IMG/VR virus record: IMGVR_UViG_3300003322_000571
Span: 124,001 to 188,000 of that record
Reading direction: 5' to 3' (one strand)
Length of the DNA stretch: 64,000 nucleotides
The position numbers and the translations under genes are program-made. Under the pieces are notes generated by a model that saw only the letters and a program-made list of their open reading frames with translations, made no database searches and was not told the origin of the DNA. This document shows positions 1-64,000 of this stretch, one piece after another (positions within the stretch are counted from its first letter, which is position 1; each line of letters begins with the position of its first letter).

Positions 1-42
1 CGTGTTGTTCGCTGTGCCATGCTGTTTTGGATAGAATGCCAT
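1..42 (-). CDS. 5' end of a second tail fibre paralogue (runs off window)
   Basis: Reads MAFYPKQHGTANNT, nearly identical to the N-terminus of 42..1481; start overlaps upstream stop (TAATG). Confidence 0.7.
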   Translation of the reverse strand, partial: MAFYPKQHGTANNT

Positions 43-1481
43 TATACACCTTTAGATTCTAGTTGTGCAACTCGTGCACGTAGGTCTTGCACTTCCTTAA
101 CGAGAAGTGGTACGAGTTTGCTGAAATCGACACTCCACGGGTGTGTCTTCTCGTTGTCGCCACCAACCGTGACAGCTGCAGGAACCACGTCATACAGTTC
201 TTGTGCAATAAATCCGGTTACCACGCGACCGATGTCTTCCTTGAATTCGAAGTCGCGAACGCGCATGTTATCGAACTTGTCACCTTGACTAGGTGTATCG
301 ACAATGTTTGTCTTCAAACGTTCATCAGACGACGTATTGAATGCTACCGTTGTAGTAGAGTTCTGGTAGATGCCTCCGTTTTGTGTGCCGGAAGTGTTAT
401 AGCAAGCGAAGTGCCATCCTGTGCCTCCTACAGCTGAAGGATTTAGCTGGGACTGTACACCGTAGCCGAGGCCATCACCAAAGTTATCAATAAACAACGC
501 ACAATCAGCAGCCCCTGTCGAAGCAGACACGCTGAGTTTTGCATTTCCTGTACCGATGCTGGACGAACCCAATCGATTGACGATGAGATTGCCGGTATTG
601 GTCAATCGCATCCAGGCTGTTGCGGTCGAACCGGTATTGTTTGAACCACCTGCTCCATACCAGGCATGCGAACCATCACTAAAGACGTCATAGCTACCTG
701 TATTGGTCAGTGTAGATGATGGCACACGAACTGAAGTAGCATCCAACGTACCAGTAAAGTAATGGCCGATAAGGTTCCTCTGTGTCCATGTAGGTGCTCC
801 ATTGGTGGAGTCAATCGTGATCGCTAGGTTGGTCCGATCTCCTTGACGGAAAGAACGAATCGACCCGTTAACGACAAGTGCAGCACCAGAAGCAGCAGCA
901 GAGCCGATCACGACTTCGCCAACTGGCGTAACACGCATACGTTCCGTATTAGCCGTCGCAACCACCAAAGCTTGCGTGGAACCGTTCGCGTTAATCCAGC
1001 AAGTATTACTGCGGCTAAGGTGTGTAGAACCATACGAAGAGAGACGAAGCAGATTATCATTACCTGTAATTCGTGCTTCACAAAAGTCAACGTTGCTTGT
1101 CGACGTTGATGTGAAATTGACCGTTGTCGTGACAGCCGAAGAAACATCTAGTTTTCCGCTTGGTGAAGCTGTACCAATACCAACATTACCGCCGGACAAC
1201 ACAAATTGATTAGTACCAGCGACAAGTCCGTTCGTAGGCAAAATCAATGTACCTGTCATCGTGTCGCCGGCCTTCAGCACATAGTTTGAACCGACGGGAA
1301 CATCAACCCACGTCAAGTTACCTGCACCGTCTGTAACAAGTGCTTGGCCTGATGAACCGTTACTATTGGGGAATTTAAGCGTACGTGTCGTCGTTAGATT
1401 GCTAGAATCAAGACGCAGTTTGTTGAGACCGACATCAAACGTGTTGTTTGCTGTGCCGGCTTGTTTTGGATAGAAAGCCAT
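42..1481 (-). CDS. Tail fibre/receptor-binding protein with C-terminal intramolecular chaperone (peptidase S74)
   Basis: NVGIGTASP repeat, G/S/T-rich body, C-terminal SSDERLKTNI...GFIAQEL...VD.SKLVPLLVKEVQDL. Confidence 0.9.
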   Translation of the reverse strand: MAFYPKQAGTANNTFDVGLNKLRLDSSNLTTTRTLKFPNSNGSSGQALVTDGAGNLTWVDVPVGSNYVLKAGDTMTGTLILPTNGLVAGTNQFVLSGGNVGIGTASPSGKLDVSSAVTTTVNFTSTSTSNVDFCEARITGNDNLLRLSSYGSTHLSRSNTCWINANGSTQALVVATANTERMRVTPVGEVVIGSAAASGAALVVNGSIRSFRQGDRTNLAITIDSTNGAPTWTQRNLIGHYFTGTLDATSVRVPSSTLTNTGSYDVFSDGSHAWYGAGGSNNTGSTATAWMRLTNTGNLIVNRLGSSSIGTGNAKLSVSASTGAADCALFIDNFGDGLGYGVQSQLNPSAVGGTGWHFACYNTSGTQNGGIYQNSTTTVAFNTSSDERLKTNIVDTPSQGDKFDNMRVRDFEFKEDIGRVVTGFIAQELYDVVPAAVTVGGDNEKTHPWSVDFSKLVPLLVKEVQDLRARVAQLESKGV

Positions 1482-1541
1482 AAGTGCATCCTTTGAAGGA
1501 AAACTCTCTTCCTTGGCTGGTGAGAGAGCAGCGTGATCATT

Positions 1542-1550
1542 TATTTATCA
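1542..1550 (-). promoter_or_regulatory. T4-like late promoter candidate (TGATAAATA)
   Basis: TAAATA motif about 60 nt upstream of the tail fibre start. Confidence 0.45.
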
Positions 1551-1614
1551 CCCTGGAGTTGCCAAAGTTGTGCACTTGTTCTACGATCTAACAAACTCTT
1601 CTAAGAAGAACAAA

Positions 1615-2487
1615 ATGAGCAAAACGAAAAACATTCCAAACCTCGTCCACTACGACGAGAACACCAAAGGACGAGACTTTGTGGTCGGTGATCTACACGG
1701 ATGTGTTGAAGACCTACTGAAGGTTTTGTTGCTACTGAACTTCGATAGTTCGGTCGATCGCGTATTTTCTGTCGGTGACCTCGTTGACCGAGGCCCCAAC
1801 AGCATGAAGACAGCTGATCTTGTCTACGAAGATTGGTTCTTCGCCGTCAAAGGTAACCACGAAGAGCTGATGTACGAATCGATCCTTCGTGACAGTTATC
1901 AACACGTTGGCACGTGGGCGGCGAACGGTGGATTGTGGTCATACAACGAAGACAAGGCAGCACTCAAATCGATCTCGAAGAAGCTCGAGCAACTGCCGTA
2001 TGTGATCACAGTTGGTGAAGGCGCTAACAGGTTCAACATCGTTCACGGTGAACTAAAGTTCTTCGTCACAAACGACGAAGGTGCATACGAACGAGGTGAG
2101 AGCTTCTATAAGCGTGTACCCGTCACTGATGCGATCATTGATCAGTGGTTGTTTACACGCAGCCAAATGGACGATATGTTGTGGGGTCGTACGATCATCT
2201 CGAACGGCAATGAAGACATCAGCAAGGTCAAGCCACATGAGTTCTGGCATGACATGGAAAAGATGTCACTGACGTTTGTTGGTCATACACCTGTTGCTTA
2301 TCCTGTACAGGTACAACGTCAAGTGTACATTGACACAGGTGCTGTCTATCACCACACGAGTAAGAACCAAAGCGAACGTAACATGTTGACAGTCGCTTGC
2401 CCCACAGAAAAGAAGATTTACATGTACAACATGCTTTGGAAGACGATCACGTCGATTGGGTTTGACGAACTACAGGTGCTCGGATGA
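1615..2487 (+). CDS. Calcineurin-like metallophosphoesterase (Ser/Thr phosphatase, NinI/PphA-like)
   Basis: GDLHG, GDLVDRGP, GNHE, GHTP and IDTG motifs. Confidence 0.9.
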   Translation: MSKTKNIPNLVHYDENTKGRDFVVGDLHGCVEDLLKVLLLLNFDSSVDRVFSVGDLVDRGPNSMKTADLVYEDWFFAVKGNHEELMYESILRDSYQHVGTWAANGGLWSYNEDKAALKSISKKLEQLPYVITVGEGANRFNIVHGELKFFVTNDEGAYERGESFYKRVPVTDAIIDQWLFTRSQMDDMLWGRTIISNGNEDISKVKPHEFWHDMEKMSLTFVGHTPVAYPVQVQRQVYIDTGAVYHHTSKNQSERNMLTVACPTEKKIYMYNMLWKTITSIGFDELQVLG

Positions 2488-3095
2488 ACATCACATACAA
2501 CGTTAATCCGTTGAATACCACGATTGAGCTCGATGAAATGGAGACGGAAATCTTCCGTCTTAAGATCAAAATCAATGAGTTGCAAGACATTGCGTTCGAC
2601 GGATACTACTATTCACGTCCAGGACACGTTGATCTAGGCACTCTACGGAAGTATGTCGATCCGAAGTATTTCCTCAACGAAGATGTTGATGGTGGCAAGT
2701 CGAAGCTCGATCAACGAGTTGATGACCTTCTTGCCTACTACATTGACGATCTGAAAGATTCACACTGTGGTGATTGCACATGCATTCCATGTTCTTGCGG
2801 CAAGTGTATGGCAGAACAGTTGCTCGGGATTGATACGATTCCTCGCCTCGGAAAGCACGAAGCTTCGAAGATCAATTCCGCATTCAATAAGTCTGACGGA
2901 ACTATCGAAGGTGCTCTAGAGCATCTAAGGACGTATAATCCTGGTCCGTATGTTGACAAAGGGAATCCACACTGGTCAAAGGAAAAGCACGATTACTGGG
3001 CTCCTCAATGGATTGCACAAGCAGAACGTGCACATCGATGGCTGCTCGAGTATCGCGAGAGACATTTCCCACTATATAACTACGTAGTCAGATAA
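2484..3095 (+). CDS. Hypothetical protein with Cys cluster
   Basis: 203-aa ORF coupled to upstream gene; HCGDCTCIPCSCGKC. Confidence 0.75.
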   Translation: MNITYNVNPLNTTIELDEMETEIFRLKIKINELQDIAFDGYYYSRPGHVDLGTLRKYVDPKYFLNEDVDGGKSKLDQRVDDLLAYYIDDLKDSHCGDCTCIPCSCGKCMAEQLLGIDTIPRLGKHEASKINSAFNKSDGTIEGALEHLRTYNPGPYVDKGNPHWSKEKHDYWAPQWIAQAERAHRWLLEYRERHFPLYNYVVR

Positions 3096-3103
3096 AGGTT
3101 ATC

Positions 3104-3310
3104 ATGAATCAAATCTACGTAGTTGACCATCCTGTTGCGCTGGGAAAGCGCATTCGTGCACAACGTCCTTCGTGTGCCTGTAGAGGTGCAAAAATCGAAC
3201 AGGTTGAGGGAACAGTTGGAAAAGTGATCCACAACTCTAGTGGCTACTGGTACTACTTAACGGAACCAGGTGTAACTGTCAAAGGACAGTGGGTAGATAT
3301 GGTGTACTAA
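3104..3310 (+). CDS. Hypothetical protein
   Basis: ORF with RBS, operonic. Confidence 0.65.
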   Translation: MNQIYVVDHPVALGKRIRAQRPSCACRGAKIEQVEGTVGKVIHNSSGYWYYLTEPGVTVKGQWVDMVY

Positions 3311-3320
3311 GGAGGTACAA

Positions 3321-3917
3321 ATGGCACTTCATGCCGTAATGTTGGCAATGATAATCATTGCTCTGTGGCCAGTTCGTAGAGTATTCACGTACTATAAGTA
3401 TTTGTCTTATGCGCTCAACTTATCGGAAATGCCCGATGTCAAAGAGCGTTTGAAGGATAGCGTATTCAACAACAATATCCTCAAAGCATATCAGATTCGG
3501 CAAGTGCTGATCATGATTTTCCCTGTTGCTTTGCTGGGTCTATTGACGTTGACAGGTTTGATCTGGTGGACGCTTGACAGTAACTACGAACTTGCCGATT
3601 CGTATTTGTTCCTGTACGTGATCTCAATGACAGCTTACATGGCATTGACGTACAAGCTGAATCCAAGGCCTATTTGGTTGCTTAGGTGGATCAACATTCT
3701 GATGTCGACACGCACGACAATCAGGCTCGAGATCATCACCAGTATGTTTGAGCAACTCCAGCAAGTAATCGCTGCTACAAGTGACGAAGACCATGAAAAA
3801 TTGGCCGTACTCGCTCAGCAAGCCGGCCAATTGATTCAGTTAGGTGAGAATGCTGCGATCGAGCTTACTCAGTTGTCGGATGCATATGATCGTCTTACCG
3901 GGAAGCGCGCAACGTAA
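3321..3917 (+). CDS. Membrane protein
   Basis: GGAGG RBS; about three hydrophobic segments and a coiled C-terminus. Confidence 0.75.
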   Translation: MALHAVMLAMIIIALWPVRRVFTYYKYLSYALNLSEMPDVKERLKDSVFNNNILKAYQIRQVLIMIFPVALLGLLTLTGLIWWTLDSNYELADSYLFLYVISMTAYMALTYKLNPRPIWLLRWINILMSTRTTIRLEIITSMFEQLQQVIAATSDEDHEKLAVLAQQAGQLIQLGENAAIELTQLSDAYDRLTGKRAT

Positions 3918-4167
3918 TGCAAACAATCTCTTCGTACGGGAATACTTCAAGCATACCCGTCTGACGATCGGCTGTATGTCCCCACATCAACCAAGGATTG
4001 CCTTTGCTCTCAGCCCATTCCAACAATGCCGCAATTGCGGCATTTTTTCCGTCTGCGGGAATTGGAGAACTGTGATGATACTTGCCATCACGCGTCTGCA
4101 CTTGGAAAGTGAACGTCGTTGCAGTATCAATGATCTTGTTGTAAGAAGCTAGTTCTGAGAAGTACAT
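3895..4167 (-). CDS. Hypothetical protein
   Basis: Last gene of coupled leftward block. Confidence 0.65.
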   Translation of the reverse strand: MYFSELASYNKIIDTATTFTFQVQTRDGKYHHSSPIPADGKNAAIAALLEWAESKGNPWLMWGHTADRQTGMLEVFPYEEIVCITLRASR

Positions 4168-4766
4168 TACACTTTCCTCGCAATAATTTCGTCGTACAAG
4201 TTTTCACCGAACACAAACACATACGTTACACCGTTAACGCTATCGGGAGTGACAACGTGTTCAATGAACACTGTCCAATCAGCAGGATAGTTTAGTTTCG
4301 GCCACACGTTTGCATCCCGCATTGAGACAACGAGAACATACGTCGGACCATTACGGAACGGTTTGACACCGTCGGGCAACGTGCTGTTTGTATAGAACGA
4401 CAAGTTAAATGCGGCCTTCGTGTTGTTATACCAGATTCGACTTGGCAAATAGCCCCGAACATCGTCGCGATCAATCTTCGTTAGTATACCGTGAACAGGT
4501 GCTGTTTCACCGTTGGTGTTTTCCCATTCCATTGTTGTCATCACTGCATCATTGGTGACTCCGGAATCCTTGGACGTACGGAGCGACACAATCTGCATCG
4601 ACATCATCACTTCGTTCTTGACTTCTTCAAATGGAGGCATGAACGATTGTAGTTCAGCTTGACCGATATCATTGTCTTCGGTTGGCAAAGCGGCGCAAGG
4701 GCCATCATGGCCCGGTGCTCGAGTGCAATACCACCCTTCCGGTGGAACATTACATTTATCTGTCAT
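4167..4766 (-). CDS. Hypothetical protein with N-terminal Cys/His motif
   Basis: CNVPPEGWYCTRAPGHDGPCAA. Confidence 0.75.
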   Translation of the reverse strand: MTDKCNVPPEGWYCTRAPGHDGPCAALPTEDNDIGQAELQSFMPPFEEVKNEVMMSMQIVSLRTSKDSGVTNDAVMTTMEWENTNGETAPVHGILTKIDRDDVRGYLPSRIWYNNTKAAFNLSFYTNSTLPDGVKPFRNGPTYVLVVSMRDANVWPKLNYPADWTVFIEHVVTPDSVNGVTYVFVFGENLYDEIIARKV

Positions 4767-4983
4767 TATCTTCCTTTGTTGCTTGGTCTAGATATGTTTG
4801 GAGAACAGCAATCGTCTTGCTATAACGATCAGCATGGCTGTGTCGTTTGTTGGCAACAGCAGCTTTCTTGAAGTGTACAAGACGCGCAATGTCTTCCTTC
4901 AGCAACTTGATCGCCTTGTTGGACATCTCGCGGCCGTCGTAGAATTCATGTGCTGCCTGAACGGTAGTGATATGACCGCTCAT
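4756..4983 (-). CDS. Hypothetical protein
   Basis: Coupled ORF. Confidence 0.65.
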   Translation of the reverse strand: MSGHITTVQAAHEFYDGREMSNKAIKLLKEDIARLVHFKKAAVANKRHSHADRYSKTIAVLQTYLDQATKEDNDR

Positions 4984-5456
4984 TATTTGTCCAAGCCTTC
5001 CAGGCGATGTTGCATCGCCGTAAATGTTGTGATCAGCGAATCGATCAGGCTTTCAGGGCCTCCGCCTTCGCGGACACGGATAGTGTACCGGCACTTGTCC
5101 AGTAGAAACCGAATGTTCTCTTCAACAGTCGATCCGTCTTCAGCCGTCAGACCATCATTCTTGCCAACGACCTTGCACACACATCCGGGACTACCAATAG
5201 GCTTTGTCCAGAAGTTACAGTACGCAAGATGGCCATAGTTTGGCTGAGCTGCTTCCGTTGGATGTGCTTCCCACCACTTCGGTACAGGATCCATCGGACC
5301 TTTGTTAAAGTTCAACTTGCCAGCATACACTGCATCGTTGACGTCAGCAGACATCATCGTTCCAGGGCAGCAAGTAGGTAGTGATCCTTCTGCTCCTCCG
5401 CATACTTTGCAGTGGAGCAAACCGTCATCGCGGTCGTAGTAGGTGTGGGTACTCAA
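4983..5456 (-). CDS. Hypothetical Cys-containing protein
   Basis: HCKVCGGAEGSLPTCCPG motif. Confidence 0.7.
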   Translation of the reverse strand: MSTHTYYDRDDGLLHCKVCGGAEGSLPTCCPGTMMSADVNDAVYAGKLNFNKGPMDPVPKWWEAHPTEAAQPNYGHLAYCNFWTKPIGSPGCVCKVVGKNDGLTAEDGSTVEENIRFLLDKCRYTIRVREGGGPESLIDSLITTFTAMQHRLEGLDK

Positions 5457-5691
5457 TTTGAATCCAGTTTAAGAATTTGTTCAATGTTCGCTTGGCAGCT
5501 TCACGTTCAGGGTCAATCCGACGGTGGTACGTATCAAGTTGTTGAAGGTACAGAAGGTCTTGGCGAATACGTTCAACCATGATACGATCGACGAAATTTC
5601 CTCCGTACTTGTCAACAACTTGTTGAGACGTGACGGGATAATCACGATGATCTGTGATCGTTAACGGATTGCTAGGTAAAATTGGTTCCAT
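5425..5691 (-). CDS. Hypothetical protein
   Basis: GGAGG RBS, coupled. Confidence 0.65.
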   Translation of the reverse strand: MEPILPSNPLTITDHRDYPVTSQQVVDKYGGNFVDRIMVERIRQDLLYLQQLDTYHRRIDPEREAAKRTLNKFLNWIQIEYPHLLRPR

Positions 5692-5692
5692 C

Positions 5693-6364
5693 TCACCTCC
5701 CTACGTACCGCTCTGTCGACTCGAGCAACGACTCCAGACGTTCAAGTGCAAATTGCAGAAGGCGACGATTACCGAAGTCTGCAATCTTGATCGCAGTTTC
5801 CGTTGCACGGATGTCACGACGAATTTCTTCTCGAACGATCGGATGACCGAACGGAACGCGACTATCACCGTACTTCTCGCTGACGTCCTTTGAGCCATAC
5901 AGGCCAACGTTCGGTTCAAATTCCTTGAAAAACGCCTCACGTGCTTGTTCGTGCGGAATCTGCTTACCTTCGTCGATATCAAGAATGTACTGATACAGAC
6001 CCTGAGCTTCAGGTGACATCTTCTTCGTCACCCACTTGTTCAGTTTCAGCTTGAGCATGTCGCTGAACTGAGCAAATAGTTCTTCAACCGACAATTGTGG
6101 ATGTTCAACCTGCAGAATGTCGATCACTTGGAAGAACATGTCAGCAGATTCTTCAAGGACTGAACCAACGCCTTCCTTATCAGAAGCTACGTAGCCGTGA
6201 TTCTGCAGGACTGCTTCGCACAGTTCGCCTGCTTCCTCAACCATCTTTGTCGTCTTAACGAAGATTGGAAGTTGATTGTTATCACAACGGGAAACAGTAA
6301 CAGCGAGTGCAAGCGTGTTAACAATCTGTTCAGTCATAAAATCTTTCTTACTTGGCAATTCCAA
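5693..6364 (-). CDS. mazG: MazG-like nucleotide pyrophosphohydrolase
   Basis: KMVEEAGELCEAV...LEESADMFFQVIDIL (EExxE...EExxD). Confidence 0.8.
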   Translation of the reverse strand: MELPSKKDFMTEQIVNTLALAVTVSRCDNNQLPIFVKTTKMVEEAGELCEAVLQNHGYVASDKEGVGSVLEESADMFFQVIDILQVEHPQLSVEELFAQFSDMLKLKLNKWVTKKMSPEAQGLYQYILDIDEGKQIPHEQAREAFFKEFEPNVGLYGSKDVSEKYGDSRVPFGHPIVREEIRRDIRATETAIKIADFGNRRLLQFALERLESLLESTERYVGR

Positions 6365-6548
6365 CTAAACGGAACACCATCATCAACGAAACCCCAATGA
6401 CAGTGATCCACATAAACGGTGGACCAAAGTACATTGGAAATAACAAAACTGTATATGTCGACAAGAACATCAGGAACCGACGTGGTTCCTTCAAATTGTC
6501 ATACCATTCATTTGCCTTCTTGATCTTGTTCAGCATAGGCACCTCCAT
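6348..6548 (-). CDS. Small membrane protein
   Basis: Two hydrophobic helices. Confidence 0.65.
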   Translation of the reverse strand: MEVPMLNKIKKANEWYDNLKEPRRFLMFLSTYTVLLFPMYFGPPFMWITVIGVSLMMVFRLVGIAK

Positions 6549-6590
6549 AACGATGTCCTATCGTATCTAGTACCCTTACCGAAGACAAGG

Positions 6591-6881
6591 TCACTGGGTG
6601 TAAACACACTGAATGATATTGACGCCATTGATGGTTGTCGAAGTCCAGCTACACGTCGGTGGCTGACCTCGTTCGTACTTACTCATCTCAGCACACGACC
6701 AGCAGAGGACGAACAACCACATGCAACCGACGAAACATGTCCAGATGATCCGACTAAACGTGATGTCGTCATTCCGCTTGTAAGCCCGGACCAAGATCAG
6801 GTCAACGACAAACCACACGACAAACAAACTAGCCGTAGCAACGGCACCAGCAATAAAAGGATGCATACTGACCTCACCCAA
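6591..6881 (-). CDS. Small membrane protein
   Basis: Two hydrophobic helices. Confidence 0.65.
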   Translation of the reverse strand: MGEVSMHPFIAGAVATASLFVVWFVVDLILVRAYKRNDDITFSRIIWTCFVGCMWLFVLCWSCAEMSKYERGQPPTCSWTSTTINGVNIIQCVYTQ

Positions 6882-7041
6882 TAAACCAACTTCCGAACAC
6901 GATCCAGCAGATGATCATCAGACACACCCAAATAATGTTCGGATAGCCTTCGTTAGGATGTGTTCTCTTACACAACATGTCACCGAACAACCACAACAAG
7001 AACAGGATAATCGATCCTGCAATGAATACCAATACACCCAT
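6874..7041 (-). CDS. Small membrane protein (55 aa, not in ORF track)
   Basis: MGVLVFIAGSIILFLLWLFG...; fills the gap in the operon. Confidence 0.6.
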   Translation of the reverse strand: MGVLVFIAGSIILFLLWLFGDMLCKRTHPNEGYPNIIWVCLMIICWIVFGSWFIG

Positions 7042-7050
7042 ATTAACCCT

Positions 7051-7425
7051 TTATGTGCACAACGACTTCTTCAAGTCGCACTTGATTTGCTGAACAGGTT
7101 GTTCAACTGTCACCACTTGTGTCGGAAAGAACAACACTGCAAATGCAACGAACCCCAAAAGGTTACCTACCCTTGCCCACACAACATACTTCGTTGTCGT
7201 CAATACGACAGCCGTATCAAAAGCCCACCACATTAGTAGGCCAATGATACTAAGCACCCACATCGGCTGGCCATACAACGGATAGATCACACACGTTGCC
7301 ATTGACAGATAGAACACACCAATCAACGACATCGCAACCCGGTTGTTGTCACCATTGGTAAACGATTTCCAAATGCAGAACAATCCAATGATGACAACCG
7401 ATGTAACGGCAATCAGATATTGCAT
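7051..7425 (-). CDS. Membrane protein
   Basis: About four hydrophobic segments. Confidence 0.7.
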   Translation of the reverse strand: MQYLIAVTSVVIIGLFCIWKSFTNGDNNRVAMSLIGVFYLSMATCVIYPLYGQPMWVLSIIGLLMWWAFDTAVVLTTTKYVVWARVGNLLGFVAFAVLFFPTQVVTVEQPVQQIKCDLKKSLCT

Positions 7426-7426
7426 T

Positions 7427-7615
7427 TCAACCGCCGTATTGCAGCTTCAAATAGCACGTGATGCAAAACGCAATCAAACTGATCACGGTTGTTGCACAGT
7501 AGATCCAGAACATTGGCTTTTCTTCAGCAGTAGCCATTCTGTATACTCCGCCGACAACCAAGATCAGCAGAACGAAAGAAATCAAACCAAGTCCTGACAT
7601 TTTAGGGACCTCCAC
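7427..7615 (-). CDS. Small membrane protein
   Basis: Two hydrophobic helices. Confidence 0.6.
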   Translation of the reverse strand: MEVPKMSGLGLISFVLLILVVGGVYRMATAEEKPMFWIYCATTVISLIAFCITCYLKLQYGG

Positions 7616-7998
7616 GGTTCAAACAATCCGTACATATTTGCAATCCGGTGAGCAGACAGAGTGAACCAGTATACAAACCGTGTATCATCTCCGTTCTCCA
7701 TCTTTTGACGTGAGTAAGCTGTGTCATGTGCAAACTGCAACATCGCAACCATCTCGGAAATCCCGAGAGACATCACGTCAAACGCCGGTACCCTAGAACG
7801 AATCGCGTCGAACCGTTTCCCTTCGAACGACGAGTCGTACTGTTCATCTGGAATAAGATGACCGACAGCACATCGCAGATCGCCATGTCTGTACTTGCAT
7901 CCTTCCCCGTCAATCGCACTAGCCTTCCCTTGCCTCAACACCGCCGCTACGATATGGACAAACACCGTATCGTACTTCGCGTAGTTGAATGTGCTCAT
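7582..7998 (-). CDS. Tandem paralogue family A, copy 5
   Basis: QG..S...C.YR...CA.G.LI.D..Y...EG...LQ.AHD. Confidence 0.8.
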   Translation of the reverse strand: MSTFNYAKYDTVFVHIVAAVLRQGKASAIDGEGCKYRHGDLRCAVGHLIPDEQYDSSFEGKRFDAIRSRVPAFDVMSLGISEMVAMLQFAHDTAYSRQKMENGDDTRFVYWFTLSAHRIANMYGLFEPWRSLKCQDLV

Positions 7999-8496
7999 TT
8001 AGTTACCAAATTTCCATTCCAAGTTATATTTGTCTGCCACTGTGCTGGCGTATTCCAGGAATTTAGGAACGAAGACATCGTTTGTTCCAGATTCCATCTC
8101 AAAACGAGCTGCATAATCATGAGCAACTTGCAGTTCTTTTGCAAAGCTGTGGAACGACGAGTTGCTAGCTCCATGAGACTGCTTGTTCAGCACAGCAACT
8201 CGTCGTTCAAACTGGTTAGCCAGTTCTCGATGCTCCCTAGCAACAATATGAGATGCATCGTCAAGCAGTGCAGGTGCACTTCGACCTTCAAGATCACGAT
8301 AGTACAGCTCGTCAGGGAGAAGATGACCAACGGCACACATTGTGCCTTCGGGACCCCTGTACTTACAGCGGACACCGTCGGCGTCCTTAACAGCACTTCC
8401 TCTTCCCTGAGCGATCAATGCTTGAACGACGAAGTCAAACACTTCCTGGACAGTATTACACTGAAGCAAGCTCATTGTACATCTCCGTATTTCCAT
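7999..8496 (-). CDS. Tandem paralogue family A, copy 4
   Basis: Same motif set. Confidence 0.8.
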   Translation of the reverse strand: MEIRRCTMSLLQCNTVQEVFDFVVQALIAQGRGSAVKDADGVRCKYRGPEGTMCAVGHLLPDELYYRDLEGRSAPALLDDASHIVAREHRELANQFERRVAVLNKQSHGASNSSFHSFAKELQVAHDYAARFEMESGTNDVFVPKFLEYASTVADKYNLEWKFGN

Positions 8497-8912
8497 TCAA
8501 GGTTAAACTTTGAAGCAATTACCTTTGCTTCAACCTTGAACCACTCAACGAAATTAAGGTGCGTTGCTCGTGCAGTATCGTCGTGAGCGGTTTGAAGTTG
8601 GTCGATCAACTCAAGAAACTTGTCAAGATGATCATTTAAACCGGGACCAAATTGACTGAGGTGTTGTCCTGAGATCACTTCCGATGCGGGTCGCCCTTCC
8701 ATCGATGGATCATACAGATCATCTTTAATCAACCACCCCGCAGCACACTTGTTGCCAGACAGGTCTCGATACCTGCACGAATACGTTGTAAGCCACTTAA
8801 TGTAGAGACCGCTTCCACACCCCTGCGCAATCAAGCTGCTGACAACATGATCAAACGCGTCCTGCAGATTATTGATGTCTTTCAGATCCATTAGGTCCCT
8901 CCAAATTTCCAT
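8472..8912 (-). CDS. Tandem paralogue family A, copy 3
   Basis: Same motif set. Confidence 0.8.
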   Translation of the reverse strand: MEIWRDLMDLKDINNLQDAFDHVVSSLIAQGCGSGLYIKWLTTYSCRYRDLSGNKCAAGWLIKDDLYDPSMEGRPASEVISGQHLSQFGPGLNDHLDKFLELIDQLQTAHDDTARATHLNFVEWFKVEAKVIASKFNLEWKYGDVQ

Positions 8913-9313
8913 TTAAGGTTAAACGCTGCGGCGATTTTCTCTGCCTTCAGCTTAAACCCTTCAACGAAATCAATGCACGTTGCACAAGCTGTATCATCGT
9001 GCGCATTCTGCAACCCTTCAATCATTCCATGAAACTGTTCATATTCAGGACGAATGTACGGATACAGCCGCTCCTTCCAGAATTGAGTCTTAATCAACGT
9101 GCAGAATGCTGCATCTCCCTCAAACCCCTCACTATATTGATTATCGGGGATCAACCATCCTGCTGCACACTTGTTGCCATTCGAATCACGGTAACGGCAA
9201 CTGACGTTACTTGATTCGATCATATCAAAACTACCTCGCCCCTGTGCAATCAGATTGCTGACAACATAGTCAAACGCATCCTGAGTGCAACGAATATCTT
9301 CCAACTTCATCAC
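8891..9313 (-). CDS. Tandem paralogue family A, copy 2
   Basis: Same motif set. Confidence 0.8.
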   Translation of the reverse strand: MMKLEDIRCTQDAFDYVVSNLIAQGRGSFDMIESSNVSCRYRDSNGNKCAAGWLIPDNQYSEGFEGDAAFCTLIKTQFWKERLYPYIRPEYEQFHGMIEGLQNAHDDTACATCIDFVEGFKLKAEKIAAAFNLKWKFGGT

Positions 9314-9759
9314 ATGCTCCCGAAATTCCAGTTCAAATTGTGCTGGTAAGCAACTCCGTACGCCTTGATACGGAACCTGTCAACGAACTCACTATCTGGA
9401 TACATCACCTCTTCTATGTCGTCACTGAACATATCTTGCTCACAAATCGCATAATCATGCGCATGCTGCAAATACTGAATCATATTGACAACATCATCAG
9501 TCAACCTGAAATCCGCTAGCCACAACTGCGAAATCGCATAGAAGTTCTTCCCTTCCATCTCTAGCACATAACGGTCTTCAGGAATCAAATGACCAGCCGC
9601 ACACTTTTCACCAGACGGCATCCAGTACCTACACGCAATCTTGCGGTAGTTGCCATCTAGCTTAATATATGACCCTTTCTCTTGCTTCAGTAAACACGCA
9701 ACAGAATAGTCAAATACGGCCTGCTTGCTCTGAAAATCAACGTTCCTCAGCCCCATCAA
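9310..9759 (-). CDS. Tandem paralogue family A, copy 1
   Basis: Same motif set. Confidence 0.8.
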   Translation of the reverse strand: MMGLRNVDFQSKQAVFDYSVACLLKQEKGSYIKLDGNYRKIACRYWMPSGEKCAAGHLIPEDRYVLEMEGKNFYAISQLWLADFRLTDDVVNMIQYLQHAHDYAICEQDMFSDDIEEVMYPDSEFVDRFRIKAYGVAYQHNLNWNFGSM

Positions 9760-10096
9760 CTACCCCTGGCAACCGAATAACAACCAACGATTCCCGCCCG
9801 TAATGCCGATCAATCTTACTATGCGTCTGCGCCTGGAGCAACATCATCTCACTCATCCCGTAATACGCAGCATTCGCTTCCAGCTCAGCAAGATCATTGA
9901 TCACATCAATATCAAACGACAAGTCATACAAACACGACCCGTCACAATCACGCGAATGCGCAACAACATACAACCGCAACCCGCTACAGGTAACTTCAAC
10001 CAAAGCTCCTAGCGGAATGTCATGCACAACAGCAAGATTGTTCTGACGAACCGTCTTCCCGTTCGCCTCTACAACATCACCAACAATAACAGCCAT
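9737..10096 (-). CDS. Hypothetical protein
   Basis: First clear gene of the leftward block. Confidence 0.7.
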   Translation of the reverse strand: MAVIVGDVVEANGKTVRQNNLAVVHDIPLGALVEVTCSGLRLYVVAHSRDCDGSCLYDLSFDIDVINDLAELEANAAYYGMSEMMLLQAQTHSKIDRHYGRESLVVIRLPGVVDGAEER

Positions 10097-10376
10097 ATTT
10101 CGTCCCGTAAGTCAGTAATCACAGCAACGCCAAAATCCCCGCGAAGCAAGCAACTACAAACAAAAACATTTTTAGGTACGGCAACAATACCAGCAAGGTA
10201 CCTATTACCCGTAACAGGAACCGCAATCGTATCTAAACAGGTAAAAACCCACAACTAATCACCCTGCAGGGGATCATCACACACCACTACCTCCCCCGGG
10301 AAAGAAACACATACTTCCCGCTATATCCCATAGGGGAAAGCAACATAGATTACCTATAGAAGAGAACCACCCCAAC

Positions 10377-10505
10377 TACTAGTAACCTAGCGCTGCGCAC
10401 TAGTAAACCCCGCATCTTCGCAGGGAAAGAGCAATAAAACCTAACGGGGAGAACAGTACACCCCTATAGCAGAAGTACTAGTAACCTAGCGCTGCGCACT
10501 AGTAA
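10377..10505. repeat. 30-bp perfect direct repeat, two copies
   Basis: TACTAGTAACCTAGCGCTGCGCACTAGTAA at 10377-10406 and 10476-10505. Confidence 0.95.
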
Positions 10506-10722
10506 CCACATGAGGCGAACGATAGGGGAGACGATGATTTCTCCCTAGAGAAACGATCACAGGGGATCGTTGTGCAGGGGCACAAAAGCACCCTCGTTGT
10601 GATATATTGCGCACTAACACGTGTCTTACGGACTTTTCTGCCGGGTTTACTAGTAGACAACAGTGTTTTATTCTGTCTAAACGCCGTTTTGGTTAATTTT
10701 CGTGCGTTTGTCTACTGTTCCT

Positions 10723-10875
10723 GTGGGGAATAATCTACGGTTAACCTAGTGTTTAGGTGAAGATTATTGCGTGCTACTGCGGTGAGCAGGAAATTTTCGT
10801 GCGTAAACAGCGTGAAATCCCCGGGGAGGAGCTAAACATTCCCATGTTAGCTATGTAAGGTGGGGAATAATCTAC
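10723..10875. repeat. 16-bp direct repeat, two copies
   Basis: GTGGGGAATAATCTAC at 10723 and 10860; also AATTTTCGTGCGT at 10695 and 10792. Confidence 0.85.
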
Positions 10876-11225
10876 TGCTCTATTCCCTATAGAAGGAAGA
10901 ATCGTGCGTTGACTGTCTTCTCCCTATAGGGGAGGTATAGACGGTCGCAGTGTATCTCTCCCCCTATAGGGAGAAGTAGACCAACCGTGGTGATTGGTCA
11001 ATATGCTAGTGTGGTGACTTTTATCAGGTGGCAGCAGATTAGTCTCGGTAGTTGGTTAGACCAGTCGAGATGCTAGGTTACTGTGGTGAGTAGCCAACTG
11101 ATGAAAGTGACCTATTAATAGGCATAGGCGATCGACCGGCGGACACCGTTAGGTGAAATCAATCGGTGTGCTCTGTTGACTTTGGAAGACCGTACGATTT
11201 GGTAGGGTATAGGTAGGAGGTTGCG

Positions 11226-11254
11226 ATTATCTTACAGAGTGGGTGGAAGGTCAA
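11226..11254 (-). promoter_or_regulatory. Leftward sigma70-type promoter
   Basis: TTGACC-17-GATAAT on the minus strand. Confidence 0.6.
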
Positions 11255-11399
11255 CAGGGCGGTGTTGTGGTTACTGCTCTGCTGCGATTGTTGCATAATA
11301 GCTGGTAGTTGTCTATGGGAGCTAGATGGGGAAGACACCTATTGACTTTTTGTCGTAGGGAGTGATAATGAAGCGGGGTGGTGTGTGGCCGGTGTTTAT

Positions 11400-11487
11400 A
11401 AAGTTGTTGTCCGCTCTCACCGTCCATCCCCAGGTGTGCCTGTTCGAACGCATGTGTGTATTATCGCTGTTTTAGGGTGAAAGTCAA
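11400..11487 (-). ncRNA. Candidate sRNA family X copy 1 with promoter
   Basis: TTGACT-16-GATAAT then CATGCGTTCGA...GGGATGGACGGTGAGAGCG. Confidence 0.55.
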
Positions 11488-11550
11488 CGGGGCTGTTGAG
11501 TGAGTTGGGGTGCTTCTGCAATGTGTTGGTTTTATTGCAGGAGGTTGTTA

Positions 11551-11898
11551 ATGATTGTGACGAATGATGAGGGGTATTTGGTTGGTGATATTAAGGCTTC
11601 GATCGATTCGATTGTATCGTCTGTGCGTGGGAAGCCTGTAGTCGCTTCGTGGTTGGATAGTGTGTGGCCTGATGGGAAGCCGGTGACGTTTGCTGATTTT
11701 GATCCTGCTGTTGGTGATGTGCCGTGTTATCGGTATAGCGCTTGTATTGCAGGGGAGGGGTATGCTGCGTATGCGAAGCGGGTGGTAGAGGAGGTTAACG
11801 ATGTGCTCATTGTTGAGGACATTGTTACTGCGTCGCATGCTCGGCTGCATCCGTACAACGGTGGTTGGAAGTTGGAGTTGTATTTGCATCGCAAGTAA
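11551..11898 (+). CDS. Hypothetical protein, first gene of the rightward early region
   Basis: GGAGG RBS before ATG 11551. Confidence 0.7.
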   Translation: MIVTNDEGYLVGDIKASIDSIVSSVRGKPVVASWLDSVWPDGKPVTFADFDPAVGDVPCYRYSACIAGEGYAAYAKRVVEEVNDVLIVEDIVTASHARLHPYNGGWKLELYLHRK

Positions 11899-11922
11899 TT
11901 GTACGCGTGTTGTCGATTCTGC

Positions 11923-11951
11923 TTGACTTTCTTGCCTGAAGTGAGTATCGT
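11923..11951 (+). promoter_or_regulatory. Sigma70-type early promoter
   Basis: TTGACT-17-TATCGT. Confidence 0.55.
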
Positions 11952-11983
11952 TGCCTTATTGTAATAGCTAGCGGGAGCTAGAG

Positions 11984-12331
11984 ATGAAGCTTGCACCGAA
12001 GGATCCGTACGCTGCGATGTTGTTTGCGACTGTGCCTGGATGTCAGAACATTCGTTCTCGGAAGCAGATGACGGCGCAGGAGCTGAAGGCTCTCAGTCAT
12101 GAGGAGATTCCTCAACACTGGAAGAGGATTCAGAAGCTGGAGAAGCAGCTGAGCTCGCGTCAGCGGAAGATCGTTGATCGTTTGCTGCATGTGTATGCGA
12201 ACAATCTCGGTGCTGCTGAGGAGCTGGGGTTGCCGAAGCGGATGCAGAAGTTTCTCGAGGCGCATATCAATGCGTACTACATCGAGATGGCGATCGATCA
12301 TGATCGTCTGATGCTTGCCAACATGTACTGA
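11984..12331 (+). CDS. Hypothetical protein
   Basis: RBS plus upstream promoter. Confidence 0.75.
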   Translation: MKLAPKDPYAAMLFATVPGCQNIRSRKQMTAQELKALSHEEIPQHWKRIQKLEKQLSSRQRKIVDRLLHVYANNLGAAEELGLPKRMQKFLEAHINAYYIEMAIDHDRLMLANMY

Positions 12332-12338
12332 GGCAATC

Positions 12339-12536
12339 ATGGCACTCTCTGACGAACAGAAGACGCATATCGAGCAGGTCGTCACTTTGTTGAAGAGCGG
12401 CGAGCTGTCGTGGTATGACGTTGACATGGACGATATGTCTGACGACAAGCAGGCGTACTTCGATCAATTGCATGCGGTGTGGCAGGACGAAGCGATTCGT
12501 GGTCCTGCTTTTCTTGCAATGGTCAACAAGGGTTAA
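12339..12536 (+). CDS. Small acidic protein
   Basis: GAGG RBS. Confidence 0.7.
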   Translation: MALSDEQKTHIEQVVTLLKSGELSWYDVDMDDMSDDKQAYFDQLHAVWQDEAIRGPAFLAMVNKG

Positions 12537-12538
12537 TC

Positions 12539-12895
12539 ATGGCAGTATTTCAAGTGCGGCCGTCTTCGCATGACGGCCTAACAGGTAACTGGTCGGATCT
12601 GACGATGATTGCTGAATCGTTGGACGACATCAAGGCAGCGGTGTGTGCTCACCCTCGGGATGAGGAAGCGTACCGTCGTTGTCCTGCGTATGAGATCGCT
12701 GAGATCGTTCGCGGCTGGATCGGTCAAGGACCGATGCGGAATGGCACTCCGTACGATACGTGGGATGAGATTGACTTTGGCTTCATGTCGCTTGAGCATG
12801 ATGTGCTGAAGATCAGCTACTACACTGGCGGTCGTGGCCGTGATCATGAGATCGTTGAGCGGCGTGGTTATATCACGTTCATGCCGGGGAACTGA
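12539..12895 (+). CDS. Hypothetical protein
   Basis: Operonic ORF. Confidence 0.7.
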   Translation: MAVFQVRPSSHDGLTGNWSDLTMIAESLDDIKAAVCAHPRDEEAYRRCPAYEIAEIVRGWIGQGPMRNGTPYDTWDEIDFGFMSLEHDVLKISYYTGGRGRDHEIVERRGYITFMPGN

Positions 12896-12896
12896 T

Positions 12897-13175
12897 ATGT
12901 TCAAGTACACGTTCGATCCTGCATCGAAGTCCGCTCTCGATCATGAGAAGGCTTCGTACGTCGACGGTCCGTATCCGAAGGGTCGGAAGCCGTTCCCGGT
13001 TCGTCGTCTGCTTCAGCAGCAGATGGAGATCGCACATCGTCCTGGCGCTGATCGTATCTTGGACGCAGCGGTCAGCACTGTCTATTATTCCGACAAGAAA
13101 GTCAAGCATATTCCTGTGGAGGGCGTGCTGATTCCCGCGTTCGTTTTCAAGTGCGAGCCCGTTGCCAAGACGTGA
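12897..13175 (+). CDS. Hypothetical protein
   Basis: Operonic ORF. Confidence 0.7.
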   Translation: MFKYTFDPASKSALDHEKASYVDGPYPKGRKPFPVRRLLQQQMEIAHRPGADRILDAAVSTVYYSDKKVKHIPVEGVLIPAFVFKCEPVAKT

Positions 13176-13218
13176 CAGCTCGTTGATACTTGCCGTACTG
13201 AATTAATAGGAGCCAGCG

Positions 13219-13536
13219 ATGGACGTTCAACTGCATGACTGGGCGCACGCTTTCTTCGGTGTGCTCAAGCCGTTGCTGAAGCGTATCGACAAGACGGAGG
13301 ACGAAGCGATCTCTGATCTGATCTTCGGCGACGAAGGTCTGGTGATGCCGAAAGATGTCGTTGACATCTTCATTGTCCGCCTGGTCGACCAGAAGTTCGT
13401 CGAGTTTAATCCTGGAGATGAGACGGACCGTCGTGAGTACACCGATCCGTTGCATCCGCAACGTGGTCTGATGATCGTCGGACATCCGGAAGAGCCCGGT
13501 GTGTTCTGTGTGTCGTTCTTCAACTACGCACTGTGA
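13219..13536 (+). CDS. Hypothetical protein
   Basis: AGGAG RBS. Confidence 0.75.
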   Translation: MDVQLHDWAHAFFGVLKPLLKRIDKTEDEAISDLIFGDEGLVMPKDVVDIFIVRLVDQKFVEFNPGDETDRREYTDPLHPQRGLMIVGHPEEPGVFCVSFFNYAL

Positions 13537-13546
13537 TGTGACCTAG

Positions 13547-13575
13547 TTGACGTTTGGCAAAGAAAGCTGGATACT
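13547..13575 (+). promoter_or_regulatory. Sigma70-type promoter
   Basis: TTGACG-17-GATACT; short wobble hairpin AAGCTGG/CTGGCTT. Confidence 0.7.
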
Positions 13576-13605
13576 GGCTTCACTGTCTAAACAAAGGAGT
13601 CCGAG

Positions 13606-14364
13606 ATGGACATCTCTCCGAAGCTGCACAAGATGAACATCAACCACCGGTCGGCGGCTGCTGCTGTGCAGCACACGCGAGATTGGATCGAGGGGATTGT
13701 GGACGGCGACATCGTCGTCAACAACAAGGTGATCGTCGATCCCGCACCTCCGAGCCGTGATGTGATCGCCAACGCGGTCTACTTCGTCAACCATCTGCTC
13801 AGCACCGAGCTGACCACGCAACAACTGGTCGAGCACTACGAGTTGCACAAGACGGAGTCGCGGGCGAAAGCCGATTCGTGGGCGATCACGTTCGCACAGG
13901 CGATCGTCGAGCAACTGGTCAAGGCTGACTGTGTGCTGCTCGCTGGTTCGACCGCTGATCTGATCAAGATGGCGTGGGAACGCGCAACGAAGTCGATCAC
14001 GTGCGCCCGCTATCCCGAAGTGTTCTCGAAGGCAGAAGTCGCTTCGACCACTGGCGGTGAAGTCAAGGCTGTTTCCGACATGGTCGATGTCAAGGTCGAA
14101 GTGAAGGCCGATGGCAAGATCAAGAAGGGCGGCAAGGAGCAGCTGGCGATCGCATTGTACCAGAAGTACGTCGCGTCGCTCAACGGTGCACCGTACGTCA
14201 ACCAGGACTTCATCAAGATCCTCGTCGAAGAGGCTGGCATGACCAAGCCGGGTGCAACGACGTACAACTACAACATGAAGAAGAAGTTCGGTGGTCAGAT
14301 CGAGAAGCGTGCGGACGCTGAGCCGGTTCGCATGCTGGCAGCGCCCAAGAAGAAGGCTGCTTGA
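13606..14364 (+). CDS. Family B protein (C-terminal E.G.T..GA.TY helical domain)
   Basis: EEAGMTKPGATTYNYNMKK; strongly C/G-biased codons. Confidence 0.8.
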   Translation: MDISPKLHKMNINHRSAAAAVQHTRDWIEGIVDGDIVVNNKVIVDPAPPSRDVIANAVYFVNHLLSTELTTQQLVEHYELHKTESRAKADSWAITFAQAIVEQLVKADCVLLAGSTADLIKMAWERATKSITCARYPEVFSKAEVASTTGGEVKAVSDMVDVKVEVKADGKIKKGGKEQLAIALYQKYVASLNGAPYVNQDFIKILVEEAGMTKPGATTYNYNMKKKFGGQIEKRADAEPVRMLAAPKKKAA

Positions 14365-14368
14365 CCTG

Positions 14369-14411
14369 TTGATCAAAATGGTTAGTGAGGGGATGATCTC
14401 TTCACTAACCA
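14369..14411 (+). promoter_or_regulatory. Hairpin-centred promoter
   Basis: TTGATC-17-GATGAT; 14-bp stem 14379-14411 with 2 G-T pairs. Confidence 0.7.
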
Positions 14412-14430
14412 ACTACATCTGTTAGGAGAG

Positions 14431-14895
14431 GTGATGAAATATGTCGTCAGTGTCGCGATCAGCGACCAGATTCCTCATGTCAAGACCACTCTGGCGCGGT
14501 CGGGGATCATCGATGTTTCGTGCGAGCACCAGACCGCTAAGCGTGCAATGGATGATTTCGCCGCAGTGATGACGGCGATTGCTGATCATCCGGGTTCTGG
14601 TCCGTACTGGCAGGTCAACCCGATGCAAGTACTGGACGCGATCCTCAGTCCTCCGCAGGAGAACGAGCAATCGAACGTCAAGATCGAGTTCGAGGCACGT
14701 GACGCCAACGGTGGTCCCACGTTCTCGCTGATCACCGTGGCGCTGAAAAGCGAAGAAGGCGAGACGGCGAACACGACCAATTCGTGCATGCATGCGATGG
14801 CATGCAAGATGCTCGACGTGCTCGAAACCATGATCCACGGTGGTGACCTCCCGACTGAGGAAGCTTCGATCCCTGAAGGTGAAACGATTCACTGA
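14431..14895 (+). CDS. Hypothetical protein
   Basis: GGAGAGG RBS. Confidence 0.75.
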   Translation: MMKYVVSVAISDQIPHVKTTLARSGIIDVSCEHQTAKRAMDDFAAVMTAIADHPGSGPYWQVNPMQVLDAILSPPQENEQSNVKIEFEARDANGGPTFSLITVALKSEEGETANTTNSCMHAMACKMLDVLETMIHGGDLPTEEASIPEGETIH

Positions 14896-14897
14896 TC

Positions 14898-15179
14898 ATG
14901 ATCAAGCTGACCGTTAAGGCAGACTACAAACACCGCCCTCCGGCGGTGTTTTTCGTTACCGGTTACATCGACATGGTGTTCGTGAGCTGGAAGATCCTGT
15001 GGGCACTTACACGGGCTGCTTCCAAGCAGAAAGCGAACATTGTACAGGAAGGTGAGAGCGAAAGCTACGGAGTGCACACACTTCACTTCGTACAAAAGGA
15101 CGGGAACAATTCAACTCCGTTCATTAGCATTGATTTCGAAGAAGTTGACGAGGTCCCCGACGGTTGGGAGCCCACGTAG
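14898..15179 (+). CDS. Hypothetical protein
   Basis: Coupled ORF followed by terminator. Confidence 0.65.
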   Translation: MIKLTVKADYKHRPPAVFFVTGYIDMVFVSWKILWALTRAASKQKANIVQEGESESYGVHTLHFVQKDGNNSTPFISIDFEEVDEVPDGWEPT

Positions 15180-15195
15180 CACACAGCGCCCAGAC

Positions 15196-15228
15196 AAAAG
15201 CCCACCATTGTGTGGGCTTTTTCTTTTG
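15196..15228 (+). terminator. Intrinsic terminator
   Basis: AAAAGCCCAC/GTGGGCTTTT plus T tract. Confidence 0.85.
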
Positions 15229-15471
15229 CAGCTATACAAAAATGCTCCATTGGTTTGAATGCTTGCTCTGAAGACAAACGAGCAGAGACGGATGTCGTTT
15301 CTGCATGATAATGAAATTGTGTGAGCGCAGGAGTCGCTCGGGTCTGTGCGCGATAAGCGTGTCGTTAAGACGGTTTAAAGTGCTCTGTTGTCAAGACTCG
15401 ACAGATGACTGATAGTTCACTCACTGGTTCGGAAACGCAACCGCAGGGACACAAGCAAGAAACTGCTCCTG

Positions 15472-15500
15472 TTGACAAGTTACCCTGAATCAGAGATAGT
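15472..15500 (+). promoter_or_regulatory. Sigma70-type promoter
   Basis: TTGACA-17-GATAGT. Confidence 0.75.
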
Positions 15501-15551
15501 TACCGCACTGAATCAAGTTTCTCTCAACCACCTGTAACAAGGAGTTTCATC

Positions 15552-16196
15552 ATGACCCAAGCCCAAGCCGCTCTGTCGTCCGCCATCGCCCTCCTGGCCA
15601 ACACCGATGCGTTCCGCCCCGTGGCGGCCGACGCCGGTGAAGTCAAGGCGCTCGTCGGCGACAAGATCGTGTTCCTGACCGCCGACAAGAAGGAATCCGA
15701 CGTCCTGACCGTCGTGATGGTCAAAAAGAAGGTGACCAACACCGTGTCCGACGTGAACGGCGAGAAGATGAGCGTGCCGATGACGCACTTCGGCGCCGAC
15801 GACATCGAGCTGGAAGACGGCACGTTCATCCGCCTGGTCAAGTCGGTGATCCCGCCGAAGCCGGGCAAGAAGGGCCGCGGCCGCGTCGAAGGCGCGCCGA
15901 CCAAGGCTGACATCTGCCGCGGCCTGTTCATCGCCGCCCCGGATGCGCCGAAGGCCGTGATGTGCAAGCTGTTCCAGTCGGAAGCCGGCTGCACCCGGAT
16001 GGGCGCGAACACGTACTTCCTGTCGATCGCCAAGGCCTACGCGGCCGGCAAGCTGAAGGACCTCGTTCTGGACGAAGGCGTCGTCGCCCTCGTGAAGAAG
16101 GCGATCGAGGCGGCGCGCGCCGAAGCGGAAGCCCAGGCGGCGGAAGCGTCGGCCGAGACCACGACCGAGCAGTCGACCGAAGAAGCCTCCGCCTGA
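15552..16196 (+). CDS. Family B protein
   Basis: SEAGCTRMGANTYF; acidic Ala/Glu tail. Confidence 0.85.
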   Translation: MTQAQAALSSAIALLANTDAFRPVAADAGEVKALVGDKIVFLTADKKESDVLTVVMVKKKVTNTVSDVNGEKMSVPMTHFGADDIELEDGTFIRLVKSVIPPKPGKKGRGRVEGAPTKADICRGLFIAAPDAPKAVMCKLFQSEAGCTRMGANTYFLSIAKAYAAGKLKDLVLDEGVVALVKKAIEAARAEAEAQAAEASAETTTEQSTEEASA

Positions 16197-16278
16197 TCCT
16201 TGATCGGGTGAAGTGAGAGGGTAGGGGGCATAGCCCCCTTCCTTCGTTGTGTGCATCCACCATTCTACTAGTAAACAT

Positions 16279-16629
16279 ATGCCGATCCTCTCTCAAGATG
16301 AACTGGTGCAACTGATGGTTGCGAATCTGGAAGACGGTACGAAGGAGATCCGCTTCGGTGATCATCTCCGTCCCTATGGAATGATGGATGCGCTCGTGAT
16401 TCGTCGTATCCGCACACCCGCAGGAATCCAGTACTGCGTCCGTGAAACGTCGTACCGCGGCGAAGGCAGCGGCATCTACGACCACGGTGCCGTCGAGATT
16501 GCGAAGTGGGCACGCCGGATCGCTGAACGGTACATGAAACCGCATCAGTCTGTTGTTGTTCAAAAGGTTATCGCTGAAGCTCGTGGCCTCAATGAGCCGA
16601 GCTTCTACGTGACCGAATGCAACACCTGA
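16279..16629 (+). CDS. Hypothetical protein
   Basis: ORF from MPILSQ. Confidence 0.65.
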   Translation: MPILSQDELVQLMVANLEDGTKEIRFGDHLRPYGMMDALVIRRIRTPAGIQYCVRETSYRGEGSGIYDHGAVEIAKWARRIAERYMKPHQSVVVQKVIAEARGLNEPSFYVTECNT

Positions 16630-16895
16630 TCTTCTGCCACGACCGCCAGTACGGCGGTCTCGGTATCCAGTTCGTGATCACCCCGAACGATGTGTTCGAG
16701 GCGACAGGCGAGCTAGTTGCCCACACAGCCCTCCTCCCGGAGGGCTTTCGTCCGTCTCAGTCGTCGAGATGGAAGTACGTGCCCCCGTATGGTACAGCAC
16801 CTGAGTACGGAGTTCAACAGGGCGTGATCGAACTGATCGCTGCTGGAGTCAAATACTCCGAGGCCCTCGATCAATATGTCAACGGGACAACATGA
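16617..16895 (+). CDS. Hypothetical protein
   Basis: Coupled ORF. Confidence 0.6.
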   Translation: MQHLIFCHDRQYGGLGIQFVITPNDVFEATGELVAHTALLPEGFRPSQSSRWKYVPPYGTAPEYGVQQGVIELIAAGVKYSEALDQYVNGTT

Positions 16896-17002
16896 CTGCT
16901 AAACAAGCACTTGAGCGAGCTCGAATGGCTCGTGCTCGGTCGTACTACGTTGCACTGATGAAACAACTTGGTGTGCGCCAGTTGACGTTGTTCCTTGTTT
17001 GA
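16892..17002 (+). CDS. Small basic peptide (36 aa)
   Basis: ATGA overlap; MTAKQALERARMARARSYY... Confidence 0.45.
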   Translation: MTAKQALERARMARARSYYVALMKQLGVRQLTLFLV

Positions 17003-17033
17003 GGGTCTGGGTAAAAATACTCAAAAGTGACCC

Positions 17034-17076
17034 GTTGTTAAGTCACCTAGTTTTACATATAGTTGACTTCAACAAC
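17034..17076 (+). promoter_or_regulatory. Hairpin-enclosed promoter
   Basis: TTGTTA-17-TATAGT; GTTGTTAAGTCA/TGACTTCAACAAC arms. Confidence 0.6.
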
Positions 17077-17112
17077 TGAGGAAATGTTCCTCGCAACGAA
17101 AGGAGAGAGCAA

Positions 17113-17298
17113 ATGCGTCATCCCGCACAGGGCAAACCGAATCGTTCTGAAGAAGGACGTGCCCAACGTGCCGCTCGCCACGCCCGCGCTGGCCGCCTGC
17201 AAGAGGTGCGCAACCGCGAGCTGGAGGCCGCTGACGACGCATTCTCCGATGGTGATCACGAGGCCGATGTCTGGGCCGATGAGCACGAGCTCGCGTGA
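17113..17298 (+). CDS. Small hypothetical protein
   Basis: AAGGAGAG RBS. Confidence 0.7.
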   Translation: MRHPAQGKPNRSEEGRAQRAARHARAGRLQEVRNRELEAADDAFSDGDHEADVWADEHELA

Positions 17299-17309
17299 TC
17301 GTTTCTAGT

Positions 17310-17705
17310 GACCACTAGTAAACATTAAGCCGGGCTTCGTGAGGTGGCCCACCGATGCAGTAATCTTTTGTACGCTCAACATCAGATGACATACGGCATG
17401 AAGGTGCTCAAGTAGCACCTGGGAGGCGCGCCGGCCGGACATACCGCGCCGTGGCCGGCGCGCAACTCCCAAACCTGCACAGCGGCAAGCATTTCGCCCC
17501 GCAACCGACAACCAGTGAGTCACGACATAGTGCGTTACGCATAGGGCTTTTGACATGTGCCCGCCCCGAAGTCTAACCGATGGCCATAGGGTCGCTCGCC
17601 GGGATGAAAGCGAGCACACACTAACCAAGTGGTAACCGAGTGCGCTGGCGACCGGAATTGCTGGCGCATTCAACATTTCCAGACTTCGAATTCAGACTAG
17701 AAAGG
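17310..17705 (+). ncRNA. Structured non-coding RNA or long leader candidate
   Basis: Several strong stems (17402-17420, 17421-17470, 17638-17671 with 4 G-T pairs). Confidence 0.45.
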
Positions 17706-17710
17706 TCTAC

Positions 17711-17893
17711 ATGTCCCGCAATTCCAAGAACGCCAAGCGCCACATCGCCGAGAAGGCCGCCTCCACCCAGCGCGTGAAGGGCGACAAGGGCCCCACCAAG
17801 ACGACGCCGAAGCACGGCAAGAAGAAGGCGTGGTGGCAGCTGTTCCCGTCGTACGAGGCGTACATCAAGGGCGCCAAGAAGCAGAAGGACTAA
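17711..17893 (+). CDS. Small Lys-rich basic protein
   Basis: GPTKTTPKHGKKKAWWQ; strong codon bias. Confidence 0.8.
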   Translation: MSRNSKNAKRHIAEKAASTQRVKGDKGPTKTTPKHGKKKAWWQLFPSYEAYIKGAKKQKD

Positions 17894-17923
17894 GCGGTTC
17901 TCCGCACTGTCGCTGCAGACACT

Positions 17924-17950
17924 AAAGGGCTCAACAGAGCCCTTTTGTTT
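17924..17950. terminator. Bidirectional-type intrinsic terminator
   Basis: AAAGGGCTC-AACA-GAGCCCTTT. Confidence 0.8.
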
Positions 17951-18045
17951 TGTCCGCACTATAAGACAGTGAGGCGCTCTCGCCGTCCATCCCGCGTTAG
18001 CTTCGAATCATGTGGTGATTATATTCGAAAGAGGGTAAAAGTCAA
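17950..18045 (-). ncRNA. Candidate sRNA family X copy 2 with promoter
   Basis: TTGACT-16-TATAAT then CATGATTCGA...GGGATGGACGGCGAGAGCG, running into the terminator. Confidence 0.6.
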
Positions 18046-18079
18046 CGAGAGAATTTGCCGGGCGGCGGGGGCGCCCCCG

Positions 18080-18108
18080 TTGTCAACTTACTCTGGTTGT
18101 GTGATAGT
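18080..18108 (+). promoter_or_regulatory. Sigma70-type promoter
   Basis: TTGTCA-17-GATAGT. Confidence 0.65.
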
Positions 18109-18139
18109 TGACTCATCAGTTAACAACCACGAGAACAAA

Positions 18140-18445
18140 ATGACGTTCGAACAAGAGCTGTCGGTCATCGAACAACTGTTCGGTGTCAAGATCGAAATCC
18201 AAGCCGCGCCGGGTTCGCCTGTGTGGTACACCTTCAGTGGCCGACAGTTGACGGTCGAATGCATCGAGGGCATCATCACGCAGAACAGCGGGGTGCTTGA
18301 GTGGCAAGACCCGTTGTCGTGGCATTGCAACAACAACGACAATGTCGCGTACCTGGTGGTCAAGCTGACCGACACCGATGAAGATGTCGTGTATGATCGG
18401 CTGTTCGCGTTCGACTTGACCGACAACGAATTCCACATTGTCTGA
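18140..18445 (+). CDS. Hypothetical acidic protein
   Basis: ORF from MTFEQEL. Confidence 0.7.
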   Translation: MTFEQELSVIEQLFGVKIEIQAAPGSPVWYTFSGRQLTVECIEGIITQNSGVLEWQDPLSWHCNNNDNVAYLVVKLTDTDEDVVYDRLFAFDLTDNEFHIV

Positions 18446-18466
18446 CAACTGACCGGGGAGGTCAAC

Positions 18467-18736
18467 ATGTTCGCCTTCGCCTATGCGGTGTACAGCCGCA
18501 ATCAAGCCCAGCCTCCGCACATTGTTGTCGGTGGCAGTGGCATGGAGTGCGTCAACCGCATCAAGCCGTACATCGAACGCCTGCTCGAGGATGAGCACAA
18601 GGAACGTTTCGGTGGCAATGCAGTCAAGACCGCATACGAAGACCTCAAGCAGGTCGGCACGGTCGCTGAGCTGGAGGTGTTTCTCAGCCGGTGGCTGCCG
18701 TATCGCGGCATGCTGGTTTCCGACCAGATCAAGTAA
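18467..18736 (+). CDS. Hypothetical protein
   Basis: GGAGG RBS. Confidence 0.75.
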   Translation: MFAFAYAVYSRNQAQPPHIVVGGSGMECVNRIKPYIERLLEDEHKERFGGNAVKTAYEDLKQVGTVAELEVFLSRWLPYRGMLVSDQIK

Positions 18737-18898
18737 CGAGTGCCCTGTTGATCCCACGTGGGATCTTTGGGATAGTACACACATCGCGAGCGCAAACAAC
18801 AAAGCGCTTGCGAGACGGACAGAATCAAAACTGACCCGTTGTCCAGAAACGAAATTGTGGGATAGTAGACACATCCCAACGCAACCAGGAGAGATGAA

Positions 18899-19537
18899 AT
18901 GACCACGCTGATCCAAACCCTGTTCGCTGCCAACGAAGGCCGCACCGTCGAAGCGAACAACGACCAGAACAAGGGCATCTTCAAGGTCGCCAAGCTGGCC
19001 GACAAGATCGGCACGATGAAGAACGGCGACAAGGCCGAGTACGTCGTGCTGACGAACGAGAACGACGAAGCGGTCGTCATCATGCTCCACCCGAACGTCG
19101 CCAAGAGCCTGTTCGAGAAGGGCGAAGACGCCAAGACCGGCTACAAGATGGTGCCCGTCGAGACGACCGACGAGCAGACCGTCACGACCGCTGAAGTCGG
19201 TGGTGCCCCCGCGGAAGTGATCCTGGCGACGTCGGAAGGCGAAGTGCTCGCCGCTGTCCCCGCCGGCACGACCGAAGAAGCGTCCGCTGAAACGGCTCCG
19301 GAAGACAACGGTGCCGCCGAAGCGAGCACGGAAACGACCGAAGCTGCCGCGGAAGAGCCGAAGGAGCCGTCGAAGAAGGAGCTGACGATCGCTCTGGTGC
19401 ACGCCGGCTGGGATGCCAAGCTCGCGCGCAAGGACATCATCGCCAAGATGATCGCCGAAATCGGCATGAGCGGCCCCTGCGCGAACACGTACTACCAGAA
19501 CGTGAAGTCGGGCACCTGGGGCGGCCGTAAGGGCTAA
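18899..19537 (+). CDS. Family B protein
   Basis: AEIGMSGPCANTYYQNVK after an Ala/Glu/Thr linker. Confidence 0.85.
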   Translation: MTTLIQTLFAANEGRTVEANNDQNKGIFKVAKLADKIGTMKNGDKAEYVVLTNENDEAVVIMLHPNVAKSLFEKGEDAKTGYKMVPVETTDEQTVTTAEVGGAPAEVILATSEGEVLAAVPAGTTEEASAETAPEDNGAAEASTETTEAAAEEPKEPSKKELTIALVHAGWDAKLARKDIIAKMIAEIGMSGPCANTYYQNVKSGTWGGRKG

Positions 19538-19546
19538 TCCCCACGC

Positions 19547-19573
19547 CAAGAGGGCTTCGGCCCTCTTGCTTTG
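19547..19573 (+). terminator. Intrinsic terminator (UUCG loop)
   Basis: CAAGAGGGC-TTCG-GCCCTCTTG. Confidence 0.8.
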
Positions 19574-19626
19574 ACAAGCGTATTGGTATACAGTACGCTT
19601 ATCCAAGCAACTCTCAAGGACATATC

Positions 19627-19836
19627 ATGCCTTTGACGTGGTACATCGTTTTCTCGCTGCTGATGTCGTTCTGCGTGCTGTTCGCTTCGAAGCCGGGGAC
19701 GACTGGCATCCTGATCAAGCTCGCCGCCATCGTCCACATTGCGCTGTCGCTGTGGACTCTCCACCAAAACCACGACCTCGTCAAGCAAGCGCATCTCTTC
19801 GCTGAGAAGCTGCCGAGCGTCACGATCGAGAAGTGA
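19627..19836 (+). CDS. Small membrane protein
   Basis: Two hydrophobic helices; AAGGA RBS. Confidence 0.7.
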   Translation: MPLTWYIVFSLLMSFCVLFASKPGTTGILIKLAAIVHIALSLWTLHQNHDLVKQAHLFAEKLPSVTIEK

Positions 19837-19843
19837 GGGCAAC

Positions 19844-19999
19844 ATGCTCCCCGTCAAGATCAAACAGCCGCTGGAACGGCTCGAGAAGATGGTGCTCGTC
19901 AGCATCTACGAGGGCAAGCGTCTGCTCGGCTGGCGCTTGGTCAAAGCGCGCAAGACCGGCAACGAGTATCGCATTCCTCACGACTCACGTTGCAAGTGA
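19844..19999 (+). CDS. Small basic protein
   Basis: GAGG RBS. Confidence 0.55.
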   Translation: MLPVKIKQPLERLEKMVLVSIYEGKRLLGWRLVKARKTGNEYRIPHDSRCK

Positions 20000-20003
20000 T
20001 ACC

Positions 20004-20744
20004 ATGAACAACATCAAAGACATGCTCCAGTTCGACGGCGTGGCCGCTGCTGAGGATATGACCGGGCGCAGTGCTCGTTTCGACGAGAATACCGGTTTGT
20101 TGGCGCTCGCTCTGTCGGTAGCGCACAACGATGCGCTGTCCAAGGCTCTGGCGTCCGAGGACGACACGCAGTACAACAACAAGCTGACCAACTACCAGCG
20201 GATCATCACCAGCATGGGGTTCGAGCTCGCGCTGCGCACTCCGTTCGTCGGTCAGGCGTGGGGTGATGAGCCTGTACCGGATGAAGCGCAGTACATCTAC
20301 GCGCACCGTGCCGGCATGCTGCTGATCTTCGATACGTACGGAGGCGACAGCGTCAACTCCGCCAAGGTGTACTACGCGCACCGTCCTCACCAGCTCTCGA
20401 GCTGTCATTACAGCAGCGGTGGCTGGTACTCTGCAGAAGAATGGAAGGATTCACGTTATCCTTCTGACATGTGGTGGTTTGGCGATCACGATGCACGGGT
20501 CGCTCTCCGTCACACGATTCGGCGGCTGCACGATAGTGGGCAATTCCTGACTCCGTGGCCGAAGCCGCATAGCACGCGCAGCTCTCCGTCGGTCTGGATG
20601 TGCCATTACATGGACCACAAGAAGTTGGACAAGTTGGGCAGTCCGGAGTACAAGGAGGCGATCCGCAATGCGGAGGCCAGGCTCCATCAACTCCCGGATT
20701 GGGTCAAGGAGATGATTTCCCCGGTCCTTCCCGTCCAGGACTGA
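20004..20744 (+). CDS. Hypothetical protein
   Basis: Long ORF with phage-like codon use. Confidence 0.75.
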   Translation: MNNIKDMLQFDGVAAAEDMTGRSARFDENTGLLALALSVAHNDALSKALASEDDTQYNNKLTNYQRIITSMGFELALRTPFVGQAWGDEPVPDEAQYIYAHRAGMLLIFDTYGGDSVNSAKVYYAHRPHQLSSCHYSSGGWYSAEEWKDSRYPSDMWWFGDHDARVALRHTIRRLHDSGQFLTPWPKPHSTRSSPSVWMCHYMDHKKLDKLGSPEYKEAIRNAEARLHQLPDWVKEMISPVLPVQD

Positions 20745-20803
20745 CTCGACGACGAGGACGAAGATCAAGGGTGATATTACCCAGTTGATTTCCACAATGA
20801 GAC

Positions 20804-20830
20804 AGGGGAGCGTTAACGCTCCCCTTCCTA
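20804..20830 (+). terminator. Terminator-like hairpin
   Basis: AGGGGAGCG-TTAA-CGCTCCCCT. Confidence 0.65.
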
Positions 20831-20850
20831 TTACAACTGCAGAGGTCCTT

Positions 20851-21129
20851 GTGGAAGCAACACTTGACGAGAAGTTCGTCGGCACCGTGAGGTCGCCGAT
20901 TGAATCATTCTGGCAGGGTTGTACGCTGAAGAAGGCCGCTGATGCGGAGCACTTCTTTGACGTGCCGAATGTCGATGCGATAGGCTATTGCCTTGACCAC
21001 AACCACTTTTCCAGTCTGTCCCCAGAAGCAAAGCGGCTGATCCACCGTGTGATCGATATCTACGGCCGCCATGCTGTCTGCGATTATCTGGCTGACCACA
21101 TCAAGCTGGTCAAGCAGAAAACACACTGA
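20851..21129 (+). CDS. Hypothetical protein
   Basis: GAGG RBS, GTG start. Confidence 0.6.
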   Translation: MEATLDEKFVGTVRSPIESFWQGCTLKKAADAEHFFDVPNVDAIGYCLDHNHFSSLSPEAKRLIHRVIDIYGRHAVCDYLADHIKLVKQKTH

Positions 21130-21622
21130 TGTCCTGTTTGCACTTGTTGCACTGATACGCCTTGCCCTTGCGGGCTTGCGTATGCTGATAGTACGACAGT
21201 TGGTGCGACATACAGCCACAGTTCCACAGGTACGTCTTGACGGTTTTCGCCGTGTCGTACCTGTGCGTGATCTCAGCCTTCGCTTCGAATAGCTTCATCA
21301 TCGACTGCCATTCCCGTCCATGCTGGAAAGGGACGTTGCCGTTGATGTCTTGCACGATCAAGTGCGCCAGCTCATGCGGAACGCTGTTCGCGATGTACGC
21401 GTCAGTGTTGTCCCGCAGGTAAATCATGTTCAAATCGATCGTGCGCGTAGCGTATTCGGCGTAGCCTGCGCTCGCACCACGGATACGATACACGATATTC
21501 GGACGTTCGACAACGATGCGGAGCTCCCGCTCAGCGATCGCGATCAGGTTGTCAACGCGGGCATTGACCCGCTTTTGTAGTTCCAGCTTAGTCACATTTA
21601 ACTCCCTGGCGAACTGCCCCAT
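21110..21622 (-). CDS. sprT: SprT-like zinc metalloprotease
   Basis: PHELAH, HG.EW, C-terminal CGC...CNKC zinc motif. Confidence 0.85.
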   Translation of the reverse strand: MGQFARELNVTKLELQKRVNARVDNLIAIAERELRIVVERPNIVYRIRGASAGYAEYATRTIDLNMIYLRDNTDAYIANSVPHELAHLIVQDINGNVPFQHGREWQSMMKLFEAKAEITHRYDTAKTVKTYLWNCGCMSHQLSYYQHTQARKGKAYQCNKCKQDISVFSA

Positions 21623-21818
21623 TATTGTTATTGAGCAGGACGCAATGTAACGATGCAAATACGTGGTTTACGATGTGGTCTGTAAAAATAATTTGGTGTA
21701 TAACAACCAGTTCAATCGATGACGATGTCGCTAGCGAACGTTATTGACCAATGAAATAAAAGTTGCCGAAAGGGTGAAACAGCGTTGATCAAACCGCGTG
21801 GTTCAAGTAGCTGCCTCG

Positions 21819-21926
21819 TTGATCTTTACCCTAACTAGTCAGATAGTGTGCTTCATGCGATAGGGATTCGTTGTTGAGAAGCAGCTACAACTGCTAATCA
21901 ACATTCAAACGAGTTAGCGATCGCAT
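21819..21926 (+). promoter_or_regulatory. Promoter plus long hairpin 5' leader
   Basis: TTGATC-17-GATAGT; 72-nt four-segment hairpin 21855-21926. Confidence 0.65.
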
Positions 21927-21970
21927 CAGTCCTCTTCTTTTGTGTTCGTCAATCTTTGAAAGGAATCATC

Positions 21971-22426
21971 ATGAGCAACGTCACCGAAAAGGGCCTCATC
22001 GTTCTGAAGGCCGCTTCCAAGCACAACACGCGCGAGAAGATCGCCCGCCGCCTCGGCCAAAGCGTCGCCCAAGTCAACGGCGCCCTGACCGGTCTCAAGC
22101 GCAACGGCCTGATCGAGATCGATGCCGAAGGCGTGATCACCGTGACCCCCGACGCCGCTCCCTACCTGAGCAAGCGCGCCGGTGGCACCGCTGAACGCGC
22201 CACCCGCACCAACACGAAGATGGCCGCTGCGCGTCGCCTGTTCGACAAGTACGCGTCGAAGGAAGGTCGTGGCGGTCTGATCGCTCGCTTCATGAAGGAG
22301 ATCGGCCTGACCGAGAAGGGCGCGTCGACCTACTTCCAGACGATCCGTGTGCAGGCCGGTGTGCCGGCGGGCGCTTTCCAGCGTGCTCCGCGCAAGCCTT
22401 CGACCGTTTCGCGCAAGACGTCGTGA
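21971..22426 (+). CDS. Family B protein with N-terminal HTH
   Basis: REKIARRLGQSVAQVNGALTGLKRNGLI (winged-HTH-like) plus KEIGLTEKGASTYFQ. Confidence 0.8.
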   Translation: MSNVTEKGLIVLKAASKHNTREKIARRLGQSVAQVNGALTGLKRNGLIEIDAEGVITVTPDAAPYLSKRAGGTAERATRTNTKMAAARRLFDKYASKEGRGGLIARFMKEIGLTEKGASTYFQTIRVQAGVPAGAFQRAPRKPSTVSRKTS

Positions 22427-22446
22427 ACCCTCACCTCGTCCGCTGC

Positions 22447-22475
22447 AAGGGGAGCCATCGGCTCCCCTTTTTTAT
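22447..22475 (+). terminator. Intrinsic terminator
   Basis: AAGGGGAGCC/GGCTCCCCTT plus T tract. Confidence 0.85.
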
Positions 22476-22719
22476 TTGCTGCGTTCTCTCGTGACATGCT
22501 GTGTTGCTTATTGATTATTGAATCAGTGAACTGATTGTCATGATAAAGATTTCTAAACACAACGCATCCATGCAATTTTTGCTGCAAAAAGATGGTGGAG
22601 AAAACCCCCTAGCAGGCAAAAATTGCTAGACACTTTTATATAGAGCACCCGCTCTATCCTGTTGTCTTCTCGGACATCTGGTAGTATCATTCTCCCATCG
22701 TTAAACAAACGAGGCAGAC

Positions 22720-23073
22720 ATGGCCAAGATCGTTACGAAAGATTCCCTGCGAGACCTGCTGCTGAGCTCGCCTCAAGACAAGCAGGTCCGAATCATCGGT
22801 CGCGCTCTCGTTCGGATCATGGAGCGGCAAACGGAAGCCGAAAAGAGCCTGAAGATGACAACCGATTCGAACAACATCGGTTTCACCAGTGCAGATGCGA
22901 AGACGGGAACCAAGTCAGCGGAGTACTTCAAGCGGACTGGCCGTCTGATGCCGTTCGCGTTCGAGCGGTGGATCAGTGCTGACAGCACCGGCTATCCTCG
23001 GATCTGCCGCTACCATCGTCAACTCAACGAAGTCGCTGAGGCAAAAGCCGAAAGTGCCCAGTTGACTCTGTAA
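22720..23073 (+). CDS. Hypothetical protein
   Basis: GAGG RBS; N.IGFTSADA..G motif. Confidence 0.8.
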   Translation: MAKIVTKDSLRDLLLSSPQDKQVRIIGRALVRIMERQTEAEKSLKMTTDSNNIGFTSADAKTGTKSAEYFKRTGRLMPFAFERWISADSTGYPRICRYHRQLNEVAEAKAESAQLTL

Positions 23074-23098
23074 CCAAATGGGAGTATTATACTCCCAT
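23062..23098 (+). promoter_or_regulatory. Hairpin promoter class A
   Basis: TTGACT-17-TATTAT inside ATGGGAGTA-TTA-TACTCCCAT. Confidence 0.85.
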
Positions 23099-23116
23099 CA
23101 ATCAACGGAGTGCGAA

Positions 23117-23410
23117 ATGCAATTCTCGAAGGAACAGCTGATCTACATCGCGAGCAGCCTCGGCAACATGGACGTTGACTTCATGAAGCAGCTGGCGTGG
23201 GGAATGGTCGCCAATCACGCGGAAGTGATGGCGGAAATCTCCGAAAGCAGCGACATCCATACGCTGCCGAACACGAAGGACACCAAGGAACACGTCAAGG
23301 AGTACCTGTCCGACATGTTCCCGGAAATCCTCACGAAGCTGAAGGAGGAGATCGACGCGTGCCCGATCAACGTCAAGTACTCGTGGAGCGTCGACGTCAA
23401 GATGGAATGA
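23117..23410 (+). CDS. Acidic hypothetical protein
   Basis: GGAG RBS. Confidence 0.75.
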   Translation: MQFSKEQLIYIASSLGNMDVDFMKQLAWGMVANHAEVMAEISESSDIHTLPNTKDTKEHVKEYLSDMFPEILTKLKEEIDACPINVKYSWSVDVKME

Positions 23411-23527
23411 TGGACGGGGCCGGCTCAGGGGCAAGGGAGGGAGGAGGTGCCTGAGCGGTCAGGTGGCGATCCCGTCTCTCCCTGACCAGAGTCCGTCTAT
23501 AATACCGGAATCCATGCAGGAATGCAA
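23410..23527 (-). ncRNA. Candidate sRNA with anti-SD loop, with promoter
   Basis: TTGCAT-17-TATTAT; two 7-bp stems, loop CACCTCCTCCCTCCCTTGCC. Confidence 0.5.
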
Positions 23528-23639
23528 CGCCCATTAATAATGAGCTTGCAGTCCAGTATGGTATTGCTCTTTCTGTTGACTGTCTGATTTGTGCACTTAA
23601 TAATCTGCACAACTTAACAACCAACAGAAAGGGTCAATC

Positions 23640-23816
23640 ATGATCGTCGACAACTTCACGCGAGATATCCCCCAAGAAGACGAAAACCTGTCGCCGGCAC
23701 TGGGTGCGATGATGGGTGTGCTCGCCATGCCGCACCAGTACAGCCGTTTCGTCAACGACACGATGCTGTCGCTCAACATGCAGTGCCCGCAGTCTGCGCA
23801 CGTGATGGAAAAGTGA
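23640..23816 (+). CDS. Small hypothetical protein (58 aa)
   Basis: AAGGG RBS; fills the cassette. Confidence 0.6.
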   Translation: MIVDNFTRDIPQEDENLSPALGAMMGVLAMPHQYSRFVNDTMLSLNMQCPQSAHVMEK

Positions 23817-23820
23817 ACTG

Positions 23821-23858
23821 TTGACTTGTCGGCCGGATGGGAGTATTATGCTCCCATC
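23821..23858 (+). promoter_or_regulatory. Hairpin promoter class A
   Basis: TTGACT-17-TATTAT; GATGGGAGTA-TTA-TGCTCCCATC (T-G wobble). Confidence 0.85.
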
Positions 23859-23879
23859 GGTTAACAACCAGGAACACAA

Positions 23880-24275
23880 ATGTTCAAGACCACCCTGCAG
23901 AACATCCACGAAGTCGACGAGAGCGATTTCGGCTACGGACCGCACGTGTACGGCCTACTGCTCGAAGCGCAGGCCGAAGAGCTGGAAGTGACCGTCGTGC
24001 AACGTGTAATCGACAACGGCAACCCCGCGCACGACAATTACGACATCGTGCTCGATAACGGCCTGAAGGTCGATGCGGTGAGTGGTTACCACCTTGCCGA
24101 CATTCACAACTTCGTGGAGAATACGCACGAGTCGCAGTTCTGCCTCGCTGTGCAACATGGTGTCGATTTCGATCACGGTGTGTGGTCTGAACGGATCGAG
24201 TCCATGCTGCGCGATGCGGAGCAGAATCCGCATATTTCCATCTCGTACGAAACGACGTACGCCATTTCCAAGTGA
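23880..24275 (+). CDS. Acidic hypothetical protein
   Basis: AGGA RBS. Confidence 0.75.
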   Translation: MFKTTLQNIHEVDESDFGYGPHVYGLLLEAQAEELEVTVVQRVIDNGNPAHDNYDIVLDNGLKVDAVSGYHLADIHNFVENTHESQFCLAVQHGVDFDHGVWSERIESMLRDAEQNPHISISYETTYAISK

Positions 24276-24283
24276 AGGTCAAC

Positions 24284-24529
24284 ATGAAAAAGCACAACGG
24301 TTTCACGCTGATTGAACTGTTGATCGTTCTCGCGATCATCGGTATCCTGCTGGCAGTGGCGTTGCCTGCATGGCACAACTACCGCAACAACACCGCAGAA
24401 CCGAGCGGCCGCTACGGGCAGATCGGGCACGACCAGCCGCAAGCAGAATACGAATGCCGCGCTGGCGTTGTGATGAAACGCGACGGCAAGGCGCTGAAGT
24501 CGAGCAACGGCTCGATCGTGACCTGCTAA
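24284..24529 (+). CDS. Short type IV pilin-like protein
   Basis: MKKHNG/FTLIELLIVLAIIGILLAVALP prepilin motif with E5; C-terminal Cys pair. Confidence 0.9.
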   Translation: MKKHNGFTLIELLIVLAIIGILLAVALPAWHNYRNNTAEPSGRYGQIGHDQPQAEYECRAGVVMKRDGKALKSSNGSIVTC

Positions 24530-24549
24530 TACAAGTTACCTCCCTGTTT

Positions 24550-24590
24550 GGGCCGGGTTGAGCGCAAGCTCCCCGGCTCGTTTTTTATTC
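24550..24590 (+). terminator. Intrinsic terminator
   Basis: GGGCCGGG..GAGC-GCAA-GCTC-CCCGGCTC plus T tract. Confidence 0.8.
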
Positions 24591-24630
24591 CGAATCCAGC
24601 GCAGCAAACACACCTTCCCACTTTCCAAAT

Positions 24631-24659
24631 AGCATACGGCAAACTAGATGGTTTGGCAA
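24631..24659 (-). promoter_or_regulatory. Antisense sigma70-type promoter
   Basis: TTGCCA-17-TATGCT on the minus strand. Confidence 0.5.
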
Positions 24660-24725
24660 GTGTGGAAAGCCCTATTGTCCGTCTATCTCGTTTGGTGTAT
24701 ACTTGGTCATCAAGTGGAGATTTAG

Positions 24726-24851
24726 ATGCGACTCGTTGCTTACGTACTGATCCTTGGTTTTGCGTCGGGGTTGCTCGCACGCAATCCGTACATCGGTGCG
24801 TTGGCGGGAGTTGTGTGCTGGATCGTTGACACAATCATCAACAGGGAGTAA
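24726..24851 (+). CDS. Small membrane peptide (41 aa)
   Basis: GGAG RBS; MRLVAYVLILGFASGLLA... Confidence 0.55.
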   Translation: MRLVAYVLILGFASGLLARNPYIGALAGVVCWIVDTIINRE

Positions 24852-24853
24852 TC

Positions 24854-25048
24854 ATGGCACTCGTCATCACAATCATTTCCGCACTGATCCTTGTGATCGG
24901 CGGCATCGGTGCAATCGTTGGCGTTCTCGTTGGCGCAGCGTGGTGGGCGGGAGCGCTCACTGCGCTGATCAGCACGGTCGTGTTCATTATCATCCTGGTC
25001 GTCAGCCTGCTCGTGCTGGGATTCGCCAAGATGGACTCGTTGATCTGA
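24854..25048 (+). CDS. Very hydrophobic small membrane protein
   Basis: Two long TM helices. Confidence 0.75.
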   Translation: MALVITIISALILVIGGIGAIVGVLVGAAWWAGALTALISTVVFIIILVVSLLVLGFAKMDSLI

Positions 25049-25075
25049 ACAGCGAGACAGGTTACAATTGATCCC

Positions 25076-25327
25076 ATGAGTGGATATCTTGGTAACCCGG
25101 ACGCAGAGTCCGAACACGCACTGATCCTCGCTGAGAACGGGATCGATGCGGCACGTGCAATGTTGGCAGGTCCTGTTCTGGAAGACTGTCAGAACTGCGA
25201 TGAGCCGATCGATCCGAAGCGAGTCGCTGCGCTCCGTGCAAACGGCATGAAGTGCATGTACTGCATTATTTGCCAATCGAAGTTTGACGCTGCACCAAAG
25301 ATCAAAATGCTTGACCGCATCCTGTAA
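25076..25327 (+). CDS. TraR/DksA-type C4 zinc-finger protein
   Basis: CQNCDEPIDPKRVAA...CMYCIICQ; no DksA N-terminal extension. Confidence 0.85.
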   Translation: MSGYLGNPDAESEHALILAENGIDAARAMLAGPVLEDCQNCDEPIDPKRVAALRANGMKCMYCIICQSKFDAAPKIKMLDRIL

Positions 25328-25365
25328 GTGTGGGATAGTAGTCACATCAACAACTGAGGTGCAAC

Positions 25366-25626
25366 ATGCCTGCGATCAACATCTCCAACGAACTCGTCCG
25401 TGCCATCAATGCTGTGTGGGACTACATCGGTTCCGACTGCGAGCAGTGCGCCAATGAGTGCGGTGAAGAACTGACGAACGAGATGGCCATTGAGAGCTGC
25501 ATCGACGCCGATCGCCTGAAGACGAACGGTCACAAAGCTGCTGACAAGGAACTCCATGCGCTGATCGAGCAGCACGGTTACGGCCCCGTTGCCAAAGCCC
25601 TCGAGAAGAAGATCAGCCTGGCCTGA
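25366..25626 (+). CDS. Hypothetical protein
   Basis: GAGG RBS. Confidence 0.75.
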   Translation: MPAINISNELVRAINAVWDYIGSDCEQCANECGEELTNEMAIESCIDADRLKTNGHKAADKELHALIEQHGYGPVAKALEKKISLA

Positions 25627-25630
25627 TCTG

Positions 25631-25661
25631 TTGACAAAGCTAGTGTCCTACGGGACACTAG
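25631..25661 (+). promoter_or_regulatory. Hairpin promoter
   Basis: TTGACA-17-GACACT; CTAGTGTCC-TACG-GGACACTAG. Confidence 0.65.
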
Positions 25662-25691
25662 TAAACATCAACACAGTCACAGGTAAACATC

Positions 25692-25913
25692 ATGCCGATC
25701 ATCACTGCCCACGAGCTCGCTCGTCAACTGCTTGCGCAAGGCGACTACGAAGTGTGCTTGCTTGACGAAGGTGCAACGCACGGCTGGAGTATCGGCTCTG
25801 TTGTCTCTTGCCAAGGTCGGAGTGATGATTCCGAGCTGACGAAACCAATGGTCGTCATCACGATCGGCAACGGTCTGACGGAACTTCTTCCAAAACCGGA
25901 GCGTATGCAATGA
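25692..25913 (+). CDS. Hypothetical protein
   Basis: Cassette ORF. Confidence 0.7.
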   Translation: MPIITAHELARQLLAQGDYEVCLLDEGATHGWSIGSVVSCQGRSDDSELTKPMVVITIGNGLTELLPKPERMQ

Positions 25914-26212
25914 CAAGCGAAATGTTCAACAATGAGCCGACCGAGGAGCGGAAGGCGAAGCTTGAGCAGTTGCTCGGGCGGATGGAAGCTCCCGACGTGA
26001 TCGCGAAGCAATGTCAGATGTCGCACGCTGCGGTGTTCGCTCTGATCAACGCTCGGTCGTACACGGGGTTCAACAAGTGGTGGGCCCAGCAGGTCAGCGG
26101 CAGGCGTGCGATGCTGATCAACGACAAGTGGGCACTCGCAGAGGCTGCATATAGCGCAGGCCGTGAGGCACTCGCCGAAGAGATCGCGAAGTTGCGTGAT
26201 CAGCCGTTGTAA
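25910..26212 (+). CDS. Hypothetical protein
   Basis: Coupled ORF. Confidence 0.7.
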   Translation: MTSEMFNNEPTEERKAKLEQLLGRMEAPDVIAKQCQMSHAAVFALINARSYTGFNKWWAQQVSGRRAMLINDKWALAEAAYSAGREALAEEIAKLRDQPL

Positions 26213-26309
26213 TGTAGCAACTACAACACTCCAAAGGCAACAGGGCACTGCCCTGTTGCCTTCGCTGGTCAATTGTGCGATACTGGCTTCATTGTAATAA
26301 GGAGCTGAT

Positions 26310-26606
26310 ATGAGCCGACCGACGTCAGAAGAGATCCGCGCATTCGCTGCTCGTATGGAGCAGAACGACTTCTTTGAGCTCGTTGCTCATCATATGCTGT
26401 TCGTCGAGCAGGCGATCGCGACCGATGCGTTGGCAACAGAGCTCGACGCTGACGATACGTACAATCGCTCGTTGGCTCAGGAGCTGTTCCACGACCCAGA
26501 GTACCTCGCAAACTGCTGTGAGGCAACGCTGTCTGGCATGGGGTTTGAAGAAGCTGTCGTCGAGCAGCTGAAGCTGCTCGCTCCGTCGTACGTTCGGCCC
26601 CGTTGA
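26310..26606 (+). CDS. Acidic hypothetical protein
   Basis: AAGGAG RBS. Confidence 0.75.
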   Translation: MSRPTSEEIRAFAARMEQNDFFELVAHHMLFVEQAIATDALATELDADDTYNRSLAQELFHDPEYLANCCEATLSGMGFEEAVVEQLKLLAPSYVRPR

Positions 26607-26657
26607 TCAGTTTGGTCATTTGGGCGATACTGGACGCATTCAATCAAGGAGCGAGCT

Positions 26658-26983
26658 ATGAAGTACTGGAACGGCGTTGGCCGCCATCAGGCTGCGTACG
26701 ACGAGGTCAGCAAGCTGATCCCCGTCGAAGGTGCGTGCAATGACGCACAGACGACGAACAAGTCGCTCGACCTCCTGCGTCGTGCTACTACGATCTGTAC
26801 AACAACGGCCTGTGCAATCGCGCCAAGGAGTTCCGCACGATCTTCGGGTTTGGCGGTGAGAGTATCGCCAAGAACTTCGCAGATGTCAACGGGATGAACC
26901 TCCTTGACGAGAAGATGGATGTCCTGATCGAGAAGGCGTGCGTCGAACAAGGTCTCGCCCACTTGACATATCGCAAGAGCTGA
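26658..26983 (+). pseudogene. Frameshifted gene
   Basis: MKYWNG...LLRRA continues in the -1 frame from 26786 as YYDLYNNGLCNRAKEF... to TGA 26983. Confidence 0.65.
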
Positions 26984-27021
26984 GGGATACTGGCTTCACT
27001 GTCAACCACTGGAGAGCAAAC

Positions 27022-27315
27022 ATGGCGTACGTGATCTACAACGAAAAGACGTGCAAGCGATACGAGACCGAGCGTCGCACCGCGTCGTGGGCTCAGAAGG
27101 GCAGCGCCAAGAGCGTGCTGACCAAGGCGATCAAGAGCGGCGACATCAAGAACGGAGACGACTGGAAGGTCGGCACGTACGAAGAGTGGCAAGCGAACGA
27201 TCGCGACATCGAAGTGATCAGCGCGATGGACGGCAAGACCGTCTGCAAGATCAAGGCGAGCGAGAAGGGCAATCGCGTCAGCGACCCGAGCATGGAAGGT
27301 TACTGGACGATGTAA
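27022..27315 (+). CDS. Hypothetical protein
   Basis: GGAGAG RBS, own promoter TTGACA..GATACT. Confidence 0.8.
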   Translation: MAYVIYNEKTCKRYETERRTASWAQKGSAKSVLTKAIKSGDIKNGDDWKVGTYEEWQANDRDIEVISAMDGKTVCKIKASEKGNRVSDPSMEGYWTM

Positions 27316-27319
27316 GAAC

Positions 27320-27349
27320 AAGGAGCCTACGGGCTCCTTTTCGTTTTGT
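27320..27349. terminator. Bidirectional-type intrinsic terminator
   Basis: AAGGAGCC-TACG-GGCTCCTT plus T tract. Confidence 0.8.
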
Positions 27350-27446
27350 CAACTGGCAAAGTCGTTGTTCCGCTCTCGCTGTCCATCCCCAGGGTGCCTG
27401 ATCGAACGCATGCTGCTAGTATCGCATAGCTGTCCGTCGAAGTCAA
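27350..27446 (-). ncRNA. Candidate sRNA family X copy 3 with promoter
   Basis: TTGACT-17-GATACT then CATGCGTTCGA...GGGATGGACAGCGAGAGCG. Confidence 0.6.
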
Positions 27447-27449
27447 CTG

Positions 27450-27793
27450 TTGACAAGTTGGTTGTTTGGGCATATACTAGAACCATCTAATCGAGGATCA
27501 AAGACATGGACGTTCTAATCTTCCAAGGTGGTGAGTGCGTTACGGATGACCACCATGTTGTGATTGATGCATGGACCCAAGAAGCAATCGTCAAAGCATT
27601 GATTGAGCGTGAAGGGACTGACGAATGGCTCGAAGAGCAAGTAACTTTCCTTGAAGGAAACGTCACTGTACGTGATACGTTTGAATTTGTCAACGTCAAT
27701 ATGGCACAAATCGTGCTCGACGGGTACAACGGCGGAATGCTCTATATTATTCGTTGCTGACCCATTGACAAGTTGGTTGTTTGGGCATATACT
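27450..27793 (+). repeat. Identical 29-bp promoter duplicated
   Basis: TTGACAAGTTGGTTGTTTGGGCATATACT at 27450 and 27765. Confidence 0.9.
27506..27760 (+). CDS. Acidic small protein
   Basis: Cassette ORF. Confidence 0.75.
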   Translation: MDVLIFQGGECVTDDHHVVIDAWTQEAIVKALIEREGTDEWLEEQVTFLEGNVTVRDTFEFVNVNMAQIVLDGYNGGMLYIIRC

Positions 27794-27821
27794 GGCTTCA
27801 TTGATTCACAAAGGAGCAACC

Positions 27822-28064
27822 ATGTTTGGTCTGACGTTCGAACAAGTCAAGGCGATGTCCTCTGATCAAATCGCTGACGAAATCCTCCATAGCGACGAGA
27901 TGCAACGAGGCTACAGTGATGGCCACATGGACGCGCTGTTCGATGACGACCAAATCCTCAGCGAAAAGGATGCGTGCGAACAAGCAACGATCCGCAAGCA
28001 GCAAGAGGGCAACCATCCTGATTATCTCAAGGGCTATTGGGTTGGTCAAGTGTCGTTTGGCTGA
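27822..28064 (+). CDS. Acidic small protein
   Basis: AAGGAG RBS. Confidence 0.75.
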   Translation: MFGLTFEQVKAMSSDQIADEILHSDEMQRGYSDGHMDALFDDDQILSEKDACEQATIRKQQEGNHPDYLKGYWVGQVSFG

Positions 28065-28076
28065 ACGACTGCCCTG

Positions 28077-28114
28077 TTGACAAAGTGACCTGATGGGAGT
28101 ATTATACTCCCATC
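28077..28114 (+). promoter_or_regulatory. Hairpin promoter class A
   Basis: TTGACA-17-TATTAT; perfect 10-bp stem. Confidence 0.85.
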
Positions 28115-28136
28115 TTAAACGCATTGGAGAAACGAA

Positions 28137-28355
28137 ATGCCTCATCCGACACGAGCACAAGTTGAGAAGTTCCTCAACTACTACGAGCATGATCTCTCGG
28201 ACGAAGACGCAGCTGACCTCATCAACGAAGAGTATAGCGACCTCTATACTGATGACGAGATCGACAATGGTGCGATGGATCAACTGTTCGTGTACGTCGA
28301 CCACTATCGCAAACATGGTGTGTGGCCTGACGACTGTGTGCTCGCTGTTGCCTAA
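28137..28355 (+). CDS. Highly acidic small protein
   Basis: GGAG RBS; D/E-rich. Confidence 0.8.
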   Translation: MPHPTRAQVEKFLNYYEHDLSDEDAADLINEEYSDLYTDDEIDNGAMDQLFVYVDHYRKHGVWPDDCVLAVA

Positions 28356-28384
28356 GTGACCAAATGGGAGTATTATACTCCCAT
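28348..28384 (+). promoter_or_regulatory. Hairpin promoter class A
   Basis: TTGCCT-17-TATTAT. Confidence 0.8.
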
Positions 28385-28403
28385 CACTTACTGGAGAGCA
28401 GAC

Positions 28404-28547
28404 ATGAGCCACATCGCTACCCTCGAACGTCTACACGACGAAGCTGTTGCCTTCGGTGACGAAGAGGCAGCGGAGTTCTACTCCGAAGAGATCGACAACT
28501 ATTGGACGTGTCGCGAGGAAGAAGATCGTTTCGATCGCGACGCTTGA
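28404..28547 (+). CDS. Highly acidic peptide (47 aa)
   Basis: GGAGAG RBS. Confidence 0.75.
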   Translation: MSHIATLERLHDEAVAFGDEEAAEFYSEEIDNYWTCREEEDRFDRDA

Positions 28548-28551
28548 ACTG

Positions 28552-28589
28552 TTGTCTGTCTGACAATAAGATGGGATACTTATCCCATC
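28552..28589 (+). promoter_or_regulatory. Hairpin promoter
   Basis: TTGTCT-17-GATACT; GATGGGAT-ACTT-ATCCCATC. Confidence 0.8.
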
Positions 28590-28611
28590 TTAAACGCGCT
28601 GGAGAAGCGAA

Positions 28612-28941
28612 ATGGCACTGCAAGTTACGAAGTATTCGGTTGAACATTCGAAGTCGATGTCTTTTAACGACACTCGAACTGTGTTGTTCGTGTCGTCGTT
28701 CGATATTCATTCTATGCACATTACTGAACTGACGGGGACAATCGAAGAGATTGCGAAGTACATGATCGGTGTGTGGGCGTTCGGTGAAGATGGTGACTAC
28801 GAATACGATGAAGTTCAACAACTTCAGATCGATGAGTACTACAACGAACTCGCTGAAGAATACGAAGCTTGGGAGATTCTCGATGGTGTGATCGATATGA
28901 TCAACGGTGACGGAGTATATCAGTTGATCTACAAAAACTGA
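28612..28941 (+). CDS. Acidic protein, paralogue of 29001
   Basis: GTIEEIAKYM...INGDGVY. Confidence 0.8.
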   Translation: MALQVTKYSVEHSKSMSFNDTRTVLFVSSFDIHSMHITELTGTIEEIAKYMIGVWAFGEDGDYEYDEVQQLQIDEYYNELAEEYEAWEILDGVIDMINGDGVYQLIYKN

Positions 28942-28945
28942 CCTG

Positions 28946-28982
28946 TTGTCCAAATGACCAAATGGGAGTATTATACTCCCAT
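28946..28982 (+). promoter_or_regulatory. Hairpin promoter class A
   Basis: TTGTCC-17-TATTAT. Confidence 0.85.
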
Positions 28983-29000
28983 CAATCAACGGAGGCCCAA

Positions 29001-29351
29001 ATGGCTTTGAAAGTCGAAGACTACTATCCCGACCAAGGTAAGTGCAACGCTTCGTCGTTGCAAGACGACGTCAAGATCATCCTGACGATCACGCCGTGGG
29101 ATCGCGGTGGCGACACGTCGCCCGAGTACAAGCGCATCGAGGGCACGGTCGAAGAGGTCGTCAAGTACTTGCTCCTCCTCGGCAACTACGGTGGTGCGGA
29201 AAGCGTCGACGACCTCGAAGACGAGGACGAAGTCGAAGAGTTCAACGAAGATTTCAACGTTTTCGTCGCGAACAACGCTCCGCACAAGATCATCGACGCA
29301 ATCATCATTACCATCAACGGCGACGATGGTTACGAGGTAACGTACCTCTAA
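29001..29351 (+). CDS. Acidic protein, paralogue of 28612
   Basis: GTVEEVVKYL...INGDDGY. Confidence 0.8.
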   Translation: MALKVEDYYPDQGKCNASSLQDDVKIILTITPWDRGGDTSPEYKRIEGTVEEVVKYLLLLGNYGGAESVDDLEDEDEVEEFNEDFNVFVANNAPHKIIDAIIITINGDDGYEVTYL

Positions 29352-29368
29352 TCCGTCTTACGGACAAC

Positions 29369-29398
29369 AAAAAGCTCTCCTCGTGAGAGCTTTTTTAA
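29369..29398 (+). terminator. Intrinsic terminator
   Basis: AAAAAGCTCTC-CTCGT-GAGAGCTTTTT. Confidence 0.85.
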
Positions 29399-29487
29399 TT
29401 GCTCCTGTTGCCCAAACCCTATATTCGTGTATACTTGGCTTCATCGGTTAACACAACTCACACGAGTTTTTCAACAGGAGAGCTGAG

Positions 29488-30003
29488 ATGGATGCACGAG
29501 TCGTCGAGAGTGTTCTGGGCAACATCAAGGGCGCGACGTTCGTCGGCCTCGACACGGAAACGGTCGTCGATCTGAAGGGCGGCAAGAAGAACGAGATGCA
29601 GGGCCGCGTCACGAAGGTGATGACCGGCGCTCTCGTGCAAGTGTTCGCCCGCGGTGGCGAAGGCGGTGGCTACGAGAACAAGGTCAACCGTCGCCTCGAC
29701 AAGGAAGGCAAGGAAGTCGAGTTCGAAGTCGGTCCGCGTAAGTGGGGCACGCGTCTCGAAGGCAAGCCGTTCGTCGAGCACAAGGGTGAACTGTACCTCG
29801 AAGTCATCTTCGAGCGCCCGGGGGAATCCCACTACCTGCTGGACGGCAAACCGATCCAAGCTGCCGAAATCATCGGCCTCGACGAAGGCCCCGTGAAGGC
29901 TGGTGAACAGGGCGGCCTGGAAGACAAGGTCATCCTGCGCACGTTCAAGTTCGACAGCATCAAGGCGCTGCGCGTCAACAAGACGGAAGTCAAGGCGCGC
30001 TGA
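29488..30003 (+). CDS. Hypothetical phage protein (strong codon bias)
   Basis: Own promoter, RBS and terminator. Confidence 0.85.
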   Translation: MDARVVESVLGNIKGATFVGLDTETVVDLKGGKKNEMQGRVTKVMTGALVQVFARGGEGGGYENKVNRRLDKEGKEVEFEVGPRKWGTRLEGKPFVEHKGELYLEVIFERPGESHYLLDGKPIQAAEIIGLDEGPVKAGEQGGLEDKVILRTFKFDSIKALRVNKTEVKAR

Positions 30004-30020
30004 AAGTCAACAGCGCCAAC

Positions 30021-30050
30021 AAAGAGCCCACCTCGTGTGGGCTTTTTTAT
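30021..30050 (+). terminator. Intrinsic terminator
   Basis: AGCCCAC-CTCGT-GTGGGCT plus T tract. Confidence 0.85.
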
Positions 30051-30112
30051 TGCCCACTTGATCAATCGACATAGTTGTGTTATTATATCAGCATTGTCAA
30101 ACGGAGATCGAA

Positions 30113-30445
30113 ATGCCGCAAGTTGCCATCCAAGAATTTGGCGTTGAACAGTTGATCGAGGTTCTATCGAACGCCGGTTATGAGCACGACGCGACCGAGT
30201 TCAACGATTCGCTGATTCACTATTTCGGTGAGAAGGACAACCAGTACGTGTTCGCTGTGTCGTTCCTCAATACTGAGGACACGGGCGACGAGGGATTGTA
30301 CTACGTGACGACACTGTTCGTCGAGCGCGACGAAACCGGCCTGCTGTGCGGTGAGTGGGAAGGAAGGCCTTCCAAAGAAGACCTGACGAACGACCAAGTC
30401 ATTGCGTACTTCGACGGTCTCAAAGACCAAGCGTCGTACAAATAA
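30113..30445 (+). CDS. Acidic hypothetical protein
   Basis: GGAG RBS. Confidence 0.75.
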   Translation: MPQVAIQEFGVEQLIEVLSNAGYEHDATEFNDSLIHYFGEKDNQYVFAVSFLNTEDTGDEGLYYVTTLFVERDETGLLCGEWEGRPSKEDLTNDQVIAYFDGLKDQASYK

Positions 30446-30550
30446 TCGTCAAAGTCAACAGCTACAAAGAGTCCTGCAGAGATGTATGGGCTCTGTAGCT
30501 GTTTGGTTCGTTTGGTTGTATACTAGACGCACTGTCCAACGGAGATCAAC

Positions 30551-30757
30551 ATGTCGATTAAGCTCGCTCTAGTCCAGCACAACCGTCCTGGTTTCTATGT
30601 GACGTTGGTGGAAGTGCCCAGCACGTTTACACCTTCGCAAGAACTCCAGCTACGTTACGACGTTGCACGTGAGTTTGAAATGACCGACAACGACGGTGAG
30701 TTCCTCGTGATCGAGAACGGTAACGTGATCGATCGTCGTCAGATTCCTCGCTTCTAA
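30551..30757 (+). CDS. Small hypothetical protein
   Basis: GGAG RBS. Confidence 0.75.
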   Translation: MSIKLALVQHNRPGFYVTLVEVPSTFTPSQELQLRYDVAREFEMTDNDGEFLVIENGNVIDRRQIPRF

Positions 30758-30769
30758 CAGACTGCCCTA

Positions 30770-30807
30770 TTGACCAGAGATGCGTCTGGTGGGATACTGG
30801 ACGCATC
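30770..30807 (+). promoter_or_regulatory. Hairpin promoter class B
   Basis: TTGACC-17-GATACT; 12-bp stem with 2 G-T pairs. Confidence 0.85.
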
Positions 30808-30824
30808 CAATCAAGGAGCGACAA

Positions 30825-31091
30825 ATGCACACGACGCAACAAGAGTTCATTCAATTGACCGTGCTGATGGCGGTCGGCACTGGCCTGACGGGCACGAACC
30901 CCGTCCGCTACCTCAACCAACTGCTTCGTCAGAACCAGTGGTCGGAGGAGACCGATGTCGTCAAGCTGACGGTTGCTTTCCAACCGCAACTGAACTCGAT
31001 CCGTGTGCACGTCGATGCGATCGAGCGTACGATCACGTACTGGATCTCGATCAACATCGATACGCTCGCCGTCGAGTTCGACGTCAGCTGA
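30825..31091 (+). CDS. Hypothetical protein
   Basis: AAGGAG RBS. Confidence 0.75.
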   Translation: MHTTQQEFIQLTVLMAVGTGLTGTNPVRYLNQLLRQNQWSEETDVVKLTVAFQPQLNSIRVHVDAIERTITYWISINIDTLAVEFDVS

Positions 31092-31095
31092 CCTG

Positions 31096-31136
31096 TTGTT
31101 AGACGAGTGCGTTTGGGCGATACTAGACGCACTCGT
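31096..31136 (+). promoter_or_regulatory. Hairpin promoter class B
   Basis: TTGTTA-17-GATACT; 14-bp stem 31103-31136. Confidence 0.85.
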
Positions 31137-31154
31137 TCAACAAAGGAGTGCCAA

Positions 31155-31370
31155 ATGGCCAACACGCTTCCCAAGGAAATCCTCGAACAGCTCTCGTTCA
31201 TTCCCTTTCCCGAAGGTCTGGACTGTGAACAGGTGGGCGACTGGCTCGCGAGCGAAGGTGTGGATGGTGACGTGATCGTGCTCGAGACGGGTCTGGTCGT
31301 GCCGTTCGATAGCGTTGAATACACGGAAACGCTGCTCAAGAAGTGCGTCAAGTTCTTTAACGACGACTGA
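31155..31370 (+). CDS. Acidic small protein
   Basis: AAGGAG RBS. Confidence 0.75.
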   Translation: MANTLPKEILEQLSFIPFPEGLDCEQVGDWLASEGVDGDVIVLETGLVVPFDSVEYTETLLKKCVKFFNDD

Positions 31371-31459
31371 CGGACAAGATCAACAGGGGGCTTAGCCCCC
31401 TTGATTGAAGTGTCGTTGTGGTAGACGATAGCTCAATCAAAGTCACACAGGGATCGATC

Positions 31460-31681
31460 ATGAAGAAAGTTCCGAAGGACTACGCTGCGTTCCTCAAGCC
31501 GTACATCGATGCTCGAGTGCTGACGATCGAATCCGGATCGAAGCACAACAAGGCGGTTCGATCGGACGGTCGGTTCTGGGTGATCCCCAGCAGCCCGAGC
31601 GATCATCGCGGGTTCCTCAACTTCAAGAGCGATATCCGCCGGTTCGTCAGCCAAGCGCCGCAGCACCCCGTTGTCCAGTGA
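31460..31681 (+). CDS. HicA-like (dsRBD-fold) protein
   Basis: GSKHNK...PSSPSDHRGFLNFKSDIRRF. Confidence 0.65.
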   Translation: MKKVPKDYAAFLKPYIDARVLTIESGSKHNKAVRSDGRFWVIPSSPSDHRGFLNFKSDIRRFVSQAPQHPVVQ

Positions 31682-31711
31682 CGATCGTTGTGGGATAGTA
31701 CTCCCATCAAC
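31671..31711 (+). promoter_or_regulatory. Hairpin promoter
   Basis: TTGTCC-17-GATAGT; TGGGA/TCCCA stem. Confidence 0.8.
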
Positions 31712-31725
31712 AACTGGAGAGCAAC

Positions 31726-31914
31726 ATGCACACGGGCCACCACATCTCCAACTTCGTCCAGCGATTCGGCTGCACTGACGAGGTTATTGACGACGATCGG
31801 TTCATCGTTCTGTTCAACTGCATCGATGCTCCCGACCACATCGCGTGCGGTAGCGTGATCAACAACGGGCGTGATCAGCCTATCCAGAACTTCATCAGTC
31901 GCGACGATGAGTGA
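31726..31914 (+). CDS. Small hypothetical protein
   Basis: GGAGAG RBS. Confidence 0.7.
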   Translation: MHTGHHISNFVQRFGCTDEVIDDDRFIVLFNCIDAPDHIACGSVINNGRDQPIQNFISRDDE

Positions 31915-31918
31915 TCAG

Positions 31919-31959
31919 TTGACTTGAACGGCGGTTGGTGGGATAGTACTCCCATCAAC
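31919..31959 (+). promoter_or_regulatory. Hairpin promoter
   Basis: TTGACT-17-GATAGT; GTTGGTGGGA/TCCCATCAAC. Confidence 0.85.
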
Positions 31960-31973
31960 AACTGGAGAGCAAC

Positions 31974-32237
31974 ATGACTCTGTCGTACGAAGCCGCCAAG
32001 CAAGTGCAAATCGCCCTCGCCCTGCACGAGCGATATGTGCAGACGCTCGGCGCGGAGCAAGCGAAGGTGCAACTCGCAATCGGCTTCACGTGGCTTGCCG
32101 GCCACTATGTGACCGAAGCACCGCAAGCTGCTGACCTGCTGAACAAGGTCGGCGGTAGTGTCTTCTACGGATGCGGTAACGGTCAACGGAATTACGTCGA
32201 GATCAAGAACGACGTGTTCGTCACCGAAGTCCGTTGA
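31974..32237 (+). CDS. Hypothetical protein
   Basis: GGAGAG RBS. Confidence 0.75.
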   Translation: MTLSYEAAKQVQIALALHERYVQTLGAEQAKVQLAIGFTWLAGHYVTEAPQAADLLNKVGGSVFYGCGNGQRNYVEIKNDVFVTEVR

Positions 32238-32271
32238 CCTAAACATGGGATGGGAGTATGATACTCCCATC
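32234..32271 (+). promoter_or_regulatory. Hairpin promoter class A
   Basis: TTGACC-17-TATGAT; perfect 10-bp stem. Confidence 0.85.
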
Positions 32272-32294
32272 TTAACCGCACTGGAGGAACAACA

Positions 32295-32663
32295 ATGAAG
32301 AGCCAACAACCTCGACGCTCCGCTGGTGAAGGTCCTTGGATCGCGCTCGATGACATGCGCGCGTTCAAGCAGTTCCTCACCGACAACGGCTTCCAGTGGC
32401 GTGAGCATCCTGGCCTGAACAGCACCGGCTATCAAGTCCGCCACCAAGGGCACTGGATGGCGCTGCTGTGGAACAAGGGGTTCAAGCGGTTCACAGCAGA
32501 CCGTCGATTGTCGCTGATCGTCCAGTCGTTTGCAACGGAGAAGCCGAAGGATCAACGCGTTCCCGAGCTGCCGAAAGGCCCGATGGTCAAGTGCGTTCAC
32601 TGCGGCAACCTGTTCGAGCAGTACTTCGAGGGCGAAGACATGTGCGTTGACTGCGACGACTAA
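32295..32663 (+). CDS. Hypothetical protein with C-terminal C4 zinc ribbon
   Basis: CVHCGN...CVDC. Confidence 0.75.
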   Translation: MKSQQPRRSAGEGPWIALDDMRAFKQFLTDNGFQWREHPGLNSTGYQVRHQGHWMALLWNKGFKRFTADRRLSLIVQSFATEKPKDQRVPELPKGPMVKCVHCGNLFEQYFEGEDMCVDCDD

Positions 32664-32690
32664 TTGTGGGATAGTCGTCGCATAGTCAAC
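32646..32690 (+). promoter_or_regulatory. Hairpin promoter
   Basis: TTGACT-17-GATAGT; TGCGACGACTA/TAGTCGTCGCA plus GTTGAC/GTCAAC. Confidence 0.85.
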
Positions 32691-32701
32691 AGGAGTGCAC
32701 G

Positions 32702-32983
32702 ATGGAGTTCAAGATCACCGAGAAGACGGTTGAGATCCACGGCTACAAGGTCACGTGCAAGTGGACCGAAGAGCGAAATGCGATGTTCGGCCACAAGACG
32801 GGATCGGGATGGCTGCTGACGCGCACTCCGCTCGATAAGCACAGCGGCAAGACGAATGACACGTTGATCTACTGCGAGATCGGCGAGTACATGTGGGTGC
32901 CGAACGGCCGTGTTGGCACCACGAACGAGTCGGATCTGATTTCCGACAAGCGCCTGGAAGAAGTGCTGTGCACGTACTGGTGA
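32702..32983 (+). CDS. Hypothetical protein
   Basis: AGGAG RBS. Confidence 0.75.
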   Translation: MEFKITEKTVEIHGYKVTCKWTEERNAMFGHKTGSGWLLTRTPLDKHSGKTNDTLIYCEIGEYMWVPNGRVGTTNESDLISDKRLEEVLCTYW

Positions 32984-32984
32984 G

Positions 32985-33034
32985 CCGTTGACAAACAATC
33001 AGCTTGGTGGGATACTAAGCTCATTGTTCAACGG
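32985..33034 (+). promoter_or_regulatory. Hairpin promoter reaching the RBS
   Basis: TTGACA-17-GATACT; about 20-bp interrupted stem. Confidence 0.85.
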
Positions 33035-33042
33035 AGTACATC

Positions 33043-33336
33043 ATGTACGCATTCCTCTGCATCAATCCCGATCCCGCCAAGGACGGTGTTGCGATCCACC
33101 TGAGCGATGTCGCCTCGGTTGTTGCTTTCGAGCGCCTGTGGGAACGCATGAGCGACAAGATCCAGGACGAGTACAACTACGATCTGCCGGTCTTCGTCAA
33201 GGAAAGCGACGGCGAAACGCCGGTCGTCAACGTCAAGCCTGCGCAGTTCAAGCGCCTGTACATCGACAGCGTCGTGACGATGACTTTCGCTGGTTTCATC
33301 CAAGAAATCAACAAGTACATCGCCAGCCAAGAATGA
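33043..33336 (+). CDS. Hypothetical protein
   Basis: GGAG RBS. Confidence 0.75.
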   Translation: MYAFLCINPDPAKDGVAIHLSDVASVVAFERLWERMSDKIQDEYNYDLPVFVKESDGETPVVNVKPAQFKRLYIDSVVTMTFAGFIQEINKYIASQE

Positions 33337-33340
33337 CCAG

Positions 33341-33385
33341 TTGATCTTGGATCCGTTTGGTCAGATACTAGACGGATCTAATCAA
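33341..33385 (+). promoter_or_regulatory. Hairpin promoter class B
   Basis: TTGATC-17-GATACT; 15-bp stem, 3 G-T pairs. Confidence 0.85.
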
Positions 33386-33394
33386 GGAGTCAAC

Positions 33395-33700
33395 ATGTCC
33401 CGAATCGCTTTAGCTCACGGCTACATTGAGCAGCTGGTGGCAGGTGCTGAGATCGTGAGCACTCGCGAGACCGATCACGCTGTCGACTGCATGGTCGTGC
33501 ACCCGAAGCGAAAGATCGACCCGACCAGCTTTGCCCGCGCTGCGAAGAAGTACAGCCTGATCGTTGGTTGCACACCGAGTGCGAGCAACCGCAACAAGCT
33601 GATCGTCGCCTACATCACCGTGGCCGACCGCTCTGCCGAGCTGTGCGTCAAGGGCACGAATGAGGGCCCTGTGCACGTCGAAGTGCGCTTTAGGGGTTGA
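33395..33700 (+). CDS. Hypothetical protein
   Basis: AAGGAG RBS. Confidence 0.75.
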   Translation: MSRIALAHGYIEQLVAGAEIVSTRETDHAVDCMVVHPKRKIDPTSFARAAKKYSLIVGCTPSASNRNKLIVAYITVADRSAELCVKGTNEGPVHVEVRFRG

Positions 33701-33732
33701 CCTCAACTGCGTTCGGTGGGATACTGGACGCA
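33697..33732 (+). promoter_or_regulatory. Hairpin promoter class B
   Basis: TTGACC-17-GATACT; 10-bp stem, 2 G-T pairs. Confidence 0.8.
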
Positions 33733-33752
33733 TCCAATCAAAGGAGGCCATC

Positions 33753-33995
33753 ATGGTCAAGGTGATTCAAGTCGAAAGCGGTGTCGTTCGTCAGATGGAG
33801 TTCGAGCAGTTCAACAAGAGCACGATCCTTAGCCTGGTCAACGACGACTCGGACAACGTGTTCGAAGACAAGCACATCCATGTCGTCGAGCAGCCCGGCA
33901 TTGTCGCCTGTTCCGTTCTCCATGACAACGGCCTGGCGCTGGTGACGTTCATCGGTGACACCGCATCGTGGCAGGTCGGCCAGTTGACCGAGTGA
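33753..33995 (+). CDS. Hypothetical protein
   Basis: AAGGAGG RBS. Confidence 0.75.
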   Translation: MVKVIQVESGVVRQMEFEQFNKSTILSLVNDDSDNVFEDKHIHVVEQPGIVACSVLHDNGLALVTFIGDTASWQVGQLTE

Positions 33996-34019
33996 GCGGT
34001 TGGGAGTATCATACTCCCA
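33984..34019 (+). promoter_or_regulatory. Hairpin promoter class A
   Basis: TTGACC-17-TATCAT. Confidence 0.85.
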
Positions 34020-34038
34020 TCACTTCAAGGACCTCATC

Positions 34039-34251
34039 ATGAGTCTACCGCACATTGGCGTCGGAATGGACGTCTGCTTCCGCAGTAAGGTGTTCACTGC
34101 ACCTTACACGCCGCACTTTGACGCGTACAAGGGACACAAGTTCACCGTCGTTGCGATCCATCCTGGCGAACACGTTGCGCTCAAGTGTACGTCTGATCCA
34201 TCGCTGACCGTCAATGGACACGTTCACGCAGACGAGTTGAAGCGGCTGTGA
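34039..34251 (+). CDS. Small SH3/KOW-like hypothetical protein
   Basis: Beta-rich, VGMDV.F...FTVVAI. Confidence 0.65.
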   Translation: MSLPHIGVGMDVCFRSKVFTAPYTPHFDAYKGHKFTVVAIHPGEHVALKCTSDPSLTVNGHVHADELKRL

Positions 34252-34255
34252 CCTG

Positions 34256-34291
34256 TTGTCTTAGTAAGCGTTTGGGAGTACCATACTCCCA
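34256..34291 (+). promoter_or_regulatory. Hairpin promoter class A
   Basis: TTGTCT-17-TACCAT. Confidence 0.8.
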
Positions 34292-34309
34292 TCACTTCAA
34301 GGAGCCGAC

Positions 34310-34522
34310 ATGTTCTTCACGATGACGCCCGAACAAGAAGCAACGTTCAACCGAGTGTGCGAACGAGCTCGCCAGGCATCGCACGACGACTCGTGCACAC
34401 AGCACGTCAACATGCGTGTCCATCTTCGCGGGAACGAGATCCATGCGGAGTTCCTCGTCTCCGACTGGTACGACAGCGACTGCACAGTCCGTTCGTACGA
34501 CGACGGGCGGCTGAAGGACTGA
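34310..34522 (+). CDS. Small hypothetical protein
   Basis: AAGGAG RBS. Confidence 0.75.
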   Translation: MFFTMTPEQEATFNRVCERARQASHDDSCTQHVNMRVHLRGNEIHAEFLVSDWYDSDCTVRSYDDGRLKD

Positions 34523-34599
34523 GCGAAGAGGGCAGATGCCCTCTTGATCTGAGTGTTGTTCTAGGGGACAATACTCACATCATTTACGCTTACGGAATC

Positions 34600-34836
34600 A
34601 TGACCCTCGTTGTCGAAAATGTCAACGCGCTGATGACAGCGCCCGTCGAAGAAACGCAGATCGAACTGCACAGCGTCACTCTGACACTGCGTCGCACAAA
34701 CGGCCACAGCTTCTACCTGCAGGGGAAGATCGATGGCCGCATCGTTCATGTCCGAGACCGCAACACGCACGTTGCAACGTTCAGCCGCAATGAGCTCGTC
34801 CAGCGGCTGCTCGACGGCAATTACGAAATCGGTTGA
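34600..34836 (+). CDS. Small hypothetical protein
   Basis: Cassette ORF. Confidence 0.7.
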   Translation: MTLVVENVNALMTAPVEETQIELHSVTLTLRRTNGHSFYLQGKIDGRIVHVRDRNTHVATFSRNELVQRLLDGNYEIG

Positions 34837-34870
34837 CATCGCCGGTGATAGGTGGGATACTCACTTATCA
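34833..34870 (+). promoter_or_regulatory. Hairpin promoter
   Basis: TTGACA-17-GATACT; TGATAGGTGGG/CTCACTTATCA. Confidence 0.8.
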
Positions 34871-34885
34871 ATAGGGAGAGCAGGC

Positions 34886-35116
34886 ATGCGCAACTTTCTG
34901 TTCCGTATCGGCGATGCAGAGATGAAAAACGGCAAGTGGGCGGCGGTGATCGATTCGTATGCGACCCGCCCCAACGGTGAAGTGTCGCACAAGTCGTCGC
35001 GGATCACTTCCGCAGCGATCTTTGAGTCGGAGGTCGCTGCAATCGAGGGCGCTGATCGTGCTCTCGTCCACCTGGAAGCGACTGGTGAGTTCCCCAACCT
35101 TTGTGAGCCTTTCTGA
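34886..35116 (+). CDS. Small hypothetical protein
   Basis: GGGAGAG RBS. Confidence 0.7.
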   Translation: MRNFLFRIGDAEMKNGKWAAVIDSYATRPNGEVSHKSSRITSAAIFESEVAAIEGADRALVHLEATGEFPNLCEPF

Positions 35117-35391
35117 TGGACATCATTATCACCCAGCAGATCGCCACGCACAACGGCTGGACGGTCCGAATCAACCGCAACGCCGCTGGTCACTGGACGC
35201 TGCTGCGCAATGCGTCCCATCATCCGATGATTCCGCCGTTGACACAACAGCTGATCCAACGTGACGGGATGACGATGTGGGTCGGCATCATCGGTGAAGA
35301 AAAGAAGGCCGGCGACATCGTTGTCGTGGTCAGCTCGGAAGTGCTTGAGGACATCATCAAGCAGACGTGCGCCACTCCTCCCTCTCGTTGA
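35116..35391 (+). CDS. Hypothetical protein
   Basis: TGATG coupling. Confidence 0.65.
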   Translation: MDIIITQQIATHNGWTVRINRNAAGHWTLLRNASHHPMIPPLTQQLIQRDGMTMWVGIIGEEKKAGDIVVVVSSEVLEDIIKQTCATPPSR

Positions 35392-35429
35392 CCTTACGTG
35401 CAACTTGGTATACAATTACCACATTGCAC
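35388..35429 (+). promoter_or_regulatory. Hairpin promoter
   Basis: TTGACC-17-TACAAT; GTGCAA/TTGCAC plus TGGTA/TACCA. Confidence 0.75.
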
Positions 35430-35443
35430 AATAGGAGCCAACA

Positions 35444-35650
35444 ATGGCACACGTACTACCGGAACAACTGATTGATGAGCTGAAGAAGTCCGCTGCTCGT
35501 CAAACCGCTCGAGAGCAAGCAGGTGACTACCTGTTCATCGAGCGTGCCCACTTCGACAGCGACTTCGAAGCGACGTACGCAGGCGGCGTTGACGATGGTC
35601 ATACGATCGCAGCGCGCTCTGTGTTGACTGCGCTCGGCATCCAGTGGTGA
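35444..35650 (+). CDS. Small hypothetical protein
   Basis: AGGAG RBS. Confidence 0.7.
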   Translation: MAHVLPEQLIDELKKSAARQTAREQAGDYLFIERAHFDSDFEATYAGGVDDGHTIAARSVLTALGIQW

Positions 35651-35657
35651 AGTCAAC

Positions 35658-35927
35658 ATGATCGTCGTCATCCATGAAGACCAGTGCGAGCACCTCGCTG
35701 CACTGTCACACTACAACCACAACTACTACAAGCTGCCATTCAAGGTCAACGACTGCGACACCGTGTTCGCGTCGTACGACGGTGCTGACAACTTCAACGG
35801 CCACGAGCTCGGCAATATCGTCGACGGCAAGTTCGAGGTCAAATTCTACCTCCATACGTACGACAAAGATGATAGCACATTCATCTTCGACAGCAAAGAG
35901 CTGAGCGAGACGAACAAGTGGACGTGA
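35658..35927 (+). CDS. Hypothetical protein
   Basis: Operonic ORF. Confidence 0.7.
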   Translation: MIVVIHEDQCEHLAALSHYNHNYYKLPFKVNDCDTVFASYDGADNFNGHELGNIVDGKFEVKFYLHTYDKDDSTFIFDSKELSETNKWT

Positions 35928-35931
35928 CCTG

Positions 35932-35972
35932 TTGACATTGGTCAATTGTTACCTTATAGTTGTTGTAACAAT
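35932..35972 (+). promoter_or_regulatory. Hairpin promoter
   Basis: TTGACA-17-TATAGT; ATTGTTAC/GTAACAAT. Confidence 0.8.
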
Positions 35973-35987
35973 AAAAGGGGTAACTAA

Positions 35988-36287
35988 ATGGCAGTCGATT
36001 TTCTCAATCAGCCGCTGGAAGTCAACGCAGTCGTCATCATGACGCTGCCGAAGTATGCTGACATCTGCGTCGGTGTTGTCAAGAAGGTGACGCCGCAGCG
36101 AGTGCGTGTGGTCTACCGAGACCATAACGACTACGCCAGTGAGATTGTCGTCGAGCACGGCACGGTGATGGTGACTACGCACGAGGTCGCGCTCAAGCGG
36201 GCACGGTTCATTCGCCTGAAGGCGGTTGAAGCTGATCTGCTCAACCGTGCAGACATGAACGACGGCGATCTTCCGGCAGGGCGCTGA
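35988..36287 (+). CDS. Hypothetical protein
   Basis: Cassette ORF. Confidence 0.75.
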   Translation: MAVDFLNQPLEVNAVVIMTLPKYADICVGVVKKVTPQRVRVVYRDHNDYASEIVVEHGTVMVTTHEVALKRARFIRLKAVEADLLNRADMNDGDLPAGR

Positions 36288-36294
36288 TGCTCCG

Positions 36295-36348
36295 TTGATC
36301 TCGACCTCACACGGTGGGATAGTACTCCCATCATGTGAGGGAGATCAA
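36295..36348 (+). promoter_or_regulatory. Hairpin promoter sequestering the RBS
   Basis: TTGATC-17-GATAGT; stem runs from the -35 to the A of ATG 36348. Confidence 0.85.
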
Positions 36349-36677
36349 TGATGACTGTCGCAGCACCGTTCCATCCAGCAAAGCACGTCTACCAAAAAGA
36401 CGACCAAGTTGCCGTTGAGTATCAATACGGCCGGTGGTACTTTGGCACGATCCTATGGATCGAACAAGGCTTTGGCAACCTCAAGTTCGCTGTCGTCCGT
36501 CCCGACGATGATCGGTACATCGCGACGTTCGGTAGCAGCCGTGACATGAGCAACGGCTACAAGGGTTACATCTGCAACGACCCGCTGCTCAACCACATCG
36601 TCCCTCTCGAGCACTATGTGTGGGCGAGTGAGCTGACTGCACAGCAGCGGATGGAAGCGTACAAGCTGATTGCTTAA
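36348..36677 (+). CDS. Hypothetical protein
   Basis: GAGGGAG RBS. Confidence 0.75.
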   Translation: MMTVAAPFHPAKHVYQKDDQVAVEYQYGRWYFGTILWIEQGFGNLKFAVVRPDDDRYIATFGSSRDMSNGYKGYICNDPLLNHIVPLEHYVWASELTAQQRMEAYKLIA

Positions 36678-36762
36678 TTGTCAACATGTGGGCTATCAAC
36701 TGCCCACTGTTGACTTTCGTCGTGGGCGACGTTATGATCGAGTCATTGTACAGGAGGTAGAG

Positions 36763-37008
36763 ATGTCTCTCAAAGACGAGATCGAAGCAAAGCGCAAGGA
36801 GATTGCGGCGCTCGAGCAATCGATTGGCGATCGCAAGCGTGAGCTGACCGCACTGGAGAACAGCCGCGTCAAGTGTGCACATACGTTCTCCGCTGCCGTC
36901 CGTGGCTACGAACACGAAGGTGGTCACTGCACGAAGTGCGGGATCAATCAGCTCCACGCCGACACGCTTGCGTGGCAATATCGCACTGGCCGCCCGTTGA
37001 CGGCTTAA
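36763..37008 (+). CDS. Coiled-coil plus Cys/His motif protein
   Basis: GGAGG RBS; CAH...HCTKCG. Confidence 0.7.
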   Translation: MSLKDEIEAKRKEIAALEQSIGDRKRELTALENSRVKCAHTFSAAVRGYEHEGGHCTKCGINQLHADTLAWQYRTGRPLTA

Positions 37009-37028
37009 CATTTTTAAAGGACAATACT

Positions 37029-37460
37029 ATGTCGGTTCGACAACAAGCGATCGCTGACGTCAAGCTGTGCGAGCGAGTGACGGCGCGCGACGGTGAAGAC
37101 TCTGTCCGTCACTACATGGCGGCGTTCAAGAAGACGTTCGCTCCGCTCGTCAAGGCGGCGCTCGGCACGTCGATCGAGCATGACGACATCGAATCGCTCG
37201 AGATCGACAGCGCAGGTGACCTGTACATCCGCACGTCGTGGGTCAGCATGGGATGTGCTGACGGCAACACGTACATCCTCCCCGCTCACATCATCGACGC
37301 TGCCGATCCGTTGCATGCTGCGACTGTACATCATCTGAAGAAGCAAATCAACGATGCGCAGTCGTACGTCGCACACAAAGAGGCAGAACTGGAACGTGCC
37401 GAACGGTCGCTGGAAGAGCTGAAGAACAGCCTCGCACTTGTTCTCGAACAGAACAGTTGA
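37029..37460 (+). CDS. Family C paralogue
   Basis: LEID..GDLYI...W...G...Y.LP..I. Confidence 0.75.
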   Translation: MSVRQQAIADVKLCERVTARDGEDSVRHYMAAFKKTFAPLVKAALGTSIEHDDIESLEIDSAGDLYIRTSWVSMGCADGNTYILPAHIIDAADPLHAATVHHLKKQINDAQSYVAHKEAELERAERSLEELKNSLALVLEQNS

Positions 37461-37499
37461 CATCTAGTTGAGTGTGGTGTATGCTGCACTCAACTAGAT
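37457..37499 (+). promoter_or_regulatory. Hairpin promoter
   Basis: TTGACA-17-TATGCT; 16-bp stem with 2 G-T pairs. Confidence 0.85.
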
Positions 37500-37514
37500 C
37501 AATAGGGGCCTATC

Positions 37515-37775
37515 ATGGCATCGACTGCGGAGTACAAGTGCAAGAACGACGGCTGTGGCAAGATGTTCACAGCTCGTACTGCCGACCGCAAACGAGGATG
37601 GGCTCTGTTCTGCAGCAAGCGGTGCAAGGCGGTTGAGCAGGAGAAGCGGACAGGGCAGCACGCCGCGTATCAAGCTCGGCGCGATGCCGCTCACGCAAGC
37701 ACGTTCGATAGTGACTGGGAAGTCGCTATGGCTGACAATGAGGCGGGCTGGGACGGGCATAAGAACGCGTTCTGA
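37515..37775 (+). CDS. Small C4 zinc-finger-like protein
   Basis: CKNDGCGK.F...RGWALFCSKRC. Confidence 0.75.
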   Translation: MASTAEYKCKNDGCGKMFTARTADRKRGWALFCSKRCKAVEQEKRTGQHAAYQARRDAAHASTFDSDWEVAMADNEAGWDGHKNAF

Positions 37776-37832
37776 TCATTGACCTAAGTAAGGGTCAACG
37801 GTAACGTGTGCAGTTCTCAATAGGAGCTGCAT

Positions 37833-38051
37833 ATGTCTGAGTTTACCAGGTACACGATCGATTTCGCAACGACAAAGTTCACAACTGTCGCCATCTGTCT
37901 GACGGTTGTCTTGATGATGGCGTTCGTGTACGATATCTGCACTGCGAATGCAATCACGCAGTGTAAAGTCGTTGCTGCGACAACTCGCGTCTACGGTGAA
38001 GAGCAGCAATTGCGGACCGTTGAACAAATCCGTAAGTTGTGCGACCGTTGA
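37833..38051 (+). CDS. Small membrane-anchored protein
   Basis: TM plus C...EQI...C. Confidence 0.65.
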   Translation: MSEFTRYTIDFATTKFTTVAICLTVVLMMAFVYDICTANAITQCKVVAATTRVYGEEQQLRTVEQIRKLCDR

Positions 38052-38104
38052 TATCGCCTATAGGGTTAACCTAAAGTGTACAACATTACGGGTAAGGAGT
38101 CAAC

Positions 38105-38263
38105 ATGGAAATGAAGTGGTATTGCATTGCTGTCGCTGTAGTGATCTCCGTTGTCAGCATCAGTGAAGCTGTTGACAAGTGGCAGCACAATCAGTGCAAG
38201 ATCGAGCTCGCCAAGAGCACAACGAAGACCGCTGAACAGATTGAAGCTGTATGCGGCAAGTGA
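38105..38263 (+). CDS. Small membrane-anchored protein (52 aa)
   Basis: AAGGAG RBS; TM plus QCK...EQIEAVC. Confidence 0.65.
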   Translation: MEMKWYCIAVAVVISVVSISEAVDKWQHNQCKIELAKSTTKTAEQIEAVCGK

Positions 38264-38541
38264 ACACCGTCGTCGTCAATTCTGATGATCCGGATGACGG
38301 GTATTCGTATTCGTACATCGACGTCAGTGGTCAACAACATCCGATGTCTGATCAACAGGTCAGTCACTATCTGTTCGGTAGCCTGACTGAGGACCAACTT
38401 GCGCTCCACTTTGCCCGCGAGAAGGTCGCTAAGTCCGATCATCCTTCACTTGCTGAACTTCGTCAACGGCTGAAGGGCGTTCTGCCTGACGATGTGTCGG
38501 GTGTTGTCAAACGTCACCAAGTAGGTGACAATCATGCGTGA
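38251..38541 (+). CDS. Hypothetical protein
   Basis: Operonic ORF. Confidence 0.65.
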   Translation: MRQVNTVVVNSDDPDDGYSYSYIDVSGQQHPMSDQQVSHYLFGSLTEDQLALHFAREKVAKSDHPSLAELRQRLKGVLPDDVSGVVKRHQVGDNHA

Positions 38542-38782
38542 ACTTGGCCGAGGCGTTTCAGGGACGATTGAGTTCCAAGCTAAGCTCGTTGTCAATGACC
38601 TTCCGATGATCGGCAAGGCTGTTGAATATGCGCAGCGGGTCGATCCGTGGGCTCACTATAAGTTGTGCATGGTCTCTGGTACTGTGACAATCGGCAGCAC
38701 GAACTTCGAAGTGATCGACTATCTGAAGGGACTGTGCAAAATGAACACTACTCCTACACACAGCCAACAAGCAGGACAATAA
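38534..38782 (+). CDS. Hypothetical protein
   Basis: Operonic ORF. Confidence 0.65.
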   Translation: MRELGRGVSGTIEFQAKLVVNDLPMIGKAVEYAQRVDPWAHYKLCMVSGTVTIGSTNFEVIDYLKGLCKMNTTPTHSQQAGQ

Positions 38783-38784
38783 CA

Positions 38785-39093
38785 ATGGCATCGGACATTA
38801 TGACACCAATTACCATTCTAGACAACGAGTATCCTGGTTTCGAAGCCGCTGTTGACATTGAGCGGGACATCAGCGAGATGTGGATGGAACCAGAAGTAGT
38901 CGACATCCCCAGTGAGTATCAAGGGACGATTCGCGTCGTCGTTACGTACATTCCGGATGAAGCAGATCCACCATCACTGTTGAACATCGACCGTCTCCGT
39001 CATGCAATTGAAGGTCAAGTGCTTGGCCTAACTGCGAACATGACGCGTGAGCAGCGCCGTCATGTACTGCTTGCGATCGCGAACGGTGACTGA
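38785..39093 (+). CDS. Hypothetical protein
   Basis: Operonic ORF. Confidence 0.7.
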   Translation: MASDIMTPITILDNEYPGFEAAVDIERDISEMWMEPEVVDIPSEYQGTIRVVVTYIPDEADPPSLLNIDRLRHAIEGQVLGLTANMTREQRRHVLLAIANGD

Positions 39094-39094
39094 T

Positions 39095-39400
39095 ATGACT
39101 AACGGTGACGTACTAGATCAGATCATCGAACAGTTCACGGAAGATGTCAACAGGGCGATTAGCCATGCGAAGTTCTGGGTCGGTGTATGCAACACGAACG
39201 GGTCGATGCGAGACGTTGCTAATGCGATGGTTGCTGTCAACAAAGTAATCACTGTTGTCGATGACCTAATCATTGTGTGCCGGATTGGCAAGAAGCCTGT
39301 TCCGGAGATTGCGCTTGCCGCTGCACACAATGCTCATAATGAGTACGGTGAGCTAGTCTCACGGTTGTACCGCCTTGCAAGTGAGGCAAAGACGCAATAG
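39095..39400 (+). CDS. Hypothetical protein
   Basis: Operonic ORF. Confidence 0.7.
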   Translation: MTNGDVLDQIIEQFTEDVNRAISHAKFWVGVCNTNGSMRDVANAMVAVNKVITVVDDLIIVCRIGKKPVPEIALAAAHNAHNEYGELVSRLYRLASEAKTQ

Positions 39401-39429
39401 ATTGTTGCACAATTTTGGGTTATTAAAGA

Positions 39430-39464
39430 AGCTCCTGGTCAGTTAAAGACCAAGGAGCTTTTTG
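39430..39464 (+). terminator. Intrinsic terminator
   Basis: AAGCTCCTGGTC/GACCAAGGAGCTT plus T tract. Confidence 0.65.
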
Positions 39465-40046
39465 TTTATGAAAGATCACATCCAAGAAGAAGTGCTCAAG
39501 GCGATTCGCGGGGGCAAGTTGACAAGGGCTGAGCTGCTTGAAATGATTGAGAATGCGGACGTTACTGTTGACGACGAGCAGCAGTGGAGAGTCAGTGAGC
39601 ATGTGCCTGTTACACCACCGCGTCCACCGACTCCAGAAGAGATTGTCGCACAGCGTCTCAAGATGATCAACGATTCGATTGATGCGCTCCGCGTATATGC
39701 TGATCCGGATCTCAGTGAAATCAAAGCTCTGTTGAAGGAAGTCGCTGAAGCAGGTAAGCTGGGACCTACGGACGGATGGATTCAAGCACTTGAGATTCAC
39801 CACAACGATATGTTGTTTGTAGAGATTGCTTGGTCGTGTCGTGGCTACACGAATTCAATCCTGCATTATATTCCGATGAGCATCTTCCGTTCTGTTGACC
39901 ATGTTCGTGCTGCAAAGGTATACAGTGCATGTCAGCGTCGCGATGGTTACGAGGCTGAGCTGAAGATCGCTAAGTCGAACGTCGAACGGTACACGAGACT
40001 GATTGCTGAAGAGACAAAGTTGCTTGACGAGTTGGGAGAACAATGA
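39462..40046 (+). CDS. Family C paralogue (C-terminal domain)
   Basis: LEIHHNDMLFVEIAW..RG...YIP. Confidence 0.75.
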   Translation: MFMKDHIQEEVLKAIRGGKLTRAELLEMIENADVTVDDEQQWRVSEHVPVTPPRPPTPEEIVAQRLKMINDSIDALRVYADPDLSEIKALLKEVAEAGKLGPTDGWIQALEIHHNDMLFVEIAWSCRGYTNSILHYIPMSIFRSVDHVRAAKVYSACQRRDGYEAELKIAKSNVERYTRLIAEETKLLDELGEQ

Positions 40047-40477
40047 TGTCGCGTGAACTAATCAAACAAACAATCAGTCAACTGAACACATACCGTAGGC
40101 CAGACATTACTGCTTGTCAAAAGGAGATTGCTTGTGCGATCTATTGGGCAAAGCTAGGCAACATTGACAAAGAGATCATTGTTGACCTTGAGATCGATGA
40201 AGAAGATATTCTCCATGTGACAACGGAGTGGGGCAGCAAGGGAAGCGTGTGCGCTGATACGTACAAGCTACCGATGTACATCTTCGAAGCTCCGTGCCTG
40301 ATCACTGCATCTATGAAATACGGCCTTGAACTGAAGCTCGAGTACAGTCAGGACCAGCTTCAGATGTCCAAAGAGAATGTAGCACACTACGAGCAGGAAG
40401 TCAACAAATATACAAAGTGGCTGGACGAAGTGAACAACGACCGATATACCAAGTCAGTTGCTACGGGGAGCAAATAA
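40043..40477 (+). CDS. Family C paralogue
   Basis: LEIDEEDILHVTTEW..KG...YKLP. Confidence 0.75.
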   Translation: MMSRELIKQTISQLNTYRRPDITACQKEIACAIYWAKLGNIDKEIIVDLEIDEEDILHVTTEWGSKGSVCADTYKLPMYIFEAPCLITASMKYGLELKLEYSQDQLQMSKENVAHYEQEVNKYTKWLDEVNNDRYTKSVATGSK

Positions 40478-40650
40478 TGCCTAATAATCCACACGGTCAT
40501 TTGATCATGGACGAAGATGAGCTTATCTATGTCCGTCCAAGAGATCAACAAGAGTTTACGCTGACGAACTATCAGTATACGAATTACATGGCTGGCCTGA
40601 TGACTGTTGAGCAACTATTCAGCATCTACGAGAATATCGAAGTATGCTGA
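40477..40650 (+). CDS. Small hypothetical protein
   Basis: Coupled ORF. Confidence 0.6.
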   Translation: MPNNPHGHLIMDEDELIYVRPRDQQEFTLTNYQYTNYMAGLMTVEQLFSIYENIEVC

Positions 40651-40955
40651 TCGACCTAACTCAAACTCCCGAAGCTGTGCTCACAGTCAACGAAGACGAT
40701 GTCGTTACGTTCAACGGTGTTCAGTTCGTTGTCCACAGTTACAACGGACCGTTCAATGACAATTCGTACATCCACTTTGTCTCTGTTGACAGTGATTCAG
40801 TCGCACTGGCGAAAGCAGTAGTTGATCAACCGAAAGCTTCTTACGATCAACTGTACAAGCAGTTCATCAAACAGATCCGGATTGGACAGTATGCTGCAAA
40901 CTCTCGTCAAGAGTTTTATTCTGCGCTAAAAGACGGCACTGCGAGGATTGACTGA
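40644..40955 (+). CDS. Hypothetical protein
   Basis: N-terminus resembles 41337 ORF (ID...PE..LTV..DD.V). Confidence 0.7.
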   Translation: MLIDLTQTPEAVLTVNEDDVVTFNGVQFVVHSYNGPFNDNSYIHFVSVDSDSVALAKAVVDQPKASYDQLYKQFIKQIRIGQYAANSRQEFYSALKDGTARID

Positions 40956-41368
40956 TGGACAGTAGTTTCGATCAAATGTGGGATAAGGTCGGTCACGATC
41001 TGGGATGGTTCGATCATAACATGAGTCGTGACCGTCCGTACAATGGTCAGCCACATACTTCAACAGGCGTGCGAGGTTCTACAGAAGTCAAGGGGATTAC
41101 TTTCCGAGACCTGAGAGACTGTTTCATTCGCGCGTACATTCTCAGCCATAATCACCACCGTGACAACGGTCTAAATCGTGCTGAACCAAACGCAACGTTG
41201 CGTGATGAAGCAAACAAGGGTGAGCGAGCTGCACTGTGCGAGGATGACGTCTACAAGTTGAAAGGTAATGTTGACCCTATTGCAATCGCTCAAAATCTGT
41301 GTTGTGAAGTTGAAAAGATAATGGGAATCTTTCCTAATGTTCCACGTTTTGAGCACAGTGATGATTGA
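40955..41368 (+). CDS. Hypothetical protein
   Basis: Coupled ORF. Confidence 0.75.
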   Translation: MDSSFDQMWDKVGHDLGWFDHNMSRDRPYNGQPHTSTGVRGSTEVKGITFRDLRDCFIRAYILSHNHHRDNGLNRAEPNATLRDEANKGERAALCEDDVYKLKGNVDPIAIAQNLCCEVEKIMGIFPNVPRFEHSDD

Positions 41369-41678
41369 CGTCAAGCAATATCCTGAACATCTGTTGACCG
41401 TACAACAGGATGATCACGTTCTGTATGGTGAGCAAGAGATGGTTGTTTCATTTTTGCCGGTGCACCAAGGCGAAGATGAGCAAAAAATTTATTTGACGAC
41501 GGTCGAGAGTGACGTTGCAGGATACAACGATCTTGTATGGCAGTACCATCGTGGTGAGATTGATATCTATCCACAGTACAAAGTGATGATCAAGCACCTT
41601 CGTGTTGGTTATCCTTGTGCTATGTGCCGTCATGAGATGGTCGAAGCGATTCGAAATGGTCTTGCTGTGATTGGTTGA
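41337..41678 (+). CDS. Hypothetical protein
   Basis: Coupled ORF. Confidence 0.7.
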   Translation: MFHVLSTVMIDVKQYPEHLLTVQQDDHVLYGEQEMVVSFLPVHQGEDEQKIYLTTVESDVAGYNDLVWQYHRGEIDIYPQYKVMIKHLRVGYPCAMCRHEMVEAIRNGLAVIG

Positions 41679-41688
41679 GTTGACCCTG

Positions 41689-41725
41689 TTGACTTGGTTG
41701 AATAAATGGGTATTATTGTACCCAT
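41689..41725 (+). promoter_or_regulatory. Hairpin promoter
   Basis: TTGACT-16-TATTAT; ATGGGTA/TACCCAT. Confidence 0.7.
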
Positions 41726-41752
41726 CTTTTGACTGATCTAGGAGATCAAACC

Positions 41753-41944
41753 ATGAACGCTTCGCAACGCCGTATCGCCCGTCGTCACATCCTGTCGGTT
41801 CTGCCGGTCAAGTCTCAAGTCGTCGTTCCGACTGGCTCGATCGGTTCGGTCGTCGGTGTTGACAACAGCCAGAATGTCGTCGTCAAGCTGAAGAACAATT
41901 CGACGAAGACGTATCGTCAGCAACAACTGAAGCTGGCTGCGTGA
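41753..41944 (+). CDS. Small basic KOW/SH3-like protein
   Basis: AGGAG RBS. Confidence 0.7.
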   Translation: MNASQRRIARRHILSVLPVKSQVVVPTGSIGSVVGVDNSQNVVVKLKNNSTKTYRQQQLKLAA

Positions 41945-42201
41945 AACGTCTGCTGATCATCAGCATGCTATCGCTGGCGGGCCATGTGTCCGCCAGCGAC
42001 ACGTCGTTTGTTATTTCGACTAAGTGTGCCGGTGAATTGTGCACGATTACAATCAAAGCTAATGTCCGTGTAATTGTCACTGCGTCTTTGAACGGGCGTA
42101 CTGACAAGTTCACGTTAGCTGCTGGCGGAGTGTACGTTACGAAGTACAAGCCGTCAACGGAAGACAATGTTTCTGTATCGGTAGACAAGGGGAATGTATG
42201 A
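41941..42201 (+). CDS. Secreted/periplasmic small protein
   Basis: Signal peptide MKRLLIISMLSLAGHVSA. Confidence 0.7.
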   Translation: MKRLLIISMLSLAGHVSASDTSFVISTKCAGELCTITIKANVRVIVTASLNGRTDKFTLAAGGVYVTKYKPSTEDNVSVSVDKGNV

Positions 42202-42467
42202 GCAAGCTGATCAGCAAGTCGGAGTGGGAAATCATGTACTCCGACTTGCAGGGCCAGATGGCGTCGGTTGACTCATGGATGTACATTGGTCGTAAGTACA
42301 AAGACAAGTCTGCTGTCCGTAATGCCGCATTTGCTCTTGGCAAAGTCGCTGGATCATTGAAGGCGATCACCGGTTATCTGCGGTCGATCGGTGAACCTGT
42401 CCCTTCGCATGTGACGGAGATTTCCGACAAGTACGAAGACATGTGGACGGAAGTCGGTAGCTGGTAA
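42198..42467 (+). CDS. Hypothetical protein
   Basis: Coupled ORF. Confidence 0.7.
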   Translation: MSKLISKSEWEIMYSDLQGQMASVDSWMYIGRKYKDKSAVRNAAFALGKVAGSLKAITGYLRSIGEPVPSHVTEISDKYEDMWTEVGSW

Positions 42468-42475
42468 AGGAGCGG

Positions 42476-42504
42476 TTGAGATTATCTCGCAAACGTGGGA
42501 TAAT
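42476..42504 (+). promoter_or_regulatory. Hairpin promoter
   Basis: TTGAGA-17-GATAAT; ATTATCTCGC/GTGGGATAAT with 2 G-T pairs. Confidence 0.7.
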
Positions 42505-42539
42505 GTTCCGTTGTTTTGACCCGCCCATTAGGAGCAATA

Positions 42540-42842
42540 ATGTTTAACTGGCTAAAGCGTCTGTTCGACAAGCAGAACGATCAACAGATGCTCGACGGCG
42601 ATGCCCACCCTGTTCTTCGTGACTACGTCGTCATTCTCGGACAGTGCCCGAAGTGCGCTCTGGCGGTCGTCGAAGGGACTGAGAGCAATGTTGCGGTCGG
42701 CCCTGCGATTCACAAAGTGTGCCACACTGAGCTGCTTCGTGAGGCGACGAACGACGATCCAGAAATGATCATCATGATGTTGCGCGAACTGCGCGACTTT
42801 CGTAACAAAACCGGGATCACGCCGAATGTATCAGTGATATAA
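42540..42842 (+). CDS. Hypothetical protein (Cys/His motif)
   Basis: AGGAG RBS; CPKC...HKVC. Confidence 0.7.
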   Translation: MFNWLKRLFDKQNDQQMLDGDAHPVLRDYVVILGQCPKCALAVVEGTESNVAVGPAIHKVCHTELLREATNDDPEMIIMMLRELRDFRNKTGITPNVSVI

Positions 42843-42850
42843 GGATACCA

Positions 42851-43168
42851 ATGACGGAGAAGTATTGCATTTGCTGCGATAAGGAAGGACACTACACGAA
42901 CGAATGCTGGAGCACACACGGGCTGAATACGCCGTACGATCGGGAGATCGACCGGCTATGTCAGCTCGCTTCGTTTGTAGAGGGCCACACCAAACCGACG
43001 GGAGTCGTCACGGTGACAGGCTGGCCGTCATTGACGTCTAATAATCTCGAGAACAACGTCTATACGCCTCTGTATAGCTTGCCGCCTGGCAGGTGGAATG
43101 TATATGCATTGAGGCTTGCTGACGGTAACCCTGAACCGAAGCAACCAAACGGTAGGTTGATCAAATAA
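42851..43168 (+). CDS. Hypothetical protein with N-terminal zinc knuckle
   Basis: CICCDKEGHYTNEC (CX2CX4HX4C). Confidence 0.7.
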   Translation: MTEKYCICCDKEGHYTNECWSTHGLNTPYDREIDRLCQLASFVEGHTKPTGVVTVTGWPSLTSNNLENNVYTPLYSLPPGRWNVYALRLADGNPEPKQPNGRLIK

Positions 43169-43183
43169 GGGGTAGTTGCTACA

Positions 43184-43795
43184 GTGTTGACATTGGTTCA
43201 ACACTTGCTACTTACCCTTATGAACGTATCCAAAGCAACAACTGTTAGCCGCCTTCGCAAACTAGCGGACACCCTGTCAGACGTCGATCCAAAGTACTTC
43301 AACATTGATTCATGGTTGAAGATCAACGGAAGTCATCACCTGCACAGCAGTGATGAGGCGTTCCTTGGTCTAAACAGGAATGATATTGACGTTACCGAGG
43401 TCGTCAATAAGGCAAAGAAAAACGAATGTGGCGCCGCTGCTTGCGCGCTTGGTTGGGCATGTTCGATTCCATCGTTCAAGGAGGCGGGATTGATTATGCG
43501 TGCTCAGGCTGATTCCGATTCGTGGAACACGGTGAAACCTTCGTTGGTTGTTGGTGGCCGGGTAATCGCAACGGATTATGACGCTGGGGCGAGGTTCTTC
43601 GGTGTTAATGATGCAACGTCTGAATACCTGTTCGACCCCGATTCGTACGTAACTGAACCGTCCGCAAAACAAGTTGCGCGCCGGATCCGTGCGGTCGCGA
43701 ATAAAATCGAACAAGGTTTTGTGATTCGCGACGTTAACTATACATACGACTGCTTCAGCCGTGTGCGTGTCAACTACGTCAAACGAAAAGGTTAA
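43184..43795 (+). CDS. Tandem paralogue family D, copy 1
   Basis: RL.KLAD.L...FN...W...CG.AACA.GWA..IP.F...FFG...LF.P..Y...VA.RIR. Confidence 0.85.
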   Translation: MLTLVQHLLLTLMNVSKATTVSRLRKLADTLSDVDPKYFNIDSWLKINGSHHLHSSDEAFLGLNRNDIDVTEVVNKAKKNECGAAACALGWACSIPSFKEAGLIMRAQADSDSWNTVKPSLVVGGRVIATDYDAGARFFGVNDATSEYLFDPDSYVTEPSAKQVARRIRAVANKIEQGFVIRDVNYTYDCFSRVRVNYVKRKG

Positions 43796-43797
43796 TT

Positions 43798-44406
43798 ATG
43801 ACAACAATCGCTACAGCAATTCGCCGCCTAAACAAACTGGCGGACTTCCTGGACACAGTTCCACCTAAGCAATTCAACATCAATCGTTGGTTTGAAACGG
43901 ACGTTGAAGCTGATCACAAACTTCACTTGTACAAGAATAGCAAGAACGTTCCGGTCAAGCAATACATCGAGCGGAGGCACAAGGAGGACAATGAATGCGG
44001 AGCGGCTGCATGTGCTTTTGGCTGGGCTTGTACGATTCCGTCGTTCAAGAAGGCTGGTCTCAAGATGGTCGGCATGATTGGTGAATTTGAGCCACGGTAC
44101 ACGGCAAAAGATGGCCAGGTGTTCCACAATTTCTCCGCCGCTGAGCAATTCTTCGGTATCAACTACGAAACCGCTGAATACCTGTTTGATCCGACGTGCT
44201 ATATTGCACCTCCGTCTGCCAAGGGCGTTGCTCGCCGTATTCGAAGCGTCGTTGCTCAGCTTGAGAAGGGCAATGAGCTGACGTACTATTCGTCGCGTTA
44301 CGGTCACGATACACAGCGGCGCGGTCGCATTGTGACGAAGTACACGAAGATTCAAACATCTAACAAGTCGAAGGAAGACGTCGATGGCATCAATTGGTAC
44401 TGGTAA
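43798..44406 (+). CDS. Tandem paralogue family D, copy 2
   Basis: Same motif set. Confidence 0.85.
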   Translation: MTTIATAIRRLNKLADFLDTVPPKQFNINRWFETDVEADHKLHLYKNSKNVPVKQYIERRHKEDNECGAAACAFGWACTIPSFKKAGLKMVGMIGEFEPRYTAKDGQVFHNFSAAEQFFGINYETAEYLFDPTCYIAPPSAKGVARRIRSVVAQLEKGNELTYYSSRYGHDTQRRGRIVTKYTKIQTSNKSKEDVDGINWYW

Positions 44407-44986
44407 TAAGCGACTGCTGAAGCTGGCGGATTTTCTTCAGACTGTTCCCGAGGAAAGCTTCAACTTGGACAATTGGTTGGAGCACCAAGAAGGGTACAAG
44501 CTGACTGCCGTACAAGAGAAGTTCCGTGAACAGCATCGAACGAATGCACAAAATGTGATTGATAAGAAGGGTGTTGACCTTCTTAATATCGACGTTGAAA
44601 GCCTAACGACACCTCAATGCGGGTTCGCAGCTTGTGCAGTTGGGTGGGCATGTGCAATTCCAGCGTTCCGCAAGGCTGGTCTCCGCATGCGGACTACACA
44701 TCAAACGTCACTCAACTTTTACCCAACACTTGTTGTCAAGGAAGAACATCCTTCAGAATGGCCTCAAGGATTTGATGCTGTTAATCAATTCTTCGGTCTT
44801 TCAAACGATGCGTCTGAGTACATGTTCAATCCGTGTGGTTATATCAACCCACCGTCAGCCAAGCAAGTTGCCAAACGTATTCGTGCGTTCGTTGCAAAGC
44901 GAGAACAAGGATACGACTTGTTCAACTTTGAGGTAGAAACAAACCGCGTCCGTGCGAAGTATTCCAAGAGCAAAGGTTCGAAATGA
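44384..44986 (+). CDS. Tandem paralogue family D, copy 3
   Basis: Same motif set. Confidence 0.85.
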   Translation: MASIGTGNKRLLKLADFLQTVPEESFNLDNWLEHQEGYKLTAVQEKFREQHRTNAQNVIDKKGVDLLNIDVESLTTPQCGFAACAVGWACAIPAFRKAGLRMRTTHQTSLNFYPTLVVKEEHPSEWPQGFDAVNQFFGLSNDASEYMFNPCGYINPPSAKQVAKRIRAFVAKREQGYDLFNFEVETNRVRAKYSKSKGSK

Positions 44987-45462
44987 GTGAACGCCAACTA
45001 GATGTAAGTAACCGCCGTCTACTTAAGCTGGCCGAGCACCTTGATACGATTCCCGTAGAAGCGTTCAACATCCACCACTGGGTTAGTCTCAACGAAAAAG
45101 ATACCGTCTGGGCGCCTGAAGTTAAAAAACTGGAACAGTACGATAGTATTTCTGAAGGCGTACTGGCCAACGTCGAATGTGGATTTGCAGCTTGTGCTGT
45201 TGGTCATGCTTCAAGCATCAAGGAATTCCAGCAGGAAGGTTTCCGTATGCTGCATGATGAGGAATTCGGTCCTATCTATCCGTCGTACAGAGGTCGACAT
45301 AGTTTTGCCGCTGTCAATCTGTTCTTTGGTTTGGATGATGAAGAAGCACAGATGCTGTTTCAATCAACTGGCTACGGGACTAGAAATGTAACACCGTATG
45401 ATGTTGCGAAACAGATTCGCACGTTTGTCAATACACGGACAGAATATAACGGCGAGTATTGA
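44983..45462 (+). CDS. Tandem paralogue family D, copy 4
   Basis: Same motif set. Confidence 0.85.
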   Translation: MSERQLDVSNRRLLKLAEHLDTIPVEAFNIHHWVSLNEKDTVWAPEVKKLEQYDSISEGVLANVECGFAACAVGHASSIKEFQQEGFRMLHDEEFGPIYPSYRGRHSFAAVNLFFGLDDEEAQMLFQSTGYGTRNVTPYDVAKQIRTFVNTRTEYNGEY

Positions 45463-45469
45463 TCGCTTG

Positions 45470-45520
45470 TTGTGAATGAAATAAGGTGAGAGTATCATGA
45501 CTCTCACCTTTTCTTTTATT
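45470..45520 (+). promoter_or_regulatory. Promoter embedded in a terminator-like hairpin
   Basis: TTGTGA-17-TATCAT; AAGGTGAGAGT/ACTCTCACCTT followed by TTCTTTTATT. Confidence 0.75.
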
Positions 45521-45531
45521 AGGTAACTGAA

Positions 45532-45801
45532 ATGCCTCGTCATCTTGAAGTCAATGTTTCTACGATTGGTCATTTGGATCTTCGTGAGTACAAGCCGGAG
45601 CCTTGTGTGTACGGCGGGTTCAGGATTCCGTCCCGGTTCTTCCGTGAAGGGGCTGACCAACTGACACGGGAACAGTTTGCAGAGATGCTCGTTCGTGAAT
45701 TCGAAGCTGGTATTCAGCGCTTGGAGGATGAAGTCAACGAGTATCACGCCAATGCCGGACGTGAACTGGTCAAGTTGCCATTTAGCTACAAACAATCATG
45801 A
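45532..45801 (+). CDS. Hypothetical protein
   Basis: ORF after promoter. Confidence 0.7.
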   Translation: MPRHLEVNVSTIGHLDLREYKPEPCVYGGFRIPSRFFREGADQLTREQFAEMLVREFEAGIQRLEDEVNEYHANAGRELVKLPFSYKQS

Positions 45802-46160
45802 GTCTAGTCACTTATACTGCTGCTCAAGCGAAGCGTGATTACTCACAGTCAACAGCGGCAATTAGACAAGCTGTTCGTGAAATCGAGCAGATCATTGCAC
45901 AAGCTGCAAATGACGGAAAAGCATCAGTCGAAGTTCATTCACTGAAGCACAACAATGAATTTGTCCACTACCATCTTCCGACATACACGTGTTTGCAGAT
46001 GTCAGAAGCGTCCGCTGCTATTGTTGATGCTTTCAAAGCAGCTGGTTACCGCTGCGGATTTGTCCGCGATGAAGGTTACATTCCAGCCAGTCGCGCAGGT
46101 GAATGCAACGAAGAACAATATCGTCTCCACCGCTGGGTGTTGACATTTTACTGGGATTAA
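45798..46160 (+). CDS. Hypothetical protein
   Basis: Coupled ORF. Confidence 0.7.
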   Translation: MSLVTYTAAQAKRDYSQSTAAIRQAVREIEQIIAQAANDGKASVEVHSLKHNNEFVHYHLPTYTCLQMSEASAAIVDAFKAAGYRCGFVRDEGYIPASRAGECNEEQYRLHRWVLTFYWD

Positions 46161-46163
46161 TAC

Positions 46164-46880
46164 ATGAGTCACAATGATAAGCGAAGCGTCCATACCGACG
46201 CTCTAGAAACCCTCGGCACAATCATTTCTGATAGTGAGAAGCGAGACGCAATCCACCTAGCTGTCGAACCGATCGAAGCGGGTGAAATGCTCGTTCCTGG
46301 TCAAGACGTTGGTATCGCCTATGGTAAGGCGTTCCACCGTGGTGTTAACCATGTTGGTATCGTTGATCCGTTCCTCAAGGTCGCCGTCAGGCCTGGTCAG
46401 AAGTTCTGGCTAGTTGTTTATCCGCGGAAGATCACATCGCTTCGTCATGTGTGGACACATCCCGACTTTGCAGAAGTTCCGGAGGTCGCCGCCGTGCAAG
46501 CCCCTTTCGTCGAACCCAATCCGGAGGTTCCCGCCGTTAAAGCGACAACTCCTCGGAAGCGAAAGTCGCAAGCACGCATCAACGATGAAGTAGCCGTCCC
46601 GCCAGAGCTAAACGATCCAAGGGTTGCTGCTGATCTATGGCTACGTAATTATGCTGGCCTCGTTGATGCTGACTATGACGAGATGATGTACGTTGCTCAA
46701 CAACACTACAATTACACGATCGGACTGTCGAAAAGTTGGCCTGACTATCTTATCGACGGTGGTAAGTGGGAAGGTGAAAGTGTGCCAAGCGAGTTTTGGG
46801 ATCATTTCGTTGTGTTGAAGGGCCTTGAACCACTAGCAGACGACGTGTGGAAGCCGTCGTTCTTTAGCTGCAGCTGCTGA
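46164..46880 (+). CDS. Conserved phage hypothetical protein
   Basis: RDAIHLAV...GIVDPFL...ITSLRHVWTHP. Confidence 0.8.
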   Translation: MSHNDKRSVHTDALETLGTIISDSEKRDAIHLAVEPIEAGEMLVPGQDVGIAYGKAFHRGVNHVGIVDPFLKVAVRPGQKFWLVVYPRKITSLRHVWTHPDFAEVPEVAAVQAPFVEPNPEVPAVKATTPRKRKSQARINDEVAVPPELNDPRVAADLWLRNYAGLVDADYDEMMYVAQQHYNYTIGLSKSWPDYLIDGGKWEGESVPSEFWDHFVVLKGLEPLADDVWKPSFFSCSC

Positions 46881-46881
46881 T

Positions 46882-47265
46882 ATGAGAACACCGAAACCAA
46901 ACCTTGGTGTCCTGTACCGGTACGACTACACTGCTTATTTCAATGGTGCATACGACATGAACGGTGAAATGTACAGGGTAGGACCACCTAAGCCGGTTAT
47001 TCACTGTGACAAGTTCAGGATTGTCAAAGTCACTCCGAAAGGAAACTGGATTGACGTTCATGGCAAACGGAAGTTTGTTCTGGGAACAGCACAAAAGCAG
47101 TATGCTTGTAGGACTCAGGAAGAAGCTCTCGTGTCATTCAAAGCACGGAAAGAGCGACATCTGAGTATTCTCCAACAGAAGATGAATGAACTCGAACGAG
47201 TGCTCGAGTTGGCAGAAACCGCTGATAAACTGGAAGCGAGGCAAACATGGTGGTCCAATACGTAA
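46882..47265 (+). CDS. Hypothetical protein
   Basis: VKVTPKG.WI motif. Confidence 0.75.
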   Translation: MRTPKPNLGVLYRYDYTAYFNGAYDMNGEMYRVGPPKPVIHCDKFRIVKVTPKGNWIDVHGKRKFVLGTAQKQYACRTQEEALVSFKARKERHLSILQQKMNELERVLELAETADKLEARQTWWSNT

Positions 47266-47687
47266 TTGTCAAATACGCAGATGAAGTATACGATACCGCT
47301 GGTACGTTCAAACACGGTGCTTTTGCTGATGCGAGCGCTCACGACACGTACACAGGACGAAAGCTTCATTGCAAGACGGTATACGACACTGAGCAAGAAG
47401 CACAAGTGAAGTGTGATGAGATGCGTAAGTTTAACCCTCACGGATACTACGCAGTCAAGCGAGTCCTCGACTTGTATGACCTCACTGATCGCATTGCACG
47501 TTTGGAAACTATTGTAGAAGCCGCTAATGCGATTGCATCGCATTTTACGACTTGCGAACAGCAGCGTGGAGAACTGTATCCAGAAACGTGTCGCAATCCA
47601 ATCAACAACAGTGTGATTCCAAACGCTGTGATGATTCCGATTGCGATGCTACGGAAGTTGCAACAGGCAACGAACCAGACCCAATAA
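47247..47687 (+). CDS. Hypothetical protein
   Basis: Coupled ORF. Confidence 0.7.
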   Translation: MVVQYVIVKYADEVYDTAGTFKHGAFADASAHDTYTGRKLHCKTVYDTEQEAQVKCDEMRKFNPHGYYAVKRVLDLYDLTDRIARLETIVEAANAIASHFTTCEQQRGELYPETCRNPINNSVIPNAVMIPIAMLRKLQQATNQTQ

Positions 47688-47720
47688 CAAAACTGAGATA
47701 TTAAGGTAACAACCTACAGG

Positions 47721-47750
47721 ATAGCCGCCTGAGCGCGGCTACTTTCTCTG
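47721..47750 (+). terminator. Terminator-like hairpin
   Basis: TAGCCGC-CTGAGC-GCGGCTA plus CTTTCTCT. Confidence 0.55.
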
Positions 47751-47754
47751 CAAC

Positions 47755-48030
47755 AAAAGATTAGTCCGTGAAACACCGGGCGCAAAATGGCATACGGAGG
47801 TCGCAAAAGCGATATACGGTTCGTCAGGCGGCTTGCAGCGCATAGGACGATAAACGGCAGCGGAACAAGAGGTCAATCTCTCCGCCGGCTGAAGCAACAA
47901 TATTGACTAACCATTGAAATGGCGGCGGAGACACGGCTCTGCTTGTTACCGGCTGTGCCTAACTTCGCTTTGCATAAAAGCTGGGAGCTTCCCGGCTATA
48001 CCTCCATCGTTTGCATGCACATGTGGTTAA
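47755..48030 (+). ncRNA. Structured non-coding RNA candidate
   Basis: About 280 nt ORF-free, at least 6 hairpins, G-T pairs favour the + strand. Confidence 0.4.
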
Positions 48031-48064
48031 ATTGTACATTTTGTGTGTTTTATAAGGAGCTACC

Positions 48065-48274
48065 ATGTGGCTTATGATTGCCTTGTTTGTTGTCATTGCG
48101 GTACTGACGCTGTTCGCATTCATTACTGACAACCAGTCGCATACGTATACCAGTGAGTTGATTTGCCGTGCCCTGTGTGTATGCGCAATAGTCGCGTACT
48201 TTAATGTCTGGGCTGGCTTTGCCAGTGTCGTCTTGACGTATATCTACTTTAGGTTTGTGAGGAAATATGATTGA
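48065..48274 (+). CDS. Small membrane protein
   Basis: AAGGAG RBS; hydrophobic. Confidence 0.7.
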   Translation: MWLMIALFVVIAVLTLFAFITDNQSHTYTSELICRALCVCAIVAYFNVWAGFASVVLTYIYFRFVRKYD

Positions 48275-48467
48275 TGTGATTGCGCAGATTCTTCTGCTGA
48301 CAACGATTATGATGGTCGTTCTTGGATTCGTTTTCAGGGACAGTGACTACAAGCGATGGGCTGCTTATTGCTTTGTTCCAGGTATTTTGCTGTACCTGTT
48401 TGGCTTCTACTTGACGGTGCTGATCTTTGGTGTGTACGCACTGGTCAAGTACTTTGACAAGAGGTGA
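48267..48467 (+). CDS. Small membrane protein
   Basis: Hydrophobic, coupled. Confidence 0.7.
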   Translation: MIDVIAQILLLTTIMMVVLGFVFRDSDYKRWAAYCFVPGILLYLFGFYLTVLIFGVYALVKYFDKR

Positions 48468-48470
48468 AGT

Positions 48471-48680
48471 ATGATCGCCGTTAACGACTTAGTTTCACTT
48501 TTGTTGGTTGTAGGCGGCGTATGTGCCTTCTTCATCGGCCTGTTCTCCATTCACACGCAAACATTGATTTGGGGCGTCCGAGGGGTATTGACAGGGATTC
48601 TGTTGTGCACTGTCGGTTTCTCGATTACTTGTGTGATCCTCTTTGTGTACTACGTGTATCAGTGGTTTGACTCACGTTGA
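48471..48680 (+). CDS. Small membrane protein
   Basis: Hydrophobic, coupled. Confidence 0.7.
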   Translation: MIAVNDLVSLLLVVGGVCAFFIGLFSIHTQTLIWGVRGVLTGILLCTVGFSITCVILFVYYVYQWFDSR

Positions 48681-48739
48681 CGCGTATAGGGTTAGGTTAC
48701 ATAGTTGACTGGTAACTTTTAACTGAGGTTGTCTAACCC

Positions 48740-48991
48740 ATGCGTACTGATTTCGCCGATGAGCACAAAGACTACAACCGTTTCGAATTCGCTGGTCAAG
48801 CTGTTTGGGCTGAGAAGGATCTGGAAGCGAAGCGGGACTTGTTCATCAAGACGATGGTCGATAAGTTTGCCTACCCAAAGAAAGCAGACCAATTCCGTCA
48901 GAAAGCAATCAAAACGACGAATCCGACCGTGATCGACAAGATGGTTGGTGATTTGATCTTGCTGCAGAGCGGCGATAAGGTGATTCGATGA
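48740..48991 (+). CDS. Hypothetical protein
   Basis: GAGG RBS, upstream promoter TTGACG..CATAGT. Confidence 0.75.
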   Translation: MRTDFADEHKDYNRFEFAGQAVWAEKDLEAKRDLFIKTMVDKFAYPKKADQFRQKAIKTTNPTVIDKMVGDLILLQSGDKVIR

Positions 48992-49572
48992 ACAAGTTTC
49001 ACGTCCAACCGATCACGGAAACTGACAAAACGATAGTTGGCCAGATTGCTCACCTCGAGCAAGTCGCAACACGTGTCGATCAGGCGATGGTGATTATGTC
49101 TAAACTGGGAATTGAATTGGCTCAATTCCCAGAGATGTTCAACGAGCTTGTTAAGCGGTACGTTGAACTCCAACCGAAACAACGACCAGCATCTCCTGGT
49201 CATCTGAACCATTGCAATCTCAACTTCCCAGCAACGATCGATTCTGTTGACGATTACTGTTCGTGTCAGTTTCACACGGTTGTCGCATTCCCGAGTGATC
49301 ATGTGTTTACGAGAAGGGAGAACGGCGAAGCCCTGCGTAAGCAATGGCACCTTGATGGTCGAGATACTAACGATGAAATCGTCATTGTTCAGATTCCTGA
49401 CACGATGTACACTATTTCTTCGTCGTTTTTCATCGGGTTGTTTGCTGACTCCCTGCGTAAGATGGGTCGTGAGCGGTTCAAGGAAAAATACAGGTTCGTC
49501 GGTTCGTCCAAAACAGATACGATCCAAGACGTGCTGAATGTTCACATTCAGACGACACTTCGCTGGATATAA
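48988..49572 (+). CDS. Protein with C-terminal STAS-like (DUF4325-type) domain
   Basis: GEALRK...IVIVQIPD..YTISSSFFIGLF..S...G...F..KY.F. Confidence 0.6.
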   Translation: MNKFHVQPITETDKTIVGQIAHLEQVATRVDQAMVIMSKLGIELAQFPEMFNELVKRYVELQPKQRPASPGHLNHCNLNFPATIDSVDDYCSCQFHTVVAFPSDHVFTRRENGEALRKQWHLDGRDTNDEIVIVQIPDTMYTISSSFFIGLFADSLRKMGRERFKEKYRFVGSSKTDTIQDVLNVHIQTTLRWI

Positions 49573-49573
49573 T

Positions 49574-49798
49574 ATGAAATACACACAATATACTCTCATC
49601 GTTGAGGGAGATGATGAGGATGTCTTCGTCGCTCAAATCAACGAGAAAATTCAACAAGGATGGCAACCGATTGGCGGTGTTGCTGCTTCGAACGGTTTTC
49701 TGCTGCAGGCCATGGGTCTGCCCGAACAAACAACTTTGATCACAGAGGTCGGCAATGATCTACACGCAAGTCAACTCGCAGCCTCTAGCCACCACTGA
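49574..49798 (+). CDS. DUF1737-like small protein
   Basis: FVAQINEKIQQGWQPIGGV...QAM. Confidence 0.65.
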   Translation: MKYTQYTLIVEGDDEDVFVAQINEKIQQGWQPIGGVAASNGFLLQAMGLPEQTTLITEVGNDLHASQLAASSHH

Positions 49799-50099
49799 GT
49801 ACGAGGCACTGATCCAGCAGTTCACCGAGAAGTTCTTCTTCGACTTCATGGAATACGGCAAGGGCGGAATCAAGCGCGTTAGTGAAGACTTCATCGACAC
49901 AATCGAGGCGTGGTACAAGGCTCGTTATCCTGAGTATGCAAACACAAACATCTCAACTGCGGATCACAAGCGGACAACGCTGTACATCATGCAAGAGATC
50001 GTCAATGCGTTGATCACTCAAGGGACAGGTGGCATCAAATCTGTGTGCTACAGCTCCACGTCGTATGTGTTTAGTATGTTGAAGGGCTCCGTACAATGA
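49755..50099 (+). CDS. Hypothetical protein
   Basis: Coupled ORF. Confidence 0.65.
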   Translation: MIYTQVNSQPLATTEYEALIQQFTEKFFFDFMEYGKGGIKRVSEDFIDTIEAWYKARYPEYANTNISTADHKRTTLYIMQEIVNALITQGTGGIKSVCYSSTSYVFSMLKGSVQ

Positions 50100-50371
50100 A
50101 ACCGGTTATTCCTCTTCATTTGTTTCATAACGACCGTCCAAACGAACTTTGGATTGACAGTATCGAGTTGCAACAATATGCTGGATGGAAGTCGGGTTTC
50201 ATTGTCGAGATGCATGATTCAGCACTCGCTGAGGCGACTTTCACCTCTGCGGAAACGAAAGCTGGTGGTCAGCAACTGAAGTTTGAACTGTTGTCGACGA
50301 CCGTAATTACAATCTGGCACACACCCAACGCACGTATGGGGTGGGTGTCTTCCGATGATATTGCAAGATGA
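50096..50371 (+). CDS. Hypothetical protein
   Basis: Coupled ORF. Confidence 0.65.
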   Translation: MKPVIPLHLFHNDRPNELWIDSIELQQYAGWKSGFIVEMHDSALAEATFTSAETKAGGQQLKFELLSTTVITIWHTPNARMGWVSSDDIAR

Positions 50372-50643
50372 ACGTATACCAAACTGAATCAGTCCGCCTG
50401 ATGGAAGAAGTCTTCGATATTGATTACTTCGTTGAGACGTTCTTCTTTGTTTTGAAGATGAACGCTATGACGGTCGACGGAATTCGCAAAGGTAAATTTT
50501 CGAACACCAAGCTGCTCACACTGTGGAATCGTTTTTGGGAATATCTTCCGGACACTGAAAGCATTCGAACGTTGACGTTCTTCCATCTGTGTGATATGTG
50601 CGACGGTACATATGATCCAGAAGACGACACTGATATTGGGTGA
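50368..50643 (+). CDS. Hypothetical protein
   Basis: Coupled ORF. Confidence 0.7.
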   Translation: MNVYQTESVRLMEEVFDIDYFVETFFFVLKMNAMTVDGIRKGKFSNTKLLTLWNRFWEYLPDTESIRTLTFFHLCDMCDGTYDPEDDTDIG

Positions 50644-50658
50644 TGGAGGAGTCGTAAC

Positions 50659-51087
50659 ATGACAAAGATGTATATTCCTCAGCTGCGGGACAAGATCCAA
50701 TTGACTGCTGATTGGACATTCAAATTGTACTGTGAGTCGCGCAATAGTTCGTTGTTCGAAGAAACAGATATCCGGCAGAAGCAACAAGCAGCGTGGCAAC
50801 GGTACCGAGACATTGAAGATCAAATCCAACAACTGGGTGGGAAGTATTCAGTAACTCAGGACCTACGAGACCAGTGTAAACAAGCGTATCATGATGCATA
50901 TCATGTTTACGTTGACTACACGTTCCCTGTCGGCACAGTCTTGTCGATCGACCGGATCTACATCAAGAACGGTCAGACGGATTACAATAGTGTGACGTTC
51001 CGCTTGGTTGATCCGTATCGCAAGGGCGTCCGGTTCTGGGCGAAACTCGCTGATGTTAACACGATCGAATTCGACCTCTTACCCTGA
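50659..51087 (+). CDS. Hypothetical protein
   Basis: GGAGG RBS; W.F.L..E.RN...GT.L.IDRIYI...S.TF...RFWAKL.D.N. Confidence 0.8.
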   Translation: MTKMYIPQLRDKIQLTADWTFKLYCESRNSSLFEETDIRQKQQAAWQRYRDIEDQIQQLGGKYSVTQDLRDQCKQAYHDAYHVYVDYTFPVGTVLSIDRIYIKNGQTDYNSVTFRLVDPYRKGVRFWAKLADVNTIEFDLLP

Positions 51088-51153
51088 GGTCTGAGTGTTG
51101 ACACCCATGGCTGACGTTCCTATAGTGGAGTTGTTCATTTAAGGAGAACAGTC

Positions 51154-51279
51154 ATGGAATACGTAACGTTGATTCTGTTGGTGATCGTCGGTATTGGTGG
51201 TGGTTTGGCTTTCCGTCAACATCGCCGCACTACACGGCAAGAGCCGTTCAAGACGCAGCTGCACGACAGCCGCAAGTAA
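51154..51279 (+). CDS. Single-TM peptide (41 aa)
   Basis: AAGGAG RBS, own promoter. Confidence 0.6.
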   Translation: MEYVTLILLVIVGIGGGLAFRQHRRTTRQEPFKTQLHDSRK

Positions 51280-51288
51280 AGGATTTGT

Positions 51289-52047
51289 ATGACGAAGTCG
51301 ACGTTCGGCTTTCACAAACTAATTGGCGCAACGATCAAAACCGTTGTTTCAGATGGCGTTGGCGACGTTATCACCCTGATCGACACAGACGGTGTCAAGT
51401 ATCGTGTGTTGGTCGAAGGTGATGGATTGGTGTCTCTTACCAAGAAGTCACCTCGTAAGCCTCGCGCGAAGAAATCTGGTCTTTCTGACGACTGGCCGGT
51501 GCCTAAGGGGCCGAGTCATCCTAGCGTCAAGGAGATCGCTGAGTTCAATAAACTAAACGAACGTCTGATTGAAGTTAAGAAGTCGTTCCCTGCTTGGCCT
51601 TATCCGACCAAAGAGCAGTATGAAGTACGATCGGAAGAGCGTTCTTCGATAGCCAAGGAGCTGAAGAAGAATAAGAAGCTGTGGAAGAAGCACAAAGCAC
51701 AACAGCATTCTGCTGACACTCTATCACAGTCGTCGCTTAACTTGCACTATGTGTCGATCCATGTGATCGAGAAGGTGCTTAAGCCGATCGTTGCTAGCCG
51801 TTTGCACTTCGAAGAACGGAAGATCGTCCCGCATACGTTGATCTTCAAGGATTCGATCACAGACGAACTTGATCGCGTTGAGTTTTTGATGGCGGTTGAA
51901 GATGCGTTTGGACTCGAACTACCTGATACCTGGTTGACTGAGAACTACGACAACGTGAAGTTCGAACGTTTCGTCACCGAGCTTCATGTTCGGTTGAATA
52001 GCAAGTTGTTCGTTGAAACACGCAAGTATGTCCCCGGACTGCGGTAA
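51289..52047 (+). CDS. Lys-rich protein with C-terminal acyl-carrier-protein-like domain
   Basis: DSITDELDRVEFLMAVEDAFGLELPD matches ACP helix II, with Glu at the Ser site. Confidence 0.65.
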   Translation: MTKSTFGFHKLIGATIKTVVSDGVGDVITLIDTDGVKYRVLVEGDGLVSLTKKSPRKPRAKKSGLSDDWPVPKGPSHPSVKEIAEFNKLNERLIEVKKSFPAWPYPTKEQYEVRSEERSSIAKELKKNKKLWKKHKAQQHSADTLSQSSLNLHYVSIHVIEKVLKPIVASRLHFEERKIVPHTLIFKDSITDELDRVEFLMAVEDAFGLELPDTWLTENYDNVKFERFVTELHVRLNSKLFVETRKYVPGLR

Positions 52048-52068
52048 TTAGGCGATTTAAGTAGTACT

Positions 52069-52098
52069 ACGGGAGCTACACGCTCCCGTTTTTATTTG
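52069..52098 (+). terminator. Intrinsic terminator
   Basis: ACGGGAGC/GCTCCCGT plus T tract. Confidence 0.75.
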
Positions 52099-52353
52099 AG
52101 GTTTTGTATGTTGATGACACAATACACGTACTTGCTGTGGCAAGATGACCGTGGAACACACATCAAACTGATGCATAAAGAACTGCAAGAGAAAGTCAAG
52201 CATTTCTTCATCGCTGGACAGCGAGATCCTGGTCCAATTCATTCCCATATGCGCAGCCTTACTGATGAACTGTGTGACGGATTCTTCCCTGATCCAAACC
52301 GTCGTAAGAAGAAAGAGAAGAAGCCAAAAGAGGAAACTGTTGAGGTCAAATAA
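52096..52353 (+). CDS. Hypothetical protein, basic tail
   Basis: ORF. Confidence 0.6.
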   Translation: MRFCMLMTQYTYLLWQDDRGTHIKLMHKELQEKVKHFFIAGQRDPGPIHSHMRSLTDELCDGFFPDPNRRKKKEKKPKEETVEVK

Positions 52354-52385
52354 CTTGCCACTATAATTGCGGTAAGTTAAATCTC

Positions 52386-52691
52386 TTGGAGTTGGTCGTG
52401 AATCGTCTTCCGATGGTCGGTGATATTGTTCGTACGTCGTGCGGGGTTGATCAATTGGTAGTTAGCGTCGATAACAAAGTGCCGCAGAGCAACGACTTTG
52501 TTTTTAACACGGTTCCGTTCATGGACGACATGCCGATGTCAAAACTGAACCACAATGCCTACCACATTTCTTTCGACCGCAAGACGGTCGTTGGTGGACG
52601 TAGTGTCATCCTGAAAGACCTTGAGTTCATCAACAGCGCAAAGATCAAAGAAACAAAGACGGACTATGTGTTTGTCAAATACAATAAGTGA
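52386..52691 (+). CDS. Hypothetical protein
   Basis: Downstream of hairpin promoter 52340-52379. Confidence 0.65.
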   Translation: MELVVNRLPMVGDIVRTSCGVDQLVVSVDNKVPQSNDFVFNTVPFMDDMPMSKLNHNAYHISFDRKTVVGGRSVILKDLEFINSAKIKETKTDYVFVKYNK

Positions 52692-52699
52692 GGTAGCTT

Positions 52700-53137
52700 T
52701 TGGGACGAGTTAACCATCAGCAGATTCAGCAAGGGAACGTTCCGTCGTTCATTAAATTGCTGAGCATGCAAATGACTACGGGTAGCGGATACCTGACAGT
52801 TGGAAGTATCCTCGAGGGGATGTCCGATGTTGATTTGATGCAGATTCTTCGCTTTGCTGATCAACTTGGCGAAGAGAACGATGAGTATGCATCGATTGTA
52901 ATGGTAATCCTGACAATCCTGATGTTACAGGCAGACGGAAGTGACGATCCAACAGATCTGGAAACGATCCACACAGCATTGAACCAAATTGTCAATCTGT
53001 TTGCATGGGAATACCTTGCACGCAAAGGACGAATGAAGATGCATTACCAGAACATTACTCTGTCGCCTGACGCTGACAACCGAGTGATCGCTGAAGTTAT
53101 TGACCCCAAAGGGATTGAAGATGATCTTGAAGACTAA
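52700..53137 (+). CDS. Hypothetical protein
   Basis: GAGG RBS. Confidence 0.7.
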   Translation: MGRVNHQQIQQGNVPSFIKLLSMQMTTGSGYLTVGSILEGMSDVDLMQILRFADQLGEENDEYASIVMVILTILMLQADGSDDPTDLETIHTALNQIVNLFAWEYLARKGRMKMHYQNITLSPDADNRVIAEVIDPKGIEDDLED

Positions 53138-53567
53138 TTCGTGGCACTACCGTCTTGCATCAAAGTATGCACACATGGACGAACGACCTCACGATTTCTG
53201 CTCATACGCGCGCAAAGTGTTGCAGGGTGGCATTCTCGCACTGATGCTTGCTCTCGTTGGAGCAGCAGTCTTGTTCTTTTATGTGTACCTAGGTGCGCAG
53301 CTAGTTGCCGCTTACGTTTCGGGCGTCTGGATGCTTGAATGGTACTCCGATGCTGTATGGGGTGCTGTGTGGGAAACTGTTACACTCGGCAGCATCGCCG
53401 CGTACATCGGATACCAAATCTGGGATCAGAACACGTATCAAGCACGATTGGAGAAGAAGCGAGCTGCCTTGAAGGCGAACGGCGGCGTGGCTCGTCAGCC
53501 AGGATTCTTTACCATGTTGTACCGCACGATCCGTGAAAAGACGTGCTTCACTGTGACCTACAAATGA
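53121..53567 (+). CDS. Membrane protein
   Basis: Two to three TM segments. Confidence 0.75.
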   Translation: MILKTNSWHYRLASKYAHMDERPHDFCSYARKVLQGGILALMLALVGAAVLFFYVYLGAQLVAAYVSGVWMLEWYSDAVWGAVWETVTLGSIAAYIGYQIWDQNTYQARLEKKRAALKANGGVARQPGFFTMLYRTIREKTCFTVTYK

Positions 53568-54118
53568 TTGAACTTATCGACAAGATCAAGGACGTCCGTT
53601 CGTATATTCGGAATCGTTTCATCACGAAGTCTCACGCTGTTATTACGTCCCTCAAGAAGGGATCGTGGCACGAGTGTGAAGAGCTGATGTTGCATTCGAA
53701 CTTCCAGATTCTTGTCGATTATGTAGAAGTCCAGTGTGCTTGGATGCACATTACCAGTGATCCTGGTAGGCAACACTTGAAGAAGTACGGCTATCCAACG
53801 AACAGTTGGTCACCTGTGTCGTGGGTTCGTAAGATGTTGTGGCGGAACCGTGAAGCAGGTATCGCTCGTCTCCGCTACGAATCGGAAGTGATGGATCAGA
53901 ACTTCTCTGACCAACACACCAAAGGTGGCGATTACGCCCGCGAGCAACTTGAGTTGTATCTTTGGTGGACTGATATCTACCCTGCTCGCCCTGATCCGTA
54001 CGACTTGTATGAATGGTCCGACTATACGAAGATTGGCGTGCTGGAGAAGCAGTATGCCGATGAAGAAAACGAAAACTTGATCCGTCTGATCAAGATCCGT
54101 AACACGATGTGGACGTAA
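53564..54118 (+). CDS. Conserved phage hypothetical protein
   Basis: F..LVD.VE...A.M...LYLWW...P.R.DP...LI.LIKIR..MWT. Confidence 0.8.
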   Translation: MIELIDKIKDVRSYIRNRFITKSHAVITSLKKGSWHECEELMLHSNFQILVDYVEVQCAWMHITSDPGRQHLKKYGYPTNSWSPVSWVRKMLWRNREAGIARLRYESEVMDQNFSDQHTKGGDYAREQLELYLWWTDIYPARPDPYDLYEWSDYTKIGVLEKQYADEENENLIRLIKIRNTMWT

Positions 54119-54369
54119 TGACCCCATTTGATATTGCTGCGATTGAGGGTGACAAGATCCTCAAGATCACCGTCAACAGTGAGCGACACCTGACAATTCA
54201 CGGCGAAAAGTTCACATTTCAGTTGACGAACATGATCGATCAGACTGACAGTGACCAGATTCCGGTCTTCAATGTTCGTACAACTGAAAACCGAAGTGGC
54301 CCTCGACCTCGCGTTAAGGCGCCTGAAAAGTCAGCAACCATTTTTGAGTTCAAGAGGAAAAACGAATGA
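54109..54369 (+). CDS. Hypothetical protein
   Basis: Coupled ORF. Confidence 0.6.
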   Translation: MDVMTPFDIAAIEGDKILKITVNSERHLTIHGEKFTFQLTNMIDQTDSDQIPVFNVRTTENRSGPRPRVKAPEKSATIFEFKRKNE

Positions 54370-54788
54370 CAAAGCCAAAGAATCCTGTGACGATGACTCG
54401 TGATCAGGCGTTCCAGAAGACGATCGACATCATTACGAACGGATTCGATGCAACTGCGATCGCTCAGGCTCTCGCAAAAGCAAATCCTGTGTTGTTCGTT
54501 GAACTGCACGCCAAAACGGTTGCACAATCGACCTTTGTAGCGACCAACTTGTCGGCCGATCATTTCTTCGTGGTTGATCAAATTCGTGACGGTAGTATCG
54601 TTACTGCGATCAAGAAGCTTCGTGAAATGACTGGCTTCGGCCTCAAGCATGCAAAGGACGTTGTCGACCACGTTCGTGGTACTCTCGACCCGACGGCTGA
54701 TGGATCGTCGTACCGTCTAGACGCTGAACAGCAGGCTGTGTACGAACAATTGGTTATCGCTGGTCGTCAACGTTACGCTGCTGCCTAA
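54366..54788 (+). CDS. Protein with ribosomal bL12 C-terminal-like domain
   Basis: IVTAIKKLREMTGFGLKHAKDVVD. Confidence 0.75.
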   Translation: MTKPKNPVTMTRDQAFQKTIDIITNGFDATAIAQALAKANPVLFVELHAKTVAQSTFVATNLSADHFFVVDQIRDGSIVTAIKKLREMTGFGLKHAKDVVDHVRGTLDPTADGSSYRLDAEQQAVYEQLVIAGRQRYAAA

Positions 54789-54796
54789 CTGTTACT

Positions 54797-54804
54797 AATA
54801 AATA
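54797..54804 (+). promoter_or_regulatory. Late promoter candidate (AATAAATA)
   Basis: Upstream of the MKLFE gene. Confidence 0.5.
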
Positions 54805-54835
54805 GTTTCACGCTTAGTATCTGAAGGAGATAAGC

Positions 54836-55192
54836 ATGAAACTATTCGAAATGGCAAAACCAAAGGTTTGCGAAAAGTGCGGTAAGACGATGTCAAAGAA
54901 CCACTACTGGTACAAGGGTGGTTGGAAGTGCAGCGACAAGATGGGGACAAAGCCTCGTAAGCCTAAGGACGGTTCGGAAGCACCGGCTAAGGCAGAGAAG
55001 AAAGAGTCTCCTCCGCAACGCGTCGAGCGTAAGGATGTTCCGGAGACGGATCACACACGTGAGATGAAGAAGAAAATGGCTGCTGCAAACGAAGAAGCAG
55101 CTAAGAAGCGCGATATGGAATTCTACAAGAAAATGGAAAAACAAAAGCGCAAGGACGACGGCGGTATTGCAGACGAGCACAACGAAGATTAA
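54836..55192 (+). CDS. Lys/Glu-rich late protein with CxxC motif
   Basis: MKLFEMAKPKVCEKCG; AAGGAG RBS. Confidence 0.75.
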   Translation: MKLFEMAKPKVCEKCGKTMSKNHYWYKGGWKCSDKMGTKPRKPKDGSEAPAKAEKKESPPQRVERKDVPETDHTREMKKKMAAANEEAAKKRDMEFYKKMEKQKRKDDGGIADEHNED

Positions 55193-55239
55193 TCGTTGAG
55201 TAACCAAAGGGTTAGCTAAGAATATGGCAGCAAGGCAAC

Positions 55240-55662
55240 TTGACTGCCATTTCTTTTATGCTTGACGATTATATGACTAAAGCAGCAAATGCTGCATTTG
55301 AGTCGTTCGTTCAAAGCTTCGACGATTTCCTCGCAGGATCATTTCCCAATCTCTGGATATACGGAGACGACATCATTTCCGTGTATGTTCGCAAAGGGAA
55401 GAGGTTTATTAACGGAGGTTGGTTCACGTGCTTTGACATTGGAACGATCACAATCAATGAACAATACCAAGGCAACGGTATTGGTATAAAGGTGATTGAC
55501 TATTTGCACAGCAATCATCCGTATAGAGCAACGCTAGTTGAGAGTATCCTGAATCAACGTCTATACGACAGATTGAAGAGGGAGCATTGGAATGATGTCC
55601 AAAATAGTGTACCCCCTTCTTTGTTCAAACTGAAGCCGCTGAAACACGGAGAACAACTGTAA
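55240..55662 (+). CDS. GNAT-family acetyltransferase-like protein
   Basis: IGTITINEQYQGNGIG motif A. Confidence 0.65.
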   Translation: MTAISFMLDDYMTKAANAAFESFVQSFDDFLAGSFPNLWIYGDDIISVYVRKGKRFINGGWFTCFDIGTITINEQYQGNGIGIKVIDYLHSNHPYRATLVESILNQRLYDRLKREHWNDVQNSVPPSLFKLKPLKHGEQL

Positions 55663-55663
55663 G

Positions 55664-55714
55664 TTGACCTTTTGTTTACTATGTGATATGCTTCTCCTGA
55701 TTAAATAGGAGAAG
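55664..55714 (+). promoter_or_regulatory. Promoter with RBS-sequestering hairpin
   Basis: TTGACC-17-TATGCT; CTTCTCCT/AGGAGAAG. Confidence 0.75.
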
Positions 55715-55716
55715 TA

Positions 55717-55974
55717 ATGCATATGGTGTATTGGACCGTGTGGTCCGACGGTGAAGCAACAGCGCTTCAAAAAGATTTCGACAACAGCCAGCTTAAGCAG
55801 GCTCTTGATTTCTGCAAATCGCTGCGCAAGCGAATTGACCTTGGCGAACCGCTTGGTTTCGTCACAATGGCAACGGAGGATCCCAACATGGTTGGGAAAA
55901 TGGGCGTAGACTCCATTGTCGATGGTATGTGCCCTGATGGTGTCCCGTACACATGGAAAAAGCGTCGCATCTGA
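55717..55974 (+). CDS. Conserved hypothetical protein
   Basis: FVTMATEDPNMVGKMGVDSI.DG.CPDG..YTWKKRR. Confidence 0.8.
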   Translation: MHMVYWTVWSDGEATALQKDFDNSQLKQALDFCKSLRKRIDLGEPLGFVTMATEDPNMVGKMGVDSIVDGMCPDGVPYTWKKRRI

Positions 55975-56178
55975 TCGAATTCCAACAGAAGGTCGTTGAT
56001 ACGTTGAATCAAGCAACGAACGACCTCGATATTGCTTTCACAGAAGGCTGGAATCCTATTGTCCCGCCGATGCCAATGACGTTTGGTCAAGTCCAATTCT
56101 TAAAATCAGGTACGACGGAAATGATGACGATCCGTCATCCAACGTCATGGTATTATATGTTATACAGATGGAGAACAG

Positions 56179-56523
56179 ATGAAAAGAGTAACGGAGAAGA
56201 CTGACTTCTATTTGTCGAAGTACGAGCTAGAAGGCTCTTTTGATGATGTTGTTGCCAGTATTCGTGCAGTTGAAAAACAAGCACTCGATGCATATCACGA
56301 AATGTGCTACGACCATCTTAATCCGGAGTTTTACTTTGATTGGGAACCTGCAGAAGACGGTGGTGATGTGTTAACGCTGTACGTTAAACGCGACGAACTA
56401 CACCACGAAGCGCTTGTTCGTATTATGGAAGAGCAAGCACGTCAAGCAGATTTCGAGAAGTACGAACAAGAGCTATACTTGAGACTACATGAAAAATACG
56501 GAAAAGTACTCCGTGAACAATGA
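56179..56523 (+). CDS. Hypothetical acidic protein
   Basis: GGAG RBS. Confidence 0.7.
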   Translation: MKRVTEKTDFYLSKYELEGSFDDVVASIRAVEKQALDAYHEMCYDHLNPEFYFDWEPAEDGGDVLTLYVKRDELHHEALVRIMEEQARQADFEKYEQELYLRLHEKYGKVLREQ

Positions 56524-56528
56524 GCAAT

Positions 56529-56553
56529 AAGCCGGTTTGACCGGCTTTTTTTG
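56529..56553 (+). terminator. Intrinsic terminator
   Basis: AAGCCGGT/ACCGGCTT plus T tract. Confidence 0.85.
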
Positions 56554-56606
56554 TTGTTCGGTATTGGGTTCATTGTTACAATGTTGGTTCTTTACAGGAG
56601 TATTCT

Positions 56607-56780
56607 ATGCAAGTGTACGAATCGAATCTTTCAGCTGCTTTGTCAGTCGCAATTGCAGAACGCCGTAAGGTAGAAGCTCAACTTGGATATACGGGCGACT
56701 CAGCGTTTGTTGCTGGTCTCGTACAAGTGCTAGAGGCATTCGAGCGCGGTGAACACATTGAAATCGTTCGAGGAGCCTAA
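56607..56780 (+). CDS. Small hypothetical protein (57 aa)
   Basis: AGGAG RBS; MQVYESNLSAAL... Confidence 0.6.
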   Translation: MQVYESNLSAALSVAIAERRKVEAQLGYTGDSAFVAGLVQVLEAFERGEHIEIVRGA

Positions 56781-56845
56781 TATGACGCTCGACGATCTGT
56801 ATCCACAACGAAAGATTTGCCGTCTCCTGCAACGACCTTCACAAT

Positions 56846-57715
56846 ATGAACAACATCAACGACATTCCTCTTCAAACGACCAGCAACCTACTCAACGCGT
56901 TCCCGTCCAATCTCCAGAAGAGAGATCCGTGGCCACGAAAGGTTCCTGTTGGTATTGAGGTGGAAGTTCCTTGGCGTGGTTATTTTCCGGATTTGTGGGT
57001 AGACGGGTTTCCAAATGTAGATGAAGAAACTCTTGCACGAATCACTGAGGAATGCACTAAGCGTGAGGAAACACTTATTCCTAAGCTGCGTAAAACGCAA
57101 GAATGTGGCGTGAAACGAGGTGCTGACAAGTACTGGGAATTCGCATTCGATCCTGTCACAGATGTTCGTATCACGTGCGACCATGTTGAGATTCTCCGTC
57201 AGCATAATCTGATTCCTGAAGGGCCGCATTCTTTACACATTACGTTTGGTGGCTTGCGAGCTACTCGTGACATGCATTACGTTGCAATGATTCTCGAGTG
57301 TTTTGCTTGTTCTCCTGAGCGAATTTTGTCGGGATTCCATCCAACGAGCGAAGCACAATCTGTTGGGTGGGCTCGTAAGGGATTTGCTGGTCTATTTGAA
57401 AAGACAGGTTCTCATGATCTTTTGCACGGATATCAATACGGTTGTGAGATCCGGCTACTGACCCTACCACAGACAGACGATGAATTGTTCTATCTGCTCG
57501 ACATTGGTCAGTGTTTTGCCGTACTTGCATTGAACAAAGATCCAATGTGGACGAGGATTCGTGATACGTTGAAAATGATTCTGTTGAAGAACGGACTTCC
57601 AGATGAGAACTGGAAGAAGCCACATATTAACCCTGAACTGTGGAAGGATGTTGCTGAAAAGTGGCCTGCAGTTCAAGCCAAGGTTGTAGACTTCATCTCT
57701 GACGTCTACCCTTAA
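56846..57715 (+). CDS. Putative amidoligase (GS/GCS2-fold)
   Basis: VGIEVEV...WEF...HITFG...CEIR pattern. Confidence 0.55.
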   Translation: MNNINDIPLQTTSNLLNAFPSNLQKRDPWPRKVPVGIEVEVPWRGYFPDLWVDGFPNVDEETLARITEECTKREETLIPKLRKTQECGVKRGADKYWEFAFDPVTDVRITCDHVEILRQHNLIPEGPHSLHITFGGLRATRDMHYVAMILECFACSPERILSGFHPTSEAQSVGWARKGFAGLFEKTGSHDLLHGYQYGCEIRLLTLPQTDDELFYLLDIGQCFAVLALNKDPMWTRIRDTLKMILLKNGLPDENWKKPHINPELWKDVAEKWPAVQAKVVDFISDVYP

Positions 57716-57742
57716 TGACTAGCCTATATACTGGAGTAATGG

Positions 57743-58003
57743 ATGGAAACCACCAAGACGGATTTGATTGCCATTGTTGAGAGCGTATGGGGCGTTCAAC
57801 CGATGGAAGTGGTTGAGGAGTTGTTGTTTTCAACGACAGCTTTTCCATTCGCTCCGGTTGAGAAGATTGCAGTCCAGTTGAAAGAGTACTTCGACCGAAG
57901 CGGTGGTAATCCCGGTAAAGCGATCAATCTTGCGTACGAAGATTTTGATAGGGAATGGGAAGAATACAAAGCGAGGGAGAAGGAAAATGAAGAATCGAGT
58001 TAG
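57743..58003 (+). CDS. Hypothetical protein
   Basis: GGAG RBS; LF.TTAFPF. Confidence 0.75.
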   Translation: METTKTDLIAIVESVWGVQPMEVVEELLFSTTAFPFAPVEKIAVQLKEYFDRSGGNPGKAINLAYEDFDREWEEYKAREKENEESS

Positions 58004-58106
58004 GGAAAAGTTTGGATTGGTGTTCGTGATCGCAGTTGTTATTGCGTCGTGTGCAGCCGCATACGTATCAGCCCTGCATTAATTGCCGTATTTGTTTGGG
58101 TGACAA

Positions 58107-58114
58107 TATAAATA
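58107..58114 (+). promoter_or_regulatory. T4 gp55-type late promoter (TATAAATA)
   Basis: Perfect consensus 27 nt upstream of ATG 58142. Confidence 0.65.
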
Positions 58115-58141
58115 TGCCCAACAAATATAGGAACACCAATC

Positions 58142-58444
58142 ATGGAATTTCTGAGGGAACTGCTAAGCGAGAGTAAGAAGGACAAGAATAAAGCTCCTGT
58201 CCTTAAGATGTTGCCAATCAAGTCATTCGTGGCTGGTAATATGGTTACGTCTAATCCAGAAGATGATGAGTGTGAATCTGTGACAGAAGGTAAAGACAAA
58301 GTGAAAGTACCGGTTTCAAAGCCACGCGCCAAGGACATCAACGATGCTCTCGTTCACACGAAGAGTGGTCGCCACTATGATCCAAAGCGTGATTATGTCC
58401 GCGCGAAGGAGAAGTCGCGTAGCCGTAAGGAAATGCAAGACTAA
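58142..58444 (+). CDS. Basic late (possibly virion) protein
   Basis: MEFLRELLSE start; late promoter. Confidence 0.75.
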   Translation: MEFLRELLSESKKDKNKAPVLKMLPIKSFVAGNMVTSNPEDDECESVTEGKDKVKVPVSKPRAKDINDALVHTKSGRHYDPKRDYVRAKEKSRSRKEMQD

Positions 58445-58453
58445 ACCCTTTAG

Positions 58454-58507
58454 TTGAACAACTAAACAACCCTCAGTATAGTGTATGCAAGTACATTACT
58501 GAGGGTT
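58454..58507 (+). promoter_or_regulatory. Promoter with RBS-sequestering hairpin
   Basis: TTGAAC-17-TATAGT; AACCCTCAGTA/TACTGAGGGTT covers the GAGGG RBS. Confidence 0.75.
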
Positions 58508-58513
58508 TCCTTT

Positions 58514-58942
58514 ATGCGAGCTTACTCGTTCACTAACTTCTATCTGTCGTCGATCCAGCAAGGTATCCAACCCGCTCATGCGATCGTCGAAATGTTTGTC
58601 AAGTACAAGAACCATGTGCAGGAAAGCAAACACTTGTTTGATTGGGCAACCAATCACAAGACGATGATTTGCTTGAACGGTGGTACTTCTGCCGACATTC
58701 GTGATCTGTACTTCGAATTGATACACGTTGCTGAAGCATTGCAATTGCCGTACAGTCCGTTCAATGAAGACGAAGCATCTCTGGACGGAGCATTGACGTC
58801 CGTGGCGATCATCGTTCCTGAGAAAATTTACATGGAAGCTGCTGAGATGCGTGATCGCGATTACGATCCGACGACTTCTTTGCTGAATCCAGCTGAAACA
58901 CAGCTTGCTAAAATCCTGAATCGCTATAGCTTGGCCAAATAA
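58514..58942 (+). CDS. Peptidyl-tRNA hydrolase PTH2-like protein
   Basis: HKTMICLNGG...LPY..F.ED...L.GALTSVAI.VP. Confidence 0.55.
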   Translation: MRAYSFTNFYLSSIQQGIQPAHAIVEMFVKYKNHVQESKHLFDWATNHKTMICLNGGTSADIRDLYFELIHVAEALQLPYSPFNEDEASLDGALTSVAIIVPEKIYMEAAEMRDRDYDPTTSLLNPAETQLAKILNRYSLAK

Positions 58943-58943
58943 C

Positions 58944-59309
58944 ATGAATAAGAAACAATACATCTGGGTTACGTTCCAAAAAGAAGGTCTTCATCTCTAT
59001 CCTGCGGCTGCACATGATCCGAAGCTCGCCTCTGTCGATTTCCTCGGAGTACTGCATCGTCACATTTTCCACTTCCGTGTTGAACTGGAAGTGATGCATG
59101 ATGACCGCGATATTGAATTCATTATGTTCAAGCGCGAATTGGAAAAACTGTACACCGAGGAAACTTTGAAGCTGAACCACAAGTCATGCGAAATGATCAG
59201 TGATGACCTCGCTCAGTACATTCGTAAAAACTATCCTGACCGCGAAATCATCATTGAAGTCGCGGAAGACGGTGAAAATGGATCGCGTACGATCTATCCA
59301 AAGGACTAA
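58944..59309 (+). CDS. queD: QueD-like (6-carboxytetrahydropterin synthase/T-fold) protein
   Basis: H.YP.A...LG..HRH.FHF.V...V.HDDRDIEFI.FKR...SCEMI..DL. Confidence 0.75.
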   Translation: MNKKQYIWVTFQKEGLHLYPAAAHDPKLASVDFLGVLHRHIFHFRVELEVMHDDRDIEFIMFKRELEKLYTEETLKLNHKSCEMISDDLAQYIRKNYPDREIIIEVAEDGENGSRTIYPKD

Positions 59310-59310
59310 T

Positions 59311-59820
59311 ATGCCAACCCTCCACGGGCATCCCGCACCACAACGACTATTCGGTGAAGTGTTTCAATTTGAAGCGGACATCACAACCGTAACTGGTGGC
59401 CTGATTTGTCATGGCGTTAACTGCCAAGGTAAAATGGGATCTGGCGTTGCTTTGGCGATTCGAAAGAAGTGGCCACAGGTAGCAGAAGGCTATTTTGAAC
59501 ACATTAAGGTCAACGGGACGGGCGAACAGAACCTCGGAATGGTTAACTTCGTCAAGATTACCGATGAACTACATGTTGCCAACTGCTTTACGCAGAACTT
59601 CTACGGTTACGACGGTAAGAAGTATGCTGACGTCAGTGCAATTGCGATGTCGTTGGATCGTGCATTCAACTTTGCATATCACAATGACCTTGCAGTGTAT
59701 CTGCCTGAAATTGGTGGTCTCCGTGGTGGTTTGAACTTCCAAGAAGAAGTGTTGCCAACAATCTTCGAACTATCGAGGTACTACCATACGACTGCTAACG
59801 TCTTGACGTTTAGGGAGTAA
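59311..59820 (+). CDS. Macrodomain (Appr-1''-p processing) protein
   Basis: ADI...ICHGVNCQGKMGSGVA.AI..KWP...ANCFTQ...IGGLRGGL. Confidence 0.9.
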   Translation: MPTLHGHPAPQRLFGEVFQFEADITTVTGGLICHGVNCQGKMGSGVALAIRKKWPQVAEGYFEHIKVNGTGEQNLGMVNFVKITDELHVANCFTQNFYGYDGKKYADVSAIAMSLDRAFNFAYHNDLAVYLPEIGGLRGGLNFQEEVLPTIFELSRYYHTTANVLTFRE

Positions 59821-59823
59821 CGA

Positions 59824-60096
59824 ATGCATATCCCTAAATTGACAGGACCGTTGGAATCTAGTTTGATTGGACGTAAAGTCAAACTCAAGATTTCGATTAT
59901 CGAATATCCCTCTGGTCGCAAGTACGAGAGGTATGAAGTCGACGATCCACAGTTTGTTGCTGACGCAAAAGCTGAACATGGTGATGGTGTAACTATTATG
60001 CCACCTGGTACAGCAAGTGACGGTTCTGTCCGGCTAGGTCGTGTTAGGATTTGGATCCAAAAGAACGGTAAAGTTGATAGTGTTGTAAGAGGGTAA
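59824..60096 (+). CDS. Hypothetical protein (I78-inhibitor-like C-terminus)
   Basis: RIMPPG-like TIMPPG...D....RVRI......V..V..G. Confidence 0.6.
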   Translation: MHIPKLTGPLESSLIGRKVKLKISIIEYPSGRKYERYEVDDPQFVADAKAEHGDGVTIMPPGTASDGSVRLGRVRIWIQKNGKVDSVVRG

Positions 60097-60099
60097 TTG

Positions 60100-60128
60100 T
60101 TGATCGAACGAAAGTTCGCATATATAGT
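60100..60128 (+). promoter_or_regulatory. tRNA promoter
   Basis: TTGATC-17-TATAGT. Confidence 0.7.
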
Positions 60129-60170
60129 TATCTACATTGCTGAGGACGACTGGACTCAGCAATGTCCAGC

Positions 60171-60242
60171 GGGGGATTAGTATAGCTGGGAAAACACCGC
60201 CCTTGCAAGGCGAAGTCACCGGTTCGACCCCGGTATCCTCCA
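60171..60242 (+). tRNA. tRNA-Ala(UGC), CCA not encoded
   Basis: Acceptor GGGGGAT/ATCCTCC with G3-U70, loop CTTGCAA, T-arm ACCGG-TTCGACC-CCGGT. Confidence 0.92.
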
Positions 60243-60392
60243 CAGTATCTCAAGAAGGCCTGTTAGTACGTGCTCTAAGCGTCTTCTTTCACTGACTCGC
60301 ATAGAATGCAGAGAAACATCACGTAAATGTCTCTGTAGACCACTAGCGAAAGTCGTTTAGTCGATGGTTACGGTGCAAGCCCGGAACAAAAT

Positions 60393-60466
60393 CGGAGTAT
60401 AGCGCAGCCTGGTAGCGCAACTGCTTTGGGAGCAGTGGGTCGGGAGTTCGAATCTCTCTACTCCGA
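60393..60466 (+). tRNA. tRNA-Pro(UGG), CCA not encoded
   Basis: CGGAGTA/TACTCCG acceptor, loop TTTGGGA, GTTCGAATC T-loop. Confidence 0.95.
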
Positions 60467-60492
60467 CATAATATAACACAGCGAGATTGTAC

Positions 60493-60945
60493 ATGAAGTA
60501 CACTGGTGCTCTCCTCTTCACTGCGCTTGTTCTTGGCGTAGTTCTCTTCGTCGGTCCCGCACCAATGCCTGAGTATTCCAGGCCAGGCAAGCCAACCCCT
60601 CCCACCTCCGCAACTCCATCTGAAAGTGATCAGTTTATTGCTTTGTGTTCTGGCCTTGATGTGTCAGATGAAGCAGTAAAGCTACTCGGCTTGTCGAATT
60701 GCCTTGGTCGTCTGCGTGGTTTTGTTGATGGTCATCAGCTGACTGTTCAACTGATGAAGTCCAAGGACAGGATGTGGTGCGTTGACGCTGATGTCAAGGA
60801 CAAAGAGGTGTTCGATGCTGTGATTGATTGGGCAGTTGAAAACCCTAAGCAGGTCAGCGAAATTACTCGTGATTTCGAAGGAATCAACGCTGCGACCGCA
60901 ATTGCGATTCGTGCGATCCATCACAAGTTTCCCTGCAAGGTGTAG
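60493..60945 (+). CDS. Exported Rap1a-like (T6SS amidase immunity fold) protein
   Basis: Signal/TM; CLGRLRGFVDG...WC...VIDWAVENP...AI..KFPC. Confidence 0.65.
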   Translation: MKYTGALLFTALVLGVVLFVGPAPMPEYSRPGKPTPPTSATPSESDQFIALCSGLDVSDEAVKLLGLSNCLGRLRGFVDGHQLTVQLMKSKDRMWCVDADVKDKEVFDAVIDWAVENPKQVSEITRDFEGINAATAIAIRAIHHKFPCKV

Positions 60946-60947
60946 TA

Positions 60948-61289
60948 ATGAGCAATCTCAACCCACAAGCATCTGACCTGAAGGTCTATACCGCTTACAA
61001 CCGGCTTGATCGCAGCCAAAGCCTGATGGTTGTTGCTGCTGAAGATGTCGAAGCGAAGTTTAAGGTACTTGACAAGATTGGCTACTGGATCGTTGAAGAT
61101 ACAAACGACCGTAAGCGTTGGAATCTTGTCGATGCTGATGATATTTCGATCGTCGAAGCTGCTTTGAAAAGTGCTGATTTGGAAGACGCGTACAATGAAG
61201 CCTTGGGATTGATTTCGTGGACGGTTACTGAACCTACAGAATTGATCGGCGGATCTCTCGGCGCTGGTTTTGGACTGGAAGAACAATGA
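60948..61289 (+). CDS. Hypothetical acidic protein
   Basis: Coupled ORF. Confidence 0.7.
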   Translation: MSNLNPQASDLKVYTAYNRLDRSQSLMVVAAEDVEAKFKVLDKIGYWIVEDTNDRKRWNLVDADDISIVEAALKSADLEDAYNEALGLISWTVTEPTELIGGSLGAGFGLEEQ

Positions 61290-61531
61290 GTATCACAGAA
61301 CAACTCGCAGCGATTGCTGAAGTAACCGACGACGTTATTATTCGGTCGTTGCTGGAAACTCGCAAGATTAATCCCGAACTGTACCCCGATGATCAGGAAT
61401 TTCTGATCATCGTCATTCAATGCTTGGCACTGAATGCACAAATCACAAGATCATCACTGGTTGATTACGTAAAGAACCTCCGTCCGGAAGCTTATTACAT
61501 CAACCAACAGAACGAACAAAACTGGACATAA
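61286..61531 (+). CDS. Hypothetical protein
   Basis: Coupled ORF. Confidence 0.7.
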   Translation: MSITEQLAAIAEVTDDVIIRSLLETRKINPELYPDDQEFLIIVIQCLALNAQITRSSLVDYVKNLRPEAYYINQQNEQNWT

Positions 61532-61541
61532 GGAATAGAAT

Positions 61542-62129
61542 ATGAAACTGACGTTGCGCCAAGCTCACAAGATCGTTGACAAGATCAACGCACGACTCGT
61601 CGAAGTTAACGTAGATGCAAACCCGACGCTGTCGGCGTATAACATCACCGATCCGGCGGTTGCTTTGGACGAAGCTAAGAAGGCGTTCGAAGCTGAACTC
61701 GGCCGATACATGTCGTTGATCGCCGCCCGTTCGTTCATTCGTGCACAAGTCGCGTACGCAAACGCACATGAAGTCGACACGCTGGTTGCTCGCCGTAAGG
61801 CTTCGCTCGATATCATCGCGAAGTACCGTTCGGTCAAGGAATCGTACAACGAACGTGCTCTGGCAACGCCTGAAGCACTTGGTGCAAAGGTTAATGCAGT
61901 TCTTGAAGCTGCAAAGACAACGACGTCGCTGTACGGGTCGACTGACCAAATCACGGTCAGCGTGATGGACAAGCAGTACGTCGCTGATCTGGACGACAAG
62001 ATCCAGAGCCTGCAGTTGACGATCGAAGCGATCGAAGATCAACTGACGACGGCAAACGCCAGCACGACGATCGAACTGCAAGAAGACGTTCGTCTCGTCC
62101 TGGTTAACGAGAAGATTTTGGGAGAGTGA
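61542..62129 (+). CDS. Coiled-coil hypothetical protein
   Basis: AAGGA RBS; strong codon bias. Confidence 0.8.
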   Translation: MKLTLRQAHKIVDKINARLVEVNVDANPTLSAYNITDPAVALDEAKKAFEAELGRYMSLIAARSFIRAQVAYANAHEVDTLVARRKASLDIIAKYRSVKESYNERALATPEALGAKVNAVLEAAKTTTSLYGSTDQITVSVMDKQYVADLDDKIQSLQLTIEAIEDQLTTANASTTIELQEDVRLVLVNEKILGE

Positions 62130-62368
62130 TCTCACACGCGAAGTGGACCAGCTTCGAATCGAGGACTACAGCGTTTTTCTTTCGCAAGAAAGAACAACAA
62201 CCACCTTAATGGCAACTGGTCTCTTGTTATACGTGCGCTAATTACACCCTGTTTGTTGGATTGATGGATAGTCGTACGTTCTCAGGCCTCTAATTGTTAG
62301 ATTGTGCAATTGTTTGATTGTCAGAAATTGTACCTTCTTTCGTTGTCTACCACTTCGCACCTGATGTA

Positions 62369-62398
62369 AAAAGCCGGCTAAACACCGGCTTTTCTTAT
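62369..62398 (+). terminator. Intrinsic terminator
   Basis: AAAAGCCGG/CCGGCTTTT. Confidence 0.75.
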
Positions 62399-62408
62399 TG
62401 GAGAAAAC

Positions 62409-63161
62409 ATGTCACACCTTTCATTTGTTTCGTACACTGGTGCGGACGATAACACAAACGTAGAAGCACTTGCACGTTTTGTCGAAGGAAACTCACCTAC
62501 GCCTCTTTCCAAAAACGTTGAGATTGCATTGCTGTACTTCCCGGAAAAGGAAGGTCAGAACCGTAATCCAACAAAGAATAAGCGGCTTGAGATCATTGAA
62601 GCGCTTCCAAGGCACAATCTTGCAGTCCATCTCTGCGGTGAGCAAGTGTTTCGACAGATTCTCGAAAACGACAAAGATGTGTTCGATGAACTCGATCAGT
62701 ATAGTCGCATTCAGTTGAACATCAATGCTCGGAAACAGTTGTTTACGCCGCAGGAAGTCGAAGATGTGTATTACACATTGTGGAACCGTGATTATCAATT
62801 GATCTTGCAACACCACGAGAGCACACGATTCATTGTTGAAGATTTTGCGTACTCTCGTTTCCGTACGGGGTATAACGTTCCGCACATTTTGTTTGATACA
62901 TCTCGCGGAAAGGGAATTGCACCTGAAATCGTGCCGCATCCTTTGCCGTGGTTGTCGTGCGGTTACGCCGGCGGTCTTAACAAAGACAACATTGCAACTG
63001 TGCGTTGTGATGTCGAAGCAATCTATCAACACATTGAGAACAGTATTACGAGCTACATTGGTGAATTTTGGATGGATCTGGAAACGGGTGCTCGAACCAA
63101 TAACGAATTTGACCTTGACGTTTGCCAACAAATCCAGGATGCTGTCAGCATTACAAAATAA
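62409..63161 (+). CDS. TIM-barrel protein, phosphoribosylanthranilate-isomerase-like
   Basis: TGAD...HLCG...RIQLN...LFD.S.G.G...GYAGGL..DN...W.D.E.G.R. Confidence 0.65.
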   Translation: MSHLSFVSYTGADDNTNVEALARFVEGNSPTPLSKNVEIALLYFPEKEGQNRNPTKNKRLEIIEALPRHNLAVHLCGEQVFRQILENDKDVFDELDQYSRIQLNINARKQLFTPQEVEDVYYTLWNRDYQLILQHHESTRFIVEDFAYSRFRTGYNVPHILFDTSRGKGIAPEIVPHPLPWLSCGYAGGLNKDNIATVRCDVEAIYQHIENSITSYIGEFWMDLETGARTNNEFDLDVCQQIQDAVSITK

Positions 63162-63176
63162 GAGGGAAGACCCGTA

Positions 63177-63740
63177 ATGCTATTCGCCATTTCAGGTTCA
63201 CAAGGAACCGGTAAGAGCACATTGCTGAACGCACTTAACTACCCGACTATCGAGCGAAAAACGTCTCGTTCGATTCTTGCGGATTGGGGTGTGACGCTTT
63301 CGCAAGTAAATAACGACCGACCGCTAACGATCAAATTTCAAGACGAAATCCTGCTACGCAAAGTACAGGATGAAAAAGATGCGGTCGACTCGAGTGAAAT
63401 CTACTTCACCGAACGCACATATGCCGATCTGTTTGTTTATGCGCTTGTTGCAATTGGCAAGGATAACGAATACAGTGATTGGCTCGATGATTATTACCAT
63501 CGCTGTGCGGAAGCACAAAAATCGTACCAACGTGTGTTCTATCTAACCGGTGGTCATTTTCGCCCTGTAAACGACGGTGTTCGCGCTATCAACCAGCATT
63601 ACAGCAAGATGGTTGATATGACGATGCTCGAATACACGAAGCGGATGTTTGACCTAGGTGGTGGACTTCAATTCATTGATACGCCTGATATCAATGAGCG
63701 CGTACGATTGGTCCAGCAACAAGTTCAAATCCAACAATAA
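63177..63740 (+). CDS. P-loop nucleotide kinase (AAA_28/NadR-like)
   Basis: ISGSQGTGKSTLL, FTERT..D. Confidence 0.85.
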   Translation: MLFAISGSQGTGKSTLLNALNYPTIERKTSRSILADWGVTLSQVNNDRPLTIKFQDEILLRKVQDEKDAVDSSEIYFTERTYADLFVYALVAIGKDNEYSDWLDDYYHRCAEAQKSYQRVFYLTGGHFRPVNDGVRAINQHYSKMVDMTMLEYTKRMFDLGGGLQFIDTPDINERVRLVQQQVQIQQ

Positions 63741-63755
63741 GAGAAACGTTTTTAT

Positions 63756-64000
63756 ATGTCCAATAACGAAGGTAAGTACCTGAAGCAAGCTGGCGGCCGA
63801 CTGTTCCGCTTTAATGATTACTCGAAGCACATGCCTCACCTCAAGTTCGAGTATGACGAGGACTACTACCCTGAAGATAGCGATCTGCCAGATCCACAGA
63901 TTGATCCGTTCATCCCTGGTCTTCGTGTCGAACTAAACAAGGTCGGCGTTAACGGCGTCCATCTTCCTATCAAGTTCCTCCGTCGGGACGGTACGGTGCA
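63756..64000 (+). CDS. folE2: GTP cyclohydrolase I type FolE2 (5' part)
   Basis: DLPDPQ...LNKVGVNGVHLPI matches the FolE2 N-terminus; runs off window. Confidence 0.75.
   Translation, partial: MSNNEGKYLKQAGGRLFRFNDYSKHMPHLKFEYDEDYYPEDSDLPDPQIDPFIPGLRVELNKVGVNGVHLPIKFLRRDGTV

What the first reader, a model, noticed from the sequence alone, without database searches (positions are those of the whole stretch)
24284..24590. Phage-encoded truncated type IV pilin
Seen: an intact prepilin cleavage/methylation motif (G/FTLIE) and hydrophobic helix, but only about 50 aa of head domain ending in a Cys pair, followed by a terminator in the early region. Established: prepilin peptidase processes this motif, and pili are common phage receptors. 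Inference: a dominant-negative pilin that poisons pilus assembly for superinfection exclusion.
Basis: partly seen in the sequence, partly recalled or inferred. Interest (0 to 1): 0.65.

Follow-up and report, generated by a model that had tools for sequence, protein, structure and literature searches.

The report
Phage mini-pilin with disulfide knob
A 350-kb lytic jumbo phage carries an early gene for an 81-residue "mini-pilin", made of a bacterial type IV pilin anchor helix, a floppy linker and a small phage-only knob closed by two cysteines. It belongs to a widespread, unstudied phage family that most likely sabotages the host's type IV pili, which many phages use as receptors.

Summary
Window 24284-24529 (+) encodes an 81-aa protein with a canonical prepilin motif (MKKHNG|FTLIE; Pfam N_methyl E 4e-11). 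It is the only such gene in a complete 350,089-bp phage genome, and a conserved hairpin-plus-U-run terminator follows at 24550-24589.

It is not a decayed or accidentally truncated pilin. It belongs to a conserved family of 74-101-aa mini-pilins. At least 53 of the 150 best 50%-identity cluster representatives in the profile search belong to it. Each member has three parts:
- a type IVa major-pilin-like leader and alpha1-N helix (E5 in 53/54, P22 in 51/54);
- a variable S/Q/T/P-rich linker;
- a 24-residue C-terminal module, C-x-x-G...G-x-Q...G-x-G-V-x-C.

The module is under purifying selection. It was not found in about 800 sampled bacterial genomes. Every gene context I could read that held a member with both cysteines looked like a large lytic phage. 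One cultured member exists: Synechococcus phage BUCT-ZZ01.

The phage encodes no prepilin peptidase and no pilus machinery. The most likely mechanism is inferred, not shown. The host peptidase processes the protein, which then joins the inner-membrane pilin pool and acts as a non-productive subunit that disables type IVa pili, giving superinfection exclusion. A 2026 paper noted truncated PilA in lytic Pseudomonas phages and made the same untested proposal. This is therefore a new variant of a known kind.

The parts
23821..23849 (+). Sigma70-like promoter (TTGACT-17-TATTAT) upstream of the two-gene unit
   Evidence: 10/12 match. The region holds 16 such sites against 2.4 expected. One search shows the genome-wide cluster of such sites at 140-180 kb. 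This is a consensus match only; the transcription start is not shown.
23880..24275 (+). Upstream gene, 131 aa, unknown function (phrog_21475). It is probably co-transcribed and translationally coupled with the mini-pilin.
   Evidence: Its stop codon lies 8 nt before the mini-pilin ATG. The orthologue keeps the same position in L015 and L018/L019.
24275..24278 (+). Shine-Dalgarno AAGG, 5 nt before the ATG
   Evidence: Read directly from the sequence. Conserved in L015.
24284..24529 (+). Mini-pilin gene, 81 aa plus TAA (P0001)
24284..24301 (+). Class III (prepilin) leader MKKHNG, ending in Gly-1. The predicted cleavage and N-methylation site lies before Phe at 24302.
   Evidence: PF07963 and TIGR02532. 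The leader is 5-6 aa in 39/54 family members. Cleavage itself is inferred.
24302..24385 (+). Alpha1 helix (mature F1 to about residue 28), with E5, G14, P22, W24 and Y27. Inner-membrane anchor and filament-core segment.
   Evidence: AF2 helix at residues 9-34, pLDDT 87-95. A PDB profile search matches only this part; the best hits are type IVa PilA and geopilin at 62 bits, against GspG at 31 bits.
24386..24445 (+). Low-complexity flexible linker (residues 35-54)
   Evidence: pLDDT 50-62. 15 non-synonymous against 2 synonymous codon changes versus L015, plus an indel. Length varies 15-42 aa in the family and the composition is S/Q/T/P/G/N-rich.
24446..24526 (+). C-terminal module (residues 55-81): Cys58-x2-Gly61 ... 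Gly76 ... Cys81. A small beta unit, presumably closed by a disulfide in the periplasm.
   Evidence: C58, G61 and C81 are invariant in 54 sequences. 7 synonymous against 4 non-synonymous changes versus L015. pLDDT 75-88 with beta strands at 56-59 and 62-65. Not found in about 800 bacterial genomes. The disulfide is inferred.
24550..24589 (+). Intrinsic terminator: 12-bp interrupted GC-rich stem followed by a U-run
   Evidence: -22.6 kcal/mol, z -2.1. Nearly invariant in L015. The simple scanner did not list it, probably because the stem is interrupted.

Best explanation
The gene encodes a phage 'poison pilin'.

1. It is transcribed early from a host-type promoter.
2. The preprotein inserts into the inner membrane with its basic leader in the cytoplasm.
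3. The host prepilin peptidase (PilD type) cleaves it after Gly6 and N-methylates Phe1. The phage has no such enzyme.
4. The mature 75-residue protein joins the inner-membrane pool of type IVa pilins. Its alpha1-N helix carries every feature a major pilin uses to dock into the assembly machine and the filament core (F1, E5, G14, P22, aromatic residues at 24 and 27).
5. It lacks the globular head that makes the lateral contacts of a stable fibre. It therefore competes with host pilin as a non-productive subunit: it stalls, caps or weakens filaments and so removes functional surface pili.
6. The flexible linker and the phage-specific knob closed by two cysteines lie in the periplasm. They probably stabilise the protein or hold it at a component of the pilus machine.
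7. The benefit is superinfection exclusion: pilus-dependent competitors, and possibly sibling virions, cannot adsorb to an already infected cell.

Shown here: the motif, the architecture, family conservation, purifying selection on the C-terminal module, phage-only contexts, and absence of phage-encoded pilus machinery.

Inferred: processing, membrane topology, the disulfide, entry into the pilus machine, loss of piliation, and exclusion.
For: **Motif and uniqueness**
- Strong prepilin motif, unique in the genome.
- The family profile scores type IVa major pilins far above the T2SS pseudopilin: 62 against 31 bits.

**No head domain**
- AF2 shows a helix, a disordered linker and a tiny beta unit.

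**Conserved family, not a remnant**
- 54 aligned members. F1 and T2 are invariant, E5 is present in 53/54 and P22 in 51/54. C58, G61 and C81 are invariant.
- The C-terminal module is under purifying selection, while the linker is free to vary.
- The gene keeps its synteny across three divergence levels of the same phage clade: L015, and L018/L019.
- It also occurs in unrelated large phages: L017, L020, L033, L055, L063, L073.
- A cultured T4-like cyanophage carries a full-length member.

**Dependence on the host**
- No Peptidase_A24 and no T2SSE ATPase in the phage genome.

**Context**
- The region is rich in early-type promoters.
- In L020/L021 the next gene is Imm_superinfect, at 63.6 bits.

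**Literature**
- Prophage-encoded FimU mimics block pilus-binding phages. The same paper noted 60-residue PilA fragments in six lytic Pseudomonas phages and proposed incorporation or inhibition of assembly (PMC12952977).
- Several unrelated phage proteins disable type IV pili for exclusion (PMC13436744, PMC8764522).
Against: - Nothing here shows processing, membrane location or any effect on pili.
- The host is unknown. The genome comes from a root metagenome, and the nearest cultured relatives share only about 37% identity in a conserved structural protein.
- The role of the conserved C-terminal knob is unexplained by a pure 'headless subunit' model.
- Pilin stubs of 31-44 aa in cultured phages (PX29, PhiW-14) suggest the helix alone is active. 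That fits signal mimicry as well as poisoning.
- Band_7/SPFH genes lie beside the mini-pilin in three unrelated phage contigs. This hints at an inner-membrane role not obviously tied to pili.
- Whether a headless pilin can be pulled from the membrane by the assembly machine is not known.
Confidence: 0.4

Rival explanations
1. Pilin-pool signal mimic. The membrane-embedded alpha1-N helix is read by a host sensor kinase that monitors the inner-membrane pilin reservoir (PilS type in Pseudomonas, PleC in Caulobacter). The cell is fooled into behaving as if its pilin pool were full, and it retracts pili or stops making them.
For: - In Caulobacter the first 17 residues of mature PilA suffice as the signal. 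A synthetic peptide cut phiCbK susceptibility by 77% within 10 minutes (PMC7196804).
- PilS senses PilA through intramembrane contacts (Kilmury and Burrows 2016, cited as ref. 22 in PMC6058289). The details are from my own knowledge, since that paper was not held.
- Cultured large phages carry helix-only stubs of 31-44 aa, which shows the helix alone is kept by selection.
Against: - T4-like phages generally shut off host transcription early (my own knowledge), so a transcriptional route would add little.
- The C-terminal module is conserved and under purifying selection, and this model does not explain it.
- Whether the unknown host has such a sensor is untested.
Confidence: 0.15
2. Pilin-type anchor for a periplasmic effector. 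The prepilin signal serves mainly to place a small tethered knob in the periplasm. There the knob binds something other than the pilus fibre: an incoming phage's DNA-entry route or tail lysozyme (like T4 Imm and Sp), the secretin, or an SPFH/FtsH membrane complex.
For: - The C-terminal module is the phage-specific part and is under purifying selection.
- The variable-length flexible linker looks like a tether.
- A conserved Cys pair makes sense only outside the cytoplasm.
- An Imm_superinfect gene is adjacent in L020/L021.
- A Band_7/SPFH gene is adjacent in L017, L055 and L063.
Against: - A simple anchor would not need near-invariant Gly-1, Phe1, Thr2, Glu5 and Pro22 across 54 diverged members.
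- Helix-only stubs exist without any knob.
- This genome has no Band_7 hit. The Imm (PF14373) search also found nothing, but it rang in none of the 14 control genomes and is uninformative.
- The module has no informative structural or sequence match.
Confidence: 0.17
3. Functional decoy subunit. The mini-pilin is built into otherwise working pili, as prophage P-FimU is. It changes or dilutes the surface that competing phages bind, without abolishing piliation.
For: [quoted passage not shown]
- The alpha1-N helix is complete.
Against: - With no head domain there are no lateral contacts.
- A lytic jumbo phage gains little from keeping host pili functional.
- P-FimU proteins are full-length minor pilins with added loops.
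Confidence: 0.1
4. The same kind of interference, aimed at another type IV filament: the type II secretion pseudopilus or a competence/MSHA pilus rather than the type IVa pilus. All of these share the prepilin peptidase and alpha1-N logic.
For: - NCBIfam hits to GspH, GspG, ComGC and ComGE N-termini.
- The phage protein Aqs1 disables several type IV filament systems at once (PMC13436744).
- The cultured family member infects Synechococcus elongatus PCC 7942. My own knowledge is that its pili serve competence.
Against: - The family profile scores type IVa PilA at about 62 bits against about 31 bits for GspG.
- The P-A-Y/W-x-x-Y signature after Pro22 is typical of type IVa major pilins (plus my own knowledge).
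Confidence: 0.08
5. A non-functional remnant of a captured host pilin gene, or a chance ORF.
For: It is short and has no head domain.
Against: - Dozens of diverged homologues share the same three-part architecture.
- The C-terminal module is under purifying selection.
- The RBS, the terminator and the synteny are conserved.
Confidence: 0.02

Closest known systems
Truncated PilA-like proteins (about 60 residues) of lytic Pseudomonas phages, noted bioinformatically in Sztanko et al., Cell Rep 2026 (PMC12952977)
   Same: - Encoded by non-temperate phages.
- Keep the pilin leader and alpha1-N helix and lack the head domain.
- The same two hypotheses were proposed (incorporation or inhibition of assembly), and neither has been tested.
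   Different: - The protein here has an additional conserved C-terminal module closed by two cysteines, on a flexible linker.
- It sits in a jumbo phage from a root metagenome.
- I could not compare sequences directly, because that paper's Table S3 is not held.
- Comparable stubs that I did see are Delftia phage PhiW-14 gp119 (44 aa) and Aeromonas phage PX29 p038 (31 aa).
Prophage P-FimU minor-pilin mimics (F10-like Pseudomonas phages; PMC12952977)
   Same: A phage-encoded type IV pilin homologue that relies on the host pilus machinery and protects against pilus-binding phages.
   Different: - P-FimU is a full-length minor pilin with extra loops.
- It is expressed from prophages, is built into working pili and complements a fimU deletion.
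- The protein here is headless, resembles a major pilin in its helix, and belongs to a lytic phage.
Geobacter PilA-N (geopilin domain 1), a 61-residue mature short pilin
   Same: It is among the top solved-structure hits. It is a natural pilin reduced almost to the alpha1 helix.
   Different: - Geopilin pairs with a separate PilA-C protein to form a filament.
- No such partner is seen beside the phage gene.
- Geopilin is a host structural protein and has no Cys-bracketed C-terminal module.
Caulobacter CIP peptide / PilS-sensed pilin N-terminus (PMC7196804; Kilmury and Burrows 2016)
   Same: The pilin alpha1-N alone, sitting in the inner membrane, changes pilus function and phage susceptibility.
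   Different: Those are the host's own pilins acting as a homeostatic signal. Here a phage would supply the helix. The Caulobacter pilin is of the Flp/Tad type, not type IVa.
Non-pilin phage inhibitors of type IV pili (Aqs1 and Tip on PilB; Pf PfsE on PilC; PlzR on PilZ) and T4 Imm/Sp
   Same: The presumed purpose is the same: early or prophage-expressed small proteins that prevent superinfection by disabling a receptor or an entry step.
   Different: They have unrelated folds and targets, and none is a pilin homologue. Aqs1, Tip and PlzR act from the cytoplasm. The protein here has no Pfam Imm_superinfect match.

Membership tests
Type IV pilin / pseudopilin superfamily (class III signal peptide; PF07963, TIGR02532) | Short basic leader ending in Gly(-1), followed by Phe/Met(+1) | tested here: met
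   MKKHNG|F. PF07963 scores 42.5 bits against a 21.2 cut-off. TIGR02532 scores 38.5 bits against 16.3.
Type IV pilin / pseudopilin superfamily (class III signal peptide; PF07963, TIGR02532) | Glu at mature position 5 and a hydrophobic alpha1-N helix of about 20 residues | tested here: met
   FTLIE-LLIVLAIIGILLAVAL. AF2 helix at 9-34 with pLDDT 87-95.
Type IV pilin / pseudopilin superfamily (class III signal peptide; PF07963, TIGR02532) | Globular alpha-beta head: alpha1-C packed on a 4-stranded antiparallel sheet | tested here: not met
   Only 47 residues follow the helix. AF2 gives a disordered linker plus two short hairpins. No solved pilin matches beyond residue 44-64. Foldseek finds no head-domain match.
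Type IV pilin / pseudopilin superfamily (class III signal peptide; PF07963, TIGR02532) | Cleavage and N-methylation by a prepilin peptidase, and assembly into a filament | not testable with these tools
   This needs expression with and without pilD, plus pilus shearing. The phage encodes no Peptidase_A24.
Type IVa major pilin (PilA/PilE) | 5-7 residue leader, Gly14, Pro22, aromatic residues at 24 and 27 | tested here: met
   6-residue leader, G14, P22, W24 and Y27. The family profile's best solved hits are type IVa PilA.
Type IVa major pilin (PilA/PilE) | C-terminal disulfide-bonded D-region as part of the head domain | tested here: inconclusive
   Two Cys residues bracket the last 24 residues. 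The module has no sequence match to solved pilins, and there is no head for it to belong to.
Phage mini-pilin family defined here (alignment A5) | Three-part architecture: prepilin alpha1-N, low-complexity linker, and C-x-x-G...G...C module at the extreme C-terminus; total length 74-101 aa | tested here: met
   P0001 is a member. C58, G61 and C81 are invariant across 54 sequences. The cultured member BUCT-ZZ01 aligns over its full length, probability 99.2%.
Phage mini-pilin family defined here (alignment A5) | Encoded by phages, not by bacterial chromosomes | tested here: met
   - Every readable context of a member with both cysteines looks phage-like. P0003, which was left out of A5, lacks the terminal Cys and lies beside ribosomal protein genes.
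- The C-terminal module profile scores 34.7 bits in the phage's own genome. It gives 0/401 hits in one sampled bacterial order and 1/401 marginal partial hits in one class.
- None of the 80 bacterial loci with the most similar N-termini encodes the module.
- These are samples, not a census.
Prophage P-FimU | Full-length FimU-like minor pilin encoded by a temperate phage | tested here: not met
   The protein has no head domain. The genome is a T4-like jumbo myovirus with RIIA, topoisomerase II and related genes. Lysogeny genes were not searched for.
T4 Imm (PF14373) | Match to the Imm_superinfect profile | tested here: not met
   P0001 has no PF14373 hit. The whole-genome PF14373 search also found nothing, but it rang in none of the 14 control genomes and is therefore uninformative. 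The family is present only as a neighbour gene in L020/L021.

The most novel reading that the evidence does not exclude
Large lytic phages, from cyanophages to soil jumbo phages, share a dedicated, phage-invented protein class. A universal 'key' (the host-mimicking pilin alpha1-N, admitted by any prepilin peptidase and pilus machine) is fused to a new 24-residue disulfide-stapled knob. The knob docks onto a conserved periplasmic part of type IV filament machines, such as the secretin or the alignment complex, and jams them. That would make it a broad-spectrum off-switch for pili, competence and possibly secretion, acting from the periplasmic side.
Probability: 0.3. Interest if true: 0.75.

Novelty: new variant of a known kind. 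Interest (0 to 1): 0.6.

Why it matters
Type IV pili are major phage receptors. They also drive motility, adhesion, DNA uptake and virulence in many bacteria.

Known phage inhibitors mostly act on cytoplasmic or inner-membrane parts of the machine: PilB (Aqs1, Tip), PilC (PfsE) and PilZ (PlzR). The one characterised pilin mimic, P-FimU, leaves pili working. A headless pilin mimic made by lytic phages would be a different route: sabotage from within the subunit pool.

The family defined here gives that idea concrete, testable material:
- dozens of natural variants;
- a clear three-part design that invites domain swaps;
- an invariant two-cysteine module of unknown target;
- a cultured member, Synechococcus phage BUCT-ZZ01 on S. 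elongatus PCC 7942, in which the gene could be deleted and host pilus and competence phenotypes followed.

If the knob binds a conserved machine component, it would also be a template for anti-virulence peptides. If the effect needs only the helix, that would show phages exploiting the host's own pilin-pool sensing.

Tried and rejected
- **Megablast and tblastn against cultured phages.** Megablast of the 5-kb neighbourhood gave no match. tblastn of P0001 and of a 496-aa neighbour also gave none. The genome has no close cultured relative, and the low-complexity filter probably hides the hydrophobic helix. Other family members used as queries did find phage pilin stubs and one full member.
- **Downstream gene as an Imm homologue.** I compared the 64-aa two-TM ORF downstream with the Imm-like neighbour of L021. 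There was no similarity and no Pfam hit.
- **Fold searches for the C-terminal module.** Foldseek against the PDB found nothing below E = 1. Atlas structure rows are short beta-hairpin look-alikes without meaning. The solved-structure profile search matches only the helix.
- **Host inference from bacterial pilin N-termini.** The best matches are scattered over many phyla, so it says nothing about the host.
- **'relatives' and 'of=locus' modes of the genome search.** I worked through genome handles instead.
- **Aeromonas phage GomatiRiver_11 CDS0164.** It looked like a member by eye but matches the family profile only over the helix, so it is not counted.
- **Read laying.** Only contigs were available and there were no RNA runs, so there is no expression evidence. 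Foreign contigs pile up only on the helix-coding 50 nt. These are other organisms' pilin genes.
- **Complex prediction was not used.** The host proteins are unknown, and any two pilin helices or any prepilin with PilD would be expected to dock. A pass would not separate the hypotheses.
- **Kilmury and Burrows 2016** could not be read because it is not held.
- **The costly profile search was used once.** The word search had left the C-terminal half unexplained, and the family and phage-specificity claims rest on relatives.
Full report
**1. What is at the coordinates**

Window 24284-24529 on the + strand is an ORF of 81 codons ending in TAA (P0001). An AAGG ribosome-binding site lies at 24275-24278. 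The stop codon of the upstream 131-aa gene (23880-24275) lies 8 nt before the ATG, so the two genes look translationally coupled. A sigma70-like promoter match (TTGACT-17-TATTAT, 23821-23849) precedes the pair. Downstream, 24550-24579 folds into a GC-rich hairpin followed by a U-run (-22.6 kcal/mol, z -2.1).

The protein starts MKKHNG|FTLIELLIVLAIIGILLAVALPAWHNY. It matches Pfam N_methyl at E 3.9e-11 (42.5 bits, cut-off 21.2) and TIGR02532 at 6e-10. Several PHROG families also match, one of them annotated 'pilin'. Gly-1, Phe1, Glu5, Gly14, Pro22 and Tyr27 are all in place. Both a regex scan and an HMM scan of the whole genome find this motif only here.

**2. The genome**

The window is bases 124001-188000 of a single 350,089-bp contig. 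IMG/VR classes this contig as complete, with direct terminal repeats. It carries RIIA, topoisomerase II, an NAD-dependent ligase, an SbcC-like nuclease and a 982-aa head-tail adaptor. The adaptor's best cultured relatives are Xanthomonas phages Xoo-sp13 and XacN1, Stenotrophomonas phages CM1 and RAS14, and Ralstonia phage RsoM2USA, at only about 37% identity or less.

The DNA comes from a root metagenome, and related sequence occurs in soil metagenomes. The host is not known.

Sigma70-like promoter matches are strongly enriched around the gene: 16 against 2.4 expected in 5 kb. Of the 54 + strand matches in the genome, 22 lie in 140-180 kb. This is what one expects of an early region read by host RNA polymerase. 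It is indirect support; no RNA data exist.

**3. It is a family, not a truncation**

The word-based search found a few short relatives that share not only the N-terminus but also the C-terminal Cys...Cys stretch. That left the C-terminal half unexplained, so I ran the exhaustive profile search once.

Among the 150 best 50%-identity cluster representatives, 53 have the same architecture. An alignment of 54 members (A5) and simple statistics define the family:
- Length is 74-101 aa, median 84.
- The leader is mostly 5-6 residues.
- Phe1 and Thr2 are invariant. Glu5 is present in 53/54 and Pro22 in 51/54.
- The linker is 15-42 residues, rich in S, Q, T, P, G and N.
- The C-terminal module follows the pattern C-x-x-G-[YFV]-x-[VFLM]-...-G-x-Q-[LMI]-[IL]-x-x-x-G-x-G-[VI]-x-C. 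There are 20-29 residues between the cysteines, and at most two residues follow the last one in 48/54.
- Cys58, Gly61 and Cys81 are invariant, and Gly76 nearly so.

The closest relative is P0002, at 67-69% identity, on contig L015, which is collinear with the window. Comparing the two genes codon by codon gives three different patterns:

| Segment | Synonymous changes | Non-synonymous changes | Note |
|---|---|---|---|
| Helix | 2 | 5 | nearly unchanged |
| Linker | 2 | 15 | plus an indel |
| C-terminal module | 7 | 4 | |

So the module is under purifying selection and the linker is not.

AlphaFold2 with the 54-sequence alignment predicts three parts (a shallower alignment gave the same picture):
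- a helix at residues 9-34 (pLDDT 87-95);
- a poorly ordered linker (pLDDT 50-62);
- a small beta unit at 56-80 (pLDDT 75-88).

There is no pilin head domain. A profile search of solved structures matches only the helix. Type IVa PilA and geopilin score best (about 62 bits), and the T2SS pseudopilin GspG scores far lower (31 bits). Foldseek and the Atlas give nothing meaningful for the module.

**4. Where the family lives**

Every readable context of a member with both cysteines looks like a large lytic phage:
- L017 has T4 RNA ligase 1, polynucleotide kinase-phosphatase, a T4 Y00F-like gene and Cpn10.
- L018 and L019 are collinear with genome 139-166 kb of this phage, with the mini-pilin in the same slot.
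- L020 carries DHFR and PrkA/DUF444/SpoVR genes.
- L033, L059 and L062 lie on IMG/VR contigs of 155, 135 and 257 kb.
- Many of these contigs share few or no other genes with this genome, so the family crosses phage lineages.
- A cultured member exists. Synechococcus phage BUCT-ZZ01 (Kyanoviridae) encodes an 83-aa 'hypothetical protein' that aligns with the family over its full length at 99.2% probability.

A profile of the C-terminal module alone (A6) finds the phage's own gene at 34.7 bits. It finds nothing in 401 genomes sampled from one bacterial order and only one marginal partial hit in 401 genomes of one class. None of the 80 bacterial loci with the most similar N-termini encodes the module. 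Within these samples the module is phage-specific.

Other cultured large phages carry helix-only stubs:
- Delftia phage PhiW-14 gp119, 44 aa.
- Aeromonas phage PX29 p038, 31 aa, annotated 'similar to N-terminal part of fimbrial protein'.
- An Aeromonas phage protein (GomatiRiver_11 CDS0164) matches only through its helix.

IMG/VR also holds many full-length pilins on viral contigs.

**5. Context clues**
- The phage has no prepilin peptidase and no T2SSE-type ATPase, so the protein can only work with host machinery.
- In L020 and L021 the next gene is a T4-type superinfection immunity protein (PF14373, 63.6 bits against 27.9).
- In three unrelated contigs (L017, L055, L063) a Band_7/SPFH membrane-scaffold gene lies just upstream.
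- Neither family turned up in this genome. The Imm search, however, rang in none of the control genomes and is uninformative.
- The two small ORFs downstream here are predicted membrane proteins with no family.

**6. Mechanism**

Established knowledge of type IV pilins says the following:
- The leader and Gly-1 direct cleavage by the prepilin peptidase.
- The mature protein waits in the inner membrane, anchored by alpha1-N.
- Glu5 and the helix drive docking into the growing filament.
- The head domain provides the outer contacts.

A protein that keeps every helix feature and has no head is the natural design for a competitive, non-productive subunit. I take this as the most likely mechanism (confidence 0.4). 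The likely benefit is removal of a common phage receptor early in infection.

The literature supports the general idea but has not tested it:
- Prophage FimU mimics block tip-binding phages. The same authors noted 60-residue PilA fragments in six lytic Pseudomonas phages and proposed incorporation or inhibition (PMC12952977).
- Other phages disable pili through PilB or PilC (PMC13436744; PMC8764522).

Three rivals remain live:
- The helix alone is a known signal. In Caulobacter, 17 residues of PilA act through PleC and cut phiCbK susceptibility by 77% in ten minutes (PMC7196804). In Pseudomonas, PilS senses PilA in the membrane (reference in PMC6058289). Helix-only stubs in cultured phages fit this.
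- The conserved, phage-specific knob on a variable tether, together with the Imm and SPFH neighbours, suggests the knob has its own periplasmic target. In that case the pilin signal might be mainly a delivery device. The near-invariance of Phe1, Thr2, Glu5 and Pro22 argues that the helix is more than an anchor.
- The target could be another type IV filament, such as secretion or competence.

The non-functional-remnant reading is excluded.

**7. Comparison and novelty**

By motif and helix the protein is a member of the type IV pilin superfamily, but it fails the head-domain criterion. It works like, but is not, a P-FimU. It resembles the 'truncated PilA' class mentioned in PMC12952977 but adds a conserved module. 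I found no paper describing this architecture.

I therefore rate it a new variant of a known kind. Interest is moderate to high because the family is large, cleanly defined and testable in a cultured system.

Noticed in passing
window about 16000-56000 (genome 140-180 kb), + strand: Sigma70-like promoter matches cluster here. 22 of the 54 + strand matches in the 350-kb genome lie in this stretch, and window 22-27 kb holds 16 against 2.4 expected. It looks like a large early region of small genes read by host RNA polymerase.
   Followed up: partly
window 24675-24703, 24726-24851 and 24854-25048: After the terminator comes a promoter-like site (TTGTCC-17-TATACT), then two tiny ORFs of 41 and 64 aa, both predicted membrane proteins. 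All three features are conserved in the related contig L015. Neither ORF has a family match, and the 64-aa one shows no similarity to the Imm-like neighbour in L021.
   Followed up: partly
window 25076-25327: An 83-aa DksA/TraR-like zinc-finger protein (phrog_54, E 1e-10). It is conserved at the same position in L018/L019.
   Followed up: no
window 60171-60243 and 60393-60467: Two phage tRNA genes: tRNA-Ala(TGC) and tRNA-Pro(TGG).
   Followed up: no
L017 9093-9641, L055 4189-5004, L063 3770-4564: A Band_7/SPFH membrane-scaffold gene lies directly or nearly upstream of the mini-pilin gene in three phage contigs that share few or no genes with this genome. This genome has no such gene. The recurrence is unexplained.
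   Followed up: partly
L021 2033-2215 and L020 2037-2228: A T4-type superinfection immunity gene (PF14373, 63.6 bits) lies immediately downstream of the mini-pilin P0055.
   Followed up: partly
L013 559-840: P0003 is a 93-aa mini-pilin-like protein that has the first Cys and Gly of the module but no terminal Cys. It sits beside ribosomal protein genes L14-L24-L5 on a 2.9-kb contig. Whether the contig is a bacterium or a phage carrying ribosomal protein genes is unknown.
   Followed up: no
window 24298-24349: In all four metagenome runs, many unrelated short contigs map only to this 50-nt helix-coding stretch, at 80-90% identity, and then run on into unlike sequence. These are other organisms' pilin genes. 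The phage helix is therefore close to community pilins even at the DNA level.
   Followed up: partly
window 23110 to 26626 (run X1): One 38-nt contig in the probable source run joins 23110 to 26626, skipping 3,515 bases that include the mini-pilin. It has only 29 letters on its shorter side, so it may be an assembly-graph artefact or a rare deletion variant.
   Followed up: no
L188 3001-3252 (Synechococcus phage BUCT-ZZ01, ON615601.1 84785-85036): This cultured T4-like cyanophage encodes a full-length member of the mini-pilin family, annotated only as a hypothetical protein. It offers a tractable system for testing function.
   Followed up: partly

What the first reader, a model, noticed from the sequence alone, without database searches (positions are those of the whole stretch)
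32985..58507. Hairpins that hide the RBS only in read-through transcripts
Seen: at 36295-36348 the stem runs from the -35 (TTGATCTC) to GAGATCAA and the start codon. At 58468-58507 it covers GAGGG, at 55691-55714 AGGAGAAG, and at 32985-33034 it reaches CGGAG. In each case the 5' arm lies upstream of the predicted TSS, so RNA started at the gene's own promoter has a free RBS. Established: T4 uses this logic to silence late genes (e, soc, I-TevI) on early read-through RNA. Inference: promoter-specific translation makes each cassette insulated from upstream transcription.
Basis: partly seen in the sequence, partly recalled or inferred. Interest (0 to 1): 0.68.

Follow-up and report, generated by a model that had tools for sequence, protein, structure and literature searches.

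The report
Promoter-embedded hairpins in phage gene cassettes
In an uncultivated 350-kb phage, about fifty small genes each carry their own promoter with a built-in hairpin that can form only on RNA arriving from upstream, and in a few of them (three of the four flagged sites) the hairpin also buries the ribosome-binding site; this is a local version of designs already known from T4-type phages, not a new principle.

Summary
All four hairpins exist at the stated coordinates and are far more stable than shuffles (z -6.1, -4.8, -4.0, -5.7). At 36.3, 55.7 and 58.5 kb the 3' arm holds the SD, and the 5' arm lies inside a sigma70-like promoter, upstream of the predicted start. The modelled cost of freeing the SD is 13-18 kcal/mol on read-through RNA and 0-5 on RNA from the gene's own promoter. 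At 33.0 kb only two SD bases are paired (6.8 vs 4.7).

The four are the extreme end of a larger feature. Window 13-38 kb holds 46 tandem cassettes, each a promoter, a hairpin, a short leader and an unrelated small gene. In 39 of them the promoter spacer pairs with the stretch between the -10 and +1, with cassette-specific arms (0 of 20000 partner permutations match). As a class these hairpins stop short of the SD, so SD masking is not general (p=0.06).

A near-identical soil strain lacks exactly one cassette and swaps another at the leader. The closest known system is the PeSL promoter/stem-loop cassette of T4-type phages. The few masked genes also follow T4 lysozyme-type logic.

No transcript data exist, so function is inferred.

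The parts
13162..38132 (+). Array of 46 tandem cassettes. Each has the upstream stop codon, a sigma70-like promoter (consensus cCtGTTGAC-N17-(tgG.g)GATAcT-N6-CATc), an 18-26 nt leader with SD, and a small unrelated ORF. In 39 of 46 the spacer pairs with the stretch between the -10 and +1, leaving the -10 in or beside the loop.
   Evidence: Promoter-like sites: 40 vs 8.6 expected in 12-30 kb and 51 vs 17.7 in 30-50 kb. Hairpin with own partner -9.11 vs -5.26 kcal/mol with permuted partners, 0 of 20000 permutations as good. The genes are not paralogous.
36293..36350 (+). Three-tier hairpin: 36293-36302 pairs with 36341-36350 (start codon), 36305-36311 with 36335-36341 (SD), and 36313-36319 with 36326-36332. 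The -35 is at 36295-36300, the -10 at 36318-36323, the predicted start at 36330, and the gene at 36348-36677.
   Evidence: z -6.08. SD opening cost 14.7-17.7 kcal/mol on long RNA vs 3.0-6.0 on short RNA.
58468..58507 (+). The 5' arm 58468-58478 overlaps the start of the -10 (58477-58482; -35 at 58454-58459). An inner stem pairs 58481-86 with 58491-96. The 3' arm 58497-58507 holds SD GAGGG. A U-rich tail UUUCCUUU follows, then the ATG at 58514. The predicted start is about 58489. The gene 58514-58942 is a hydrolase-family protein.
   Evidence: z -4.75; phrog_3668, E 4e-33. SD cost 12.6-14.5 vs 3.4 kcal/mol.
55689..55716 (+). An 11-bp hairpin: the 5' arm 55689-55699 overlaps the -10 (55687-55692; -35 at 55664-55669) and the 3' arm 55706-55716 holds SD AGGAG. 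The ATG is at 55717, the predicted start about 55699, and the gene at 55717-55974.
   Evidence: (z -3.98). SD cost 14.5 vs 0.0 kcal/mol. The upstream stop (55660-62) lies 26 nt before the arm.
32985..33034 (+). Hairpin from CCGTTGA (which includes the -35 at 32988-93) to TCAACGG. The -10 is at 33011-16 and the predicted start at 33023. Only G33033 and G33034 of SD GGAG are paired. The gene is at 33043-33336.
   Evidence: z -5.67. SD cost 6.8 vs 4.7 kcal/mol. In the soil strain C32986 is T, which keeps the pair as G-U.
51098..51157 (+). Promoter TTGACA-17-TATAGT (11/12). The spacer stretch 51105-13 pairs with 51149-57 (start codon), and 51117-21 pairs with SD 51142-46. The predicted start is about 51133.
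   Evidence: SD cost 6.5 vs 2.7 and AUG cost 7.5 vs 3.2 kcal/mol.
31088..31366 (+). One complete cassette (promoter-hairpin plus the 71-aa ORF 31155-31370) that is absent from a 95-99% identical strain in a soil metagenome. The junction lies in a shared CTGAC that contains the stop codon.
   Evidence: (joint 31087->31367, seen in contigs of two runs of the same soil sample).
31681..31728 (+). A promoter-hairpin module at which the soil strain's contigs leave the window sequence, between the SD and the ATG, and continue into a different gene.
   Evidence: (loose ends at 31712, seen in contigs of two runs of the same soil sample).
56529..56547 (+). A canonical intrinsic terminator (8-bp GC-rich stem followed by a U tract), given for contrast. 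Others lie at 52069-89, 22447-69, 15196-221, 17924-45 and 27320-39.
   Evidence: Promoters just downstream of such terminators carry weaker embedded hairpins (median -5.7 vs -12.0 kcal/mol, p=0.048, n=6 vs 40).

Best explanation
The four hairpins belong to a genome-wide family of composite promoter/stem-loop gene cassettes in a 350-kb jumbo phage. They work like the PeSL ('promoter-early stem-loop') cassettes of T4-type phages.

Each small gene has its own sigma70-like promoter. The sequence-free parts of that promoter are the 17-nt spacer and the stretch between the -10 and +1. These have evolved to be complementary to each other or, in a minority, to the SD region.

The 5' arm lies upstream of +1, so the hairpin cannot form on RNA started at the cassette's own promoter. 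It forms only on sense RNA that reads in from an upstream cassette.

Inferred action on that read-through RNA: in most cassettes the hairpin attenuates or ends the upstream message, or protects its 3' end. In a subset (36348, 55717, 58514, 51154, weakly 33043, and about ten more elsewhere in the genome) it also sequesters the SD or AUG, so the downstream gene is translated efficiently only from its own promoter, as with T4 gene e. At 58.5 kb and several sites outside the window the same hairpin is followed by a U-rich tract, so it may be terminator and translation mask in one.

The conserved modules also serve as break points for cassette gain, loss and exchange.

Shown here: the structures, their excess over chance, arm covariation, sense-strand bias, the geometry relative to predicted promoters, and the cassette indels. 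Inferred: the transcription start sites, the existence and fate of read-through RNA, and any effect on termination, stability or translation.
For: - The hairpins are real: z -4 to -6. The promoter-to-ATG segments of the array have mean z -2.56, against -0.65 for other gene upstream regions.
- The arms are cassette-specific and complementary: -9.11 kcal/mol with the own partner vs -5.26 +/- 0.38 with permuted partners, 0 of 20000.
- The bias points to sense-strand RNA: 61 G-U pairs of 456 in sense folds vs 22 of 395 in antisense folds, and the sense fold is 2 kcal/mol more stable (p=0.0004).
- The promoters are real as a class: 40 vs 8.6 and 51 vs 17.7 expected. They have a fixed 17-nt spacer, an extended -10 TG, a conserved CATC at +1 and an 18-26 nt leader.
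- SD masking occurs at specific genes: 13-18 vs 0-6 kcal/mol. It is enriched among promoter-bearing genes (10/111 vs 10/395, p=0.004).
- Composite terminator/promoter/SD hairpins occur elsewhere in the genome.
- Promoters that follow canonical terminators have weaker hairpins.
- A near-identical strain lacks one cassette from stop codon to stop codon and diverges between SD and ATG at another.
- The cassette genes are unrelated ORFans.
- Literature: PeSL description, stem-loop positions and terminator assay (PMC2839356; PMC4122927); T4 masking (PMC3014915).
Against: - There are no RNA data for this phage, so start sites and read-through are predictions.
- The array hairpins lack a U tract (mean 1.4 T in the next 8 nt), whereas the same genome uses canonical terminators elsewhere. 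Efficient intrinsic termination at the array hairpins is therefore doubtful.
- Class-wide SD masking is not significant (p=0.059).
- The promoters at 55664 and 58454 match only 9/12, in a region with no overall promoter excess.
- The test on promoters after terminators is small (n=6, p=0.048).
- The distant relative Xoo-sp13 has a similar tandem promoter/ORFan array without embedded hairpins (own -2.44 vs permuted -2.06 kcal/mol). The hairpins are therefore not needed for such arrays to work.
- The strain evidence comes from short, 3-5x metagenome contigs.
Confidence: 0.6

Rival explanations
1. Every cassette is translationally insulated: the hairpins exist to hide the RBS on read-through RNA, so each gene is translated only from its own promoter.
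For: This holds for 36348, 55717, 58514 and 51154. Strong masking is enriched among promoter-bearing genes. Many -35 boxes (GTTGA) can pair with a TCAAC motif just 5' of the SD.
Against: In the 46-cassette array the conserved hairpin mostly ends near +1, within about 5 nt. The class-wide cost difference is 1.43 vs 0.89 kcal/mol in controls (p=0.059). Pairing of the -35 box with the leader shows no cassette-specific covariation (p=0.34). In 12 cassettes the stop codon sits 4 nt before the -35 box, so terminating ribosomes would open such outer stems.
Confidence: 0.15
2. The hairpins are RNA processing or stability elements. They would be 3'-end protectors of the upstream message against exonucleases, or RNase III sites that cut polycistronic RNA into monocistronic units, as in T7 early RNA. 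Any SD coverage would be incidental.
For: The structure is selected in the sense strand. There is no U tract. Several stems total 20 bp or more: 36348, 37515, 31155, 33043, 33395. A single-stranded A-rich leader follows each hairpin.
Against: Many stems are only 7-10 bp, for example the recurrent GGGAGTA...TACTCCC form, which is too short for RNase III. There are no data on ends. This does not explain why SD-covering cases are enriched at promoters.
Confidence: 0.15
3. The inverted repeats act in DNA. They could form cruciforms that make promoter activity depend on supercoiling, or serve as targets of a recombination protein that moves cassettes, as the PeSL authors speculated.
For: The repeats flank the -10 exactly. 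Cassette indels and swaps occur at the modules. The PeSL discussion raises this possibility.
Against: The stems use many G-U pairs that would be mismatches in DNA, and the antisense strand folds worse. Only 17 of 46 have a perfect Watson-Crick run of 7 bp or more. The arm sequences differ between cassettes, so there is no common protein site.
Confidence: 0.07
4. Translational coupling. On polycistronic RNA the mask is opened by the ribosome that terminates at the upstream stop codon, so the hairpins tie downstream translation to upstream translation instead of silencing it.
For: The upstream stop ends 1 nt before the 5' arm at 33043, ends 5 nt before it at 36348, and overlaps it at 30825. In 12 cassettes the stop lies 4 nt before the -35 box. 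A ribosome at a stop codon covers roughly 10 nt beyond it (general knowledge).
Against: At 55717, 58514 and 51154 the arm starts 17-26 nt beyond the stop, out of reach. At 36348 only the basal 4-5 bp would open and the SD tier stays paired.
Confidence: 0.1

Closest known systems
PeSL (promoter-early stem-loop) cassettes of T4-type phages RB49/phi1, PST/T4 and nt-1/KVP40 (Arbiol et al. 2010, PMC2839356; Comeau et al. 2014, PMC4122927)
   Same: [quoted passage not shown] Both have the SD and ATG at the 3' end of the module. Both are repeated many times in front of unrelated small ORFans in a plastic region. In both, indels and replacements between close relatives have junctions inside the modules, between the -10 and the ATG.
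   Different: The host phage here is not a T4-like phage in the strict sense. Its DNA polymerase is about 40% identical to Xanthomonas, Stenotrophomonas and Ralstonia jumbo phages. [quoted passage not shown] The arms are cassette-specific and covarying rather than a conserved polyG/polyC. There is no U tract in the dense array. A subset extends to the SD. Terminator activity has not been tested here.
T4 genes e, soc, 49 and I-TevI: translation masked on long early transcripts and relieved on transcripts from a promoter inside the hairpin (review PMC3014915)
   Same: The SD and/or AUG lie in a helix whose 5' strand contains or lies upstream of a promoter, so promoter-proximal transcripts lack the inhibitory strand. 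This applies to 36348, 55717, 58514 and 51154.
   Different: In T4 the internal promoter is a late one (TATAAATA) and the logic is temporal. Here the internal promoters are sigma70-like, the same class as the upstream ones, and TATAAATA is not enriched. The masked genes here are small ORFans and a hydrolase-family gene, with no known cost of early expression.
Rho-independent (intrinsic) terminators
   Same: Both are GC-containing hairpins at the end of the upstream gene. The 58.5-kb hairpin and several outside the window (genome positions 99928, 20302, 22428, 313995) are followed by U-rich tracts.
   Different: The hairpins at 33.0, 36.3 and 55.7 kb, and 39 array hairpins, have no U tract. The genome has separate canonical terminators.
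T7 early-region RNase III sites and phage N4 hairpin promoters (from my own knowledge, not tested here)
   Same: T7 has intercistronic hairpins on polycistronic early RNA. N4 has promoters that depend on a hairpin.
   Different: Most stems here are too short for RNase III. N4 hairpins have 3-nt loops, are read by a phage RNA polymerase, and lack sigma70 boxes.

Membership tests
PeSL cassettes (T4-type phages) | Sigma70-like early promoter in the intergenic space | tested here: met
   Scan tool: 40 vs 8.6 and 51 vs 17.7 expected. The consensus has a 17-nt spacer, an extended -10 and CATC at +1.
PeSL cassettes (T4-type phages) | Stable stem-loop within or overlapping the promoter | tested here: met
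   39 of 46 cassettes have 5 bp or more and -4 kcal/mol or lower. Own vs permuted partner: 0 of 20000.
PeSL cassettes (T4-type phages) | SD and start codon at the 3' end of the module | tested here: met
   Leaders of 18-26 nt with GGAG-type SD.
PeSL cassettes (T4-type phages) | [quoted passage not shown] | tested here: not met
   AT fraction 0.43 in the 25 nt before the -35 box. That stretch is the end of the upstream ORF, with the stop codon 4 nt before the -35 box.
PeSL cassettes (T4-type phages) | Clustered in a plastic region in front of ORFans | tested here: met
   46 cassettes in 25 kb. There are no paralog families among them, and the sampled proteins had at most one marginal PHROG match and no Pfam match.
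PeSL cassettes (T4-type phages) | Indels or replacements between close relatives with junctions in the modules | tested here: met
   Joint 31087->31367 (one cassette, CTGAC microhomology) and divergence at 31712 between SD and ATG, seen in contigs of runs from one soil sample. The contigs have low depth.
PeSL cassettes (T4-type phages) | The stem-loop acts as a terminator or attenuator | not testable with these tools
   No RNA runs exist. By sequence alone there is no U tract.
PeSL cassettes (T4-type phages) | The host genome is a T4-like myovirus | tested here: inconclusive
   RIIA and a T4-family DNA polymerase are present. The nearest relatives are XacN1/Xoo-sp13-type jumbo phages at about 40% amino-acid identity.
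T4 e/soc/49/I-TevI-type promoter-dependent translational masking | SD and/or AUG sequestered in a helix on the long transcript | tested here: met
   Met for 36348, 55717, 58514 and 51154. Partial for 33043.
T4 e/soc/49/I-TevI-type promoter-dependent translational masking | A promoter positioned so that its transcripts lack the 5' strand | tested here: met
   Met by prediction only: the -10 plus 7 nt rule, robust to +/-3 nt. No start site has been mapped.
T4 e/soc/49/I-TevI-type promoter-dependent translational masking | The internal promoter belongs to a later temporal class than the upstream promoters | tested here: not met
   The internal promoters are sigma70-like, as are their neighbours. 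TATAAATA occurs 4 times per strand vs about 7 expected.
T4 e/soc/49/I-TevI-type promoter-dependent translational masking | Lower translation from long than from short transcripts | not testable with these tools
   This needs reporter fusions or toeprinting.
Intrinsic terminator | GC-rich stem followed directly by a U tract | tested here: not met
   Not met at 33.0, 36.3 and 55.7 kb or in the array. It is borderline at 58.5 kb (UUUCCUUU), which the scan tool did not list.
Any curated RNA family (Rfam 15) | Match at the gathering score | tested here: not met
   Only two tRNAs matched in the window.

The most novel reading that the evidence does not exclude
The hairpin is a 'self-erasing' insulator built from the promoter's own free positions (the spacer and the stretch between the -10 and +1). 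Any RNA arriving from upstream is attenuated and, where the helix reaches the SD, translationally masked. The cassette's own RNA never contains the 5' arm and is immune. Used about fifty times in tandem, this would make each ORFan a fully autonomous, plug-and-play expression unit. That autonomy would explain why whole cassettes are gained, lost and swapped at the modules. It would be a general design for phage accessory-gene arrays beyond T4-type phages, and one that this lineage evolved independently, since its distant relative Xoo-sp13 lacks it.
Probability: 0.25. Interest if true: 0.6.

Novelty: new member of a known kind. Interest (0 to 1): 0.4.

Why it matters
If confirmed, PeSL-type regulatory cassettes are not confined to T4-type coliphages and vibriophages. 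They would also organise the accessory-gene region of an uncultivated jumbo phage from soil and root samples. The covarying, sense-strand-biased arms are clean sequence evidence that read-through RNA is under selection. That makes the old question of what the PeSL stem-loops do testable with a defined set of natural arm variants. The question is whether they terminate, stabilise or mask translation. The compact modules, with a terminator or mask that the gene's own promoter cannot see, are also candidate insulator parts for synthetic operons. For genome annotation, they mark cassette boundaries and real start codons of very small genes.

Tried and rejected
**Searches for relatives found nothing useful.**
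- Megablast of 8 kb against phages: no match.
- Exact 22-mer of the recurrent palindrome in viral contigs: none.
- The 20-mer in metagenome contigs gave two hits: one is a high-GC bacterial contig and neither shows any cassette context, so both look like chance matches.
- The search for related loci with the 289-aa protein between the two distal sites: none.
- Homologues of the 58514 hydrolase-family protein exist in many phages but are too distant to compare leaders.

As a result, cross-species covariation could not be done. Within-genome partner permutation was used instead.

**Other negative results.**
- RNA evidence: no RNA run holds the stretch, so no start sites or 3' ends are available.
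- Class-wide SD masking is not significant.
- Covariation between the -35 box and the leader: none.
- T4-type late promoter TATAAATA as the internal promoter class: not enriched.
- Rfam: no family.
- Hairpins as a trait of the wider phage family: rejected. The Xoo-sp13 early array lacks them.

**Calls that returned nothing usable.**
- One Pfam call failed on a mis-set coordinate and was not repeated.
- One paper search failed on a term that was too short.

The large protein searches, structure prediction and complex prediction were not used. The claim does not rest on any protein.

Full report
**What the window is.** The window is bases 124001-188000 of a single 350,089-bp contig.
- The contig encodes RIIA, a T4-family DNA polymerase, an NAD-dependent ligase, tail and head proteins and a head-tail adaptor.
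- Its polymerase and adaptor are only 36-40% identical to those of Xanthomonas phages Xoo-sp13 and XacN1 and Stenotrophomonas phages CM1 and RAS14. Ralstonia phage RsoM2USA is further off, at 37% for the polymerase and 30% over half of the adaptor.
- The only run holding nearly all of the DNA is a root metagenome. A soil metagenome holds a close strain. No RNA run holds it.
- It is therefore an uncultivated jumbo myophage with no close sequenced relative.

**The observation.** All four hairpins are present.
- RNAs that begin at the predicted start sites show no unusual structure (z +1.05, -0.39, -2.21, -0.45).
- Each site has a sigma70-like promoter with a 17-nt spacer.
- A start 7 nt after the -10 falls 3' of the masking arm.
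- The ensemble cost of exposing the SD, read-through RNA vs own-promoter RNA, is 14.7-17.7 vs 3.0-6.0 kcal/mol at 36348. It is 12.6-14.5 vs 3.4 at 58514, 14.5 vs 0.0 at 55717, and 6.8 vs 4.7 at 33043.
- These values are stable to a +/-3 nt shift of the start.
- At 33043 only two SD bases are paired, and the short RNA has a small hairpin of its own over the AUG.
- A fifth case, 51154, sits behind the best promoter of the 50-64 kb region.

**The larger pattern.**
- I printed the 75 nt before every + strand gene and folded each promoter-to-ATG segment.
- From about 13 to 38 kb almost every small gene has its own promoter. There are 46 cassettes, inside a GC-rich island.
- The consensus is cCtGTTGAC, 17 nt, (tgG.g)GATAcT, 6 nt, CATc. 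The leader is 18-26 nt and A-rich. In 12 cassettes the upstream stop codon lies 4 nt before the -35 box.
- The scan tool finds 40 promoter-like sites against 8.6 expected in 12-30 kb, and 51 against 17.7 in 30-50 kb.
- In 39 of 46 cassettes the spacer pairs with the stretch between the -10 and +1, so the -10 sits in or next to the loop.
- A recurrent form is the palindrome GGGAGTAT-N-ATACTCCC, found 8 times against 0 expected.
- The arms differ from cassette to cassette but stay complementary. Each 5' half with its own 3' half folds to -9.11 kcal/mol. With permuted partners the value is -5.26 +/- 0.38, and none of 20000 permutations reaches the observed value.
- Promoter-to-ATG segments have mean z -2.56 (48% below -3). 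Other gene upstream regions have mean z -0.65 (7% below -3).

**RNA or DNA?**
- Sense-strand folds contain 61 G-U pairs of 456. Antisense folds contain 22 of 395.
- Sense folds are about 2 kcal/mol more stable (p=0.0004).
- Only 17 of 46 cassettes have a perfect Watson-Crick run of 7 bp or more.
- This points to selection on sense RNA. The 5' arm precedes +1, so such RNA can only come from an upstream promoter.
- The hairpins are therefore indirect evidence that read-through transcripts exist and matter.

**Is RBS hiding the general function? No.**
- The common hairpin mostly ends near +1, within about 5 nt.
- The long-minus-short SD cost averages 1.43 kcal/mol in the array and 0.89 in 395 genes without a promoter (p=0.059).
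- The -35 box (GTTGA) can often pair with a TCAAC just before the SD. This pairing is no better for a cassette's own partner than for swapped partners (p=0.34).
- Strong masking is a tail phenomenon. A difference of 7 kcal/mol or more occurs in 10 of 111 promoter-bearing genes and 10 of 395 others (p=0.004). A difference of 9 or more occurs in 6/111 vs 5/395 (p=0.017).
- At least one or two of those 'others' may carry a promoter that my filter missed: a TATAGT -10-like box at genome position 42305 and an A/T-rich one at 20302.
- Outside the window the clearest cases join a long stem to an SD in the 3' arm and a -10 in the 5' arm or loop. In three of them (99928, 22428, 313995) a U tract follows (genome positions 99928, 221144, 204713, 22428, 313995).
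- Where a U tract follows, these look like terminators that are also translation masks and that their internal promoter cannot see.

**Terminator or something else?**
- The array hairpins have no U tract (mean 1.4 T in the next 8 nt).
- The phage has ordinary terminators elsewhere.
- Promoters lying just after such terminators carry weaker embedded hairpins (median -5.7 vs -12.0 kcal/mol, p=0.048, n=6 vs 40). This fits a role on incoming RNA, but the sample is small.
- Attenuation, 3'-end protection and processing cannot be told apart without RNA data.

**Ribosome reach.**
- At 33043 the upstream stop codon ends 1 nt before the arm. At 36348 it ends 5 nt before. At 30825 it overlaps the arm.
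- A ribosome at a stop codon covers roughly 10 nt beyond it (general knowledge). It should melt all of the mask at 33043 and the basal part at 36348.
- That would couple downstream translation to upstream translation rather than silence it.
- At 55717, 58514 and 51154 the arm begins 17-26 nt past the stop, out of reach. These three are the best candidates for true masking.

**Cassette mobility.**
- Contigs of a soil-metagenome strain are mostly 95-99% identical to the window.
- They skip 31088-31366: one promoter-hairpin plus its 71-aa ORF, from stop codon to stop codon, through a shared CTGAC.
- At 31712 they leave the window sequence between the SD and the ATG and run into a different gene.
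- The cassette genes are unrelated to one another and to known families.
- Some modules are identical over 37 nt, for example 31726 and 31974.

**Comparison with what is known.**
- They are clustered before ORFans. They were shown to reduce downstream lacZ like a strong terminator and to mediate cassette exchange, with crossovers between the -10 and the ATG (PMC2839356; PMC4122927).
- The present array meets these features, with these exceptions: no AT-rich upstream region, no conserved polyG/polyC arms, a different phage lineage, and untested terminator activity.
- The masked subset follows the logic of T4 genes e, soc, 49 and I-TevI (PMC3014915). Here, however, the internal promoter belongs to the same class as the upstream ones.
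- The distant relative Xoo-sp13 has a comparable tandem array (25 promoters before 46 small genes in 20 kb) but no embedded hairpins. The hairpins are therefore a lineage-specific addition.

**Verdict.** The feature is a new member of a known kind. Interest is moderate. The sequence evidence for selection on read-through RNA is unusually clean, but the principle is established and function here is inferred.

Noticed in passing
window 12000-38000: A GC-rich island (0.54-0.58, against 0.45-0.50 elsewhere in the window) coincides with the dense cassette array. Its promoters favour GATACT, GATAGT or TATTAT as the -10, whereas promoters elsewhere favour TATAGT.
   Followed up: partly
window 26861-26889, 27418-27446, 27665-27693, 28021-28049 (- strand): Four high-scoring sigma70-like sites lie antisense inside + strand cassette genes. 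Two show the full array consensus cGTTGAC-N17-GATACT. None has a hairpin, SD or ORF behind it. They may be antisense promoters.
   Followed up: partly
window 60100-60467: tRNA-Ala (60171-60243) and tRNA-Pro (60393-60467) sit behind a TTGATC-17-TATAGT promoter at 60100-60128, inside the small-gene run.
   Followed up: partly
window 36333-36338: The predicted leader of gene 36348 contains a start-stop mini-ORF (ATG TGA) just 5' of the SD.
   Followed up: no
G000:C1 99850-99930, 221144 (-), 204713 (-), 22428, 313995 (-), 20302, 42305: Outside the window there are long hairpins with the SD in the 3' arm, in several cases followed by a U tract, and most with a sigma70-like promoter inside. One lies before the NAD-ligase gene and one just upstream of the rIIA region.
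   Followed up: partly
window 43184-45462: Four tandem paralogous genes (203, 202, 200 and 159 aa) without promoters between them. A second trio is 37029, 39468 and 40043.
   Followed up: no
window 58514-58942: The gene behind the 58.5-kb hairpin belongs to phrog_3668 ('hydrolase', E 4e-33). Its homologues in Rheinheimera phages lie next to a tRNA nucleotidyltransferase.
   Followed up: partly
L012:1060-1140: A high-GC bacterial metagenome contig carries the identical 20-mer GGGAGTATGATACTCCCATC in an intergenic position before a GTG-start ORF. This is either chance or a similar promoter in a possible host lineage.
   Followed up: no
window 45483-45510 and 41706-41725: Two hairpins have a -10-like hexamer in the loop and, unlike the array hairpins, a U tract after the stem. 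They are terminator-plus-promoter modules of the nt-1/KVP40 PeSL style.
   Followed up: partly
L016 (Xoo-sp13 1-20000, - strand); XacN1 5-20 kb and 324-338 kb: The distant relatives hold arrays of near-consensus GTTGACA-N16/17-TATAAT promoters. In Xoo-sp13, the one examined, these have C/A-rich leaders before small genes. In XacN1 the array is duplicated in the terminal repeat.
   Followed up: partly
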